A model generated the notes under the pieces. That model had not been told where the DNA came from and ran no database searches. It worked only from the letters and a program-made list of their open reading frames with translations. Position numbers and translations under genes: made by a program. Shown here one piece after another: positions 1-64,000 of a stretch of 64,000 bases of DNA. Numbering within the stretch: the first letter of the stretch is position 1; every line of letters starts with the position of its first letter. This DNA comes from Penicillus capitatus (lineage: Eukaryota; Plantae; Chlorophyta): assembly GCA_965649825.1 (NCBI GenBank), contig OZ287694.1, forward strand, positions 124,001 through 188,000, read 5' to 3'.

Positions 1-98
1 GACTCGTCCAACCAGTGCAGCTTGATGTCGCTGGTGCACGGTGGACAGAAACATTAGCTGTCGTTTGAGATGCACATCAGCCACATTAGGTCTCTTCG

Positions 99-2644
<2,546 letters not shown>

Positions 2645-2762
2645 CATCGTTTCCTTCATGCCTCTGAGACGCGACGCGTGACCGGGATCGAAACGAGCGC
2701 GTTGGTGCGTGCGTTGGCGCGTCGTGGAGGGCTCGGTGCGGCAGAGGTTTTTCAAAATGTAT

Positions 2763-2835
2763 TGGACCTTCGGGGTATCGATCCCCGTACCTCTCGCATG
2801 CGAAGCGAGCGCTCTACCATTTGAGCTAAAGGCCC
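2763..2835 (-). tRNA. trnA-CGC: tRNA-Ala (anticodon CGC), 73 nt, no intron
   Basis: Minus strand GGGCCTTTAGCTCAAATGGTAGAGCGCTCGCTTCGCATGCGAGAGGTACGGGGATCGATACCCCGAAGGTCCA. It folds as a cloverleaf with the G3:U70 alanine identity pair and has a T4 run shortly downstream. Confidence 0.96.
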
Positions 2836-2960
2836 AGTCAGACGTGTTCACTATCGCCCCTTCAGTCAATACCGCATAAGATGGGCAGACAGTTGGACAG
2901 ACATCATCGTCTCGCACATTTACAACGACGTGTCACAACGCCACGTCTCACACAATTGTT

Positions 2961-3785
2961 TCAGCCAAACAAATTATCCGGGTCGAAATCTGTTGGCGGC
3001 CTTGGCGGCGCCAAATCTGGATGATAACGGCGGCGCTGCTGCTGGAAATCGTCCGGGAAGTATCCTGGCATTCCAGGTGGACCAATCGGATCGTAGCGCA
3101 CGCCGCCGCCGTTTCTCCCAGGCAGCATCATCTCTGGATGGCGCAGATGTGGGGCAAAGCGTGGATCGTTCAAGCCCACGTGATTTCCGCCGCCGATGCC
3201 GCCAGCCAATGGGATCCTTTCCGGTCGCTCTCCCAGAATCCCGCGCTGCGCCGGTTCCATCAAAGGCGATGGACGTGGCGGCGGTGTGACCACAACCGGC
3301 GGCGGCTGGCGGCGCTCCTCCTCTTTCACCTTAAATTCACCCAAAGACGCCACAAACTTCTCGACCAATGCATCCAGCGATACATATCCTTCAAGCACAT
3401 CTTCAGCGTCCGTCGTCACTTCTGCGACGTCGATGTTAAGCGTCCGTGGCTGCGCATCGGCTCCTTCCCGATACAGCGATGCGCAGACGACCATGAGGTT
3501 GCCCATGGCAAGGCACTTGACCAGCACGGGCTCCAGTTCGTTGGCCCCTGCGTAGCCGAAGATGTACAATTCGCCGTGGTCGTTCCACCCATCCAACGCC
3601 ACTTCTGGCGGATTCTCCGTCGTCAGCGTTTCATCGCAGGCTGGTCCGACACCGACAAGCGTATACCCTTGGCAAAGGTAGTAGGTATGGACGGCATAGG
3701 CCACACGATCTTGACGTCGCCGAAATTGCGGACGGGCGACGCGGATAAGGGCCTTGAGGGCAGTCGACAGCTGAAAACTCGCCAT
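2961..3785 (-). CDS. PI31: Proteasome inhibitor PI31-like protein (intronless)
   Basis: N-terminus ALIRVARPQFRRRQDRVAYAVHTYYLCQGY resembles the plant PI31 FP domain. The Pro/Gly-rich C-terminus contains RYDPIGPPG. Confidence 0.85.
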   Translation of the reverse strand: MASFQLSTALKALIRVARPQFRRRQDRVAYAVHTYYLCQGYTLVGVGPACDETLTTENPPEVALDGWNDHGELYIFGYAGANELEPVLVKCLAMGNLMVVCASLYREGADAQPRTLNIDVAEVTTDAEDVLEGYVSLDALVEKFVASLGEFKVKEEERRQPPPVVVTPPPRPSPLMEPAQRGILGERPERIPLAGGIGGGNHVGLNDPRFAPHLRHPEMMLPGRNGGGVRYDPIGPPGMPGYFPDDFQQQRRRYHPDLAPPRPPTDFDPDNLFG

Positions 3786-3808
3786 TCTGTACGACAACGC
3801 AACGCGCC

Positions 3809-6800
3809 ATGCGAGCTATACGTGTGGAAGTGCGTCGTCTCTGTCGGGCAGTCCTCGACGGCGACGTCGAAGTCCAGACCGCCGCACAGCGTTTGAAGGA
3901 ACTGACCCGCCATGCCCGACACGAAGACCTATCCCTCGCCATCTCCTGTACCCTCTTCGCTCTGTGGGACCTATCCATGGAGAGCGACACGGAAACGTCG
4001 CAGCGGCCGTCGCGTGTGGCGCGACTCGCGCAGGAGCTCTGTCAGAACGGCACGCTGAATGAAGACGTCTGGTTGTCGACGACGGATTGGGATCTGCTCG
4101 ATGCGTCCAAGACGGTCGCGAGCGTCGAGAACGAGCGCCGCCGTGAGGTGCGCTTCTACACGCGTGTGGTCTACGTCCAGACGCGTTACAATCTTTTTTC
4201 CGAATGTCCGACGGGATTCGCTCGGCTCTTTTCGTTGCTGCAGCGACCGACGCTCAAAAACGTCGACGCCTTGCGGCATGAGCTCTGTCGTCTGGTCGGC
4301 GCGCTCAAAATCGAGCCGCATCGTGTGCTGGATACATTGCTGGAATTCTTGCCACCTCAAACGCATCCCTCCCATCGGCTTCTCTCCCTCTTCGATCCTC
4401 AGAAGACAGCGCATGTACTGGGGCGTAAGATTCAGCAAAGCTTGGCGGTGGCGAACAAAGAGGCAACGGAGACGGAGATCGAGCAGCGAGCGGATAAGCT
4501 GCCGAGGACAACGCGGATCGGTAAGGGTGAGGATCTGCGTGTGGCCAAGGAGCAATCCGTCGCAACAAAATCCGCCGGTGGCGGCGGTGGTGGCGGCGGC
4601 TCAGATCGCCGCATGACCCGACGTTATTTTCGTCTCTGTGCGGCGCTGGAGGTTCAGGGATTGGTGGATGTCTCCATCGTGTTTCGTTATTTTCCGTTGA
4701 CGTTGGATGAGACGCGCGCAAAGGCGCAGGCTTTTGTGCAGAGTCTCCGAGATGCGGCAAAGCTCCAGCGACGACCCAATCTCGGCGCGCCGTTGCCAGA
4801 TGAACGCAGTCGCATGACCGAGAAGGATAAGGACGTGCATTCCGTCCACCGAGATCCCAAAAAATTCTCTTACCAGCCGCATACCGTCCTGCAACTCGAA
4901 GCCGCCGCGCCGACAGCCGACGATCCTTATCTCCGTCTGGCGGCGGGGTTCTTAGAAACGACGCAGCCGGGGAGGGCGCTGCGGATCATGCGTGCCGTTG
5001 GCGATGTCTTCTGCAGCGATGTGAAGGAGGGATGCCTCGGTGTGGTCGAGCGCCTCGTGGATCCGTTCTTTCGTCGGATCTCGGCGTCGGCGCGATCCAT
5101 TGAGCGATTCTTGGACGATGTGAAGTCGCCGCTCTTCCCTTGTCTCCGCATCGCAGCACCGGCCGTGTTCGAATGGCTGTCCGTTGCCGGGTATCATCTG
5201 CATCACTCGCTGGATCTCTTTCGCAAGGCGGTGTTCGTTATGGCGCATGAACTGCGGTTCTACGGCCATCCCAGCTACTCGGCAGCTTCCATGACGCGAT
5301 TTCCGCCTCCGGCGGCGCATACGGCGGAGAGAATGATCTCGGCAGTGTTTCTCCCGGCGCTGCTGTTGATGGAGCAGAAAACGGGACTCTTGGCGGCGGC
5401 TTGGATCGATGGTCTGATCAAGCTCTGCTCGTACAGTGTGCGTATCATGATCGGCATCCATTTCGAAGAAGTGGTCGAGAAGACGGCGTTTCTCGACCGT
5501 TGCGTGGCCATGGCGGAAACGGCTGCGCGTCATCTGATCAAACTCCTGACCACGGCACAAAACTCCGAACTCTTCGAGAAAAGAGTCATACCGACGGTCG
5601 ATGCCTTGGGACGCATCGCCATCTCGGCGCCTTACCATGTACGCACACTCTTCGGCACGATAGGCGTGATGTGACTGGCGGCGCAGGTCACACGTATGGT
5701 TGTTCAGAAAGCCCAAGTGGATGCCTTGGCGATCAAAGATTTGACGACGTCCATGATGTTCTTGACGCCTTTGGCCTTCGGCGCCTTCTCCCACCACATC
5801 GTGATGACGATCGTGGCGTCGGGCGTCGAACGCAAACACAACGACGGTCGTATCTGTCCATGGTACAAGAACACGTTGACGTTGATGGGACATGTGGCCC
5901 ACGACTATCCCGATCTGCTGTCGCTGCACTTCATTCTGCAGAATGCGCTGAAAGAGATTTCGAACGCCGACGTCATTCATACGCACGTGCTGCGCGAGAT
6001 CGTGCATTTTATGACAGGCTTCCAGCATTGCTCGGAGATCGGGAACAGTCAGTTCTCGACGCTCTCCGGCGGTCCAATGCTCAAGAGCATCGGTCTGGTG
6101 ACGCCTTGGCAGAAAGATGAAGCGGGTTACAACGCCTCTGCTATTGCCCTCAAACGTACTCTGAGTCTGCTGCCGCGTAACCAGCGATCAGAAGAAGCTG
6201 CGCAGAAGCTGACATTGGGTGGACACATGTTTGTGTTGCTGATTAAGTTCATGGACTACATTCCGATCCGAGGGGACTTCTCAGACGTCACATCCATCAT
6301 GGAGATGCATTCCGTCGTCCACGGGACCTTCCTCGCCGTACGTCTCACTCTTTTTGACAAGCGACGTCTCACTTCTTTCCTCGACGTCTGCCATAGTTTA
6401 TGGAATTTCTGTCGGTCTACTGTACGGCACAGGAGTATGGGGAGATGCTGCCGCCCATGCGTTATGTCCTCAACGAACTGAAGCTTCCGATGCACTTCGT
6501 GGCGCATCTCTATCGTCCGTCGATCGCCGAACTGAAGGTCCTGCAGCGACAGGAGCCTCGGATTCCGGCGCCGCCAGATCGAAACGCCATCGGACATCTG
6601 CAAAAAATCCTCCGGCAGCTCCAGACGTCGCTCTCCGATGCCGAAATGGAAAACGCAAGCACGACAGAAGACACGCAACGCAAGGAACTCGTCAAAGCGC
6701 TCGAACGCGCCGGACTGGGCACGATCGACCCTCTCCTCTTCCAAAGTAACCGTCGCCGTATGTCACACTTTCTCACACATCTCCTTTGCAGAATACGGCA

Positions 6801-8366
6801 TGTCCACACTTCGATCGTTCTACGATTTCGTGGAAGACATCCGACAGAACGAGGCGTTTCAGAGCAAGGCCGTCTGGGATGTCATGTCTCCCGAGTTCTA
6901 CGCTTTTTTCTGGAGCTTCAAACTGAACGACATCACCGTGTCGGAGACGGTCTACAAGAAGCAGACGGATCAGATTCAGGAAGAGCTCAACGCTCACGAG
7001 CGAGAATCGCGTTCCGAACACCTCATCCATCAACTGCAGCACAAACTCGCCTCGATCAAGGCCGAACGCGAGCAGCAGGGGAGCCACGTCAAGTTCTGTC
7101 GCAGTTTTATCCGTTCCCGACAGCGACATCTCTTGGCGCACGTCCCGACAGAAAAACTCCGAAGCTTTGTCGACGCCTTTCTGCAGCTCTGCCTCTATCC
7201 TCGGATCCGACTGGGCCACGAAGATGCGCTCTTTGCTTTTGAGTTTATTCTGCTCCTGACGAAGACCGGCGCGCGCAATTTCCCCACGCTGTTTATTCTG
7301 GACAAAGTGGTCAAGGAGCTCTTTCCGTGTCTCATCTGTATGACGGACAACGAGGCAGAAGGGTTCGCCAACTTTATGTACGAGTTTTTGCGCCAGGTGG
7401 AAAGATGGCGATCGAATACGGAGCTCTTTACGAAGGAGTTTGGATCGATGCCCGGAGCGCTGGAAACGCCGTACGTGCAGGGCTCCACCGACTACATCAG
7501 CCACCGTGATTTTCTCAAAGTCATGGCCAAGTGGTCCAACGTCATCGCGCGTGTACTTAAGGAGTGTCTACAGCCGCCGGTAGGCAGGACACGTTCTGAG
7601 ACGGTGCAGGACGTGGTGTGGTTTGCAGGAGAGTGAGCAGAGAGGACAGGAGAATGTCGATCCTGTCAAGCATCGTAAGATTATGCGTCGTCCAGCTCTG
7701 CTCGTGCTCGATCGTCTGATTCCGATTTTTCCGACACTGACTGGACTGGCCAAGCACCTCCACGCGGCGCTGGTTTACGTGACGGAGTACGATACCGATG
7801 AAGGGATGAAGACGTCGGCTCAGGCGGCGCTGGCACGACTGACGCTAGAAATGGAGAGTCAGCGTCCGGGACGATGGCTGGAGCTGGATGCATATAACAT
7901 CAATACGAGTAATCCGGAGACGACGGTGCCGACGTCGTCCGCTCCGTCGATGGAGATCGATCCTGTCAAGCCGGAAGAGATCAAGATGACAGAGGCCGTT
8001 TCAGAAATCAAGAGTCCGCCGCCAATCGTGGCGGCTCAAGAGGGAGACGATATGGAAGAAGGCCTGATCCCGAGTTCGCATAAAGAGGAGGGGGAGTTGG
8101 GTAAGAGTGGCGGCGGACGGCGTCTGCGGGGACGTAAAGTGAATGTCGATGAGGTCGAGCACCGAAGCAGTGGACGCAAACGGACGGCGGCGAAGCTGGA
8201 TGGCGCCAGTCCTCCGGTGCCAGATCCGCCGCCACCCTCGCGCAAGGGCGGCAATGTTCGCGAGGATCCCAAACGCAAACGCGAGGCGCCGAATCGTCCG
8301 GAAACGAACATAGAACAGCGACGTCTGAGAGGGCCACGGCGCGACGATGCTCGGAGAAAGTCCTGA
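3809..8366 (+). CDS. THO2: THO complex subunit 2 (multi-exon)
   Basis: EVRFYTRVVYVQTRYNLFSECPTGFARL, LVGALKIEPHRVLDTLLE, FYAFFWSFKLNDITV, FLQLCLYPR, CMTDNEAEGFANF, and a basic low-complexity tail. GT-AG introns join ORFs 3809/5696/6400/6638/7623. Confidence 0.9.
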
Positions 8367-8373
8367 ACGATGT

Positions 8374-9633
8374 TTAGCAGTCAAGGCGTTTCGCCATGAG
8401 CTTGCAGTTGGATGCTTTTGTGTGTCCTTTGGAGAGGCTTTTGAAATCTTCTGTCGACGATTCTGGATAGACGTAACTACAGACGGGTCACATCATTTGG
8501 TGTTTGACGTCGATAGGCGGTTGGCACCCGAGTTTGGTGTAGAGATTGTAGGCGGCGACGTTTTCTTCTTGGCAATGTAGGGCGATACCCCAGCAGCCCC
8601 ATTTGGCGGCAATGTGCTCGGCAGCTTCGACCAATCGACGACCAATGTACTGCCGGCGAAAGTGTGGAGAAACGGCCAGATTGCTTAGATACGCGCATCC
8701 TACGGTTAGAAGAAGTGTGACATTTGATGTGACGGATCGTACGATGTGTGACCTGTTTCGCGCCGCCACTTTCGCTGTCCGTTGCGCATGACGGGTCGAG
8801 CAGGGAGATTGATACCGGTGGTGTCCACATTGAGCGCTCCATACACGCCCATCTCCAAATGCGTCCTGCCAATGCCCTCGCACACCTAGACACTGACGCG
8901 TTGCCGGGATGGGCATTCAGGCCAAGGGGTAGACACATCAGGGGGCAGAATCCATCTCCAGACGATATCGGCCAGTCCTTGCATCGCCGGCAGCTCCTTT
9001 ACCTCACGCCGAGCAACGAGACAGGCAAATCTACAAAACAGCGATGCTCTTGACGCAGTCCATGACCGAAAGGAAACCGCGTGCCAGTCTTGTGCGCATC
9101 GTGATCTTGTCCATCGAGCAGAGCGAGCACCCGTTCGAACTTGATCCAGGGATACAAGAAAGAGGACGCCTTGGGATAGAAGGCAGCCACGTGAACGTCG
9201 GCCACAGCCCAGAGCTCCTGTCAAGTTGCGCTCCTCAGTAACGTTGATCTGCAGGATCCAACCTTAGGCGTGGCGATGCGCACGGAGTAATCGGCATCCG
9301 TTGCCGTGACGGCGGCCAGAGGAGGCCGGCGGCTTCGGGAAGGAGGCTGTCCCAACGTGTAGACATAGCTACAGCATTTGTGTGACGTGCGTTCGCGTCC
9401 CCTGGAACCGTAGGCCTTGTGAGGGAAGAGGTGAAGAGGGGGAGGACTTTCTGAAGGTGGTCTGGACGACAAGGGAGGGACACAGAGCGGTCGACATAGA
9501 AAGAGGAACGGCAAAAACGACTCAGGCAGGGGTCGAACCTGCGACCTCCGGTTTCGTAGACCGGCGCTCTATCCATTGAGCTACAGAGCCAATCATCAGG
9601 ACACTGACCCACGTGTCCGTAGCTTTCTACCAT
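8374..9633 (-). CDS. GNAT-family N-acetyltransferase (multi-exon; 5' end uncertain)
   Basis: YLSNLAVSPHFRRQYIGRRLVEAAE acetyl-CoA motif, IALHCQEENVAAYNLYTKLGY, and N-terminal ELWAVADVHVAAF. Last exon ends RLDC-TAA at 8374-8376. The start is inferred through an intron at 9451-9608. Confidence 0.8.
9518..9590 (-). tRNA. trnR-ACG: tRNA-Arg (anticodon ACG), 73 nt
   Basis: Minus strand GGCTCTGTAGCTCAATGGATAGAGCGCCGGTCTACGAAACCGGAGGTCGCAGGTTCGACCCCTGCCTGAGTCG, followed by a TTTTT Pol III terminator. Confidence 0.96.
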
Positions 9634-9819
9634 CGACTTCCGCTGTACATAAAGTCAACAAACCTTTGCACATCGGCATCCACTCCGAACTGTTGCTCAA
9701 CAGGGTCTCGGCATTGAGTCCTCCACGACGACGGTTATGACAATCGACGGATGCATCCAGGAGGTCACCCTTTGGAGACAACCAGCCGCCATTTGAGATG
9801 GCTGCGAGTGGAGGATGGC

Positions 9820-10300
9820 ATGGGTACATGAACGCGCTCATCGATGACAGGAGGCTGCTCGCTCGTCCTGTGAGGCATCCTCTGGTAACATGAAAGAATC
9901 GAAACGGAGATACTGGATAGCAGCATTTATCCATTTGGAGATCATCAACTGGGCTGACCCACGAGTGGGTCAGTGGGCGGGTCAGTGCTTGGTAGGGAGG
10001 AGTGGACTTGTAGATTTGTGTGGGCTTCCCAGTAACGGCCGTATCCAAAAGTGCTGCGAAAGAGAAACATGAAGCCGACGATGAGGGCAGAGGTCTGGAA
10101 GGGGTAGGGATGACGCCACCATGTTCGAGCCGTGCTGACGTCGTCAAAGTTGGCCGCGTTACCGACGGTGCGTTCCAGAACGAGGGTCAGTCCACCGCTG
10201 GCGACCGCAAAGGGCAATGTTCGCGGCAATGCTAAACCGTAGAGTCTGAAGAACAGACCGAGATCCCAGTATCGCTTCTCGTAGAGAATCGTCGGAGCAA
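9820..10300 (-). pseudogene. Bestrophin-like (algal/plant RFP-TM type) 5' fragment, truncated
   Basis: ILYEKRYWDLGLFFRLYGLALPRTLPFA...HPYPFQTSALIVGFMFLFRSTFGYGRYWEAHTNLQ, an intron, then LMISKWINAAIQYLRFD and an in-frame TGA. No clear ATG and no downstream TM exons were found. Confidence 0.6.
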
Positions 10301-10524
10301 CTCAGCGTGAAAAGACAGGTCATATCAAGACCGTCCACGAAAGATCTTCTGCGCGACGTTCAGATCTAACGAACAATTCTCGATCTCTATCACAAGGTAA
10401 GAGAGCCGTGCGAGAATTCCAACACAACGTCCTTTCATTACACAACCCTGAATATGTTCAGCAAGAGCGTAAGGAAAGGGGCCTGTGTTTTTGAGCTGCA
10501 GTTAACAAGAGGTCACCCCGATGA

Positions 10525-12057
10525 TTATACTGACCCAATGGTTCCGTCGTCAATGAAGATACTGTCGTCATCATCCACCGTGACGTTCCTCTCAGCGAAA
10601 AAGTTCATCACGGTGTCGGGGATGGGACGCGCATTTGGGAATCGTTGCTTCCATCCGAGATGTTCCAAAGCGGGTAGCTTGCCAAACGCATCCTGCATTC
10701 TCATCCAAAACAGATCGTCTTCGAGGCTGTCCCTGTTGTAGATGTTAATATCTTCGAGACCGGACAGAAGTGTGAGATGGTCACAGCAGTGGCGGCGGGT
10801 ATCATCTTTTTTGATGACGATGCCAAGTTTCTTCAACGAAGGCATCACCCTTGCCGCAAAGAGTCCCGCGTACACCCAGTCCATATCGATGGTCCACAAA
10901 GTCACTCGTGGCAAAAGAACGTTGTGCATGTCGATCTCAAAGAAGGTCGGTTCGTTGCCTAGGTGCATACGAATCTGCTGCAGATGTCGGAAGTCTATTG
11001 ACAGCCGTCGAAATACCCTCGCCGTTATCGAGTAGCCGATAACACTCAATGACGTCAGACTCTCAGTCAGCGGCATGTTTATCTCGTTACACCTGTTCAA
11101 AAAGAAATGGCGCACTCTCTCAAGGCACGGGCTCTGGACGCCAATCGTAACGGTCTTTTCGGGGAAAATGCCTCGGAGCTCCTCTTCCATTCTCGGATTG
11201 TAGATGGAGAGCAACGCCAGACTCCTGATGGTACGAAGCGGATAGAGGGACACATCAGTGTTCGTGTGCGAGAGGGCCAGTGCCGTCAGCTGCGTCATGC
11301 GGGAGACAAAGTCGACGCTTGTGGGATTCGACGCTACCGACAGACGGAGTTTCTTCAGACCAGAGCAGTATTCAATGGCAGACAGTCCATCAACGTCTGT
11401 GACTCTTGAAAAGATTTCCAGCGTTTCCAGACCGGTCAACAAAGAGACGCAATTAAAACATCGGCTCACCGAGAAGTCGTCGGTAATCGAAAGGCGGCGG
11501 AGCTGCGTCATCTTCCCTAGAGATCCGATATCGAGCATCTCTCCTTTGCCGTTTTCGACGTAAAACAGCCGCAGATCGGTAACGTTCACGAGCTGCGTAA
11601 GGGCATCCAATTCGCTCTGCTTCAGAACGCATTGCGCGAGCTCCAGACGTCGCAATGACGATCTCCACATCTGTATTCGGCGTGGAACTCTTTCTGCACG
11701 ATCGGTAGAGAAAACAAAGAGAGATTGCAGGTTGGGCAACAGTTTCTGCGCCCAGATGGAGAAGAAAAACAGAAGCCGTCCATACTGTGGATAATAGGCC
11801 AAAGACGTCACGTTGCTCTCTCGGCATATTCTCCGAAGGCTGCGGCAAAACGGGCCAATTGGCATCATACGTGTAGAGAGATGCAGTCCATCAGCATCGA
11901 CGGCCCATCGCCAGTGTTTGCACACCATCCGCAAACGCGGAGCTATGCGCCGCCAGCAATTCTTATCCTTGAGGATGCGAGCGACGCGCCCGAACACGTC
12001 TCTATCAATCGTCGACCATCTTCCTATCTTCTCCTGTGGTCTTTTCCGAATGAACAT
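10525..12057 (-). CDS. F-box/leucine-rich repeat protein, paralogue 1 (intronless)
   Basis: F-box-like WSTIDRDVFGRVARIL...LRMVCKHWRWAVD followed by many LxxLxL repeats. First ATG is at 12057. Confidence 0.8.
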   Translation of the reverse strand: MFIRKRPQEKIGRWSTIDRDVFGRVARILKDKNCWRRIAPRLRMVCKHWRWAVDADGLHLSTRMMPIGPFCRSLRRICRESNVTSLAYYPQYGRLLFFFSIWAQKLLPNLQSLFVFSTDRAERVPRRIQMWRSSLRRLELAQCVLKQSELDALTQLVNVTDLRLFYVENGKGEMLDIGSLGKMTQLRRLSITDDFSVSRCFNCVSLLTGLETLEIFSRVTDVDGLSAIEYCSGLKKLRLSVASNPTSVDFVSRMTQLTALALSHTNTDVSLYPLRTIRSLALLSIYNPRMEEELRGIFPEKTVTIGVQSPCLERVRHFFLNRCNEINMPLTESLTSLSVIGYSITARVFRRLSIDFRHLQQIRMHLGNEPTFFEIDMHNVLLPRVTLWTIDMDWVYAGLFAARVMPSLKKLGIVIKKDDTRRHCCDHLTLLSGLEDINIYNRDSLEDDLFWMRMQDAFGKLPALEHLGWKQRFPNARPIPDTVMNFFAERNVTVDDDDSIFIDDGTIGSV

Positions 12058-12349
12058 TCCTGTTGTATAAACACACGACTCGTAAAGACGACTGGACACG
12101 TTACTTTGCAGTCACATCACCGCTGTCGGAAAACCGTAGACAGTCCGTACGTCTCGCGCAGGCGATCTTGACTCCGTCGTTGGTTAGAAAACGGTTTACG
12201 TAATCCACCGTCGCAGGGGACAACAGATAAAATGCTTCGATCCATCCAACTACATGTACGCGTTTTCAGAAAAAAGTTGAGATATCACAACAGTACGCGG
12301 TTCGGGTGACTGAGTGTCGCTCACGGGGACAACGGAGTTCACGTCGACA

Positions 12350-14766
12350 ATGGCAGCCGCTCTTCTCTCCTTTCTTGTCCTTCTTTGCTCCCTGGGAGGT
12401 CGGCGTCCACGTGCGTCTTTTTGGCGACCATGCTTCTTGCCATCTTTTGTTGACGGTCCAGGTTTCGTCGCCGCTCAGAAATGCGACTGCTCAGACGAAG
12501 CCATAGTGCCACATATCTACGTGTGATATGTCCACGCGGCTGCGCATGCTTAGCTCGCATCGTGTTTTGTCAAGGGAGGCGAAGATGCTCCGAAAGGGCG
12601 CTTTCCTTATGCGTGTTCCTTGAGGTCTCTCTCAACGGACGACCATTTCTGCGGCTGCATTTTGGTCGACCAGCAACACGTCCTCACCGCTGCGCATTGC
12701 GTCGACCCTGGATTTGATAATGCCGACCCATCGCCTTTAATTTCCATCGGCCTTTATAAGCGTAACTTAGACGACAGCGCCGAGGTGAATGAACGGACGT
12801 TTTGCACGTGGCCTGCCTGACAGGCATCTTTACCGACTAGGAATTCGGTGTGGCCAAGAAACCCGCCATTCATCCAGACTGGAACGGCCAGGTGGTCGAC
12901 GGCCACGACATCGCTGTGCTAAAACTCGACGGAAAATGCAAGAAGACGCCCATCAGTCTGCCGGCTCCCGAAGCGGAATACGACGCCGGAACGCTGTTCT
13001 TGGCGATTGGATTCGGCGATACCAGTGCCAGAGAAGAGTACGTCTACGTTTTCGATCTCACGCATCGCCTTAGGCCTGTCCTTTCTCTACCAGGACAAGA
13101 CTGGCAGATACACTGCAGATTCTCTACGACCTGACCTTCATACCGAGACCGATCTGCAATCGCTTCGAACCGTATGATAAGAGCATCTCGCACAACATGT
13201 TCTGTGCCCTCTCCAGTACTGGCAGCACAGGAGCCGGTGCGATTTTTGCTGCCAGGTTGCGGCATCTGGTTTTTGCCTCTTCTTAGGTGACTCTGGTGGT
13301 CCCGTGCTCATTCCACACCGTTTTAATAACATCGCAAGTGGCAAGCCGAATCTCGACAGGCTCGTCGGTCTTACGTCATTCGGCGTCAAAGAACAGAACA
13401 CCTCGTTTCCCGGTACTTCCAGTTTGGACTCCTTCGTGGAGCACGCATTCTTGCAGAGGTGTTTACCCACGTCAGTAAGTTCAGAACGTGGATCGACTGT
13501 GTCATCGATGGCGGCGAGGCAGACGACTGCACGCGACCGAATGGCATCCAACACGGCGGCGGAACATCTAAATCACTTGCACTCGACAGAGACGAGGTAT
13601 GCCGCCGCCACCTTCGCGTCCAGATATGCATCCTGCGGTATAGGTGATTCGAGCGCCGCCGACAGATAGAGATCCGGAATGTCTGCTCTCCTATGGACAT
13701 CGTTCGACTTCACTGGAGAAACGACAGACGTCGTGTCTCGGCGGCACGGCATTGACGCGTCCCAAATGCCTCTTTTGGAATGAGACGGGCACCGTCGACT
13801 GTTTCTACCGAGGAACAGACACCTCAGTCCATCGAATGACAATCAAGGATAGCGTCGTGACGGCAATTGAAAACATCGGTGGCACGGCTCTCGGCGACGT
13901 CGAGTGCGTGATCAGCGGTCCTCGTTCCGTCAACTGTTTCATTGTGGGCGAAGACAGCGATCTCTGGACGCGAGAACTGAAAAATGGAAAGTGGGAGGAG
14001 TGGTACTCTCTGGGAGGCGCACTGATGGAGGTGCCAAACTGTGTCTCGCACTCCAAAGGCCAGATCGATTGCATCGGCCGAAGCCTCGACGACAACCTGT
14101 ACCACAAACAGTACGTCCCGGGAGAGTTCAAATGGAGAGATTTCAGGACGATCTTGGAACTGGACTTCTCCCACGGCAAACCGTCTGTTGTTTACGAACC
14201 GGAGACAAATCTCGTAACCGTTTATTTAGAGGACGAAGATCACACGGCGCATTACAAACAGTACAACGTCGACGACGACGAGTGGTATTCTTCCGATTCT
14301 ATCAACTACTATCAGAAGTTGTACAGTCCATTGTCCATTGTGGATTGGTCCAATGCGACGTTCTATTTCAGTCGCGGTCAGGAGAACCGAGCGGTGTACT
14401 TTATTTACCGCAAGGGAACGGATCCGGATGCGTACAATGCCTGGACAGATACGTACGCTTTGGAGTCTCCCGTCGCTTCGGAACCGAAATGCCTTTCTAC
14501 GAAAGACCTTACAATTGATTGCTTCGCCTTAGGGCTTGACCGAACGCTGCAGCACATATCTCTCAGAAAACCATCTCAGCCTTGGACGGCATGGAAAGTA
14601 AGCCAGCTACAGACAATCGGATTTGTGCATTCTCTGTTTCTAGCCGATCGTCGGGCCTTTCTTAGAAGCACCCACGTGCTTTGCCGTGTCCAAGGAACAG
14701 ATTCGCTGCTACGCTCGCAGTTACACACTGTCGCTCGTCGAGACGATTGTGGACGTCGAAAAGTGA
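12350..14766 (+). CDS. Secreted S1 (trypsin-family) serine protease fused to a 7-bladed PLL/fucose-lectin-like beta-propeller
   Basis: Signal peptide MAAALLSFLVLLCSLG; IYGG mature N-terminus after splicing; catalytic triad motifs LTAAHC, DIAVL and GDSGGP. About 7 repeats like WYSLGGALMEVPNCVSHSKGQIDCIGRSLDDNLYH follow. The final exon ends VDVEK-TGA. Confidence 0.85.
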
Positions 14767-15779
14767 TCGAGGCATCTACGTCTATCAATAAACATGAATT
14801 GCCATACATTCTGTTCTCCTTTCGAATTCGGTTAGAAAGCATCTATCGTCTGCTCATCTGATCGGGATATATCCTCCTGTCAACACGGCCCCAAACTAGA
14901 ATACCTTTTCACCTATGTATTGTTCCTACGCTGTTTTCTTGAAACATGCTGATTTCATTGCGACGAGAAACGGATGTTACACATCAGCGCCGTCTTCGCG
15001 TTTAAGCTTAGCATCGTAAGCTGCGTCTCTGATGTTTCACCTCAAAAGGGGGCTGTAAGCACGACCAACTTTATTACCATCGTAAGCTCTTCAAGGGATA
15101 ACAGTTCCTACTCTGGGGTCGACGTGATGCCGCGTGGAGAAAAGAATGATCTCGCATCGTTCCGTTCGTCGGAAGTCGCTCGAAACATCGATGCGCGCTG
15201 TCGGCGAATGATAGGTTGGTCGACCCTTGATTGCATAAGTGGTTACCGATGTTGCCACATTGTCACGTGGGGTAAGACTTGACAAGTGTATCATCATCAT
15301 GCACAGAATGTTGAAGTTGTTAAAGTTTCTGTAAGCGCAGCTCCCTTCATAGCATCAACAAAGCGATCTTCGTTATCATTATCCCGTTGGCTTTTTTGCA
15401 GCGCCTCTCGACCTCCGCGATGAGTTTAACCAAGGTTAATGGGCAGCACGGTTCCGCGGCCTCTACGGTCTTGCCCTCGACTAAGTTTCCATCTGTCACA
15501 GGCGTTGCACTTTTGGAGCACGAAGCCAGGCGAGGAATTCGTTTAAACTCGGGAGCTTCTTTCCCTTTTCTCACGTTTAATGGCAACGGAGAACAGTGCT
15601 TCTAAGAGGGCGAAGCGTTGAAAATGTCTTGCTTCGGTTCTAAGTTACTCGGCTTTTGCGAATCTTATCCGGTTAAAGTCGAAGGAAGAATACAGAGATA
15701 ATTCTTACCAAACAGCCCAGAAATAAACTTAGATGCTTAAAGCAAACGAAGCGAACGGTTGAATGGAAACAGATTGCCT

Positions 15780-16185
15780 GAATTCGTGTTTAACCTTGAT
15801 AAAACTCGGGAGATTACGACCAAGAATGCAATATTAAGTAGACAGGCCAAAAGGAAGCTTTATTATTTCCTTACCTTACTGGGTTTAAAATCAACACATC
15901 CGATTTCTGGTGGACACGGGGCAATTCGGAAAATGTCCTCTCACGACGTTAGCGCGAGGAAGGGGCATTTATTCGGCAACCGTGCGGGATTTAAAGGTAT
16001 TGACAAGCTTTACTGGTGATGCGTACCCAGTTGTTAGAAGAAGTAGATTTACGAAGTTAATCGGTAACGAAGAAAAGATCTTCAACTTCATGGTCGTCGA
16101 AGACAGAGTTAAAACCATTCTAGGAACACCAGGGCTGCAACCATTCGGACTGAGTAAGGATTATCAGACGGTTGCATTTGGCTGA
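15780..16185 (+). mobile_element. Degenerate Ty3/gypsy-type LTR retrotransposon relic (retropepsin)
   Basis: One frame reads IRFLVDTGQ...KTILGTPGLQPFGLSKDY, matching the retroviral aspartic protease LVDTG and ILGxPxL motifs. There is an in-frame TAA upstream, and the surroundings are AT-richer with broken ORFs. Confidence 0.6.
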
Positions 16186-17789
16186 TGGACGGCAGCTGCT
16201 CTGTACAGCGGCCGGCACTTTTGAAAAGCAAAAAAAAACTGTTAACCCCAGAGGTCTCGTCCTTTGGAAATTAGAGCTGAAGACAGCGGGATTGAAGAAC
16301 GATCGTCCTTCGTGCGCATAATTGTTACTCCATCGTTAGCAAGTAGAACCAAGGGCGATTTGAAAAGGAAACCGAGCCTTGCTCCACTGTCAAGGCCTTG
16401 ATGCTAGGACCAAGGGAAACCAAAGTGATGAGGATGCCTTTTGTTTTCGGAGGTAACGGTCCGAGGGTCCAATACCGATCTCTTAAGTAGAGCGTGGTGG
16501 TTGCTTAGCTTTTGGCTGAGAAGAGAGTAAGGCGCCAAGTGGCATAAGCGACGTAGTCCGGATAGAACATACTTGTTGAATTGGTAAAGGTCACACCAAT
16601 CTGTACTTACACTTATTTGTAAAGGGTTAAGAAAAATAGGTTGTCGTTTAAGATATGGCAACCAGCTCACGATGAAAGAGAAGTCTGTCAAGCGCGACCC
16701 ATTTTTTTGGGGCGAGTAAGAGATTCAACTGTGTGTCTATATTTTAGAATTCTCTTGAATGTATATCGACGATCCATCTCCTGAGACTTAGATCGCGTCG
16801 ACATGCTTAAGAAACGTGTCGGCAAACTAAATATTAACGGCCCAGACTGATACTATATCCGAAGACTCGAGTAGTGAAACGATCAACAAGAGTCACAGAC
16901 AACAAAGATGCCACAGCTGACGTTTTTAGTTACTAATAGCTCGTCTAGCCAAGAAGCTTCACAGGTGTCTTTTTCAAGATGATTGTAAACACGACACGAA
17001 GACCCTCTAGTCTCTTACGCCTTTTGATGACACTACTGGTTACCGTAGTGTAAGAGCGCGATTTAGAGCGACGTGCAACGATCGTCGCGACGGGTGGGCA
17101 TCCATCTGTGGGTTTCGAAATGACACCGTCGATGGAGTCCGAATCCCTTCGACCGAATTGTCGGCGATATCAAAGTACAGGTAAACGGCGACAATGATGA
17201 GCATCTTTCCCTCGAATGCGGAAGCCAGTTAAGATGGAGAAGACGTCTGTACATCATCTACAACTCACGCACGTGCTATCTTGAATCGTCGTCAATCAGA
17301 TCTGCTATTCAAGCCGTGTGTATCCGTCCGAGTTATGCCTCTTGGAGACGTTGCTGCGACCAACTGTCGAAGAGACGTCGTCGCTTCGCTCCCACTGTCC
17401 TCGTCACTCGCCGTCGAATCGGAACGCAACTCCTTAAGTAAGTACGCGTTTCACACAGAACTCAAGGCAACGCCAACGAGACAGAATCACGCACCGAAAT
17501 GTACATCACGAATTTCAGATCTAGCGCAGAATTCTTGATTTCTGCCTCAAAAAAGTAACATACGAGAATGCGATAGCAGGACTGCGTGCTACGAAACGCA
17601 CGAGCCGTTATAGAATTCCAACCCAATGTCGTTCATTGCACAACGTCCGAATACAAAACCTGTCCTACCGTACAACGCTCTAAGAGGCACTCTCATCGCG
17701 TAGCATGCGAGCCCTTGTAGAGAAAAAGAGTAACGTGAGATGGTTTGCATTCTTGTACTGCGCTTAATAAAATCATATGACCCAATGGT

Positions 17790-19295
17790 TCAGTCACCAA
17801 TGAAGATACTGCAGTCATCATCCACCGCAATATTCCTCTCGGCAAAGAAATCCATCAACTCTTCGGGGATAGCGAACACCTTTGGAAGCAGCGGCTTCCA
17901 TCCAAGGTGTCTCAAGGCAGGTAGCTTGTCAAATGCATCTCGCATACTGCTCCAAAACGTCACCCTCCCGCACGATTCTCCCCTGGCGATATGGATTCGT
18001 TCTAGACCGGGCAGAGATGCGAGATACTCGAAACAGGTACGGGTAAGAAAACGTTCCTTTATCAAGATACCGAGCTCCTTCAGTGAGGGCATCGATCTAG
18101 AGGCAAACAGTCCTGCGTAAACCCAGTCCATGTCGATCGTCCACAACGTCACCCATGGCAGAAGAATGTTATCCCCATTATGTTTAAAGAAAAACGGTCC
18201 CTCGCCTGAATGCATACGAAGCTGTTGCAGATGTCTAAATGCCGTCAACTGTTGAAATGTCCATTCCGACAGCGAGTGACTGACAACGTTTAATGACGTC
18301 AAGCTCTCAGATATTGGCATATCTGTGGCAAGGCGCTCTTTCGTAAACAAATAGTCTGCGTAACCAACCGACCCCTTCAAGTCATCCGCCGAGTGCCTCG
18401 CCGGGAGAACGCGACGGAACTCCTCCTCAAGCTTCTGCGAAGGTGTGCAGAGCAACCCCAGACTCTGGATGGTTCCTGGCGGATAGACAGTCCTTATGGC
18501 GTTATTGTCAGAGAGGGCCAGTGCCGTCAGCTGCGTCATGCGGGAGACAAAGTCGACGCTTGTTGAATCATCCTTCGTCGATAGACGGAGTTTCTTCAGA
18601 CCAGTGCAGTACTCAATGGCCGACAGTCCATCGATGTTTGTGGCTCTCGAAATAATCTCCAGCGTTTCCAGACCGGTCAGCAAAGAGACAAAATCAAAAC
18701 ATCGGTGCACTGAGTAGTTGGCGATCGAAAGGCGGCGGAGCTGCGTCATCTTTCCGAGGAATCCGAGCTCGTACGTCATCTTTTCGTGGTGATCGACGTA
18801 ATGCAGTTGCAGATCGGTGACGTTGACGAGATGCGTAAGGGCATCCAGGCCGCTCTGCTTTACGATACACTTCATGAGCTCCAGACGTCGCAACGACGAT
18901 CTCCAGATCTGTATTCCATGCAGAACGACGTCTGCATTATCGGCGCAGAAAACGGACAGGGATTGCAGCTTAGGCAGCAGATTCTGATCCCAGAGAGAAG
19001 CGAGTAGCAAGAGTCGTCCGTACTGTGGAAAAGAGGCCAAAGACGTCACGGTGTTCTCTTGGCATATTTTTTGAAGACTGCGGCAAAGGGGGTAGTCCGG
19101 TAGTTTACGCATGGAGAGATGCAGTCCATGAGCATCGACCGCCCTTCGCCAATGCTTACTCACCATCCGCAAACGCGGAGCCATACAACGCCAGTAGTTA
19201 TCCTCTCTGAGGACGCGAGCCACGCGTCCCAGCACGTCTGTGTCAATCGTCGACCATCCCTGTGTCCTGTCTTTTGACTCCGTCTCAGTCGACAT
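17790..19295 (-). CDS. F-box/leucine-rich repeat protein, paralogue 2 (intronless)
   Basis: Colinear with 10525-12057 (WSTIDTDVLGRVARVL...LRMVSKHWRRAVD; shared PWVTLWTIDMDWVYAGLFA). The flanks are also homologous. Confidence 0.8.
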   Translation of the reverse strand: MSTETESKDRTQGWSTIDTDVLGRVARVLREDNYWRCMAPRLRMVSKHWRRAVDAHGLHLSMRKLPDYPLCRSLQKICQENTVTSLASFPQYGRLLLLASLWDQNLLPKLQSLSVFCADNADVVLHGIQIWRSSLRRLELMKCIVKQSGLDALTHLVNVTDLQLHYVDHHEKMTYELGFLGKMTQLRRLSIANYSVHRCFDFVSLLTGLETLEIISRATNIDGLSAIEYCTGLKKLRLSTKDDSTSVDFVSRMTQLTALALSDNNAIRTVYPPGTIQSLGLLCTPSQKLEEEFRRVLPARHSADDLKGSVGYADYLFTKERLATDMPISESLTSLNVVSHSLSEWTFQQLTAFRHLQQLRMHSGEGPFFFKHNGDNILLPWVTLWTIDMDWVYAGLFASRSMPSLKELGILIKERFLTRTCFEYLASLPGLERIHIARGESCGRVTFWSSMRDAFDKLPALRHLGWKPLLPKVFAIPEELMDFFAERNIAVDDDCSIFIGD

Positions 19296-19917
19296 TTGTA
19301 TTGAGTGAATGACACACGTCTAAAGAAGGTGGCGCGTTACGCTGACGGCGCAGTCACATCACCGCCGTCACCTAATTGTCGACGGGCCGTATGTCGTACA
19401 CAGGCGAATGTAGCCAACCAGAGCCTCCCTGAGCAAAAGATACGAATGGCGGTAACTCAGTTCCTCCAGTAAAGTGTATCCCCTTTCAAAGCTGCTGGGC
19501 TGGGCTGGGCTGGGCTTGTTTCCCGTCTCTCCGCTTCTGACGCATCGCTTTTCTGTTCAGAGGATAAGAATGAGCTGAATGCGTGAATTGGTTGATGGAG
19601 ACATCTTGAGTGTCATCTATCTGCATTTTGTATTTCTGCTAACTGCTCTTGGTCACTCTGCTGGGCGAAAGACGTCATGCCTATATCCCACGATCGCTGA
19701 AGGATACGTACGGTGTTTATACGGTAACGTCCACCTTCCGTCTAGGACGCATTTCCACGCCGAGTGCATTTTCTTCAACGAATCTCGATTTTGTCATCTT
19801 CATACAAAACTCGCGCCTTCGTCTCAGAGGCGTCCATCGTTTTTCGCATTCTCGCATTCGTCTCCCTAAACAAGAGCAAAGAGTCGACACTCCGCCATCG
19901 TCGACGCGTGCAGAGTT

Positions 19918-20663
19918 ATGCCGAAGAACAAGGGTGCGTCGCCGTCTTGCTGCTCCTCGCTGTCGTACGTTATCGCCCCTGCCGTCTTTAGGCAAAGGTG
20001 GTAAGAATCGACGAAGAGGAAAGAATGAGAACGACGCTCTGAAACGCGAGCTTGTTTTCAAAGAGGACGGTCAAGGTGAACGCCTACCTGGTCACGATGG
20101 TCTGCCCTCAACTGCATTCCGCCCTCTGCAGTCTACGCCCAAGTCATGAAGATGTTGGGCAATGGACGATTGGAGGCGCATTGCTTCGACGGAAAGAAGA
20201 GGCTCTGTCACATCAGAGGAAAAATGCGAAAGAAAGTGTGGGTCAACACCGTAAGGGAACACTCCCTCTGCTGCGTCCTTCTGAATGATGTGACGTCAGG
20301 GAGATGTCATCCTGTTAGGTCTGCGTGAGTACCAAGACGATAAAGCAGATGTTATTCTCAAGTGCTGTGATTCAGCTCATGCTGTCACTCTATGCAAAGT
20401 GTGACGTCATTGGTAGGTATATGGCTGATGAAGCGAGGAGTCTGAAACAGTATGGAGAGATTCCGGATACAGGTCTGTTGGGTCGATACGGTAGGGTATG
20501 CGTGACGTCTGCGTGTTAGTTCGTGTGAATGATGCGGACGTGGAGATTGAAGAGGACGGAGAAATGAGCGACGGAAACTTGATCACGTTCGAGAACGTCG
20601 ACGGTGGGTTTATAGATCACAGCGAGATGGAGGGGTGCATGTTCTGCTGTTGTAGACATCTGA
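19918..20663 (+). CDS. eIF1A: Eukaryotic translation initiation factor 1A (multi-exon; apparent +1 frameshift near 20541-20544)
   Basis: [87 protein letters not shown]. The canonical acidic tail ending FENVDDI-TGA is in a shifted frame. Confidence 0.95.
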
Positions 20664-21221
20664 AGGGCAGCTGATGCACGACGGCGTACATCGAGGAAGA
20701 ACAAGAACTGGCCCCTTGTGCCAGACAAACCTGCATGCAGACATGTGAACCGTTGTTGGCTGTAATGGTCTGTGAGGCAGTTAGGACAGGCCGATCTCGA
20801 ACAGCGTATTCCTGACACTCTGTCTCCACCAAGACTGAAGCAGACGAGACAGAACGCCTCAGAATATGCCTGATGGCAGACCTACAGAACAGAACGGTTA
20901 AGTCTTCAGCAAACCAGTCGATACGACAGTTGGCATTCCATGGTATTTCTCACTGAAGTGTGAGAGAATCGACTGTGCGAGTGGTGTCTACAAGTGAAAA
21001 GATGTCGTCGACAGAACCGTTCTTCGCAAGGTCAGAAACATAAGCCTGTCATTGCGACAACCTTCAGAGAATTTGCTCAACACACAACCACTATCATGTT
21101 GGATGAAATGGGGCAGATGGGCCGCTAGGACGCTTAGGATAGTTGACAGCTAGAGCATGACAGCAGATACGACTTGCAACTAATGATTATCGATGGCGAT
21201 TTTGTTCCATCGGTTTGGCGA

Positions 21222-24200
21222 TTAATCGAAGAATCGCTCTGCAATGCTTAAGGAAAAGAATTCCCAAACGGCGTGAATGCTTCCCCAGGACTCTATACTG
21301 TCGATGCCTTCGATCTCGAGAACAATACGTGAGTATTTAGCCAGGGATTTGAAAATTCTCGAGAGTAAGAAGCAGGACAATCCACCAATTGCTAAGAAGA
21401 GTACGATAGAAAGCAGTATCTGGCTCTCATATGTGACACGACTGTCATTCAAAACAAGACCACTAATAAACGTGAGCTGCGCAACAAATAGAGAGGCGCC
21501 TTCGTAAGCGTTGAGTTGGTCAAACGCTTTATTGAAGGGACGAAGAAGAGTGTGAAGGTATAATGCAGCTGTCAAGACGCCAAGGGCAAGGACACATTGC
21601 ATGTTTGGTCCTAAAGTATAGCCATAAGCGACGATGACAGCGAGGAGCGATTTCCTGAGCATGATCATCGACTCCCAGAAGAAGAATCTGTCACCATAGG
21701 CGCGGTACAGAAACCCAGTGGCTTCGTTGTACCACACATCGCGTTCTGGAGCGTACCGTCGGACGGACACCAGGGCGAAAGCGAGGCCAACGGGGAAGCC
21801 AAGGGAGAAGAGGAGCACCACGGGCCAACCCAGTGTGCCGACCAGCACGGAATGGGCGCCTTCGTAGCACTCGACAGAGGTGTCCACTGCCCAGTAGTCC
21901 ACAGATGTTCCGACTTCGCCGCCACACGAGACGTCGGCCGTCACGCACACCAGGATGTTGACGGCTGTCTTGGTGACGGATTCGTAGGAGATGTAGGCGA
22001 CGACCAAGTAACTCAAGAGGAGTTTCTTGGCTAAGTATTGCCAGGTCTTGGCGAATTTGTAAAAGGCGATGGTCCAGAAGACGGCGAAAAAGGTGGCGAC
22101 CAGAACTGGGATGCTCATGGAGATGATCATTTTGATTACTGATCGTGGAATGCTGGCATCGGGGGGAAGCAAGCAATCGAAGGGCAGCGTCATGGTCTCC
22201 GTTGCTGCACCTCCCAGAAAATCTATGCACAGGAGAAGTTTCAGCTTGCGTGTCCCTCTTTCAGAGTGCCGCTGACCCACGGACGAGAGCAGGTGTATGA
22301 TCGACGACGTCCAGTTCACGTTAAGGGAAAGAGCGACAGCAATGACTTGGAAGAAATTGATCAAGATCTGCAGAGAACGAAACGCGACTTCTATGAATAG
22401 ACAGCGCCTGATCACCTTGAATGTTTCTGCCAGTTGTTCCTTGGCGTTTTCTGCTTTGGAAGACAGCTCTGCAGGGGATGCAACACGTTGTGATGCTGCT
22501 TGACGGTCGACTGCATCAGTGGAAGGCGATTCCCTTATCTCGGCAGTTTGGACGAATCGCGCTTCCACTCTGTTAGCTGGCTTGCTTTCAGAGGGACTGC
22601 TGCTAAGACGGATTGCCGGGATACAAGCGACGACTCTGAAAACGAGGCTAAGCTTGATGACAATCCACGACAAAAGTAGCAGCAGCAACACCGAAACCAA
22701 GTACAGCAGCGTGTTTAAGTAGCATCGGCGACATTCCACACACTCTGACGATCGAACGTGTCCGTATCCATCTTCACACGAACCACAGAGGGGACCCTTG
22801 TATCCCTAAATACGTGATGAATTCATGAGTGGTAGTTGAAATTGGCTTTGTGCCTGTCTGCACTGGGCATCGCTGTAGTTGCCCAGCAGGACTGCATCGC
22901 ATTCTCCGCAGCTGCGTATGTCCATTGCAACTTCTATCACTCTTTGTTGTCGCTCCTCAAAATCGCAGGCCTCGTGTGTGAGGCACTTCTGGATGTGCAC
23001 TGAGCAGGGATCGCTGTGCCAGTAGCCAGGAGTCGGATGGATGACTATGTCCGATGCACGGTCTTCATTCTTAGAAAACGGCTGGACTGAGCTATGTCAA
23101 TGTGAACCCAATTCTGTTGCACTGCACGGAGAACAGAGCTTCTCATTTTTGCCGTGGATTGATCAAGCAGACACTTACAGATCTCCGCTATACTGAACGT
23201 CTTGGATAGGTCGTTGTGCTTGCGGATAATCAATTACTAGTCGCCAGGCGGGTTTTTCATCGGCGAGGCCCTTCAGCTCGATAGCATTCTGCTGAAGTGT
23301 TACCTGACTGTTTCTCGAAAACGACGAGGCCGAGCATGAAGCTGTAAAAATCCAATCGTCTTCGCCATCGTAGAGGGAGAGGTTGTACGCGCCATAGCCG
23401 GCGACGTTGCTCAGAAAAAGGTAATGACCAGAGAAGGAACTGCCTAAGATTTGGAGCTTTTGAGTATTATTGTTCTTGACAAACGTGCCCTAATCGATAT
23501 CACGTCAGCTAGCTATCAAGAATGAATGTGGTCCTCTGTTTCTTGCCTGATCGTATGTGATGTTAGACTTCTTCAGCTTCACGGATTGTAGCCAAGGGAT
23601 TTTGGCTCTACGATCAAGTTGAACATATCGGACGGTGGTGTTGAACGGAACGATATCTCCCTCTTTCGCGGGACCAGCAACTGCTTGCAGATCTCTGTCG
23701 GTGCGGTCAAGAATATCTTGGTCCAATATCCACGTTCGTTTATCTGCTTGAATGATGTTACGCCTTCTGGCGGGGAAAAGTGCACATTCTCGGAATACTA
23801 GGATAGACGTCTGTCAGCATACCAGTCCATGCCGTCGTTAGTTACCGTCATCGTTGCGCTGAAGAAAGGCGCTTCTTTTGACACCGGTCTGCCAAAACGA
23901 AAGCAGTTCATTGGGATAACGACGCTGTACGACATCAACCTTCGTTCCGGCAGGTGTGTCGTGTGGGTGGAGTTGCCCGATATTGTCTGGAAGACAGACG
24001 GCAGTACCTGAAACGGAGAAGATGGTCGACAACGTTTGGCCAAAAGCGCGGCAGTTGTTTAGCTAATAAACATCTCAAGAATGAAAAAGCACGTGGACAG
24101 CGCACAAGACCATGTTTCGTTTGCGCCTCACCCTGCAAAGACATTGCAGACGTGTGACTGGACGAGGCACGAGTCCTCAGTGTGCCGAAGAGGCACAGAC

Positions 24201-24246
24201 AGAGCAAGACGAGTAACGGCGAGAAATGGAGTGTTCGAGGGACCAT
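21222..24246 (-). pseudogene. Receptor paralogue A: ectodomain deleted or decayed, multi-TM module intact
   Basis: Signal peptide and beta-helix cap match paralogue D. The beta-helix and Ig region are missing, and the Cys-rich part at 23040-23230 is frameshifted. The 505-codon TM ORF 21222-22739 is uninterrupted. Confidence 0.8.
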
Positions 24247-24984
24247 GTCGGATTTGGAAAAGGAATGCGCTCGTCGCTGAAATAATGTCGGACAAGGGTG
24301 CGGTCGAAGGAGGTGTCGTGATATTCTGATGCTTTTCACTGCGTAGCATAGAAGATCGCTGTGAAAAAGTGAGAAACAACGACAGGACAGTGGACGAAAA
24401 CGGATGGAGAAACAATGCCGCGTCCCGTACGACGCAATCGACGGGACGACGCCTCTGATCTGAAGAAAAAAGCGAAGTTCTTGGTGATAGCAGCTTGGAT
24501 GATAGATCCGGTTTGGCGACACAAATGCCGCCGAAACGCCAGAACCTGTAAGAGAAGCTGACTTGGTGTCAAAACAATAACGCTAAGAATGCAGCCAAAG
24601 GCATCGACTGTAGGCAAAAGTGCCACCTGGAATAAACGGGACGCCTGCCTCGGTCTGTTCCCATCACCACCGCGTCTCCATGACGCCAAGTTTTCGGCAT
24701 CTCAATGTGTCTGGTATCGGTTAGAACTCAAGGCTGGACGGTGTGACGAAGTGTGAGATGCAGGAGAGTGATAGTGGGCTGCGCGGATCTCCACCAGCGG
24801 AAACAGATCCCTCGGGATCAGAACATCCACCTCCACGAATACCTGATACAAGAAGTGTGACCGGTCACTCTTCACCTCTTTCCTCCTTCGCTTGGATCCG
24901 CAGTAGGTGGGATCCAGCACCAGCAGACGGGCATCGAGAAGTGCTCTCTTGAAATCTCACTCCTATGAGATCGGGATGATGTGA

Positions 24985-25398
24985 TGCAGGGAATCCCACG
25001 AAACGTATCTACACTTTTTTCGGCAGTCGAATCCGTGGGCGCCTGCGCATGAGTCTGCCGCATCCCCGGACGAGAAGTTCGACGCAACAGGGTTTGAAGT
25101 CTTCATCGACGACACGGCGGGATTCCGCGGCACATTGCCGAGTACTGTTACTGTCCGATCTTACTCTCCGCTGGAAACTGCCCTGAAGCTGTTTCCTGCA
25201 GATCAGTTCGTGACTGGACTGGGGAGAGTGATCTGGATGTGTGAGGGGCCGAGAAGAAAGAACCTCTGGAGTGAAGTCACCCCTTTCTGCCTCTCCGAAC
25301 ACGACTGCATCGGCAGTGCAGAACATTTCTTCAGGACAGTACTTTTTTCATTCAATGTCACTGATTCTTCGAAGCATGCTGCGCGCGTATCTCCTTGA
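24985..25398 (+). CDS. Possible exon of an uncharacterised gene
   Basis: Stop-free frame of about 137 codons with protein-like composition (EKFDATGFEVFIDDTAGFRGTLP...). No family recognised and no start defined. Confidence 0.2.
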   Translation, partial: CRESHETYLHFFRQSNPWAPAHESAASPDEKFDATGFEVFIDDTAGFRGTLPSTVTVRSYSPLETALKLFPADQFVTGLGRVIWMCEGPRRKNLWSEVTPFCLSEHDCIGSAEHFFRTVLFSFNVTDSSKHAARVSP

Positions 25399-25575
25399 TT
25401 GGCAGCGTCCGACCGTCGGACGACCGCATCTTCTGCCATGCAGGATCCGTCGCCCTGCAGAGACCGTTTGCGCCGTGCCTGTCTTTTCAGAAGCCGTCTC
25501 GATCATTTGATAATGATCGCGCTGGATCAGACGACGCATTCTACACGTTTGCATTCGGCGTTTCTCGTCTTCAAG

Positions 25576-28500
25576 ATGCGACGATCTCTCTGTCTTCTGA
25601 AACTTTGCCTTCTGTGCGCTGCGCTCTCACGAGGCGTTGCCATACCACTCGCAGCTGAAAGGGCGACCCCGCGTCCGCCAGACGCCGGGTCGACGAACGA
25701 CGGTTTTATTCACGACTTCTTCACAGCTTTCCGACTGTGCTGTCTGGCGTTTAGACCGAATGGTTGAAAAACAGCCACCTGCGTCGACGACAACGACCTT
25801 AGACCTTTCGACGGAACTCACTCAGAACGTACTGTTCGAATCCGTTTGAAATCAAGCGCACTGAACACGACCTCTTTTGCTTCTAGCAGCTGAACGTGAC
25901 GCGAAGTCTGCTTCAGTCTGACGCGTGGCAACATGACGACGCATCAGGTCAGTGCAGCTTTGTCGACGCACAGAGCGCAGATGTCGACTGGTTTCTGCCG
26001 TGCTGCAGGATTCAACTGTGAGTTGACAGACATGGCTGTAGGCAGATATACTTCAGCAGATAAGAAAACATGGCTCGTCGACGACGAAGTCCTCAAAGAG
26101 ATCGACAACGACCTGCAGATGATCATCAACTGCACTCAAGAGGGAGATGTCGTTTCTTTTAATGCGACTGATGTCATCAAGCCGTCTTCCCTCGTCACCA
26201 TCCCATGGCAATTGACGATCTCTTCGTACACCAAAGACAACTCTGGAAGACACGACTACCGGCGCTCCAAGACGAGGACAATTTTCAAATGTCCTCAAGA
26301 AAACACTGGACTCTTTCTTGTGCAGTAAGATCGCACGGAAAAAGACGTTTATCTCACTCACTTTTCGGATGCAGGGCCACAGACGTCACCTTCGCTGATC
26401 TTGTCATTAAAGGCTGTACATTCGACGGCACAGAGGGAGCACGGGCACTCATTGAAGTCTCGGGTTGCGAGGCAAAGAACGGCGCACGACTCGTGGCTCT
26501 GCACCGCGTGACTTTTCGCAAGAACACACTGATTTCTGCTTCGGGGCTTCGGATGTCCGAGTCGTCGTGTTCCGACTTGGAGATGGTCGAGGTCGAGATC
26601 GCGAACAACGTCTGTTCGAGCGACGGCTGCGGTGTCCTCCTCTCAAAAAAGAGCAATCTGGAGAACTGCGCCGCTTTCGAAAACAGAGTGGTCAAATCCA
26701 ACAAGCAGATGTCGTCCTTGTTGTATGTTCCGGCGTTGTCCAGTACCACGATCCAAGGACTGGAGGCTTCCAGAAACGACCTCACTGTCATTCGAGTTCG
26801 AGAAGGAGACCTTTCTTTGTCGAACGCGTCGTTCGTTCGGAATACTGTGGACAATGAAAATGCCGAAGAGACGAAGACCACCTGTATTCATTTGGTCCAG
26901 TCGTCTGCCGCAATCAGCAAATGCAGTTTCACTGCCAACAACGGCTACAACGGGTCGGCTGTCCTCGCAAAAGAGTCGGACGTTTCTGTCTCCACTTCGG
27001 TTTTCAACAACAACCTTGGTTCTCGGAGTGGCGGCTGTGTTCACGCATTGATGTCGAACGTGACACTTGAGAAAACCTCTGCGACCAATAACAGTGCAGA
27101 AAGGGATGGCGGATTTATGCACGTGTTGAGCTCGAACGTCACACTGGAGAACACGTCTGCTGCTAACAACATCGCAAAGGATGATGGCGGATTCTTGTAT
27201 GCGAAAGACTCGACCATCGCGCTGGAGAACACTACCGCGACTAACAGCAGCACGGAATCTGTTGGAGGATTCTTGTATGCACAGGAATCAACTGCGAAGC
27301 TTGAAAACACCTTGGCGACCAACAGCAGCGCGGAGAACTCTGGAGGATTCTTGTATGCGAAAGACTCGACCATCGCGCTGGAGAAGACTACCGCGACTGA
27401 CAGCAGCGTGAAGGTAGATGGAGGATTCATGGTCGCGTGGAGATCGAACGTCACGCTGAAAAACACTTCGGCGGTCAACAGCAACGCTAAGGATTATGGC
27501 GGATTCTTGTATGCACGGGAATCAACTGCGAAGCTTGAAAACACCTTGGCGATCTACAGCAGCGCGGGGAACTCTGGAGGATTCTTGTATGCGAAAGACT
27601 CGACCATCGCGCTGGAGAAGACTACCGCGACTAACAGCAGCGTGAAGGTAGATGGAGGATTCATGGTCGCGTGGAGATCGAACGTCACGCTGAAAAACAT
27701 TTCGTCGGTCAACAGCAGTGCGGCGAATGATGGAGGATTTGTGTACGCGCTGATCTCAACCGTTACGTTAGAAAACGCTTCGGCGACCAACAGCAGCGCG
27801 GGGAACTCTGGAGGATTCTTGTATGCGAAAGACTCGACCATCGCGCTGGAGAACACTACCGCGACTAACAGCAGCACGGAATCTCTTGGAGGATTCATGT
27901 ATGCACGGGAATCAACTGCGAAGCTTGAAAACACCTTGGCGACCAACAGCAGCGCGGGGAACTCTGGAGGATTCTTGTATGCGGCGGGCTCGAACATCAC
28001 GCTGGAGAACACTACCGCAACTAACAGCAGCGTGAAGGCAGATGGAGGATTCATGGTCGCGTGGAGATCGAACGTCACGCTGAAAAACATTTCGTCGGTC
28101 AACAGCAGTGCGGCGAATGATGGAGGATTTGTGTACGCGCTGATCTCAAACGTTACGTTAGAAAACGCTTCGGCGACCAGCAGTAGATCAGAGGATGATG
28201 GAGGATTCGTGTGTGCGGAGGACTCGAATATCACGATGGCAAACATTAATGCGGTCAACAGCAACGCTAAGGATTATGGCGGATTCTTGTATGCACGGGA
28301 ATCAACTGCGAAGCTTGAAAACACCTTGGCGACCAACAGCAGCTCGGAGAACTCTGGAGGATTCTTGTATGCAGAGGACTCAAAGTTGACAGTGCATAAC
28401 ACAACCGCGATCAGCAACAACGCGGAACACGCTGGCGGCTCTTTGTATTTGCTAAATTCGAACTTGAGAATCACACTGTCACAGTTCTCCTCGAGCAACT

Positions 28501-31500
28501 CCAATACCTCTGGAGGCTTTGCCGCAATGGACAGCAGCTCGATCTTCATGAATGACACTGAGATTGTTGGAGGAAGATCCAAGAATGGTGGAGCAATCTG
28601 GTTGAAAGCGTCCAACACGACGGCACGCAATCTCTCCATAATTCACTGTCGAGCTGACAACTCCGGCGGCGGTGTTATGAGCCGCGCACACTCAACTTTT
28701 CTGTGTACTGACTGTAAGTTTGAAAGCAATTCTGCAGAGAAGGGGAATGGCGGTGCAATTTTCTTCGATTCCCACCCTAACCAGACTCTGGCGTTGCAGA
28801 TCGCTCAAAGCCGCTTCGAGAACAACGAAGCAGATTTCGGGGGTAAGACTTGCAAGAAAAATGGAGCGCTGTTGATACACGTGCGTTTAGGCGGACTCTT
28901 CTTTGTTTGCAGCAAGAAGAACGACCGATGCTCGACAAACGGCACTGATTGTCCCTTCATGGCTTTGACGGGCACAAAGCTCTCTGGCAATAACGCGAAA
29001 GTCGCAGGAGGAGCCGTCTTCGTTGGTTACTTAGAAGCTGTCCGTTTCGATTGCTCCGTCCCTTCCTGGGACTCCCGTTTGAAATTCTACGAGGAGGAGA
29101 AGTGGAAAGATCTGAAGAGAATGGAATCGATCGATGACTTTTGCTCAGGGTGGAAGAACAACAGCGGCAGTGTCTATGGACCCGTCATCGGGACATATGC
29201 CGTAGCTGCACGAATGACACTCGAAGATACCAGCTCCGTATGTGTTAGCGGGAGTGAGGACTGTGTGCTTGCGGAATATCGCAACGGCACAGACTTGCCC
29301 GCGGCAACAGTAACGTTGGTGGACGGTTTTATGCAAGGTCCTTCGAGAAACTACCGCGCAGTCCAAGCAACCTTGTCGTCGCCAAGTAACGAATTCTTGG
29401 TCGGGTCTGTCGTCTTGCCAATGAAAGACGGAACTTGTACTTTTCGATCCATCAGAGGCTTTGTTCCTCAAGGAGAGTACAAGTTGACAGTCGACTTTAG
29501 CGAAACGGCTATCCAAGAGATTGGGCTCACTGTTAAAGTCCAAAACTGCTCTTTCGGTGAAGTTCTGTTGCTTGCGAAGTTTTGTGTCGACTGCAGCAGT
29601 ACAAGCTTCAATTTCGACCCATCAGCAGAAGAGTGCCAGCCTTGTCCAGAGCATGGCAACTGCGAGTCCAGGGCGATCACACCGGAAGACGGATACTGGC
29701 AGAAGACGCCGTGTTCGGACCACATCTACAAATGCCTGCCAGCATCAGCCTGCAAATTCAAAGGACGTTCCAAAAAGCTGACAGACCTCGTGAGCAATGT
29801 CACGAGCTGTCATTTCAACGAGACGTGGATAGAGGAAGATTACACGAAAACCCAGTGCGCGAAGGTACATCTTTGCTTTCTTTCGCGTATTCGAATCATC
29901 TGCGTGTTCGTCGAAGGGCCACGAAGGGCCACGTTGCGGATCATGCTCACGCAGATATGGTTCTGGTCTGTCGGCGAAGTGCCGGAAGTGCTCGAAGGGA
30001 TTTGTCAACATTGCTCTCATTCTAACATCAGTTCTTTTCTTGATGGGACTGACAGGTATCACAGTCAATGGTACACTTAACGTTAGGGAGACGAACCCCG
30101 GAGAGCTTCGTCGCCAAAATGCGCTGACGACACGATCGACCGAGCTGGGGCCCGTTACTTCTCTCGAAGATCAAGCAGAGAGAGCGAATACCAATAGGCC
30201 TTCGCATCGCCGCGATTCTCTGGGCGATCAATCAATCGAAGGCGTCCCTGCAGATGATGTGCTGCTCGCGAAGTGGAAAGCCGTCGAAATGTTCAAGGTG
30301 AGAAAAGCAAGTGCCTGGCCTTCTCTCGCTCATTCGCTTGTGTCGCTGTCGTAGATCATTCTGGGCTTCATCCAAACGACCATCTTGTTGGCTTCTTTGG
30401 ACGTCGGATGGGGCCTTCCGCTGTTTATCTTGGCAGAAGCGGCAGGTAAGGCCGAGCATTGATTTGCGTTGTGTCAACGATTCGTTGCTGTGGCAGAGTA
30501 CATCAGTGGCCTCGCGTCTGATGGCAACAGACGCTCCGTGATGTGTCTGGATCTTAAAGATCCGTACGTGCATCCCACGGCGCTGGCTTTTGCGTTCAAC
30601 GTCTTCTTCGTTCCCGTCGCCGTCTTTGTCTTCTGGATGGCGTTCTGGATGATAATGGCTGTGAGATACGGAAACGACAGGCCCCCTCGTTGCCTGGCGA
30701 AAAGATGCATGCTATCCCTGATGGCTTTGTGGTACATCACACTGGTGCCAGTGCTCAAAACCACCCTGAGCATCGGACTCTGTGTCGACGTGGAAGACTC
30801 GTCGAACGCCTATGCAGGCGACCTCACCACCAAGTACTGGGCCCTCGACACGAGCATCCAGTGCTATCAGGGAGACCACGCCAATCTTCTCTACTTCACG
30901 GTTGGGGCGTTCGTGTGTCCAATGTACGGCGGATTGCTGATTGTTTTTGCTCTTTTCCTCAGAGCTTCGGAGAAGCATCTTTGCGACAAGGACGGCTGGA
31001 TTTACGGGACGACAGGATTCCTCTACCGCAGTTACAGTCTGGGTCGCCGTCGTTACTGGGAAGTCGCTGTCGTTCTCAGAAAGGTGGCAGTTTCCTTTTT
31101 GGTGTTCTGCGCCCACCTTTACGACAGCGTCGTCCCCATCACTGGCGTCGCGCACGTCATCACACTTGCCATCGCCGCACAGATTGTTGTGAAGCCCTAT
31201 CGCAAGGAATTCAAAGACCTGAACAGATTCGAAGTAGCTTCTCTAATCATTTCGCAAGCGACGACGCACGTGGCGATCATGCTCAGACAAGAAGACTTCC
31301 CGAAAGACATCGTCCGCGAGTTGTTTACAGTGGCATGCGTCTTGCTGAGTCTCATCACCTTTTTCGTTTTCGTATTCTACCTTCTTAAGTTCGCAGCTGA
31401 TTACCTGAGACACGGTTTGATAGAACGCGGCGAAGACACCGTGTCAAATGCTGGAATGTTCGGTGTCCTGAGGCAATGGATCGGCTACGAGATCAAGCGT

Positions 31501-31578
31501 CTGATTCCCAATCTGAGATCAACGCCCAAAGATCCCGAGACCGCCGAACAATTGGCCTTCGAGGGCAGAACCGAATGA
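25576..31578 (+). CDS. Receptor paralogue B: signal peptide, Pmp-like beta-helix with 26-aa tandem repeats, Ig-like, Cys-rich, about 8-9 TM; intact
   Basis: All exons join in frame through GT-AG introns. Motifs: GGF/GGA repeats, NGTDLP...DGFMQGP, CQPCPEHGNC...GYWQKTPCS, GHEGPRCGSC, YWALDTSIQCY, GFLYRSY...YWEVAVVLRK. Confidence 0.88.
27030..28511 (+). repeat. In-frame tandem array of 19 x 78-bp (26-aa) units in gene B
   Basis: GG codons recur at an exact 78-nt period (27030, 27108, 27186, 27264 ... 28434, 28512). Units 3-18 fall into a few near-identical sequence types. Confidence 0.95.
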
Positions 31579-31611
31579 GCTCTATTCGCCAGAGATTCTT
31601 TTCTTCTTTCC

Positions 31612-31707
31612 GAGCTGAACCCGAATAAGGTTCATATCACATAAGCTACCGTCTTATTTTTCATCTTTCCAAGCTGAGCCCCAAGAGGGACTCAAATCAC
31701 ATAAGCT
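31612..31707. repeat. Two copies of a hairpin motif (AGCTGAGCCC-loop-GGGCTCA-WATCACATAAGCT) 3' of gene B
   Basis: TGAACC-cgaataa-GGTTCA and TGAGCCCC-aaga-GGGACTCA, about 59 bp apart. Homologous pair at 39523-39625. Confidence 0.75.
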
Positions 31708-31843
31708 GTGACGGGACTTGTCTTTTTCTTTCGGTCAAGAAGATTGACTTGCAGGCTTGCGTATCATGTACAATGCATGTGTTGCTGCTTGTTCTCCGAA
31801 ACAGGTTTTTAATTAAACGTGACAAAATCGCAGCGTCCCGCGC

Positions 31844-32330
31844 CTAATGCCGCGAGAATCGAATAGGGCTTCCGTATTGCACGTCGTAAGTGAAATTCCG
31901 GACGACGTCATTCAAGCAGATGTCCAGAACAACTGTCGCAAGGTACGTTCCGGCGACAGGTGTCTATCTCTCGTCGGCAACGTCTACCATATCTATGATA
32001 GAACGCCGACACTTTAATAACACGTGCGTAGCTACTGTGGCTCTGAACACTGTCCTGTCCATTCTACGAGTAAGGTCCCGAGAGACTTCGTTTGACGATG
32101 AGAAAACGTACAGAAGAACCACGAGGTGGTCTGAAAAGAGAGCACTTAGAACAAGCTGCTGATAGCTGTTGCTGAACGTGCATCAAAAAAGAATCGGAAG
32201 AGTGACTGTCATCAGCCGCATACATCAAACGCGCTCTGCCAAAGAAAAACGACGAGGCTGCACTCTTGGACTTGAAGTCGGTTCGAATGGATTCTGGAAG
32301 TGTCCTCTAACGAGGAGTGTAATCTGATGC
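31844..32330 (-). pseudogene. Frameshifted copy of the uncharacterised gene at 39724-40442
   Basis: Same exons (DHLVVLLYVFSSSNEVSRDL..., TPVAGTYLATVVLDIC) and the same introns. One extra T in a T-run shifts the frame. Confidence 0.35.
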
Positions 32331-33029
32331 ATGCCGTCATTTATCAGGATTCGTTGAATCGCAATCCATCCAGCCAAACGATCGTAAGACTCACTTCACG
32401 ATGGGACACCGTGACGTTGACAGCATTCGTTTCGTTTTGGCAATCTGCGAATGATGATGTCTGACGTTCGGCAATTCCCACAATCCCTTTTCGCAGAGCT
32501 TGTCATTTCATTCGATACTTGTGCGGATAATGACTCGGCAGCTAGCGGTCGTCGCTGTGCAGGGTGCTGCTTGTTCAGCTACTTTGTCATTTCATGAACG
32601 CATGGCACGAAGGATATTGGCTATGTCTGGCAAAAAACTGAGCACAACGTGTCTCCTGGCAACGGGACAAAGTGGCCGGCCATCGAATTCTACCTGTACG
32701 TAACGATAGGTACGTTTCGGCATCGCAGCAGGCAGCATACGAAGCAGCAAACACCACACTCCTCGTTTCTTGACATTCTGTTGTTGCCGTCGGTGCAAAA
32801 CACGTCAGAGTGAGAATCGATGTGACTGCTGTTGTCAACATAAGACGGGAGGACACGTCAGTCGGTTAGTGCGTTCGTTCGCATCGTCGTCCATCACACG
32901 ACCACCATTCAAACATTCTTCGCTTCCTTGCGTCGATTTTTTTCAACCGTGTCAGTGCGAACGTCCAGTGATCTACGTGTTTTATAACGCCCGTTTTCCG
33001 TTTATGCTTCTCCCTGTCGCATACTCTAA

Positions 33030-36000
33030 ATGAAGCGGCTTCCTTTGTTGTGGCTGTTACTCGCCAACGTCCTTATCCTGTCCTGCGTGTTCTGTCGGCG
33101 CACAAGTATGATGCCGAGCTTTCCTCTGGATGTGATGCTTTCATCCAGGTGTTTGCGACACTTATGTCGACAGCAATGCGGTGACCGTGAATGACCAGAC
33201 CGTGGAAGACATCGAAGCTTCTCGCACATCGTTTCAAGACATCGTGGACTGTTTAAACCGGAGCGGCGTCATTCGCTTCGCGACGGAAAGATTCTCAGTC
33301 GACAAGACGATCAGAATCGACAAGGATGTCTCTATCACATCCACCGCACAAAGAAAGACATCCTTCATATGCAACGGACAGCCTGTTTTCGACATCAAGT
33401 CGGTATTTCCTCACCTCCACAAGTCTAGCTGAGCGTCAACTGTGTAGAGGAGCGGCGGTTGACATCTCAGACATCATGATAAGAGAGTGCGCATTAAACA
33501 GCGCAGGGGCGGTGCCAATCGTCATCGGTTCAGGATCAAATGTCATTCTCAGATCCGCAAAGTTCTCTCGCAATGTAAACGATGCGGGACCCAGTGTCGT
33601 CAAGGCTCTGAACGCATCTAGCATCGCCATCGAGGACAGCAAGTTTCGAAGTAATCGTGGACACCTAGGGACAGTTGCCCTAACGAATACCAGCATCCTT
33701 GTTGTTTCCGGCTCGAGTTTTTCGAAGAACGCCGCCACCAATCCAGAAAAGGCGGCGGCGTCTTCCTCATTCAGGTAGGTCCATCTTCTGTCAACCAGAC
33801 TCCATTGCACCCACACAGTGTGGATGTAGAGCGAGGAAACACAGACCGCCGTTGTCGTCAGGAACGCAAGCGCATTCATCCAAAACGAGGCTGTTGCAGG
33901 AGACGGCGGCGCTTTCCACGTTTCTGGACAGGGCGTCTCTCTCGTCATCGAAGATGACGTTCATTTCAAAGAGAATGTGGCAAAGAGAAGAGGCGGCGCC
34001 GTCTTCGTATCGAATGCATATAGCCTGACAGTCAGGGATGCCTTTTTCAATGAGAACAAATCGAATCACACCGGCGGCGGGGCCATCTTTGCAGAGGTAA
34101 ACTTCTTTATCTGCGATCCAGGAGGTTTCGTTTTGATCATAGGATGTGCGAAAGAATGGAGGTCTACGCATCGAGGTGTCTAATATCTTGTTCGCTCAGA
34201 ATGAAGCGCGTGGCTTCCTTGGTTCCGGCGGCGGGATGCGTATTCAAGGGCGTGGTGTCAGCGCTGCGATATACGATTCCGTTTCGTTCGCACTCAATAA
34301 AGCACATCTCGATGGTGGAGGCATGCATATCTCAAACGAGGCATTTGCCTACATCCTTAACGCTTCGTTTGTTGGAAATGAAGCACTTAACGGCGGTGGT
34401 GCTGCCTTGTATATCTTGGTAAGACCATCGTGGGAAGCGTATCGTTGTTCCCATGCCAATTGTGTTACAGTCGCTGGTACGAGATCCGGAGATAACAATG
34501 GAGGTCATGGTCTCCAGCACGGACTTTTTATTCAACAGCGGACTCTATAGCGATCGAGGAGGCGGATGCATCGGCGCCTTCGGCATTGGATTAAATGTGA
34601 CGGTTAATGAGTGCTTCTTCAGTGGCAATGACGGCGGGCGGGGAAGCGGAGGAGCAATCTATGTCTCTGGCGGACCAGTCGTCAGAATCAGGGGAACGGT
34701 ATTTGAGAGAAACAAAGCGGAATGGGGAGGTGCTTTGTATGCCGAGGTGGGCAACGGAACGTCCACAGTCGATGGATTTGCATGTGTTCTAGAGCGATGT
34801 TCTCTACGTCATACATTCGTCCAAGTCCATCGAGAATTCGGCAAGAGAAGGAGGTGCCATGCACGTCCGGGGCGACGTGGACGTCGTCATGGACAACTGC
34901 ATATTTGAAAGCAACAGAGCCATAACAGAAGGAGGCGCCATCAAAGTGCTCAGCTTCACCTCAGCTGGAGACGAACGTGCGCAATTCCGAATGACGAATA
35001 GCACCGTGGTGGACAACAAAGCTGGCACCAACTTGTTCGAAGACAGACTTTACGGGACGGAGACGCACGGTGGAGGAATCTTGGCAGAAGGTACTGGAAT
35101 CGAGATGGAACTGTTGGGCAACACCTTCAGCCGCAATGTGGCCTCGAATGGCGGCGCCATGAGAATCTATGTCGTTGTTGATTGCGACATTGGCGACGGT
35201 AACAGGTAAGCATGGACTGAGACGATGACAGATGCTGAGAGATGTCAAAGGTTCGAAGACAACGAAGCAAACTTCGGCGCCGCCATTTTCTTGGTCGTTG
35301 ATGAAAAAGTCGACATTAACAGGCGGGATGCGTATCGCATTGCTGGCGCGGTTTTCCGAAACAACAGCGTCGAGTTCACAGGAGGGGGTATCTACGTCTC
35401 AGGTACACGGACAGAATCGCTCTCGGTATCGTTGAATGCACGCAGCTTCCTTTTGCTTGTCGAGGGCAGTTTATTCACAAATAACACGTAAGCCATTCAT
35501 GTATGTTACTGCAACCGTTTGAACACAGATCATGACAGGGCAAGGCGCGGTGGCGGTGCATTGTCGATGATCAGTTCGGCTGTCAAAGTCTATGGATGTA
35601 TCTTCGTTTCGAACACGGCAGTGGCGAATTCAACAAGCCAGGCAACTCCGTTTCTTGGCTACGGTGGAGCCATAAACGTTCAGACGGGTTCCTTAATGAA
35701 GTGCAACTCCTCGCTGTTTCTGTCGAACCGAGCAGATGTCGGCGGGGCAGCGTTCGTACGCGATGGCACCTTCGAAGCAGAGGGCGTGAACTTTACCAGG
35801 AACTCCGTTCAACCCAGAGGCGTTGGCGGCGCCGTGGGCGTAGAGATCTCCAAAGGAAAAGACATACCATTCATCAACAGCGCCTATCGACTACGCAGCA
35901 TCGTCTTTCAATGTGAATTCTGCAACTTTGAAAAGAACAACGGTTCCCTCGCCGGAGGTCAGCTCACTTACGCTTGCATCGATGTTTGCTGATGACTGTT

Positions 36001-39000
36001 TCGACATCTAGGCGCGTTGCATGTCCATGATATGGATCCTGATGGAACGTACGGAGAGGACAATGATCTGATGATCGACGGCTGTACGTCAAAGAATCAG
36101 AACACATTCCGGACGCCAGAGAACGAGCTGACCTGTGCATCTTACTTTCGTATTTTGAAAAGAGTGAACGCTCGATCCGTTCGCTTCAAAAGCACAAACT
36201 TCACGGAGAACAAAGCAATGGCAGGCGGCGCCATCTTCACGAACAATTTCACGATGATCAGAATCCTTCCAGACTTGCAGGGAGATCCAAACCCAGATGT
36301 GGACAGCTCGCTTGGATATGCGTTGACAGAGAATGCGTCTCAGTTCACCGCTTCAGGTGTGTCTTTTGACAGGAACGTCGCCGTCGATAAAGGATATGGC
36401 GATCGCGCTGCATCAACGCCATTTGTGGCGTTTCTCCACGAGCTGGACGACGAAGAGAATGACAAGAGACGCAGTAGCATCACGAAGAGCTTCTTTCTCA
36501 GTGGAGATCATCTTCAGTTCGATGTCCGATTCACAGATGGAATTGGGCAGAACGTGACATTTGCCGATATCTTAACAGCACACATCAGTTGCGATGAAGA
36601 TCGAACACGAAGAGAAACATCGGGCTGCGCTCAGCTGGAGATAACTGGCCAGGAAGTAGCTCTGGTGAATGAAGACGGAACGTTGAGCTTCACAGATGTC
36701 AGATTGAGAGGCCTTAAAGATAAGACATACGTGCTGCGTGTTGACTACAACGCAACACCCGAGCTGCAAACTCTGAATGTGAAGCCATCCTACATCTATG
36801 TGAGCATCAGGCCTTGCATGGTTGGCGAGACCGCCGTTATCAAAGACGATCGGTATCTGATGTGCCAAGAATGCAGCAGTTCTACGTACAACATCAAACC
36901 AGAAGAGGCAGAATGCAGACCCTGTCCAGAGCATGGCAACTGCGAGTCCAAAGTGATCACACCGGACAACGGCTACTGGCAGAAGACGCCGTGTTCGGAT
37001 CGCCTATACAGATGCCTGCCGACATCCGCCTGTGATTTCGATGAGCGTTCAGAGGGGCTCGAGAAGCTCACGCAAGACTTGACGAGCTGCAACTTCAGCC
37101 AGGAATGGAGAACGAATTACACGCGCGATCAATGTGCAAAGGTACTACCAGCTATACTTCTCTTCTTACAGATGCAAGACGGTTGATTTCTGCCGAAGGG
37201 CCACGAAGGGCTACTCTGCGGATCGTGCGCATCCGGATATGGTTCTGGCTTGTCAGCGAAGTGCCGGAAGTGCTCGAAGGAATTTATCAACGTTGCTCTC
37301 ATTCTAACATCGGTTCTCTTCTTGATGGTGTGAAGAACTCCCTCCGGCACCCTCTTCCTGTACCTCCCTCTCGACGTCCTCGGCTTGGACGACACGTATC
37401 TCTCCCTCGCCTTGGCCGGGAGGTGGAGGTGGAGCATTGTTGCCGGAGTCGTTCCCGTGTTGGCTCATCTCACAAGCGCAGCGGAAGTCTTGGAATTGGA
37501 TGAGGATGGGCGAAAGCTCGGAGGCCACACAAACAGCTTTTGCAGCAAAGAGCGACTTGTTACAACTTTGGGAATAGACAGCGAATGTTTTTGACAGATT
37601 GTATGCGGTTCAGAACACAAGTGTAAACTTTGGATGTTTTAAACGAAAGGTGTTTTTTATGTGTCGAAACCTTGCTTAAATACTCCGACCCTGATGTGAC
37701 GACAGGAAAATCAGCCGGACTTCAAGAGTGAGTTCGCAATGAGGCTCCCACTGAAACCAGGTAATTCAGTATGAACTTCTAGAAGTTTCCTAGGAACTTC
37801 TAAGGAACTCACTCCCAGTCACCATGACTTGTTTGCGACTCAGCAGTGACGGTTACGTCGCACCGCCAAAGACGCAACAAGTGCTAAGTGACAGAAATGT
37901 CACCATTACAGAGACGTCCCATCACCGTTCTGTCAGAATTGCGCCATTCTTTCACATGGAGGGGACTGACAGGTATCACAATCAATGGCACACTCAACGA
38001 CAGGAAGACGAATCAAAGAGAGCTTCGTCGCCAAAATGCGCTGACGACACGATCGACCGAGCTGGGGCCCGTTACTTCTCTCAAAGATCAAGCAGAGACA
38101 TCGGACGCCGATGGGCCTTCTCACCGCAGTGATTCTCCAAACGACCAATCGATCGAAGGTGTTCCCGCAGATGATGTATTTCTCGCGAAGTGGAAAGCCG
38201 TCGAAATGTTCAAGGTGAGAAAAGCAAATGCCTTGCCCTCTCTCGCTCAATCTTCTGTGTCGCCTGCGCAGATCGTTCTGAGTTTTATCCAGACGACCAT
38301 TCTGCTGGCTTCTTTAGACGTCGGATGGGGCCTTCCTCTATTCATCTTGGCAGAAGCGGCAGGTGAGGCCGAGCATTGATTTGCGTTTTGTTAACGATTC
38401 GTTGCTGTGGCAGAATACATCAGTGGCCTCGCGTCTGATGGCAACAGACGCTCCGTGATGTGTCTGGATCTTAAAGATCCGTACATGCATCCCACAGCGC
38501 TGGCTTTTGCGTTCACCGTCTGCTTCGTTCCCGTCGTCGTGTTTTTTCTCTGGATCGCGTTCTGGATGATAATGGCTGTGAAACATGGAAACGACAGGCC
38601 TCCGCGTTACCTGGCGAAAAGATGTATGCTATCCCTCGTGGCTTTGTGGTACGTCACACTGGTGCCGGTGCTCAAAACGGCATTGAGCATCGGACTCTGT
38701 GTCGACGTGGAAGACTTGTTGGACGTCTATGCGGGCGACCTCACCACCAAGTACTGGGCCCTCGACACGAACATCCAGTGCTATCAGGGAGACCACGCCA
38801 ATCTTCTCTACTTCGTGGTCCTGGCATTCGTCTGTCCCATGTACGGCGGATTGCTGATTGTCTTTGCTCTTATAATCAGAGCTCCGGCCGAGCACCTCCG
38901 CGACAAGGACGGCTGGGTCTACGAGACGACAGGATTCCTCTATCGTAGTTACAGTCTGGGTCGCCGTCGTTACTGGGAAGTCGCTGTCGTTCTGAGAAAG

Positions 39001-39486
39001 GTGGCGATTGCCTTCATGGTGTTCTGCGCCCTCCTTTACGACAGCGTCGTCCCCATCACTGGCGTCGCGCACGTCATCACACTTGCCATCGCCGCACAGA
39101 TTGTTGTGAAGCCCTATCGCAAGGAATTCGAAGACCTGAACAGATTCGAATTGGTATCACTATTCGTTTCCTTGGTGACGATTCTGGTTGGGATTACGCT
39201 CGGACAAGAGGACTTCCCGGAAGACGTCATTCGCGAACTATCCACCGCCGCATGCGTCCTGCTCAATCTCGTCACCTTTGTTGCCTTTGCTTACCACATT
39301 CTGAAGTTCCTGGTCAATTACCTGAGACACAGTTTGTTAGAGAGTGGCGAAGACACTGCGTCAGATGCTAGCATGTTCGGTGTCCTGATGCAATGGATCG
39401 TCTACAAAATAAAGTGTCTGACTTCCAAGGCGACATCAACGACCGAAGATCCCGAAACCGCCGAGCAATCGGCCCTCGAAAACTAA
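33030..39486 (+). pseudogene. Receptor paralogue C: distinct beta-helix ectodomain joined to a B-like C-terminal half; disrupted
   Basis: Signal peptide MKRLPLLWLLLANVLILSC and many GGA(I/L)/FxxN repeats. There is a 1-nt frameshift in the A-run at 33747-33750. An insertion at 37329-37956 creates a stop after TM1. TM ORF 38407-39486 is intact. Confidence 0.8.
37329..37956 (-). mobile_element. About 630-bp solo-LTR-like insertion inside the TM1 exon of gene C
   Basis: Absent from the homologous exon of B (CTTGATGGGACTGACAGG is contiguous there). Ends are TGTGAA...TTCACA (TG..CA with a 6-bp inverted repeat). TGG flanks both sides, but a clean target-site duplication is not resolved. Confidence 0.7.
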
Positions 39487-39522
39487 ACAAAATGAGCTCC
39501 ATTAGCTAGAGGCTTTTCCTTG

Positions 39523-39625
39523 TAAGCTGAGCTCCAAAACGGGCTCATATCACATAAGCTGTGCCATAGATTCTTTCTTCCTTTTCAAGCTGAGCCCGAA
39601 GTAGGGCTCAAATTACATAAGCTGT
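39523..39625. repeat. Two copies of the same hairpin motif 3' of gene C
   Basis: TGAGCTC-caaaac-GGGCTCA (39528-39547) and TGAGCCC-gaagta-GGGCTCA (39591-39610), each followed by ATYACATAAGCTG. Confidence 0.75.
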
Positions 39626-39723
39626 GACGGGACTTGTCCTTTTTTGGCTGCCAAAAGCATTGACTTGCAGGCTTGCACATCATGTACACAGCATGTGTGC
39701 AGCTTGTTCTCCGAGACAGGTTT

Positions 39724-40442
39724 TTAATTGACGTGACAAAAGCGCAGCGTCCCACGCCTAATGCCGCGAGAAATGAAAGGACTTCGGTATTGCACGTCGT
39801 AAGTGAAATTCCGGACGACGTCATTCGAGCAGATGTCCAGAACAACTGTCGCAAGGTACGTTCCGGCGACAGGTGTCTATCTCTCGTCGGCAACGTCTAC
39901 CATATCTATGATAGAACGCCGACAATTTAAATAATACGTGCGTAGCCACTGTGGCTCTGAATACTGTCCTGTCTATTCTACGAGTAAGGTCCCGAGAGAC
40001 TTCGTTCGACGATGAGAAAACGTAAAGAAGGACCACGAGGTGGTCTGAAAAGAGAGCACTTAGAACAAGCTGCTGATAGCTGTTGTTGAACGTGCATCAA
40101 AAAAGAATCGGAAGAGTGACCGTCATCAGCTGCATACATCAAACGCGCTCTGCCAAAGAAAACGACGAAGCTGCACTCTTGGACTTCTGAAGTTGGCCTC
40201 AATGGATGTATTCTACAGCAGGACAACCGTTGATGTGTGATCGTGCGGCCGGTACTGGCAGGTTTAGGTCCTGCCACCGGTCTTTGTCGAGTCCAGTCTC
40301 CGACAACCGCAAGGACAACAGACATGGACACGTGTCCTCTGCCGTCTAGCGCGTCATCTGCTCTGTCTGCCTGTTCCGGATGGTCTTCTAAGAGTTCGGA
40401 TCGCTTCGCGAACCTGCAGAGGCTTGACGATGTTAACGCCAT
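39724..40442 (-). CDS. Uncharacterised protein of about 200 aa, convergent with gene C
   Basis: ATG at 40442. Two intron-sized GT-AG gaps join the frames (...VFFGRARL / ...RATVATH / TPVAGTYLATVVLDICSND...-TAA). An indel between the two duplicated copies falls inside a predicted intron. Confidence 0.4.
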
Positions 40443-40939
40443 TCCGTCCGTCGATGCACAAACGACGAAAACTTCGGGAGAACGCTTCGCATCGCAACGC
40501 GTTGCACACTGTGCGCGCTAGAGGCTCGTGCGTCGGCGGGAGGTGGATGGGCAACGGCGGACGAAGAGAACAAACGGGACTGAGAAGACAGGAGCTGAGG
40601 TCCGCTAAAGGTATGTTTGTGTGGATAGTTGTTCTGTGCAAACAATGCCGACCTTACAGCAAATGTACAGGCCCGTCGAGACTGTACTGGGCAAGAGAGT
40701 TTGACGGTTTTGGAGATCCGGGCAGACAGACAGCTGTGTGCAGGCGAGAAGGCGACGGACGAATTTTGACGAGGAGTAAAACGACGGATGTGACGGCGGC
40801 CATCATTGCCAGTACAATTGTATTCATTCATCGTCGCGACGGTCTTTTTGTCGAAGCGCCAGCTGAGAACGCATATCGACTTCAGGAATACCTTCATGCG
40901 CCGCTCCTCAGATCCGAACGCGTCAAAACGAAGCGCCCA

Positions 40940-43548
40940 ATGGCCGTTTCGTAACCTCCCTTGCCCCACCGCTATCTCCCTCCCGAATGCACTCAATAGC
41001 ATGCGGAATATGCAGTACTGTCGTTAACGTTTTGCATTTTTTGCGTACACGGGGTGATGGTGCCCTTAGTGTGGCTCTGAAACTTGTCGAAGGCATCGCT
41101 GAACGTGCCGCGCACGCCGTGGCGAATACGGAGGGCTGCAAGCTGCTTGGCTCATTGGTCGAGCGGACGAAGCCATTTCTAAAGACATTGGCGCGGCAGC
41201 CATTGGACGACCCTTCTCTGCTGGCGGCTCTGGACCTCGTGTTCGATGCACTCGACGAAGCGGACCGAGTCATAGAGACGTGCTGCACGTCGACTTGTCT
41301 CACAGCGATGATCTGTGCTTCAACGTACAGCCAGATGCTGAAACGTACGGCTCAGAAACTGGAACAGGCATTGCAGCAAGTGCCCTTGACCAATCTATCC
41401 ATAACGGAAGAGATACACGAATGCATGCACGTCCTCAAAGAGGATCTGCGCCGAGCCACGTTTGACAGCGAGGGAACATCGACACACCAGACTCGAGTTT
41501 TGAAAGAGGAGATGGAAAAGGCCTTCCATCAGAATCTAAAGGGGACAGAAGAGATGAAGTCCATCGTCGTCGACATGATGATACAACAGTCGAGATCTGT
41601 GGACGCCAGACTGCGAGACGTGGATGTGCTCAAGGACTACATCCGCGAAGCACGAAGGGACAAAGACAGACAGCAGGAATTTGAGCTGCAGCAGATCATT
41701 GACGTGATTTCTGCCTCTGTGCAGCAGAAAGAGACAGCCGTGACTTCAGATGTGACAGTCGTTGCTCTCGATCAGCTTCGCTGTCCCATCAGTAAAGAGG
41801 CCATGCAGGACCCGGTGGTGCTGAAGGACTCAGGAGTGACGTACGAGCGAGCCAGTATTGTGAAGTGGTTGGGTAGGGAACACAGAGAGGATCCGGTGAC
41901 CAAGAGTGAGATCAGATCCGGCGATCTGATTCCAAACCGTTTAGTCAAGAGCATCGTGCGTTCTGCGTTTGGAATCGAAGGGTCGGCAGAACAGCAGACT
42001 CAAAAGGAAGAAGAACCGCCGTCCCTCGAGGCAGGATTGTACGAAGGACATGGTCAACATAAACGAGCAGATGGCACAGTGGCGTCTGCCTACCTTCTTA
42101 TCTGCCTTGATCCAGATGGAAACGTGCAGGGATCTGTGATGATCGAAGCGAAGGACAGCGACAGCGACAGCGAACAGCAGTTTTTGCTTATAGAAGGAAA
42201 GTGGGAAGCGTCGAATCCAAGCCTGTTTTTCACGGATACATGCGTTATGTACGAAGGCACGGTCTCTGCTGCCGCATTCCCTCAGAAGGCATTCCGATTC
42301 GTTGAAAAGACGACGCCACTTGAGGACTCCTTTCCTTCGAGCAGTTTCGAGCATCCGCAGCTTACGCCGCCACCGCCGCCACATCATTTCCTGCTTCGTT
42401 CTGGCCTTTTGGAAATGGAAGGGAACATCGTTGGTGCCAACGGGAAAAATCATCGAAGCAAAGCGCTGCTTTCGCTGAACAAAGATTCTGGTCTGCGAGG
42501 ATGGTTGTCGATCGAAAAGTCGCCTAGAAGCATTTGTGTGGGGAACGTACTGAGTGGCGGCTGGGAACTGAGTGGCGGCATGCATCTTACTCTCTACTTC
42601 CCGAGGTCAGAGAATGAACCCCTCGACCGTCCATCATCTCCTTCAAACTTTCTGGCGAAATACAAACTCGATGGAAATCTAAAAGTCAAAGATAGTGCTG
42701 GTAATCAACAAGGTAGTACCACACTTGAAGGCACGTGGAGGATGGCGGGATTAGGAGAAGATACGGCATTAGACACAACGCATCTGAAGAAGATCGTCAC
42801 AGGGCTAGAGTCCTTCGGCAAGTACAACTACGATTGCTTTCGCACGCCGTCTAGGAGATTGCCCACTCCGTTTCAGAATGCCATCAAGCTTCTCCGCTTG
42901 CCAAGTGAACCAGGTCATGCACAACGCCTCCATACATTTTGTCAAAGTTGCTTGTCGCAGGCCGTCTCATAGAACCCGGACTCAAGCGTTTCGGTGCCAT
43001 AGACCGCTTTCTTGGTTCGCACAGAAATCCTCTGTTTCCAGATGCGAGAGACGAGTTGACCAGCAATGCCTACTGGACGCGACTTCGAGCCTACTCGCTC
43101 ACGGTGTACTTGGAAGCCGCAGGTCGGCCAAATGAGTTCTTCATCAAGATCCATAAGCAACCCTGCCACAACCCAAAAGAGCCCAGGGCAGGCAGTTACT
43201 TGACAGTTCTCTCTCGCACTTCATATGAGGAAGCTAAAGACACGCATATCTGCTGCTTCGTAGCGCCAGACAGGTTTCTCTCGCTCACTGTCAGGCTTTC
43301 GCATGATTTGTTCGCGATGTGTTCATAGGAAGAATAGAGCATGTGTATGGAGGCTGGAGTACGCTGGAAACAGTGTCTATGCCACCGTCGTCAAGCACAA
43401 TGACGAAGCTGCTTCACAGTTCGTCGGATACGCACTCGCATCTCCGAAAACGCCAAGAGATGCCAGACACCAGGATGATTCTATATACGCTATCGTTAGT
43501 CCACTTCCCGAAAAATCGCTTCCTATCACTTTGTTCGATGAAAAGTGA
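40940..43548 (+). CDS. U-box E3 ligase with an N-terminal four-helix bundle (MLKL-NTD/UND-like) and an unrecognised beta-rich C-terminal region
   Basis: U-box LRCPISKEAMQDPVVLKDSGVTYERASIVKWL...DPVT...LIPNRLVKSIV. Amphipathic helical N-terminus. Exons join in frame, including a predicted 15-nt microexon at 41000-41014. The start could lie further upstream. Confidence 0.85.
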
Positions 43549-44049
43549 GTCGGTGGAGGCTGAGCATAGTGCATTGCCAGTGGGGTTCAACTCAAACACT
43601 GTTGTGTTATTCTGATAGATGATGCGACTGTGGTCCTTAAGAGCATGAAAACATTATAGCATTTGCCATTGTAACGAACTTTCTGAGTTTGTCTGTCTCG
43701 GTCCTCACGTTGCAACACACGATTCAGTGGCAACTGTCACACATAGTCGTGTAAATGTCTCCCGTCAAGGACGGTCGTCCAGCGCGTCCGTTTCCAGATC
43801 ATCTGCTAGACTTCACCGTTAGAGTGAACGTGAACATTTGATCAGCGCTTTGCTGATGTGAGAGGAAAGCTTCACGTTTACAGTGCAAAAGGTGAACATG
43901 CGTCCATGTCCATGTATTCATATGCTACAGGTGACATACACGCCGTGTAAGCGCCCTTTGGAGATGGAACCCTTGGATTCCAAGACAATCACGATGTGAC
44001 AGTCTTGCCATTCTGACAGCTGATAAGACACTTAGAAGCACTCGATGTG

Positions 44050-46400
44050 TGACGGTCGTACATCGAGGAGAAACAAGAAGTGGCCCCCTTGTGCTAGACA
44101 AACTGCATGCAGACACGTGAGCCGTTGTTGACTGTGATGGTCTGTGAGGCAGTCAAGACAGTCTCCTGGCCGACTTTGAACAGCTCACTCTTCTCACACT
44201 CTATCCATCGGGACAGCAAACGAGACAGAGCAACGTTCCAAAACACGCCTGGAGGCAACTCTGCAGTACAGGACAGCCAGATGCGTAGCAGCTTCTTCGA
44301 CGCAATGCTTGTTATGCAGCAACACGTGTTCAGCAGAGAGAGTCGATGGTTTCAAGAATATCTACAAATGCACGTGTTTTTAACATACGCATCTTCCCAC
44401 GGTAGGTAATGGATCTGTCCAGGCTACTGCTACCCACTAGACTCGCTTGACAGAACAGTCAATGTTAAGTAGAGTGAAATGACAGCAAAAAAAAAAACAT
44501 CACAGAAGAGGAGAGTTTGGCGGCTCAGTTATCGCCTCGGGCACATTCCTACTGCCAACGATGCATTTGTTTCATCGATAGAGACTAGACAGAGAATCGT
44601 TCTTTGGCCCGCACAGAGAAAAGCGCGCAAACGACACGGATACTTCCCCAAGACTCCGCGTAATCGATCCCCTTAATCTTGAGGGCAATGCGTGAGTATG
44701 TGGCCAGTGAGATGAGGATTCTTGAAAAGAAGAAGACAGACAGTCCGCCAATCGCCAAAAACAGAATGACGGTGAGCAGGATATGGACTTCACTCGTGAC
44801 ACGGCTGTCGTTGAAAAGGAGGCCGCCCATAAAGGCTAGCTGTGAAACAAACAGAGAGGCGCTCTCGTAGGCGTTCAGCTCATCAAACGCTTGATCGAAG
44901 GGACGACACAGAGTGTGACAATACCGGGCAATGGTCAGAACGCTGAGAGCAAGGACACACTGGATGTTCGGTCCTAAAGTATAGCCAAAGGCGACGACGA
45001 CAGCGAGGAGCGATTTCCTGAGCATGATCATCGACTCCCAGAAGAAGAATCGGTCATCGTAGGCGCGGTACAGAAACCCAGTGGCTTCGTTGTACCACAC
45101 ATCGCGCTCCGGAGCGTACCGTCGAACGGACACCAGGGCGAAAGCGAGGCCAACGGGAAAGCCAAGGGAGAAGAGGAGCACCACGGGCCAGCCCAATGTG
45201 CCGACCAGCACGGAATGGGCGCCTTCATAGCACTCGACAGAGGTGTCCACCGCCCAGTAGTCGTGGGATGGTTTGACAGCGCCGCCACACGAGACGTCGG
45301 CCTTCACGCACACCAGGACGTCGACGGCTGTCTTGGTGACGGATTCGTAGGAGATGTAGGCGATGACCAAGTAACTCAAGAGGAGTCTCTTGGCAAAGTA
45401 CTGCCAGGTCTTGGCGAACTTGTAAAGGGCGATGGCCCAGAAGACGGCGAAGAAGACGGCGACCAACACTGGGATGCCCATGAAGATGATCGTCCTCAGC
45501 ACGGATCTTGGAATGCTGGCATCGGAGGGAAGAAAGCAGTCGATTGGCAGCGTCACCGTCTCCGTTGCGGCGCCTCCCAGAAAATCTACGTACACACGAA
45601 CTTTCAGTTGGCGTGTCCCTCTCTTGGAGCGCCACTGACCCACAGTTGACAGCAGGTGAATGATTGACGCTGTCCAGTTCATGTTCAGCGAAATAGCGAC
45701 GGCAACCACTTGGAAGAAGTTGATCGAAATCTACGGAGCATCCAACGCTGCTTTGGCGGCCGCACAGAAAGTGTCTCACTTTGAACAGCTCCACGAGACG
45801 TTCTTTGGTGCGCTCTGCCTTGAGTGAGAGATACTGGGGAGCCTCGGAATCAAGGGATGCCACGGTGCCTCCGATGTGGACAGCAGGAAACGCCTCGCTG
45901 TGCTGCGTCATCTCAATGTTCCTCTCTTCTCTGCTCCCGCTTGGCTCAACTCGGCGGCGGGATGTCATACGGTCCGCCGCCCGGGCAACGAGATTGCTCT
46001 TGATCACAAAACTCGTTACGAGCAACAGCAGAAACACCGCCAGAAAATAGAACAGAACATTCAGCTGACGTTGACGACACTCTGCACATTCCAGTGTCCG
46101 CGTACGTCCGTATCCATCTTCACACGAACCACACAGCGGACCCTTGTATCCCTAGAACACACAATCAGGATACCAAGGCACGTCATCACGAACGGCTTCG
46201 TGCCTGTCGGCACTGGGCGTCGCTGTAGTTGCCCAGCAGGACTGCATCGCACTCTTCGCAGCTGTGGATGTCCCTTGAAGCATTCACCAGTCTTTGTTGT
46301 CGCTCCTCATAATCGCAGGCCTCGTGTGTGAGGCACTCCTGGATGTGGTCCGAGCAGGGATCGCTGTGCCAGTGGCCGGGATTGGGATGGATGACGTCCG
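44050..46400 (-). repeat. Segmental duplication, partner of about 20680-23000 (3' halves and 3' flanks of D and A)
   Basis: Shared flank (CGTACATCGAGGA...GGCCCCTTGTGC...CTGCATGCAGACA) and colinear TM exons and introns. Confidence 0.85.
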
Positions 46401-49400
46401 ATGTGCAGTTGCCGTTTTCGGGACACGGTTGGCATTGCTCAGATTCGGGGTCGAAATTGAACTCCGTTGCACTGCACGGAGAACACAGCTTGTCATCGGT
46501 CGATGTCGACTCGCCAATCAAGCACCGACGGACATTGACAATTAAGATGAGCTCCGGCAAATCCTCCTCCTTGAACTCGATCTTCACCGTGTAATTGCCG
46601 GGAGAATTGATCGTCGCAATGCCAGCTATGTCTGCTTCGCCGCTGTCAAGGGGCACATTGATGTTTCCTATGAAATAGCGTTCGGATGACAAGGTTGCCG
46701 CAACAGAGGTCTTCCATGCTCCGAAGGCTGGGCCCTGGCCAAAGGCATCGGTCACATTCAAGCGAATCACCGGAAGGGCATCGCCGCTCTTGTGGCCTTT
46801 GAGAAAGTGGAAGGTATCGTTGTGCCACGGTAGGAACGATCCAGTTCGGTTGTTCTCGATAAAGGGATGCACATGTCGTGCGTAGGATCCAACGAAGTCG
46901 CCAAAGTTCTTGGCAGTGTTGTTCCTCGCACCGCACAGTGCTCGTGGCGACGTGATCGGCTGCAAGGACGTGAATTGGCCTTTGCTGTACGGAGGCTTCC
47001 CAACGGCGGCCGAGCAGCTGTACCGAAAGGCCTTGGGATAGCTGGCGAAGATCGCCCCGCCAGCCGATGCTGTATTGCTGTTGAACGCGTTCTCGACAAG
47101 GGCGACGAATGTGCAGTTCGCCGCATGATCTTCGCAGTTTCTGTTGGCCTTCTGGCTCAACAAATGCATCGCCCCTAATGTTCAACGCCTCACGCGTCTC
47201 ACACGACCACCAACGGTACTCACCTCCAAGGAGTGCGCTGTTTCGGTGGAAGCGACAGCGGAAGAATTGGTATGCCCGTCCCCGAGGCTCCGCCGCCAGT
47301 ATGGACACCGCGCCGCCGTCGCTGCCTGCTCGGTTCTCATCAAATCGACAGGCCGAGCATCGAACTGCCGAATCCCGTTCGGCGAAGAAGCCACCTCCTG
47401 AATGAGCATGGCAGGCGTACACGATCAGCTGCTCAGCCGTCAGCTTCGAGGATTTGATAAAGACACCGCCGCCCCTTCTCGACGCACACGATGTCAGGAC
47501 CACTTGATTAAGCATGGCATTGCTGCCCCGATCGAGATGTATGCATCCTCCAGCTGAAACGGCTGACCCATTGAGGAAATCCGAAGCTTCGATGGCCAGC
47601 GTGGCGTTCTTCGCAGCAATGGATCCGCCCTTCGTCGCAACATCCTTTTCAAATCTGCTTGCCTTGATCTCGGCTTGTGCCATCTGCATATAGAGCGCTG
47701 CACCCTCCGTCGCTCTGTTTGTTCGAAAAACGACCCCGTCCAAACGAACGTCGCCCACCTCGCGGAGATAGATGCCTCCACCACCTACGGTATCGGAGAT
47801 GTTATCCGTTACGGAGGAGACATTGAGACGCAGGACGCAGTTGTGCTGGGCAAAGATCCCTGCACCGGACTGCCTTGCTCTGTTTTTCGCGACGATTAAG
47901 CCAGAGCCAATAACCCTCGCTTTCGTGCTGCACCGAATCCCAGCGCCCGTCAGATTTGCTGAATTGGAGCGAAACTGCATGTGCTCGAGAACGGCGACGG
48001 ATTCTCTGTCGATAAACATCCCGCCGCCGTTCTTCTCTGCGTGCGACTTCTCGACAAACGTCTCCTTTGCGGAGACTCTGGAACTCTCCGTCACATGCAA
48101 CGCGCCTCCAAAATCGCCCGAATTGCCACGGAGTCTGGATGACGACAGGACGAGACGGCTGTGCTTTGTGACATGGATGCCGCCGCCGCTCAAGTCGCCA
48201 TGGTTGTCTTTGATCGTCACCTTATGCGCGTGCATCTCCGAGGCGCTGTCCAGCATTACAGCTCCGCCATTTTGCTTCGCCACGTTGTTTATCAATATTG
48301 TCTTTGAGATTCTCACGATGCTCTCTTCGGCCGCCAACACGCCGCCGCCATGGCTTTGGTTCGCACGATTGTGTGAGAAGTGCGATGATATGACGTTCAA
48401 TGACGACTGGAAGGCGACGCGCAGAGCGCCGCCCTTCTGCGCGACGTTTCCTAGAAAAGCACAGTCCACGACACGACCTGACGACTTGGAAGCAAACAAC
48501 GCCCCTCCATCACTCGCATCTCCATCCGAGAACGTCGTGTTCTCCATCCAAAAATCCCCCACCCCGCTCAGGTACACCGCACCGCCGCCATCTCGCGCCG
48601 CATTCTTCTCAAAGATCGCCCCCGACATGCGCACAGCGGAATCCTCGGCGTGGACTGCGCCGCCGAATTTATCTGCGAAGTTGTCAAGGTATATCGAGGC
48701 GTCGAGATTGAGCCTGCTTCCGATCGCGAAGATCGCACCGCCAGCGTTGCGCACGTTCCCGGAGACTTCATTCCCGACAAACTGGCATCGCTCGACATCC
48801 AAGGCGCCGTGATCGACGAAGATCGCTCCGCCTTTCTTGCCACGGTTCTCTTCGAACACCGAATCGGATACCCTCGTGAACGGCGCGAATGCCGCATAAA
48901 GAGCGCCGCCGGATGAATTCGTCCCAGATGCGTTCCGGCGAAACCTGCAGCGAGTCAACGTCGTTTCCGTCTTCTGCTTGAGCAGCAGCACCGTCCTGCC
49001 TCGATTCTCCTCGAACACCGACGCCGATAGCTGCAGCGTGGCACCCTCCGCCTTGATCACCGTCACATCATTGTTCCGTACGTCACACCGCGTCGCCTGC
49101 GTTGCCGACCCAGGCGGCAGCGACAGCAGCGAAGCGCTGTGACCCTCCAACTGCGCATCGGCGTTTCGATGCATCTCAACGCCTCGCAAAACGTTGTTCG
49201 CAGAGAGACGGCCGAAGCAGGCATGCGAGCAGACATTGTCAACGAAGGCAACGTCCGTCATCTCGAGAGTGCGGCATGACGGACTGCGAACGTGTACGGC
49301 GGAGGCATCTTCCAGTCGATTGCGGCGGAAGGTCACGTTGTGCAGCGCGACGCTGCCCTCGGACGAAGCCGAAAGGCACTGGTCGACCTCCACGATGTGT

Positions 49401-50063
49401 CGGCCGGACGACGGGAAGCATCTCTCGAAGGCGACATTCTCGAACACGACGCCGCCCGATCTGCACAGCGCCACCGGAGGTCCGTCAGGTGGTTCGGCGA
49501 AAGAGAGCTAGCTGACCGCACGAAGAGGGCGCCGTCGTCGGTCGGGCATGTGAAGGTGGTGCGTTCGTTCGCGTCGCCGAATGTGAGCGGCCAGGAGATG
49601 GCGACGGGACGGATGGGACGGACGGTGGTCACGGTGCGGAAGCGTACGACGTCACCCGGGGCGGTGCAGTTGACGACGCTTTGCAGGTCGCCGTCGACGC
49701 GGTCGAGAAAATCGCGGCTCAGGATCCACGTGCGGCCATCCTCTTGCAAAATCTCCCGTCGCTGGGACGCAGAGAGCCCGCACTCGGCGAATCCTGGAAA
49801 AATCTGCCTCAGAGACCGACCGACCGATCCGCCTTCCCTTACCGTCGTCGCCTCGCTGAAGAAGACGGCGTCCTTCGGCATCGGTCTGGAAAAACGCAGT
49901 CCATCGCGCCGAGGAGAACGTACGGCGAGACCTTTGGGTCGACGGTTATGCCATGTCGGTGAAGTCGCGTGCGGTCGGGACTGGCGTGGATCCGGAACAG
50001 GCCAAGGAGACAGAGACAGAGCAGCGCACGTGGCGGCGCGGACTTGAGCGCTCGGGAGACCAT
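44585..50063 (-). CDS. Receptor paralogue D: beta-helix, Ig-like, Cys-rich, multi-TM; intact
   Basis: Signal peptide, GRRLLQ, cap WILSRDFLDRVDGDLQSVVNC, GGA/FxxN repeats, SGDALP...DAFGQGP, GYKGPLCGSC, YWAVDTSVECY, GFLYRAY...FWES. The model needs one GC-AG intron at 46152-46203. Confidence 0.88.
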
Positions 50064-50472
50064 GTCGCGTTTGGCACAGGGAATAGTGCTCGAAGACGGA
50101 TAACCTATTTATACACCTGTCTGCCGAAAGAGGCCTCATTCCGTCCAGGTGCACTTCGCGGCGAAGTTCTGGAAAAAATTCTGGCAGCGCGTTGCGAAGA
50201 GGTACCGGAGAAATGATGTAGCAATGGACGAAAGTGTGGACGGGAATGATGCCGCGGCACGATCACATCGTCCACAGCCTCGAGATGTCGATCCGAACGT
50301 GGCGCAGTGGCCGGCGTCCGGTCATAAGTTAAAGGACCTTATCTTTACAATGGCATCTTGTTCGAGATCGACCCCACGTGCTCGACGACGCGAAAACGCC
50401 GTGAGCTGTTTGAATACCTAACACCCATGCAATGGAATGAAACCCCGGTCTTGAGATTTGATGAAAAGAGAG

Positions 50473-53400
50473 CTAAACGATCGTGCTCTGAGCGTTCGAC
50501 GATCTTTTCTGCTGATCGTTTTGATCGGCAAGGATAGCCAAGAGATGATTCGCGTGGAATGCCGCGTAGCGAAAGAGAATGTGCGTGCGCCCACGGGCGT
50601 CGAGATCTTCCACGCCGGCCGCTTTGAGAACGATACGAGCGTAGGCCGCAAAGGTCGTGGCCCATTCGCGGAGAAAGATACACAGCAGGCCGCAGATCGT
50701 GGCAAACAGGATGAAGCCAAGGGCCCAACGGCCGCCGTTTGAGAGGCCTTCATCGTTCAGAAGCAGACCGCAGGCAAAAATGAACTGACCGATCATCAAC
50801 GAAGCGCCCTCGAGTGCATTCAGCCGATCGAACTCGGATCTGAAGGGACGGAAGTAGAAGTGCAGAAAGAGGGCCGCCGTCAGGATGCAGACGGCCAGTA
50901 TCCCCTGAACGTTTCCGCCGAGGGAATAGGCGAAGCTTGCGACGATGACGAGGAGAGCCTTTCGCAGCGCCACGAGGGATTCCCAGAAAACGAGCTCCTG
51001 GCGATAGGCACCGTACAGGAATCCACTGGCTTCGCGCATCCAGCTGTTCGATTCACGATCCTCCGGTTTGGTGTGGATCAGAGCGAGTGCCATGGTCATT
51101 GGAAAACCCATGGAGAAAAGAGTGACCAGTGGCCACCCAAGAGTCCCAGCTACGGTTGCGTGGGATCCTTCATAGCATTCTATGGACGTATCTACGGACC
51201 AATAGATCGAATCATCTTGCAAAATAGAGGAGGGATCCGTCGAGTCTGTACAGGATCCCTGGACACGAATGCACGACAGAATACCAACTGCCGTTTTGGT
51301 TGTGGATTGGTAGGAGACGTAGGAGACGACCAGGAAGCTGAGGAGAAGTCGCTTGGTGAAGTAGCTCCACGTCTCTGCCAGGTTGAGCGTGGCGCACGCC
51401 CAGAAAACAATGAAGAAGGAAGAGATGATCAGAGGGATAGCGATGAGCAGCGCTGTCCGGAGGATGGAACGGGCAACGCCCACATCTGCCGGCAGCAAAC
51501 AGTCGATGGAAAAACCGACGCTGCTCAGCGCGGCACCTCCCATGAAATCTGCAGAGACGGAGGGGGTCGGTCGGATGGCGGTTGCATCGTGGCTTACCGG
51601 AGACGCCAAAGAGCGTGAGCAATGCGGACGTCCAGTCTACGTTGATCGAAAAGGCGACGGCAACGACTTGCAAAAAGTTCAGCGTCATCTGCCAGCGCAG
51701 ACCGGATGCAGGTGCATCGAAAGGGCCACAGAGATCACGTACTTTAAATACCTCGATCAGGTGTTGGTTGAGGGCTTGAGTATTACATTCTGGGTCAGGT
51801 GCTGGGTCGTGGACATCGTTATTGGGGGCGCCGTCAAGAGACGGGCACTCCAGATCCTCCCTAAAGCGCAGAACCTCCTCCGGTCTGTTTCCGTGCCTTC
51901 CGGCGCGTGCCTGTCCGTTTGAGCGTCGCCGGAGGTCCGTCCGATAGCGAGGCGTTGAGAGCGGTGCACGCCGATGGGCTTGGCGATGGCGATACCGCCT
52001 CGTATGGCAACGCTCGAGAGAAGGAGAAGCAGCAGGACGGAGAGCAGGCACAGCAGGACGTTGCCATAGCGACTGTCGCATTCGGCACACTCCACGGACG
52101 GAGAGCGCCCGTAGTCGTCGGAACAGGATCCACACAGAGGGCCTTCGTATCCCTAACAGCCACGTCACATCAAATCCGGATGCCAGAAATCGAGGAGGCA
52201 CGCACCTCCTTGCACAGGGCGGCGCTGTAGTCGTCGATGAGGTCCTGATTGGCGCACTCGCAGGACATCACATCATCAGTCACCTCCGCCAGACGCTGTT
52301 TGCGATCGGCGTAGGTGCAGGCTTCTTCGGTCAGGCACTGGTGGATGCTTTCCGAACAGGGATGGCTGTGCCAGTAACCGTCGACGGGATGCAGAACATT
52401 CCCCTGCGAGCAGTCGCCGTGTTCAGGACACGACTGGCATGGCTGTTCGGGATTGAAGTTGCACTGCGTTGCGGTGCACGGCTGACAGTACGTCCCGTCC
52501 ATCGTCGTCATTTCGCCCAGCGAGCAGGGACGCACGTGGACGTTCAGTATGCGATCAAAGTCGTCGCTGTCGCTGAACCTGAGGAGCACTTCGTAGTATG
52601 CAGGCATCTGCAGCACCGCAATGCCATCGATGCTCGCCGAGCCATCCGTCACCGGAACGTGGAGCGTGCCGTTCATGAAGCCGTTGGCGGAGGAGATAAT
52701 GAGTTGGGGGTCGTCCTTGACGCCGAAGACTGGGCCCTGTTCAAACTCGTCGATCACTTCGACGGCCATTTTTGGCAACGGATCGCCGCTTCGGTGTCCC
52801 TCCAGATACCAGTAGCGCTCATGCCAGACCTCCAGCTCGCCGGTCGTGCTGTTCTCGATGTAGTACCTATTGGTCGTGTGGGCCGAGGCGATGAAGGGAC
52901 CGAAAGTGAGGGCGTCGTTGCCACGCCAGTTGCTGCACACGTCTTCGGCGGAGGAGATGACACGGGTGACCGGTTCCGCATTCGAGGAGGCGTTGGACTG
53001 GCGTTCTTCGCAGCTGAAGCGCACGCCGCGTTCGGAGGCTTTGTAGATCGCGCCGCCGGCCGTCTGGGCGTAGTTGTTCACAAACCGCGTGGCTTCCAAA
53101 TCGATCAGCGCGCAGTTCTCTGCGGAGTCGAAGCACTGGCCTCCAGGTACGGTGTCTTCGTAGCGGATGGCGCCTAGAGACAGAAAGCGTCGTGTGATGT
53201 GACGTCTGGCGTTGCGCACCTCCTTCGCTGCTGGTGTTGTTCTGGAAGAGGCAGCGGCTGAACTTGTAGGGTATCCTCGACGACGTCGGCGCGGCCAGAG
53301 ACATCGCTCCGGCACCTCGATTGGCTCTGTTGTCTTCAAACTGACACTCCGTGCAGCGGATGGTCGAGTTGACGGCCACAACGGCGCCGCCATACTTCAG

Positions 53401-56065
53401 AGCCATGCACTCCTGCATGCGAAGACCTTCGGCGATCAGATCGGATTCCATGAGGAGAATGCCGCCGCTGCCGTCGCCCCTGAGTGCTGACCCGGAGACG
53501 ACGCTCGTGTTACCGATGCTCAGATGCGTCTTGGCGCGGACGTCGAACGACGCGCCGTTCGTCTCCGTCGCATCCCCTCGGAACTCCGATCCGTTCACGG
53601 ACAGGTCACTCCCTCTGGCAGCCACCGAGGCGCCGCCAGCGACGGCCGTGTTGTCGGCGAAGCGACTGGAGAGGACGGTGGCGCTCGACACTTTGACCCA
53701 AAGCGCCCCTCCCCTGGTCGCATTGTTCTCCAAGAACGTCGTGTCGCGAACTGTCGCCGTCGCCTGTTGCGTCAGAGCAATGCCTCCGCCTGATCTTGTC
53801 GCTTCATTCTCGACCACGGTCGATCCGTTGATCTCCAGATGGCAGCTGTCAGTGGCGAAGATCCCACCACCGGATCGTCTCGCTGTGCTGCGACTGAATG
53901 TCACATCACGGCCGACCACGATCGCCTTTCCGCCGCAAGAGATGCCACCGCCTGAAGCGCCGGCGCGCGTGCGGATGAAACGGACGCTGTGTATGGACAG
54001 AGAGGCGTCGCGAAGGAAGAGGCCACCTCCGGAGCCGGCACTGCGGCACTCTTCCACGCGCGAGTCTCGCATGTCGACGCTGGCGTCTTGCGATGCGTAC
54101 ACGGCTGACCCGTGCCGACCGGAATTGGCCAGAAACGCACTGCCGGCCGCCTCCATACGCGAATGATTCGTGACGAGGATTCCAGCGCCGTCCTCCTCGC
54201 AGCTGCCGCGCTCCAACGTCGTGTTCTGCAGCGCCACTGATGCCTCTGACAGGTACACGGCTCCGCCTGACGTCGCCACGTTTTCGTCGAAGCCGACGAA
54301 GTAGAGCAGCGCTTGGCAAGGGGCGACGGACTGCTCGGTGTTGTCCTGGAGTGGAGACGCGTTAGACGCGGGCGGTGAGATGGAGGCGCAGGACGGAAGG
54401 GCGTCTTCAAAAGCGTCGACCGTGTGCTCCAGCATTCTGCACTGCAGGCAGCGCTCTTCGGCGTTCTGCACCATCACGGCGCCGCCACTCACTGCTCGGT
54501 TTCTCGAAAACGTCGTTTCTTCGATGCGGAAGGCGCTGCCGTTGGTTATGCTGAGTGCGCCGCCTGCGCTCGCCGCGCTGTTGCCTTCGAATCGGCACCG
54601 GATCAGTTCCACGTTACTGTGATCCAGAGCCATTGCTCCGCCAACCGTCGCGTTGTTCTCGGCAAAGTAGCTGTCTTCAATTCGGAGCGACGCGGTCGAC
54701 GTCGACCGCAGAACGGAGCCGGACTGCCCGATGGCACGGTTGCGCTGGAAGGTGCTGTTGGCGATGGTCACATCAACGGCCTTCTCCAGCACGATGACGG
54801 AACGCCCGTGATTCTCCGAGAACGTCGACAGACTGAGCTTCAGAACGGCTTCGTCCGCGTGCACTGCCGTACCGTCGTTGTCGCGGACCTGCATCTCGAC
54901 GGCCGTCGTCTCCGAGGCAGGCGGCAGCGACAGCAAGGCAAAGCCTGATGTGGCGGATTCGGTGTCCCCTTCCGCCGATATCTCTGCATTCCGTGTCACG
55001 GTCAAGCGTTGCAGCGTATTGTGCAGAGAGAGACGGGCGAAGCAGACACCCGAGCAGTTGTTGGCCACGAAGGCGACGTCGGTCATCTCAACCGAGGCGC
55101 AGGACGGCTGTGTGACCACCAAGGCGGCGGCGCCATTCAACTGATTCTGGCGAAAAGTGACGTGACGTAGACGGACGGCATCGACGAGGTCATTCGATGC
55201 ACATGGCTCGATTTCGATGATACCAGCCTGCTGCTCGGCATCGGGCTGGCAGTCCACGAAGGTGATGTTTTCGAAGACGACGACGCCTGCAGATCTGCAA
55301 AGGTCACATCGCTGCCGTTACATCCAAAGAGACGTCAGTCGATCGCACCGTAGGAGAAATGCCCCTTCGTTCGGGGGACATCGAAAACGCGTTCGGCCGG
55401 TATGACCGTCGTCCATGAAGGTGCCCAGTGTGACGCCTCGCTGGATTTGGATTCTGTGGATGAGCTGAACGGGACGATCGAGCCGGAACCGCACGCTGTC
55501 GCCCTGCTGGATGCAGTCCATCACCCTCTGCACATCGCCGTCGACGCTGTCCAGCGCCGCCTGATCCACCAGCCACATACGCTGTGGCGCGTTTAGGATG
55601 TCCTCCACGAGATCCGGAGACAGAAGACAGGCACCATCTGCCGCACATCTCATAAACGCATGTCGCGTGAGATGACGACCTACCGCGGAAGTCGGTCTGC
55701 AATACGCTTCGGGACGTCAGAGAGGCCTGGCGAGATGCAAAGGGCGGAGAAAACAAAGGGCCGAAATCCGCCGAAGCTTGAGCAGGTGCCAACCATCTTG
55801 CATTTTCTTTCGACGGGCCTATTGCGCAGTCGGATGATGAGCTCCGTGGGTCGCAAGGGGGGTCGGGCAGACGTGAGGGATAGAGTAAGGGCGTCGATGT
55901 CGTCGTCCGAGTGTCCGAGGCCGAACGCGGCGTAACACGTGCCGCGTCAAGTCGCGTCGTCGTCGCCTGAACGTCGACGACCTCTGCGCGGTGTTGCGCC
56001 AAACAGGCCGAGACGAGACAGCAGAAGACGATGACTCCTGCACAGGAGAGACCAGTTTCAGGCAT
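50473..56065 (-). CDS. Receptor paralogue E; intact if a private 59-nt intron (51911-51969) is spliced
   Basis: Same architecture and shared intron positions: RSVLQ, cap WLVDQAALDSVDGDVQRVMDC, SGDPLP...DEFEQGP, GYEGPLCGSC, GFLYGAY...FWES. Confidence 0.85.
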
Positions 56066-56298
56066 CTTCGGTCGAACAACGCGGTATGGAAACGATCGAT
56101 GACATCAGCGCGCGCGTAGGTAGGTTAACACCTGTGCATTCCACCTCACGTCTTTAATGACATCATGCTTAGCGTTCGACACCGACTCGACAAAGAAAAG
56201 ACAATGAAGTCAGCGAACGCCAAGGCGGTTAAAGCAACACGATCGGAAAACAGAAACTGCGTTGAAAAGGCGAGAGCGAAAGCGAAGGGGAGATGGCG

Positions 56299-59200
56299 TC
56301 AGGGGCGTGACTGAGGAGTGGTGCGCGATTGCGTATGAGGTCCCGTTGGAAAGAGGAGGGCGCTGCATTGAGCACAGCCTTCTTTAAGACGCATGATGGC
56401 GTATTCGAAAAGCAGTTGCAGCGAGCCCCACGATTCCGGAACATCGACACCGGCCGATTGGAGACTGGCACGGGAGTAGCGACCTGCGGTGATCATCATT
56501 TTGAAAAAGAAAAAGAGTGAGAGGCCAACGATGACGGAGGTCAGGAAAAGAGTGAGAAGGATACGGAGAACATGTCCAATGCGGCCGTGATGGAAAAGCA
56601 GGCCCGCGGCAAAGGTCAGCTGACAGACGACCAACGCGGCCGTCTCGTCGTTGTTCAGCGGGTCAAAGTCCGAACGGAAGGGGCGGAAGACGGTGTGCAG
56701 GTAGAGGGACAGGGTCAAGACGCAAACGGCGAGGATGGATTGGACGTTGCTGTCGAGGACGAATCCGGCAGCGACGATGACGGCGAGGAGGGATTTCCGA
56801 ATCATGACGAGGGACTCCCAGAACACCAGCTCCTCCTTGTATGCCCGGTAGAGGAATCCAGTGGCGTCGGAGAGCCAGATGTCGCCGGAGGGCGTCCTGC
56901 TCGTCAAGAAGAGGGCTAGGATGGCCGGGAAGCCTAAGGAGAAGAGGAGCAGGACGGGAATGCCGAGCGTGCCAACGAGCACCGCGTGGGCGCCTTCGTA
57001 GCAGCGCACGGATGTGTCCATCATCCAGTAACGGACCGTGGACTCGGCGTCGGCACAGGCTTCGTGCACTTCGACGCAGAACAAGGTGTTGGCCGCTGTC
57101 TTGGTGATGGCGACGTAGGCGATGTAGACAATGAGGAGATGGCTGAGCAGCAGACGCTTGGCGAAGTAGCGGCACGTTTCGGATGACTTGCACGTGGCGA
57201 TGATCCAGAAGACGGCGAAGAATGCCGCGACCATTGCCGGGATCGCCATGAGGAAGACGGTCCGCATGATGGAACGCGGCACGCTGGAGCTAGACGAGAG
57301 AAAACAGTCGATGGGCAGCGTGGCCCCCGCCGTCGCCGCCGATCCGAAGAAATCTACGAACAGGGAGGAACACATTCAGAGGGCCGGCGTCGAAGGCGGT
57401 CGGAGATGTCTGGCCTTACCGGCGGCGGAGAAGAGAGTGATCATCCATCGAGTCCAGTCGACGTTGATGGACACCGCGACGGCGATCACCTGGAGAAAAT
57501 TGACGGCGATCTGGACAGACACCGTCGCTGAATGCGTGGAGGCGGACGTCTCGATGCGGACCTTGAAGATCTCGACCATGCGTTGTTTGTGGAGCCGGGC
57601 CTGCGATCCAGCTCTTCTGCGGTCGCCGGCGTCGCTCGGTCCTGCTGCCCTTTCTCCGACCGGACGGCGCGTCAGCTGCACGTACCTGGTGGGAGGCTGT
57701 TCCTCGAGCTGGGACCTCGACATGCGACGACGGGATACGAAGGAAACGGCGTTCTCTGTCAGAGGAGAGGACGTCAGGTTGCTCCGAACGGCAAAGCTCG
57801 TGAGAAGCAGCAGCAGGAGGATGGACAAGACGTAGAGCACTATGCTGATGTGTGTGCCGTGGCATTCCGAGCACTCCAGCGATCGGGTGCGCCCGTACGT
57901 CGCATCACACGACCCGCAGAGCGCGTCCTTGTATCCCTGCAGTCAAGCAAGTCTCTCCGCATCCATACGTCACATCACTTGCCTCTCTGCACTGGGCGGC
58001 GCGGTACTGTGCCAGAAACGTCACGTCAAGTGCGCAGGAGTCGAGTCCCTGTGTGATCTCCGCCAGCTGCCCCTTGCGCTCCTCGAAATCGCAGGCTTCG
58101 CTGACGGGACATTCCTCGATGGTCTGCGAGCACGGGCAGCTGTGCCAGTAGCCAGGCCTCGGATGGATCGCCGTCTTGCTCGAGCAGTCTCCGCGATCCG
58201 GACACCGTCGGCACTTTCCTCTGGGGTCAAAACTGAACTGCGTTTCGCTGCAGATGGAGCAGAACGTCCCATCAGCCTCACTCGATTCCCCGAACGAACA
58301 GTCGCGAACGGCGACGACCATCTTGAGCGCAGGTATCGTCTCTTCGCTGAAGTCGATGCTGATGTTGTGCTGTCCGTGGTGGTGAAACCCAATCACGTCG
58401 TCGATGGTCGCCTCTCCCCCGTGCAGCGCCACACGAATGCTCCCGGCGAAGAACCGATCGTCCGATGACATGACGGCCGTGACGGTGGTCTCGTTGGCGC
58501 CCACCGCCGGTCCTTGGCCGAACCCATCCACAACAGTCAGTCGGATTCCGGGCAGAGCTTCGCCGCTGCGGTGATCTTCGACGTTAAGGCGTGTGCCGTT
58601 CCAGGGTTGGAAGGTGTCGGAACGGTTGTACCGCACGAAGGGACGTACGTCTCTGGCGTACGACGCGGCAAAGCTGCCGAAGGTCTCGGCGCTGTTGTCG
58701 TACCACTCGGGACAGGACGTTTGAAGGTTATCCAGTGTTCGCAGTCCGGATGCGGCCGCCTCTGCCCCCGAGCGGCTCTTCGGCACTCTCCCAGCGCAGC
58801 GGTATTTGACGGCCCTGGGGTGACTGACGAAGAAGGCGCCGCCGACGGCGGCGGCGTTCCGCGCAACTCGACTGCCGAAGAGAAACAAGCGCGTGCCGTC
58901 GGTGCCGGACGGCCGACCGTCGTCGTCCTCTCGATGCAGACGCACGAAGTAGAGCGCACCTCCTTGACGTCTCGCTCGGTTCTTCGTGAATCGGCTGTCG
59001 GTGAAGTTGTACGACAACCTGAGTGGATGCGTAGCATTGAGGGACACGCCGCCGCCCAGCAATCCAGCCGTGTTGCCTCCGAATGCGCAGGCAGAGCACG
59101 AGATGGCCGAGGCAAATCCGCCGTGCAATCCTCCGCCGCTCTCCGTCGCGTTGCACCTGGAGACGCGCAAGCTCTCTGCTGCCAGATAGGAGTGCGAGAG

Positions 59201-61283
59201 GTAGAGTCCGGCGCCGATCTTCGAACGGGAAGAGGTGATGGAGACGTCGGTCAAGGAGAGTCGACATCTCCAGAGGGCACTGATCGACCCCCCGGCGGTC
59301 TCGGCCGCGTCCTTCTCGAAATCGCTGGACGTGACGTTCGCGAAGGACAGTCGCAAAGCGAGGGATCCTCCCCCGACGGCGCGGTTCTTCGTAAACTGAC
59401 TCGAGAGCACCGTCAGTGTTGCCTTCTCGGCGAAGGCGGCGCCGCCGCGGAAACTGGCACGGTTGCCTCGGAGAGTAGCGTGGCGGAGGGTGGCCGTCGA
59501 TCCGGATCGCACAGAAACGCCGCCGCCCGACTCCTGGCTCCTGTTGTCGACGATGCTCGCGTTTGCGGCCAGCACTTGGCAGAGATCCTCGGCAGAGATG
59601 GCTCCCCCGTCGGTTCCGGCTTCGTTGTGCCGCAGCGTGACGTGGCGCGTCAAAGTGACGTTTGACGCGCGGCATCGAATACCACCTCCCCTTTCAGAAA
59701 CGGCTCGATTCCGCACGATGCTCGAGTGCTCCAGAAGGATCGTGGAGTTGTTCTCGGCGCTGAGGGCGCCGCCGCCGGCTCGCGCGCTGTTGTTTCTGAA
59801 GACGCCGTGATGAACACCGACGAAACTCCGCGAAGCAGAAAGAGCCCCTCCGCGGATCGCCGCATTTCCTTCGAAGCTGCAATCGGTAAGTGACAGTAGC
59901 CTTGTGTGGTTTGCATAGATCGCCCCTTCGCTTTGATCAAGTGCTCCGTTGCCGGAGAACTGGCAGTGGAACATGGAAGCGTGTATCGATGCCGTCAACA
60001 CGATGACCGATCCCGGTACGTTGTTCGAGAACTGGCCGTTTATCAGCGTCAAGCTGCCGGCGGTCACACGCAGCACCGGCATCTCATTTCGCACGGCGAC
60101 CATACCAGAGGCGTCGGTGATCGACGCCGCGGGCACTGCGATCAGAGCGCCACGGGCTTCGCTGCCAGAGGGGAGTGCAGTGTTGTTCTGCATCGTCACA
60201 TTTGTCAGACGATTCTCCAGAGAGAGATCCGCAAAGCAGGTGCCAGAGCACGCGTTGCCGACGAAGGACACATTCGACATCTCGACGGCGGTGCACGCGT
60301 CGCTGCCGACGCGCACGGCCGATGTTCCGTTCAGAACGTTGTCGCGGAAGACCACGCGTTCGAGGACAACGCGACCGGATCCACTCCCGCCGTCGCATTT
60401 CTCGACGTCGATGATGGCGGCGTCTCCGTTGGTCCCGTTCAGATAGCATTCAGTGAAAACGATGCTCCCAAACGACGCTCCTCCAGATCTACAGAGACAC
60501 GTACGTGCATAGGACATCCGTTCGGACGGGAGGGCCGTCGCACCTCAGCAGAAAGGCTCCTCTGTCCTTTCGACAGCGGAAGACCGTGAGCTCCGTCGCA
60601 GCCGAAGCGGCGTCGCTGGCTTGATCGACCGGCGCTCCCAAGACGAGCCTCCAGGGGATTTCCACACGTCTGGAGAGCTTGATGGGGCGCTTCACTCGGA
60701 AGAGGACCGTGTCGTCTTCGCGGGTGCAGTCGATGATCATCTGCAGATCGCCATCCAGCGTCCTGAGCGCGGCGTCGCTCACCCGCCAGGTGCGTTGCTC
60801 CTCATCCAGCAGTTCAGAAATCTGCGCTGGCGAGAGCGCGCATTGGTCGTCGGTGTCTGATGGAATCGCCGTCTGCGAGACGGCCCTCGTCGACGCACCG
60901 TCTGTCTCATCTTGGAGCAGGGCACGATGTCGTGGTACGGCGTCGCTCAGAAAGGCTCGCTGCGGGACGGTCGCGTGTCGGACGTGGACCGTCGGCACGG
61001 CGGAGAATCCCGACTCGGGCGACGATACGTTGCCGCTCGCAGAGGTAAGCGTCGCATCGTAACCTGCAGCGTTCGCTGTCAGAGAGAACGCGCGTTCCGG
61101 ACTGCTGCCGGGCGTCGCGCTCCGTCGGCGACGTGCATCGCAGACGCAGACGGCGAACGAACCGGGTGTGTTACCTGTGGGGCTCAGGAGACGGACGTGG
61201 GCGTCGGCGCGTCCTCGTGAATGAAGGATGACCAGAATCCAGAGGAGCCAGGGGAATCGGTGAGCGAAGGGTATCGGTGTCAT
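56299..61283 (-). CDS. Receptor paralogue F; intact
   Basis: Signal peptide, RALLQ, cap WRVSDAALRTLDGDLQMIIDC, an 870-codon beta-helix/Ig/Cys ORF, a GC-AG intron at 57937-57982, and a TM module with GFLYRAY...FWES. Confidence 0.88.
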
Positions 61284-62581
61284 GAAGAGAGCGTGTCTTC
61301 GGAGAGAGGAAGCTTCGAAGGAGGACGTTTGTCGGTCGCGATGCGGAAGGGCAGTCTTGCAAAAGGTGCTTTCTTCAAAAGGCTGACAGGCTGGTCGCTG
61401 TTCTGAGGTCAGGAAGTGCTGAGAATCTTGATGTGACTGACGGCCAATGAGTTAGCGACCGCATGGCGTACACGGGAGGGTTACGTCAGCGGCGAGGCCC
61501 TTTCGCCAAGTGTCCGAACAATTGATCGCTACCTTCGACGTCGAATCGAATCAGAAATCGGCCAGGTACTGCGGGCTCAGACGGGAAGGCGCACTCTGCG
61601 TCACCCCCGGCCGAGTACAGGTGTTCTTCTAGACAAGGTCACCCAGCAAAGCAGTTTGTGATTTAAACCCTTAAGTGGCTCGGCAGAGTGTACTCTGTTC
61701 GAAGAAGAATCTCTCTTCTATCTCTCGCGAGCTTAAGGATAACGTTCTGGCAGACTCGGTTGAGCAAATACCCTCGTTCCTTTCTCGCACTTCAAAGCGC
61801 AATGTCTTCGTCGTTCTGATCACCGAGACCGGTCTTGCCCTCTGGCAGTTTTAATGATACGATTCGACTCGTGCTAGCTAAGACTCTATTCACGTAAAGG
61901 CTTCAGTATGGGGTGCAGAACTGGTTCTTGTTCCATCTAAGACATACGCAGTGCATATTCCACGGTCCGTGCGAATGCCTAAGGACCGGGTTACCGTAAA
62001 GAAGACTAGTGCAATGCGGCAGGCTCGATGCTGATAGCGCGAAACGATTTTTAACGCACCAAAGAGAACAACGAATAAACGACAAATTATCGCCATCTAA
62101 AGAGAGGCGTCAGGCATACACCACAAGTGGGTCTTTATCCATTTCTTTGGTAGATAATACGAACATGTAATCCTTCATCTAACGTACGGAATGGCCACTT
62201 ATAGGAATACCCGTCTGGCATCATTTCTTTTGAACAAAGTTGCGCGTTTGCAAGGTTTGTTGCGCACGACGTCAACAAAGGAGATTTCCAAAGCGGAACT
62301 TCGTAAGAGTGTCTGTCTGTTCTCGAGAACTCTGATTCCACTTCTTAGTTTTGGACGATTTCGTCCATTTCTGTTAACTGTCTAATCCTCCGGTCTTAAG
62401 GTCCGTTAAGAAGCTCATACAAGTTTCTTTCGAATCGTGTAACATGCTAAGCGCACGATTATAGTATACACATTAAAGGAAGAGCAAAGTCCGATCGCGC
62501 ACTTCGGTAGCATCCTTTCTTAAACGGCGGCAAGGATCCTTGTACAAGTGGTTCGTACGGCGCGCCACCGCGGCACGGGGT

Positions 62582-62899
62582 CCGCGTCGTCTGCCGCTCG
62601 GGGCGCTTGATCCGCGTCGTCTGCCGCTCGGGGCGCTTGATCCGCGTCGTCTGCCGCTCGGGGCGCTTGATCCGCGTCGTCTGCCGCTCGGGGCGCTTGA
62701 TCCGCGTCGTCTGCCGCTCGGGGCGCTTGATCCGCGTCGTCTGCGGTCGTGGCGCTTGATCCGCGTCGTCGCCGGGGGTGGCGCTTGATCCGCGTCGTCT
62801 GCGGTCGTGGCGCTTGATCCGCGTCGTCGTCGGGGGTGGCGCTTGATCCGCGTCGTCTGCGGTCGTGGCGCTTGATCCGCGTCGTCGTCGGGGGTGGCG
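62582..62899. repeat. GC-rich minisatellite: 5 x 30 bp, then 5 x 29 bp alternating between two variants, plus a partial unit
   Basis: Constant core GGCGCTTGATCCGCGTCGTC; linkers TGCCGCTCGG, TGCGGTCGT and GYCGGGGGT. Confidence 0.95.
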
Positions 62900-63259
62900 G
62901 TGGCAATTCTAAACAAGGCAATAATAACCTGTGCTCATTGCGACCGGCAATATAACACAAAGATCAAAGGATTGGTTCTTCTAGCGAATTGTAAAACTAC
63001 GTCTGTTTTTGCGAAAGCCATAACATCATCCACGACGGACCACCTTTTTTGAGCTTACACGTCGGTCTTTGTTCCAACGGAGTTAAGATGGTCGGACTCG
63101 AAGAGTAAACCACCTTCGACGTCCGCTTCACGTCTTCCGGTAAAAGCATGAACCCCACAATACTACCGTTGGCTGTTTCCTTTGCGGTTCTCTCTTGCAT
63201 CGATATCTTGTTCCCCTTCGCGTTTCCAACAAACGCGCATCAAGGTTAAGGTTTTCCGA

Positions 63260-63660
63260 GAATCGCAAAGACAATGCCGAGCTCTTAACGTTTAGATGCC
63301 AAGAACTCTATTGTACCTCTCTTCAAATCGAAGAGACTTAAGAGATCCAACCGCAAGTGTGTTACGATACTCTTGTCGTATTGTTTTAAAGAACACTCTC
63401 AGTATTGCTCAACAGTTAAATAGGACACATGGTGTGGTCGCCGTGGATTTCAATACATTACCACGGTCATCAACCGGCCCATCCGCTTTGTCAACGGCAA
63501 ATCCACCACCGAGTCTTGCGTCACGAGCTATGATCGGTGTTTCAGGCGTATAGATTGACAAGCAAGGTCGCCCGGACTAATGTGCCTCCACATGTCCTCT
63601 TCGAACAATGTTTCCCGATATGGTGGATAATTTTAAGGTATAAGAAACAACCGTTCCCCG
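63260..63660 (-). mobile_element. Probable degenerate Ty3/gypsy integrase relic
   Basis: A stop-riddled minus frame reads MWRHISPGDLACQSIRLK...SVVDLPLTKRMGRLMTVV...ELGI, resembling the CQ..K / DFxVDLPLT..G...ILVVVD segment of gypsy integrases. The context is AT-richer. Confidence 0.4.
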
Positions 63661-64000
63661 CAATCTCTTAAAGAGTCTCGAGTTCTTTGCGAGCACAATC
63701 GATAGCAGACATTCGTTCACCCGTTCTGTCCTTGCAATCGCGTCGTAAGGATCGACGGATCTTCGCTCAACTTCGCAACCATCGTCGCTGCAAGTTTCTT
63801 TCACACTTCTTCGAAACGCGTCAGACGAGCGTGACAGACAACTCGGATCCTTCTAGTAATCCAACCAGTCATGGAATCGGGTCTCTGTATCGTAATGGAA
63901 GCCATAATGGAACAATACTTCTAAGAAGCTGGTAAATCGGAGGAAGCAGACACTCTTATACATCGCCTCCACATAAGCAACGCGGTAGCGTGAGCTACTC

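Follow-up and report, generated by a model that had tools for sequence, protein, structure and literature searches.

A tandem cluster of putative beta-helix surface receptors and their candidate Pkd2-like membrane modules in the green alga Penicillus capitatus

The DNA analysed here, referred to as the window, is a stretch of 64,000 nucleotides from Penicillus capitatus (GenBank assembly GCA_965649825.1, contig OZ287694.1, positions 124,001 to 188,000 of the forward strand), in which six paralogous genes, A-F, form a tandem cluster at 21.2-61.3 kb, the complete copies encoding 1,588-1,806 amino acids (aa). The cluster encodes putative nine-helix surface proteins with a type-I start in this green alga, probably a siphonous ulvophyte. 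It is tentatively proposed, as a serious possibility rather than as the expected outcome, that they form a family of beta-helix receptors in which a ligand- or wall-binding ectodomain gates a Pkd2-like, calcium-permeable module. Briefly, a site-1-protease-type cut at an R-x-L-L motif after the signal peptide would release a variable propeptide, the ectodomain would bind wall polysaccharide or another extracellular ligand, and strain or binding would be passed on to the stretch-activated, calcium-permeable Pkd2-like module; the proteins would serve as cell-surface integrity, wound or contact sensors.

All six genes are recovered by tblastn with the model of F as query (E from 1e-24 to 0), which agrees with the original prediction of a six-member cluster at 21222-61283. 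A seventh member is present in a near-identical public (ENA) contig, where it ends about 25 nt into the window and otherwise lies just upstream, and the cluster continues past the window edge. The common plan begins with a signal peptide and the motif R-x-L-L-Q; next come an N-cap, with a conserved intron right behind it, a large right-handed beta-helix of the Chlamydia-PMP type and an all-beta region. A Cys-rich region and the GYxGxLCGxC linker then lead to nine hydrophobic helices. The ectodomains measure 1,100-1,300 aa. Two predicted elements of this plan are confirmed: signal-peptide-like starts occur in all six genes, and the intron after the N-cap (following ...GAFLL(R/V)) has an identical position in B, C, D, E and F. 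The modelled introns are very short, with GT-AG or GC-AG ends, and 35 of the 36 measure 36-66 nt. The features are listed in Table 1.

Table 1. Coordinates of genes A-F and their main features in the window
Feature	Position	Strand	Remarks
Gene A	21222..24246	-	decayed copy; signal peptide from 24246
Gene B	25576..31578	+	1806 aa, signal-peptide exon excluded
Gene B exons	signal-peptide exon from 25576; 25887-25947, 26009-26324, 26375-29864, 29917-30297, 30355-30445, 30497-31578		join of signal-peptide exon tentative
Recent tandem array in B beta-helix	27184..28372	+	
Gene C	33030..39486	+	14 exons, 1741 aa, stop-free
Insert within TM1 codons of C	37330..37961	+	632 nt; sole anomaly of C
Gene D	44585..50063	-	8 exons, 1707 aa, apparently intact
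Gene D exons, first four	50063-49932, 49885-49843, 49793-49517, 49460-47224	-	
Gene D exons, last four	47174-46204, 46151-45780, 45730-45640, 45585-44585	-	
Gene E	50473..56065	-	8 exons, 1747 aa
Gene F	56299..61283	-	5 exons, 1588 aa, intact
Gene F exons	61283-60544, 60488-57983, 57936-57562, 57510-57420, 57353-56299	-	intron 2 with GC donor
Conserved intron after N-cap, F	60489..60543	-	
Equivalents of this intron	E 55295-55348, D 49461-49516, B 26325-26374, C 33399-33447		
R-x-L-L-Q motif of F	60912..60926	-	RALLQ
Equivalents of this motif	E 55697-55711, D 49856-49870, B 25902-25916		RSVLQ, RRLLQ and RSLLQ, respectively
Last exon of F	56299..57353	-	TM3-TM9 of the conserved module
Equivalents of this exon	E 50473-51548, D 44585-45585, A 21225-22220, B 30497-31578, C 38414-39486		

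With regard to the state of the individual copies, B, D, E and F had been called intact, and all four give open frames after splicing; in E, however, the TM1-TM2 loop requires a weak, tentative 47-nt intron (51848-51802) or else holds a frameshift. Gene A is disrupted, as had been predicted. It retains RSAFLQ as a degenerate motif, together with part of the N-cap (about 23975-23592), while the beta-helix and all-beta part (equivalent to D residues 127-1122) are deleted, and the Cys-rich part is interrupted by an in-frame stop and has lost its CxxC cysteines; the frame remains open across the linker and the nine-helix module (22805-21225), and the last exon has a dN/dS of 0.23 against D. Gene C had also been regarded as disrupted, a view that its stop-free model does not uphold. 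Its ectodomain is intron-rich, each frame change in the beta-helix is bridged by an ordinary GT-AG intron of 36-57 nt, and on this gene model C is not clearly a pseudogene. The insert in its TM1 codons has GT...AG ends, and splicing would keep the frame and add one Val; it bears short inverted ends (TGTGAAGAA / TTCTTTCACA) and is found neither in B nor in the ENA allele. In B, the tandem array is built of a 78-nt unit (26 aa, one coil) in 15.2 copies, with higher-order repeats of 234 and 390 nt at 82-90% identity, and at this array the ENA allele of B shows a gap of 78 columns, equal in length to a single unit.

B, D, E and F carry the R-x-L-L-Q motif, which is degenerate in A and missing from C, a distribution close to the predicted one; only a few codons separate it from the next intron in B, D and E. 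RxLL is kept in these four genes and in L001, a member on another contig, amid flanks that are unalignable. RxLL fits the consensus R/K-x-x-L of site-1 protease (S1P) (PMC3252376), which makes it a candidate for S1P-type cleavage of a propeptide. Although the proposal rests on a four-residue motif, R-x-L-L is probably a site at which such a protease removes the variable propeptide in the secretory pathway.

In the ectodomain, the predicted PMP-type helix of GGA(I/L/V)/FxxN repeats is borne out by Pfam matches to Chlam_PMP (E = 1.4e-22 in D and 3.6e-5 in F), and the beta-helix of D also matches Beta_helix (E = 2.2e-29) and NosD. These were the sole ectodomain families returned by Pfam, with neither an ML-like/TRP_N lipid-binding domain nor a catalytic family among the matches. 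The Cys-rich stalk carries the EGF-like GYxGxLCGxC linker, for which a weak but recurring match to DUF7630 was obtained. Two domain labels of the original prediction find no support in Pfam or in modelling. For a GCC2/GCC3 (Ephrin_rec_like, PF07699) identity of the Cys repeats, the best Pfam match, in D only, had E = 0.72 (10.1 bits); and the putative Ig-like region has no Pfam match, the AlphaFold model of D residues 913-1234 (exon 47174-46204) containing seven to eight beta strands in an unreliable fold (pLDDT 43).

The membrane module comprises about nine hydrophobic segments by hydropathy prediction, where eight to nine had been anticipated, and the expected YWxxDTxxxCY and GFLYxxY..FWE motifs, both located in the last exon, are invariant columns of the module alignment. 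AlphaFold places seven helices in this exon, in a module model that is poor (pLDDT 62). The N-terminus is predicted to lie outside and the C-terminus in the cytosol, with the conserved Cys-bearing loops outside. The module belongs to a very large family: a profile search with it returned 7,832 representative clusters at E<=1e-3, of which 218 reached E<=1e-30. The named top matches (27/27) are proteins of 1,100-3,400 aa from Bryopsidales with the module at the C-terminus, the closest named relatives being siphonous green algae (Caulerpa, Bryopsis and Ostreobium), and among the long matches 48 of 48 carry PMP-like repeats and 43 of 48 the linker motif. By profile comparison, the nine-helix module is homologous to that of Caulerpa, Bryopsis and Ostreobium proteins with this architecture.

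It is through such relatives that the module is linked to the PF06011 'TRP' family, to which fission-yeast Pkd2 and budding-yeast Flc1-3 belong. Two relatives exceed its gathering cut-off of 28.5 bits (P0134 at 49.8 and P0100 at 32.8 bits), and the profile of the window modules finds these homologues at E = 1e-46 to 1e-57. In addition, 8 of the 16 modules in alignment A2 match PF06011 (best E = 5.9e-15), and two Ostreobium members are labelled 'TRP C-terminal domain-containing protein' in UniRef. The matches of the relatives span only profile positions ~203-405, and the window's own modules have no match to PF06011 even at E<=1. The proposed TRP/Flc comparison thus holds for the relatives, and membership of the window modules in PF06011, as judged from these profile scores, would be transitive. 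Canonical six-helix TRP, polycystin and 7TM families (Ion_trans, PKD_channel) gave no Pfam match, and neither Foldseek with the low-confidence module model nor a PDB sequence search found a supporting structure. The GPCR comparison, also suggested at the outset, yielded nothing, the best Foldseek match being a GPCR at E = 0.56 and a TM-score of 0.23 on the poor model.

PF06011 takes in S. pombe pkd2 and trp1322 and A. nidulans TrpR (PMC8618638), and its members have roles in calcium homeostasis, wall integrity and the response to membrane stretch (PMC9727806, PMC8618638); Pkd2 is stretch-activated and calcium-permeable (PMC9727806). With the fungal proteins (S. pombe Pkd2, Trp1322 and Trp663; S. 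cerevisiae Flc1-3; A. nidulans TrpR), the window proteins share a module homologous via the relatives over the gathering score, as well as an extracellular N-terminal domain, multiple helices (nine by hydropathy here) and a cytosolic C-terminus, all predicted. However, the window copies, unlike the fungal members, are too diverged for the PF06011 model, most fungal TrpR homologues have a small ML-like (TRP_N) lipid-binding ectodomain in place of the PMP beta-helix, all-beta region and Cys-rich stalk, and three or four copies are listed for S. pombe and A. nidulans (PMC8618638), whereas the window genes belong to large, tandem, fast-rearranging families.

Other known systems resemble the window genes in part. 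Chlamydia Pmp and Trichomonas Pmp-like proteins have GGA(I/L/V)/FxxN beta-helix repeats and form polymorphic multigene families, as in the window, and the chlamydial Pmps are described as adhesins. Chlamydia Pmp ends in an autotransporter beta-barrel of the outer membrane and trichomonad Pmp-like proteins have a single-pass membrane anchor, whereas the window genes have a eukaryotic nine-helix module without an autotransporter match in Pfam, spliceosomal introns and a green-alga host. Polycystin-1 (PKD1)/PKD-REJ, a functional analogy only, likewise joins a giant modular adhesive ectodomain to a multi-helix TRP-related module, and PKD1-type receptors are proposed mechano- or ligand sensors governing calcium entry. 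Pfam finds no PKD_channel, PLAT, GPS/GAIN or PKD repeats here and the module family differs (PF06011); on these domain assignments, an origin independent of PKD1 is likely. Uncharacterised proteins of Ostreobium quekettii, Bryopsis sp. KO-2023 and Caulerpa lentillifera have the architecture and family of the window genes (module E = 1e-117 to 1e-46), under the automatic names 'TRP C-terminal domain-containing', 'Adhesin-like', 'Right handed beta helix domain-containing' and 'hypothetical'. They come from other species, the window ArgRS being only 61% identical to that of Ostreobium, and no description of these members was found in the genome papers searched.

The ectodomains are far more diverged than the membrane modules. 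Between B and C, the module is 81% identical (linker plus module 80-81%), whereas the N-cap, helix and all-beta parts are 18-24% identical; among D, E and F, the corresponding values are 48-54% for the modules and 32-36% for ectodomain parts. A variable ectodomain on a constant transducer had been predicted, and these identities match it. The modules have dN/dS of 0.23-0.39, while the B ectodomain and its allele in the near-identical contig have pN/pS of 0.97. The two assemblies are 99-100% identical in D, E and flanks, D and E being 100% identical with their ectodomains included; C is present in one and absent from the ENA contig, whose allele of B is a mosaic of tracts, some B-like, some C-like and others unique to it. 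Diversity of the ectodomain arises from duplicated coils, from indels and from substitutions that are near-neutral or diversifying. The modules are kept similar by purifying selection and gene conversion between neighbours, and whole units are gained and lost. Together with the decay of A, this is the birth, death and shuffling that the original prediction had described.

It could be argued that this pattern is an assembly artefact, in which B and C are divergent haplotypes wrongly placed in tandem or the ENA contig is a collapsed B-C chimera. Both assemblies appear unannotated, with only ORF-style gene calls, the ENA contig has a coverage of only 19x, and the membrane module of its gene is intermediate between those of B and C. 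Against this, B-C similarity ends ~200 nt after the stop codons and the upstream regions are unrelated, unlike a haplotig duplication; 58 sites of the ENA allele, clustered in one tract, differ from B and C alike; and in the Ig/Cys region this allele is 6-8% diverged from B, where C is only ~73% identical to B, unlike a collapsed consensus. The A-D and B-C mosaics, moreover, lie inside the window and are independent of the contig comparison, and an artefact is very improbable.

As to function, a right-handed beta-helix is often an enzyme and not a binder, the Beta_helix/NosD fold matched here is common to many polysaccharide-modifying enzymes, and plant wall enzymes, too, use an R-x-L-L propeptide site. 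The helix might then be a lyase, epimerase, glycosidase-like enzyme or wall tether of the secretory pathway, with the Flc-like module as a carrier or homeostasis factor and not a gated channel. PF06011 members are not uniformly channels: the Flc proteins are annotated as carriers of flavin or as factors in calcium homeostasis, and several members reside in the ER or Golgi (PMC8618638). Such a role is unlikely, given that no catalytic family was matched, that the repeats strongly match the adhesin-type Chlam_PMP, and that an enzyme with a fixed active site would not usually diverge so strongly in its ectodomain or vary in its number of coils. A little less doubtful from the sequence features, and compatible with a sensor channel rather than exclusive of it, is that the genes encode polymorphic receptors that recognise microbes or tell self from non-self, the latter in the cytoplasm or gamete compatibility of a coenocytic alga, with the hypervariable beta-helix conferring specificity and the module acting as transducer. 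The ectodomain divergence, the recent coil array with its allelic 78-column gap, the pN/pS of about 1 between otherwise near-identical genomes, the presence/absence of C and the mosaic alleles all favour this, and Caulerpa gene numbers suggest tandem clusters there as well; but the comparison spans only two haplotypes, the identity of D and E between them is unlike a generally hypervariable locus, and a pN/pS near 1 fits relaxed constraint in a repeat array equally well. In a stronger and distinctly improbable form, allele-specific beta-helices would directly gate a Pkd2-like calcium channel, so that contact with non-self cytoplasm, a gamete or a microbe would give a calcium signal. If true, the recognition locus would be a receptor-channel class without a characterised counterpart, diversified by coil duplication, gene conversion and unit gain and loss.

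The tentatively preferred reading, a surface sensor with a Pkd2-like module, bears on the biology of siphonous green algae, which are single giant cells that survive wounding and keep their integrity through fast, surface-triggered responses. An adhesin-like ectodomain joined to a module akin to that of the one fungal protein shown to pass calcium under membrane stretch would be a concrete candidate sensor for these responses, and RNAi, already available in Bryopsis, opens this role to test. The locus is also a clean, small-scale case of a receptor family that holds its transducer constant while swapping and remodelling its sensing domains, two near-identical genomes differing here by a whole gene and by conversion tracts.

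The window is eukaryotic DNA with a G+C content of 50–62%. A tblastn search with a spliced model of F, the gene furthest to the right, detected six related genes (A–F) between 21.2 and 61.3 kb, with E values from 1e-24 to 0. Exon models were obtained by joining frame segments at GT-AG or GC-AG sites chosen so that the reading frame continues and similarity to the paralogues is regained. The spliceosomal introns are unusually short, measuring 36–66 nt in 35 of the 36 modelled. The order of the three housekeeping neighbours, encoding arginyl-tRNA synthetase (ArgRS), a U-box protein and THO complex subunit 2, is kept in ctg340286, a near-identical public contig in the ENA. The ArgRS fragment shows 98% identity to an ENA metagenome-assembly contig, 62% to a volvocine alga and 61% to Ostreobium quekettii, followed by land plants, and the source is thus a green alga. 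The two paralogous single-exon ORFs represent another locally duplicated family adjoining the cluster. No Pfam match was obtained for the 405-aa ORF, whose repeated units suggest a putative beta-propeller or lectin-like repeat.

Features of the window (window positions; empty cells, no value)
Feature	Position	Strand	Exons	Protein length	Remarks
ArgRS fragment	1603–2595				
THO complex subunit 2	3809–7636				
Single-exon ORF	10525–12099	minus	1	524 aa	weak leucine-rich-repeat matches; N-terminal region similar to that of its 501-aa paralogue
ORF	13644–14861	plus		405 aa	repeated 'DCF/DCI...G.D..L' units
Single-exon ORF	17790–19295	minus	1	501 aa	weak leucine-rich-repeat matches; paralogue of the 524-aa ORF
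Family gene A	21.2–24.2 kb	minus			
Family genes B and C	25.6–39.5 kb	plus			
Family gene B		plus	6, plus unjoined signal-peptide exon	1806 aa	
Family gene C		plus	14	1741 aa	
U-box (PUB-like) E3 ligase	40987–42972				between C and D; unrelated to the family
Family genes D, E and F	44.6–61.3 kb	minus			
Family gene D		minus	8	1707 aa	
Family gene E		minus	8	1747 aa	
Family gene F		minus	5	1588 aa	

All six copies start with a signal-peptide-like segment. A variable stretch is followed by an R-x-(L/V)-L-Q motif with acidic residues in B, D, E and F; the motif is degenerate in A and is also found in a relative on another contig. Downstream of it, an N-cap ('C...W.[LV].D...D.DLQ..[IV].C...GAFLL') runs up to an intron that B–F have in common and leads into a long right-handed beta-helix; in D, this helix gives matches to Pfam Beta_helix (2.2e-29) and Chlam_PMP (1.4e-22). 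The next region carries a conserved 'SGD.LP...D.F.QGP' motif and is predicted to be all-beta (AlphaFold pLDDT only 43). It is succeeded by a Cys-rich stretch, 'C..C......P....C..CP..G.C....I.P..GYW...PCS', for which the GCC2/GCC3-like repeats of the original prediction were not borne out, since PF07699 (GCC2_GCC3) reached only E = 0.72. A conserved intron then precedes the linker G(Y/H)xGxLCGxC, for which weak matches to DUF7630 recurred. The donor of this intron is GC in F (GCAAGT, 57983/57982) and D (GCACGA, 46204/46203), and GT in B, C and E.

The C-terminal third contains nine hydrophobic segments, namely TM1, separated by a low-complexity loop from TM2 ('FK|..NFLQV', preceded by a conserved intron), and seven helices in the last exon. 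In the alignment, the invariant residues of this membrane module are C16, W109, D112, T113 and C117 (YWxxDTxxxCY), G165-F-L-Y168, W178 and E179. The signal peptide together with the nine segments gives a predicted N-out, C-in nine-helix topology, in which the conserved cysteines lie on the outside.

The membrane module of the window copies is not recognised by Pfam. Word-indexed homology searches returned only 9 unnamed metagenome proteins with the module alone and only 13 with a broadened alignment, so an exhaustive profile search was needed. With the last-exon alignment, this search matched 7,832 representative clusters at E<=1e-3, of which 218 reached E<=1e-30. Of 30 top matches looked up, 27 are named, all from Caulerpa lentillifera, Bryopsis sp. 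KO-2023 or Ostreobium quekettii, and three are without a name; the closest relatives of the family point to Bryopsidales or an ally as the probable source. The named top relatives measure 1,100–3,400 aa and carry the module C-terminally, and long matches have PMP-like repeats (48/48) and the linker motif (43/48). Several relatives score above the PF06011 ('TRP') gathering threshold, such as P0134 (49.8 bits) and P0100 (32.8 bits) from the profile search, and 8 of the 16 modules in the broadened alignment match PF06011 (best E = 5.9e-15). Because these relatives are homologous to the window modules, the latter would be, by transitive sequence homology, diverged members of the PF06011 superfamily. 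This family includes pkd2, trp1322 and trp663 of S. pombe and TrpR of A. nidulans (PMC8618638). The yeast Flc proteins belong to PF06011 as well. AlphaFold models from shallow alignments reached a pLDDT of 62 (module) and 43 (all-beta/Cys-rich region); in Foldseek, no PDB structure matched the module model below E = 0.5, and a PDB sequence search with the module gave no match.

Divergence within the cluster is distributed unevenly along the genes. Over the membrane module, the DNA of A is 83% identical to that of D. Between B and C, DNA identity is 85% over the module and about 200 nt of 3′ flank and 73.5% in the Cys-rich part, while no similarity is detectable between the ectodomains. At the protein level, the same pair shows 81% identity in TM2–9, 80% in the linker, TM1 and loop, 53% in the Cys-rich part and 18–24% in the N-cap, helix and all-beta region, and the C ectodomain has about ten introns versus two or three in B. 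Identity among D, E and F is more even (module, 48–54%; helix, 32–36%). Within the beta-helix of B lies a young array with 15.2 copies of a 78-nt coil unit. The 5′ end of the C ectodomain gene (33002–33716) shows 81% DNA identity to positions 19248–19961 of L001, a different contig from another sample, and C-type ectodomains therefore form a subfamily of their own elsewhere in the genome. The membrane ORF of C had no record in the contig index, and no second assembly with C was found.

As for the state of the copies, D and F appear intact. The TM1–TM2 loop of E holds either a weak-donor intron of 47 nt or a frameshift, and the model of B leaves its first (signal-peptide) exon unjoined. The disruption originally proposed for A was confirmed: about 1,000 ectodomain codons are gone, and in the Cys-rich part a stop is present and the CxxC motif is lost. 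In A, an open frame still spans the linker and membrane module, with dN/dS of 0.23 versus D. On the other hand, C, also predicted to be disrupted, proved to be intron-rich, and a frameshifted pseudogene was rejected because normal short introns bridge every frame change. Its single oddity is a 632-nt insert (37330–37961) that splits the TM1 codons, has short inverted ends (TGTGAAGAA...TTCTTTCACA) and is ten times the length of any other intron in these genes. It is missing from B and from the ctg340286 allele. Splicing at its GT...AG boundaries would restore the frame, and the insert could be either a recent disruption or a young intron that arose from an inserted element. A multi-copy mobile element was considered and rejected, as no second copy occurs within the window.

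Comparison with ctg340286 provides a second version of the locus. The two sequences are 99% identical over window positions 1–10028. A seventh family member on that contig (P0004; 6209–11158 of its piece L003) ends at the window's first bases (1–25), so the cluster reaches beyond the window and has about 20 kb of unrelated genes in its midst. P0004 has 88–92% DNA identity to D, and its ectodomain ORFs look intact. At the position of B and C, ctg340286 has a single gene, and 7.9 kb including the C ectodomain is missing. The first 900 bp compared between this gene and B are identical. Identity is 86–95% in the coil array (with one 78-column gap, the length of one unit), 92–94% in the all-beta and Cys-rich part, 97–98% in the linker and about 91% in the last exon of the module. 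In a three-way comparison of this gene, B and C over 29589–31782, 305 sites are B-like, 79 C-like and 58 unique; the C-like sites are clustered at 30390–30640 and 31089–31290, and the unique sites at 30640–30940. Such alternating tracts exclude a simple unequal-crossover hybrid (B 5′ plus C 3′) and, as a sequence pattern, are characteristic of gene conversion between membrane modules. It is unlikely that the B/C arrangement or the ctg340286 gene is an assembly artefact, produced by false tandem duplication or collapse, since neither the tract of unique sites nor the limits of B–C similarity fit such an origin.

Beyond the observed architecture, family, selection pattern and rearrangements, we infer the function of these proteins. 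Reconstituted S. pombe Pkd2 passes calcium upon membrane stretch (PMC9727806). In the best-supported reading, the adhesin-like ectodomain would bind wall material or another ligand and would be coupled to a Pkd2/Flc-type module admitting calcium upon strain or binding, so that the protein may sense surface integrity, wounding or contact. The main mechanistic rival is that the beta-helix is enzymatic or structural and the module has a non-channel role. The role in self/non-self or microbe recognition put forward in the original prediction is compatible with such a sensor. The B ectodomain shows pN/pS of 0.97 between its two alleles (51 non-synonymous and 16 synonymous differences), but D and E, 100% identical to ctg340286 in all compared exons except the last exon of D (99.3%), have essentially no allelic diversity in this single comparison available. 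With regard to the R-x-(L/V)-L-Q motif, the consensus of site-1 protease is R/K-x-x-L (PMC3252376); the conserved R-x-L-L fits it and may mark removal of a variable propeptide. This candidate consensus appears a better fit than a PEXEL/TEXEL-type export signal, which was dropped because the host is a green alga.

Family proteins in public databases bear automatic names only. No description of a PMP and PF06011 fusion was found in the literature, nor was the family found described in the Halimeda, Bryopsis or Ostreobium genome papers. The combination of PMP and PF06011 is a new architecture within a known membrane-protein family, and the cluster is an unusually clear record of shuffling at the domain level.
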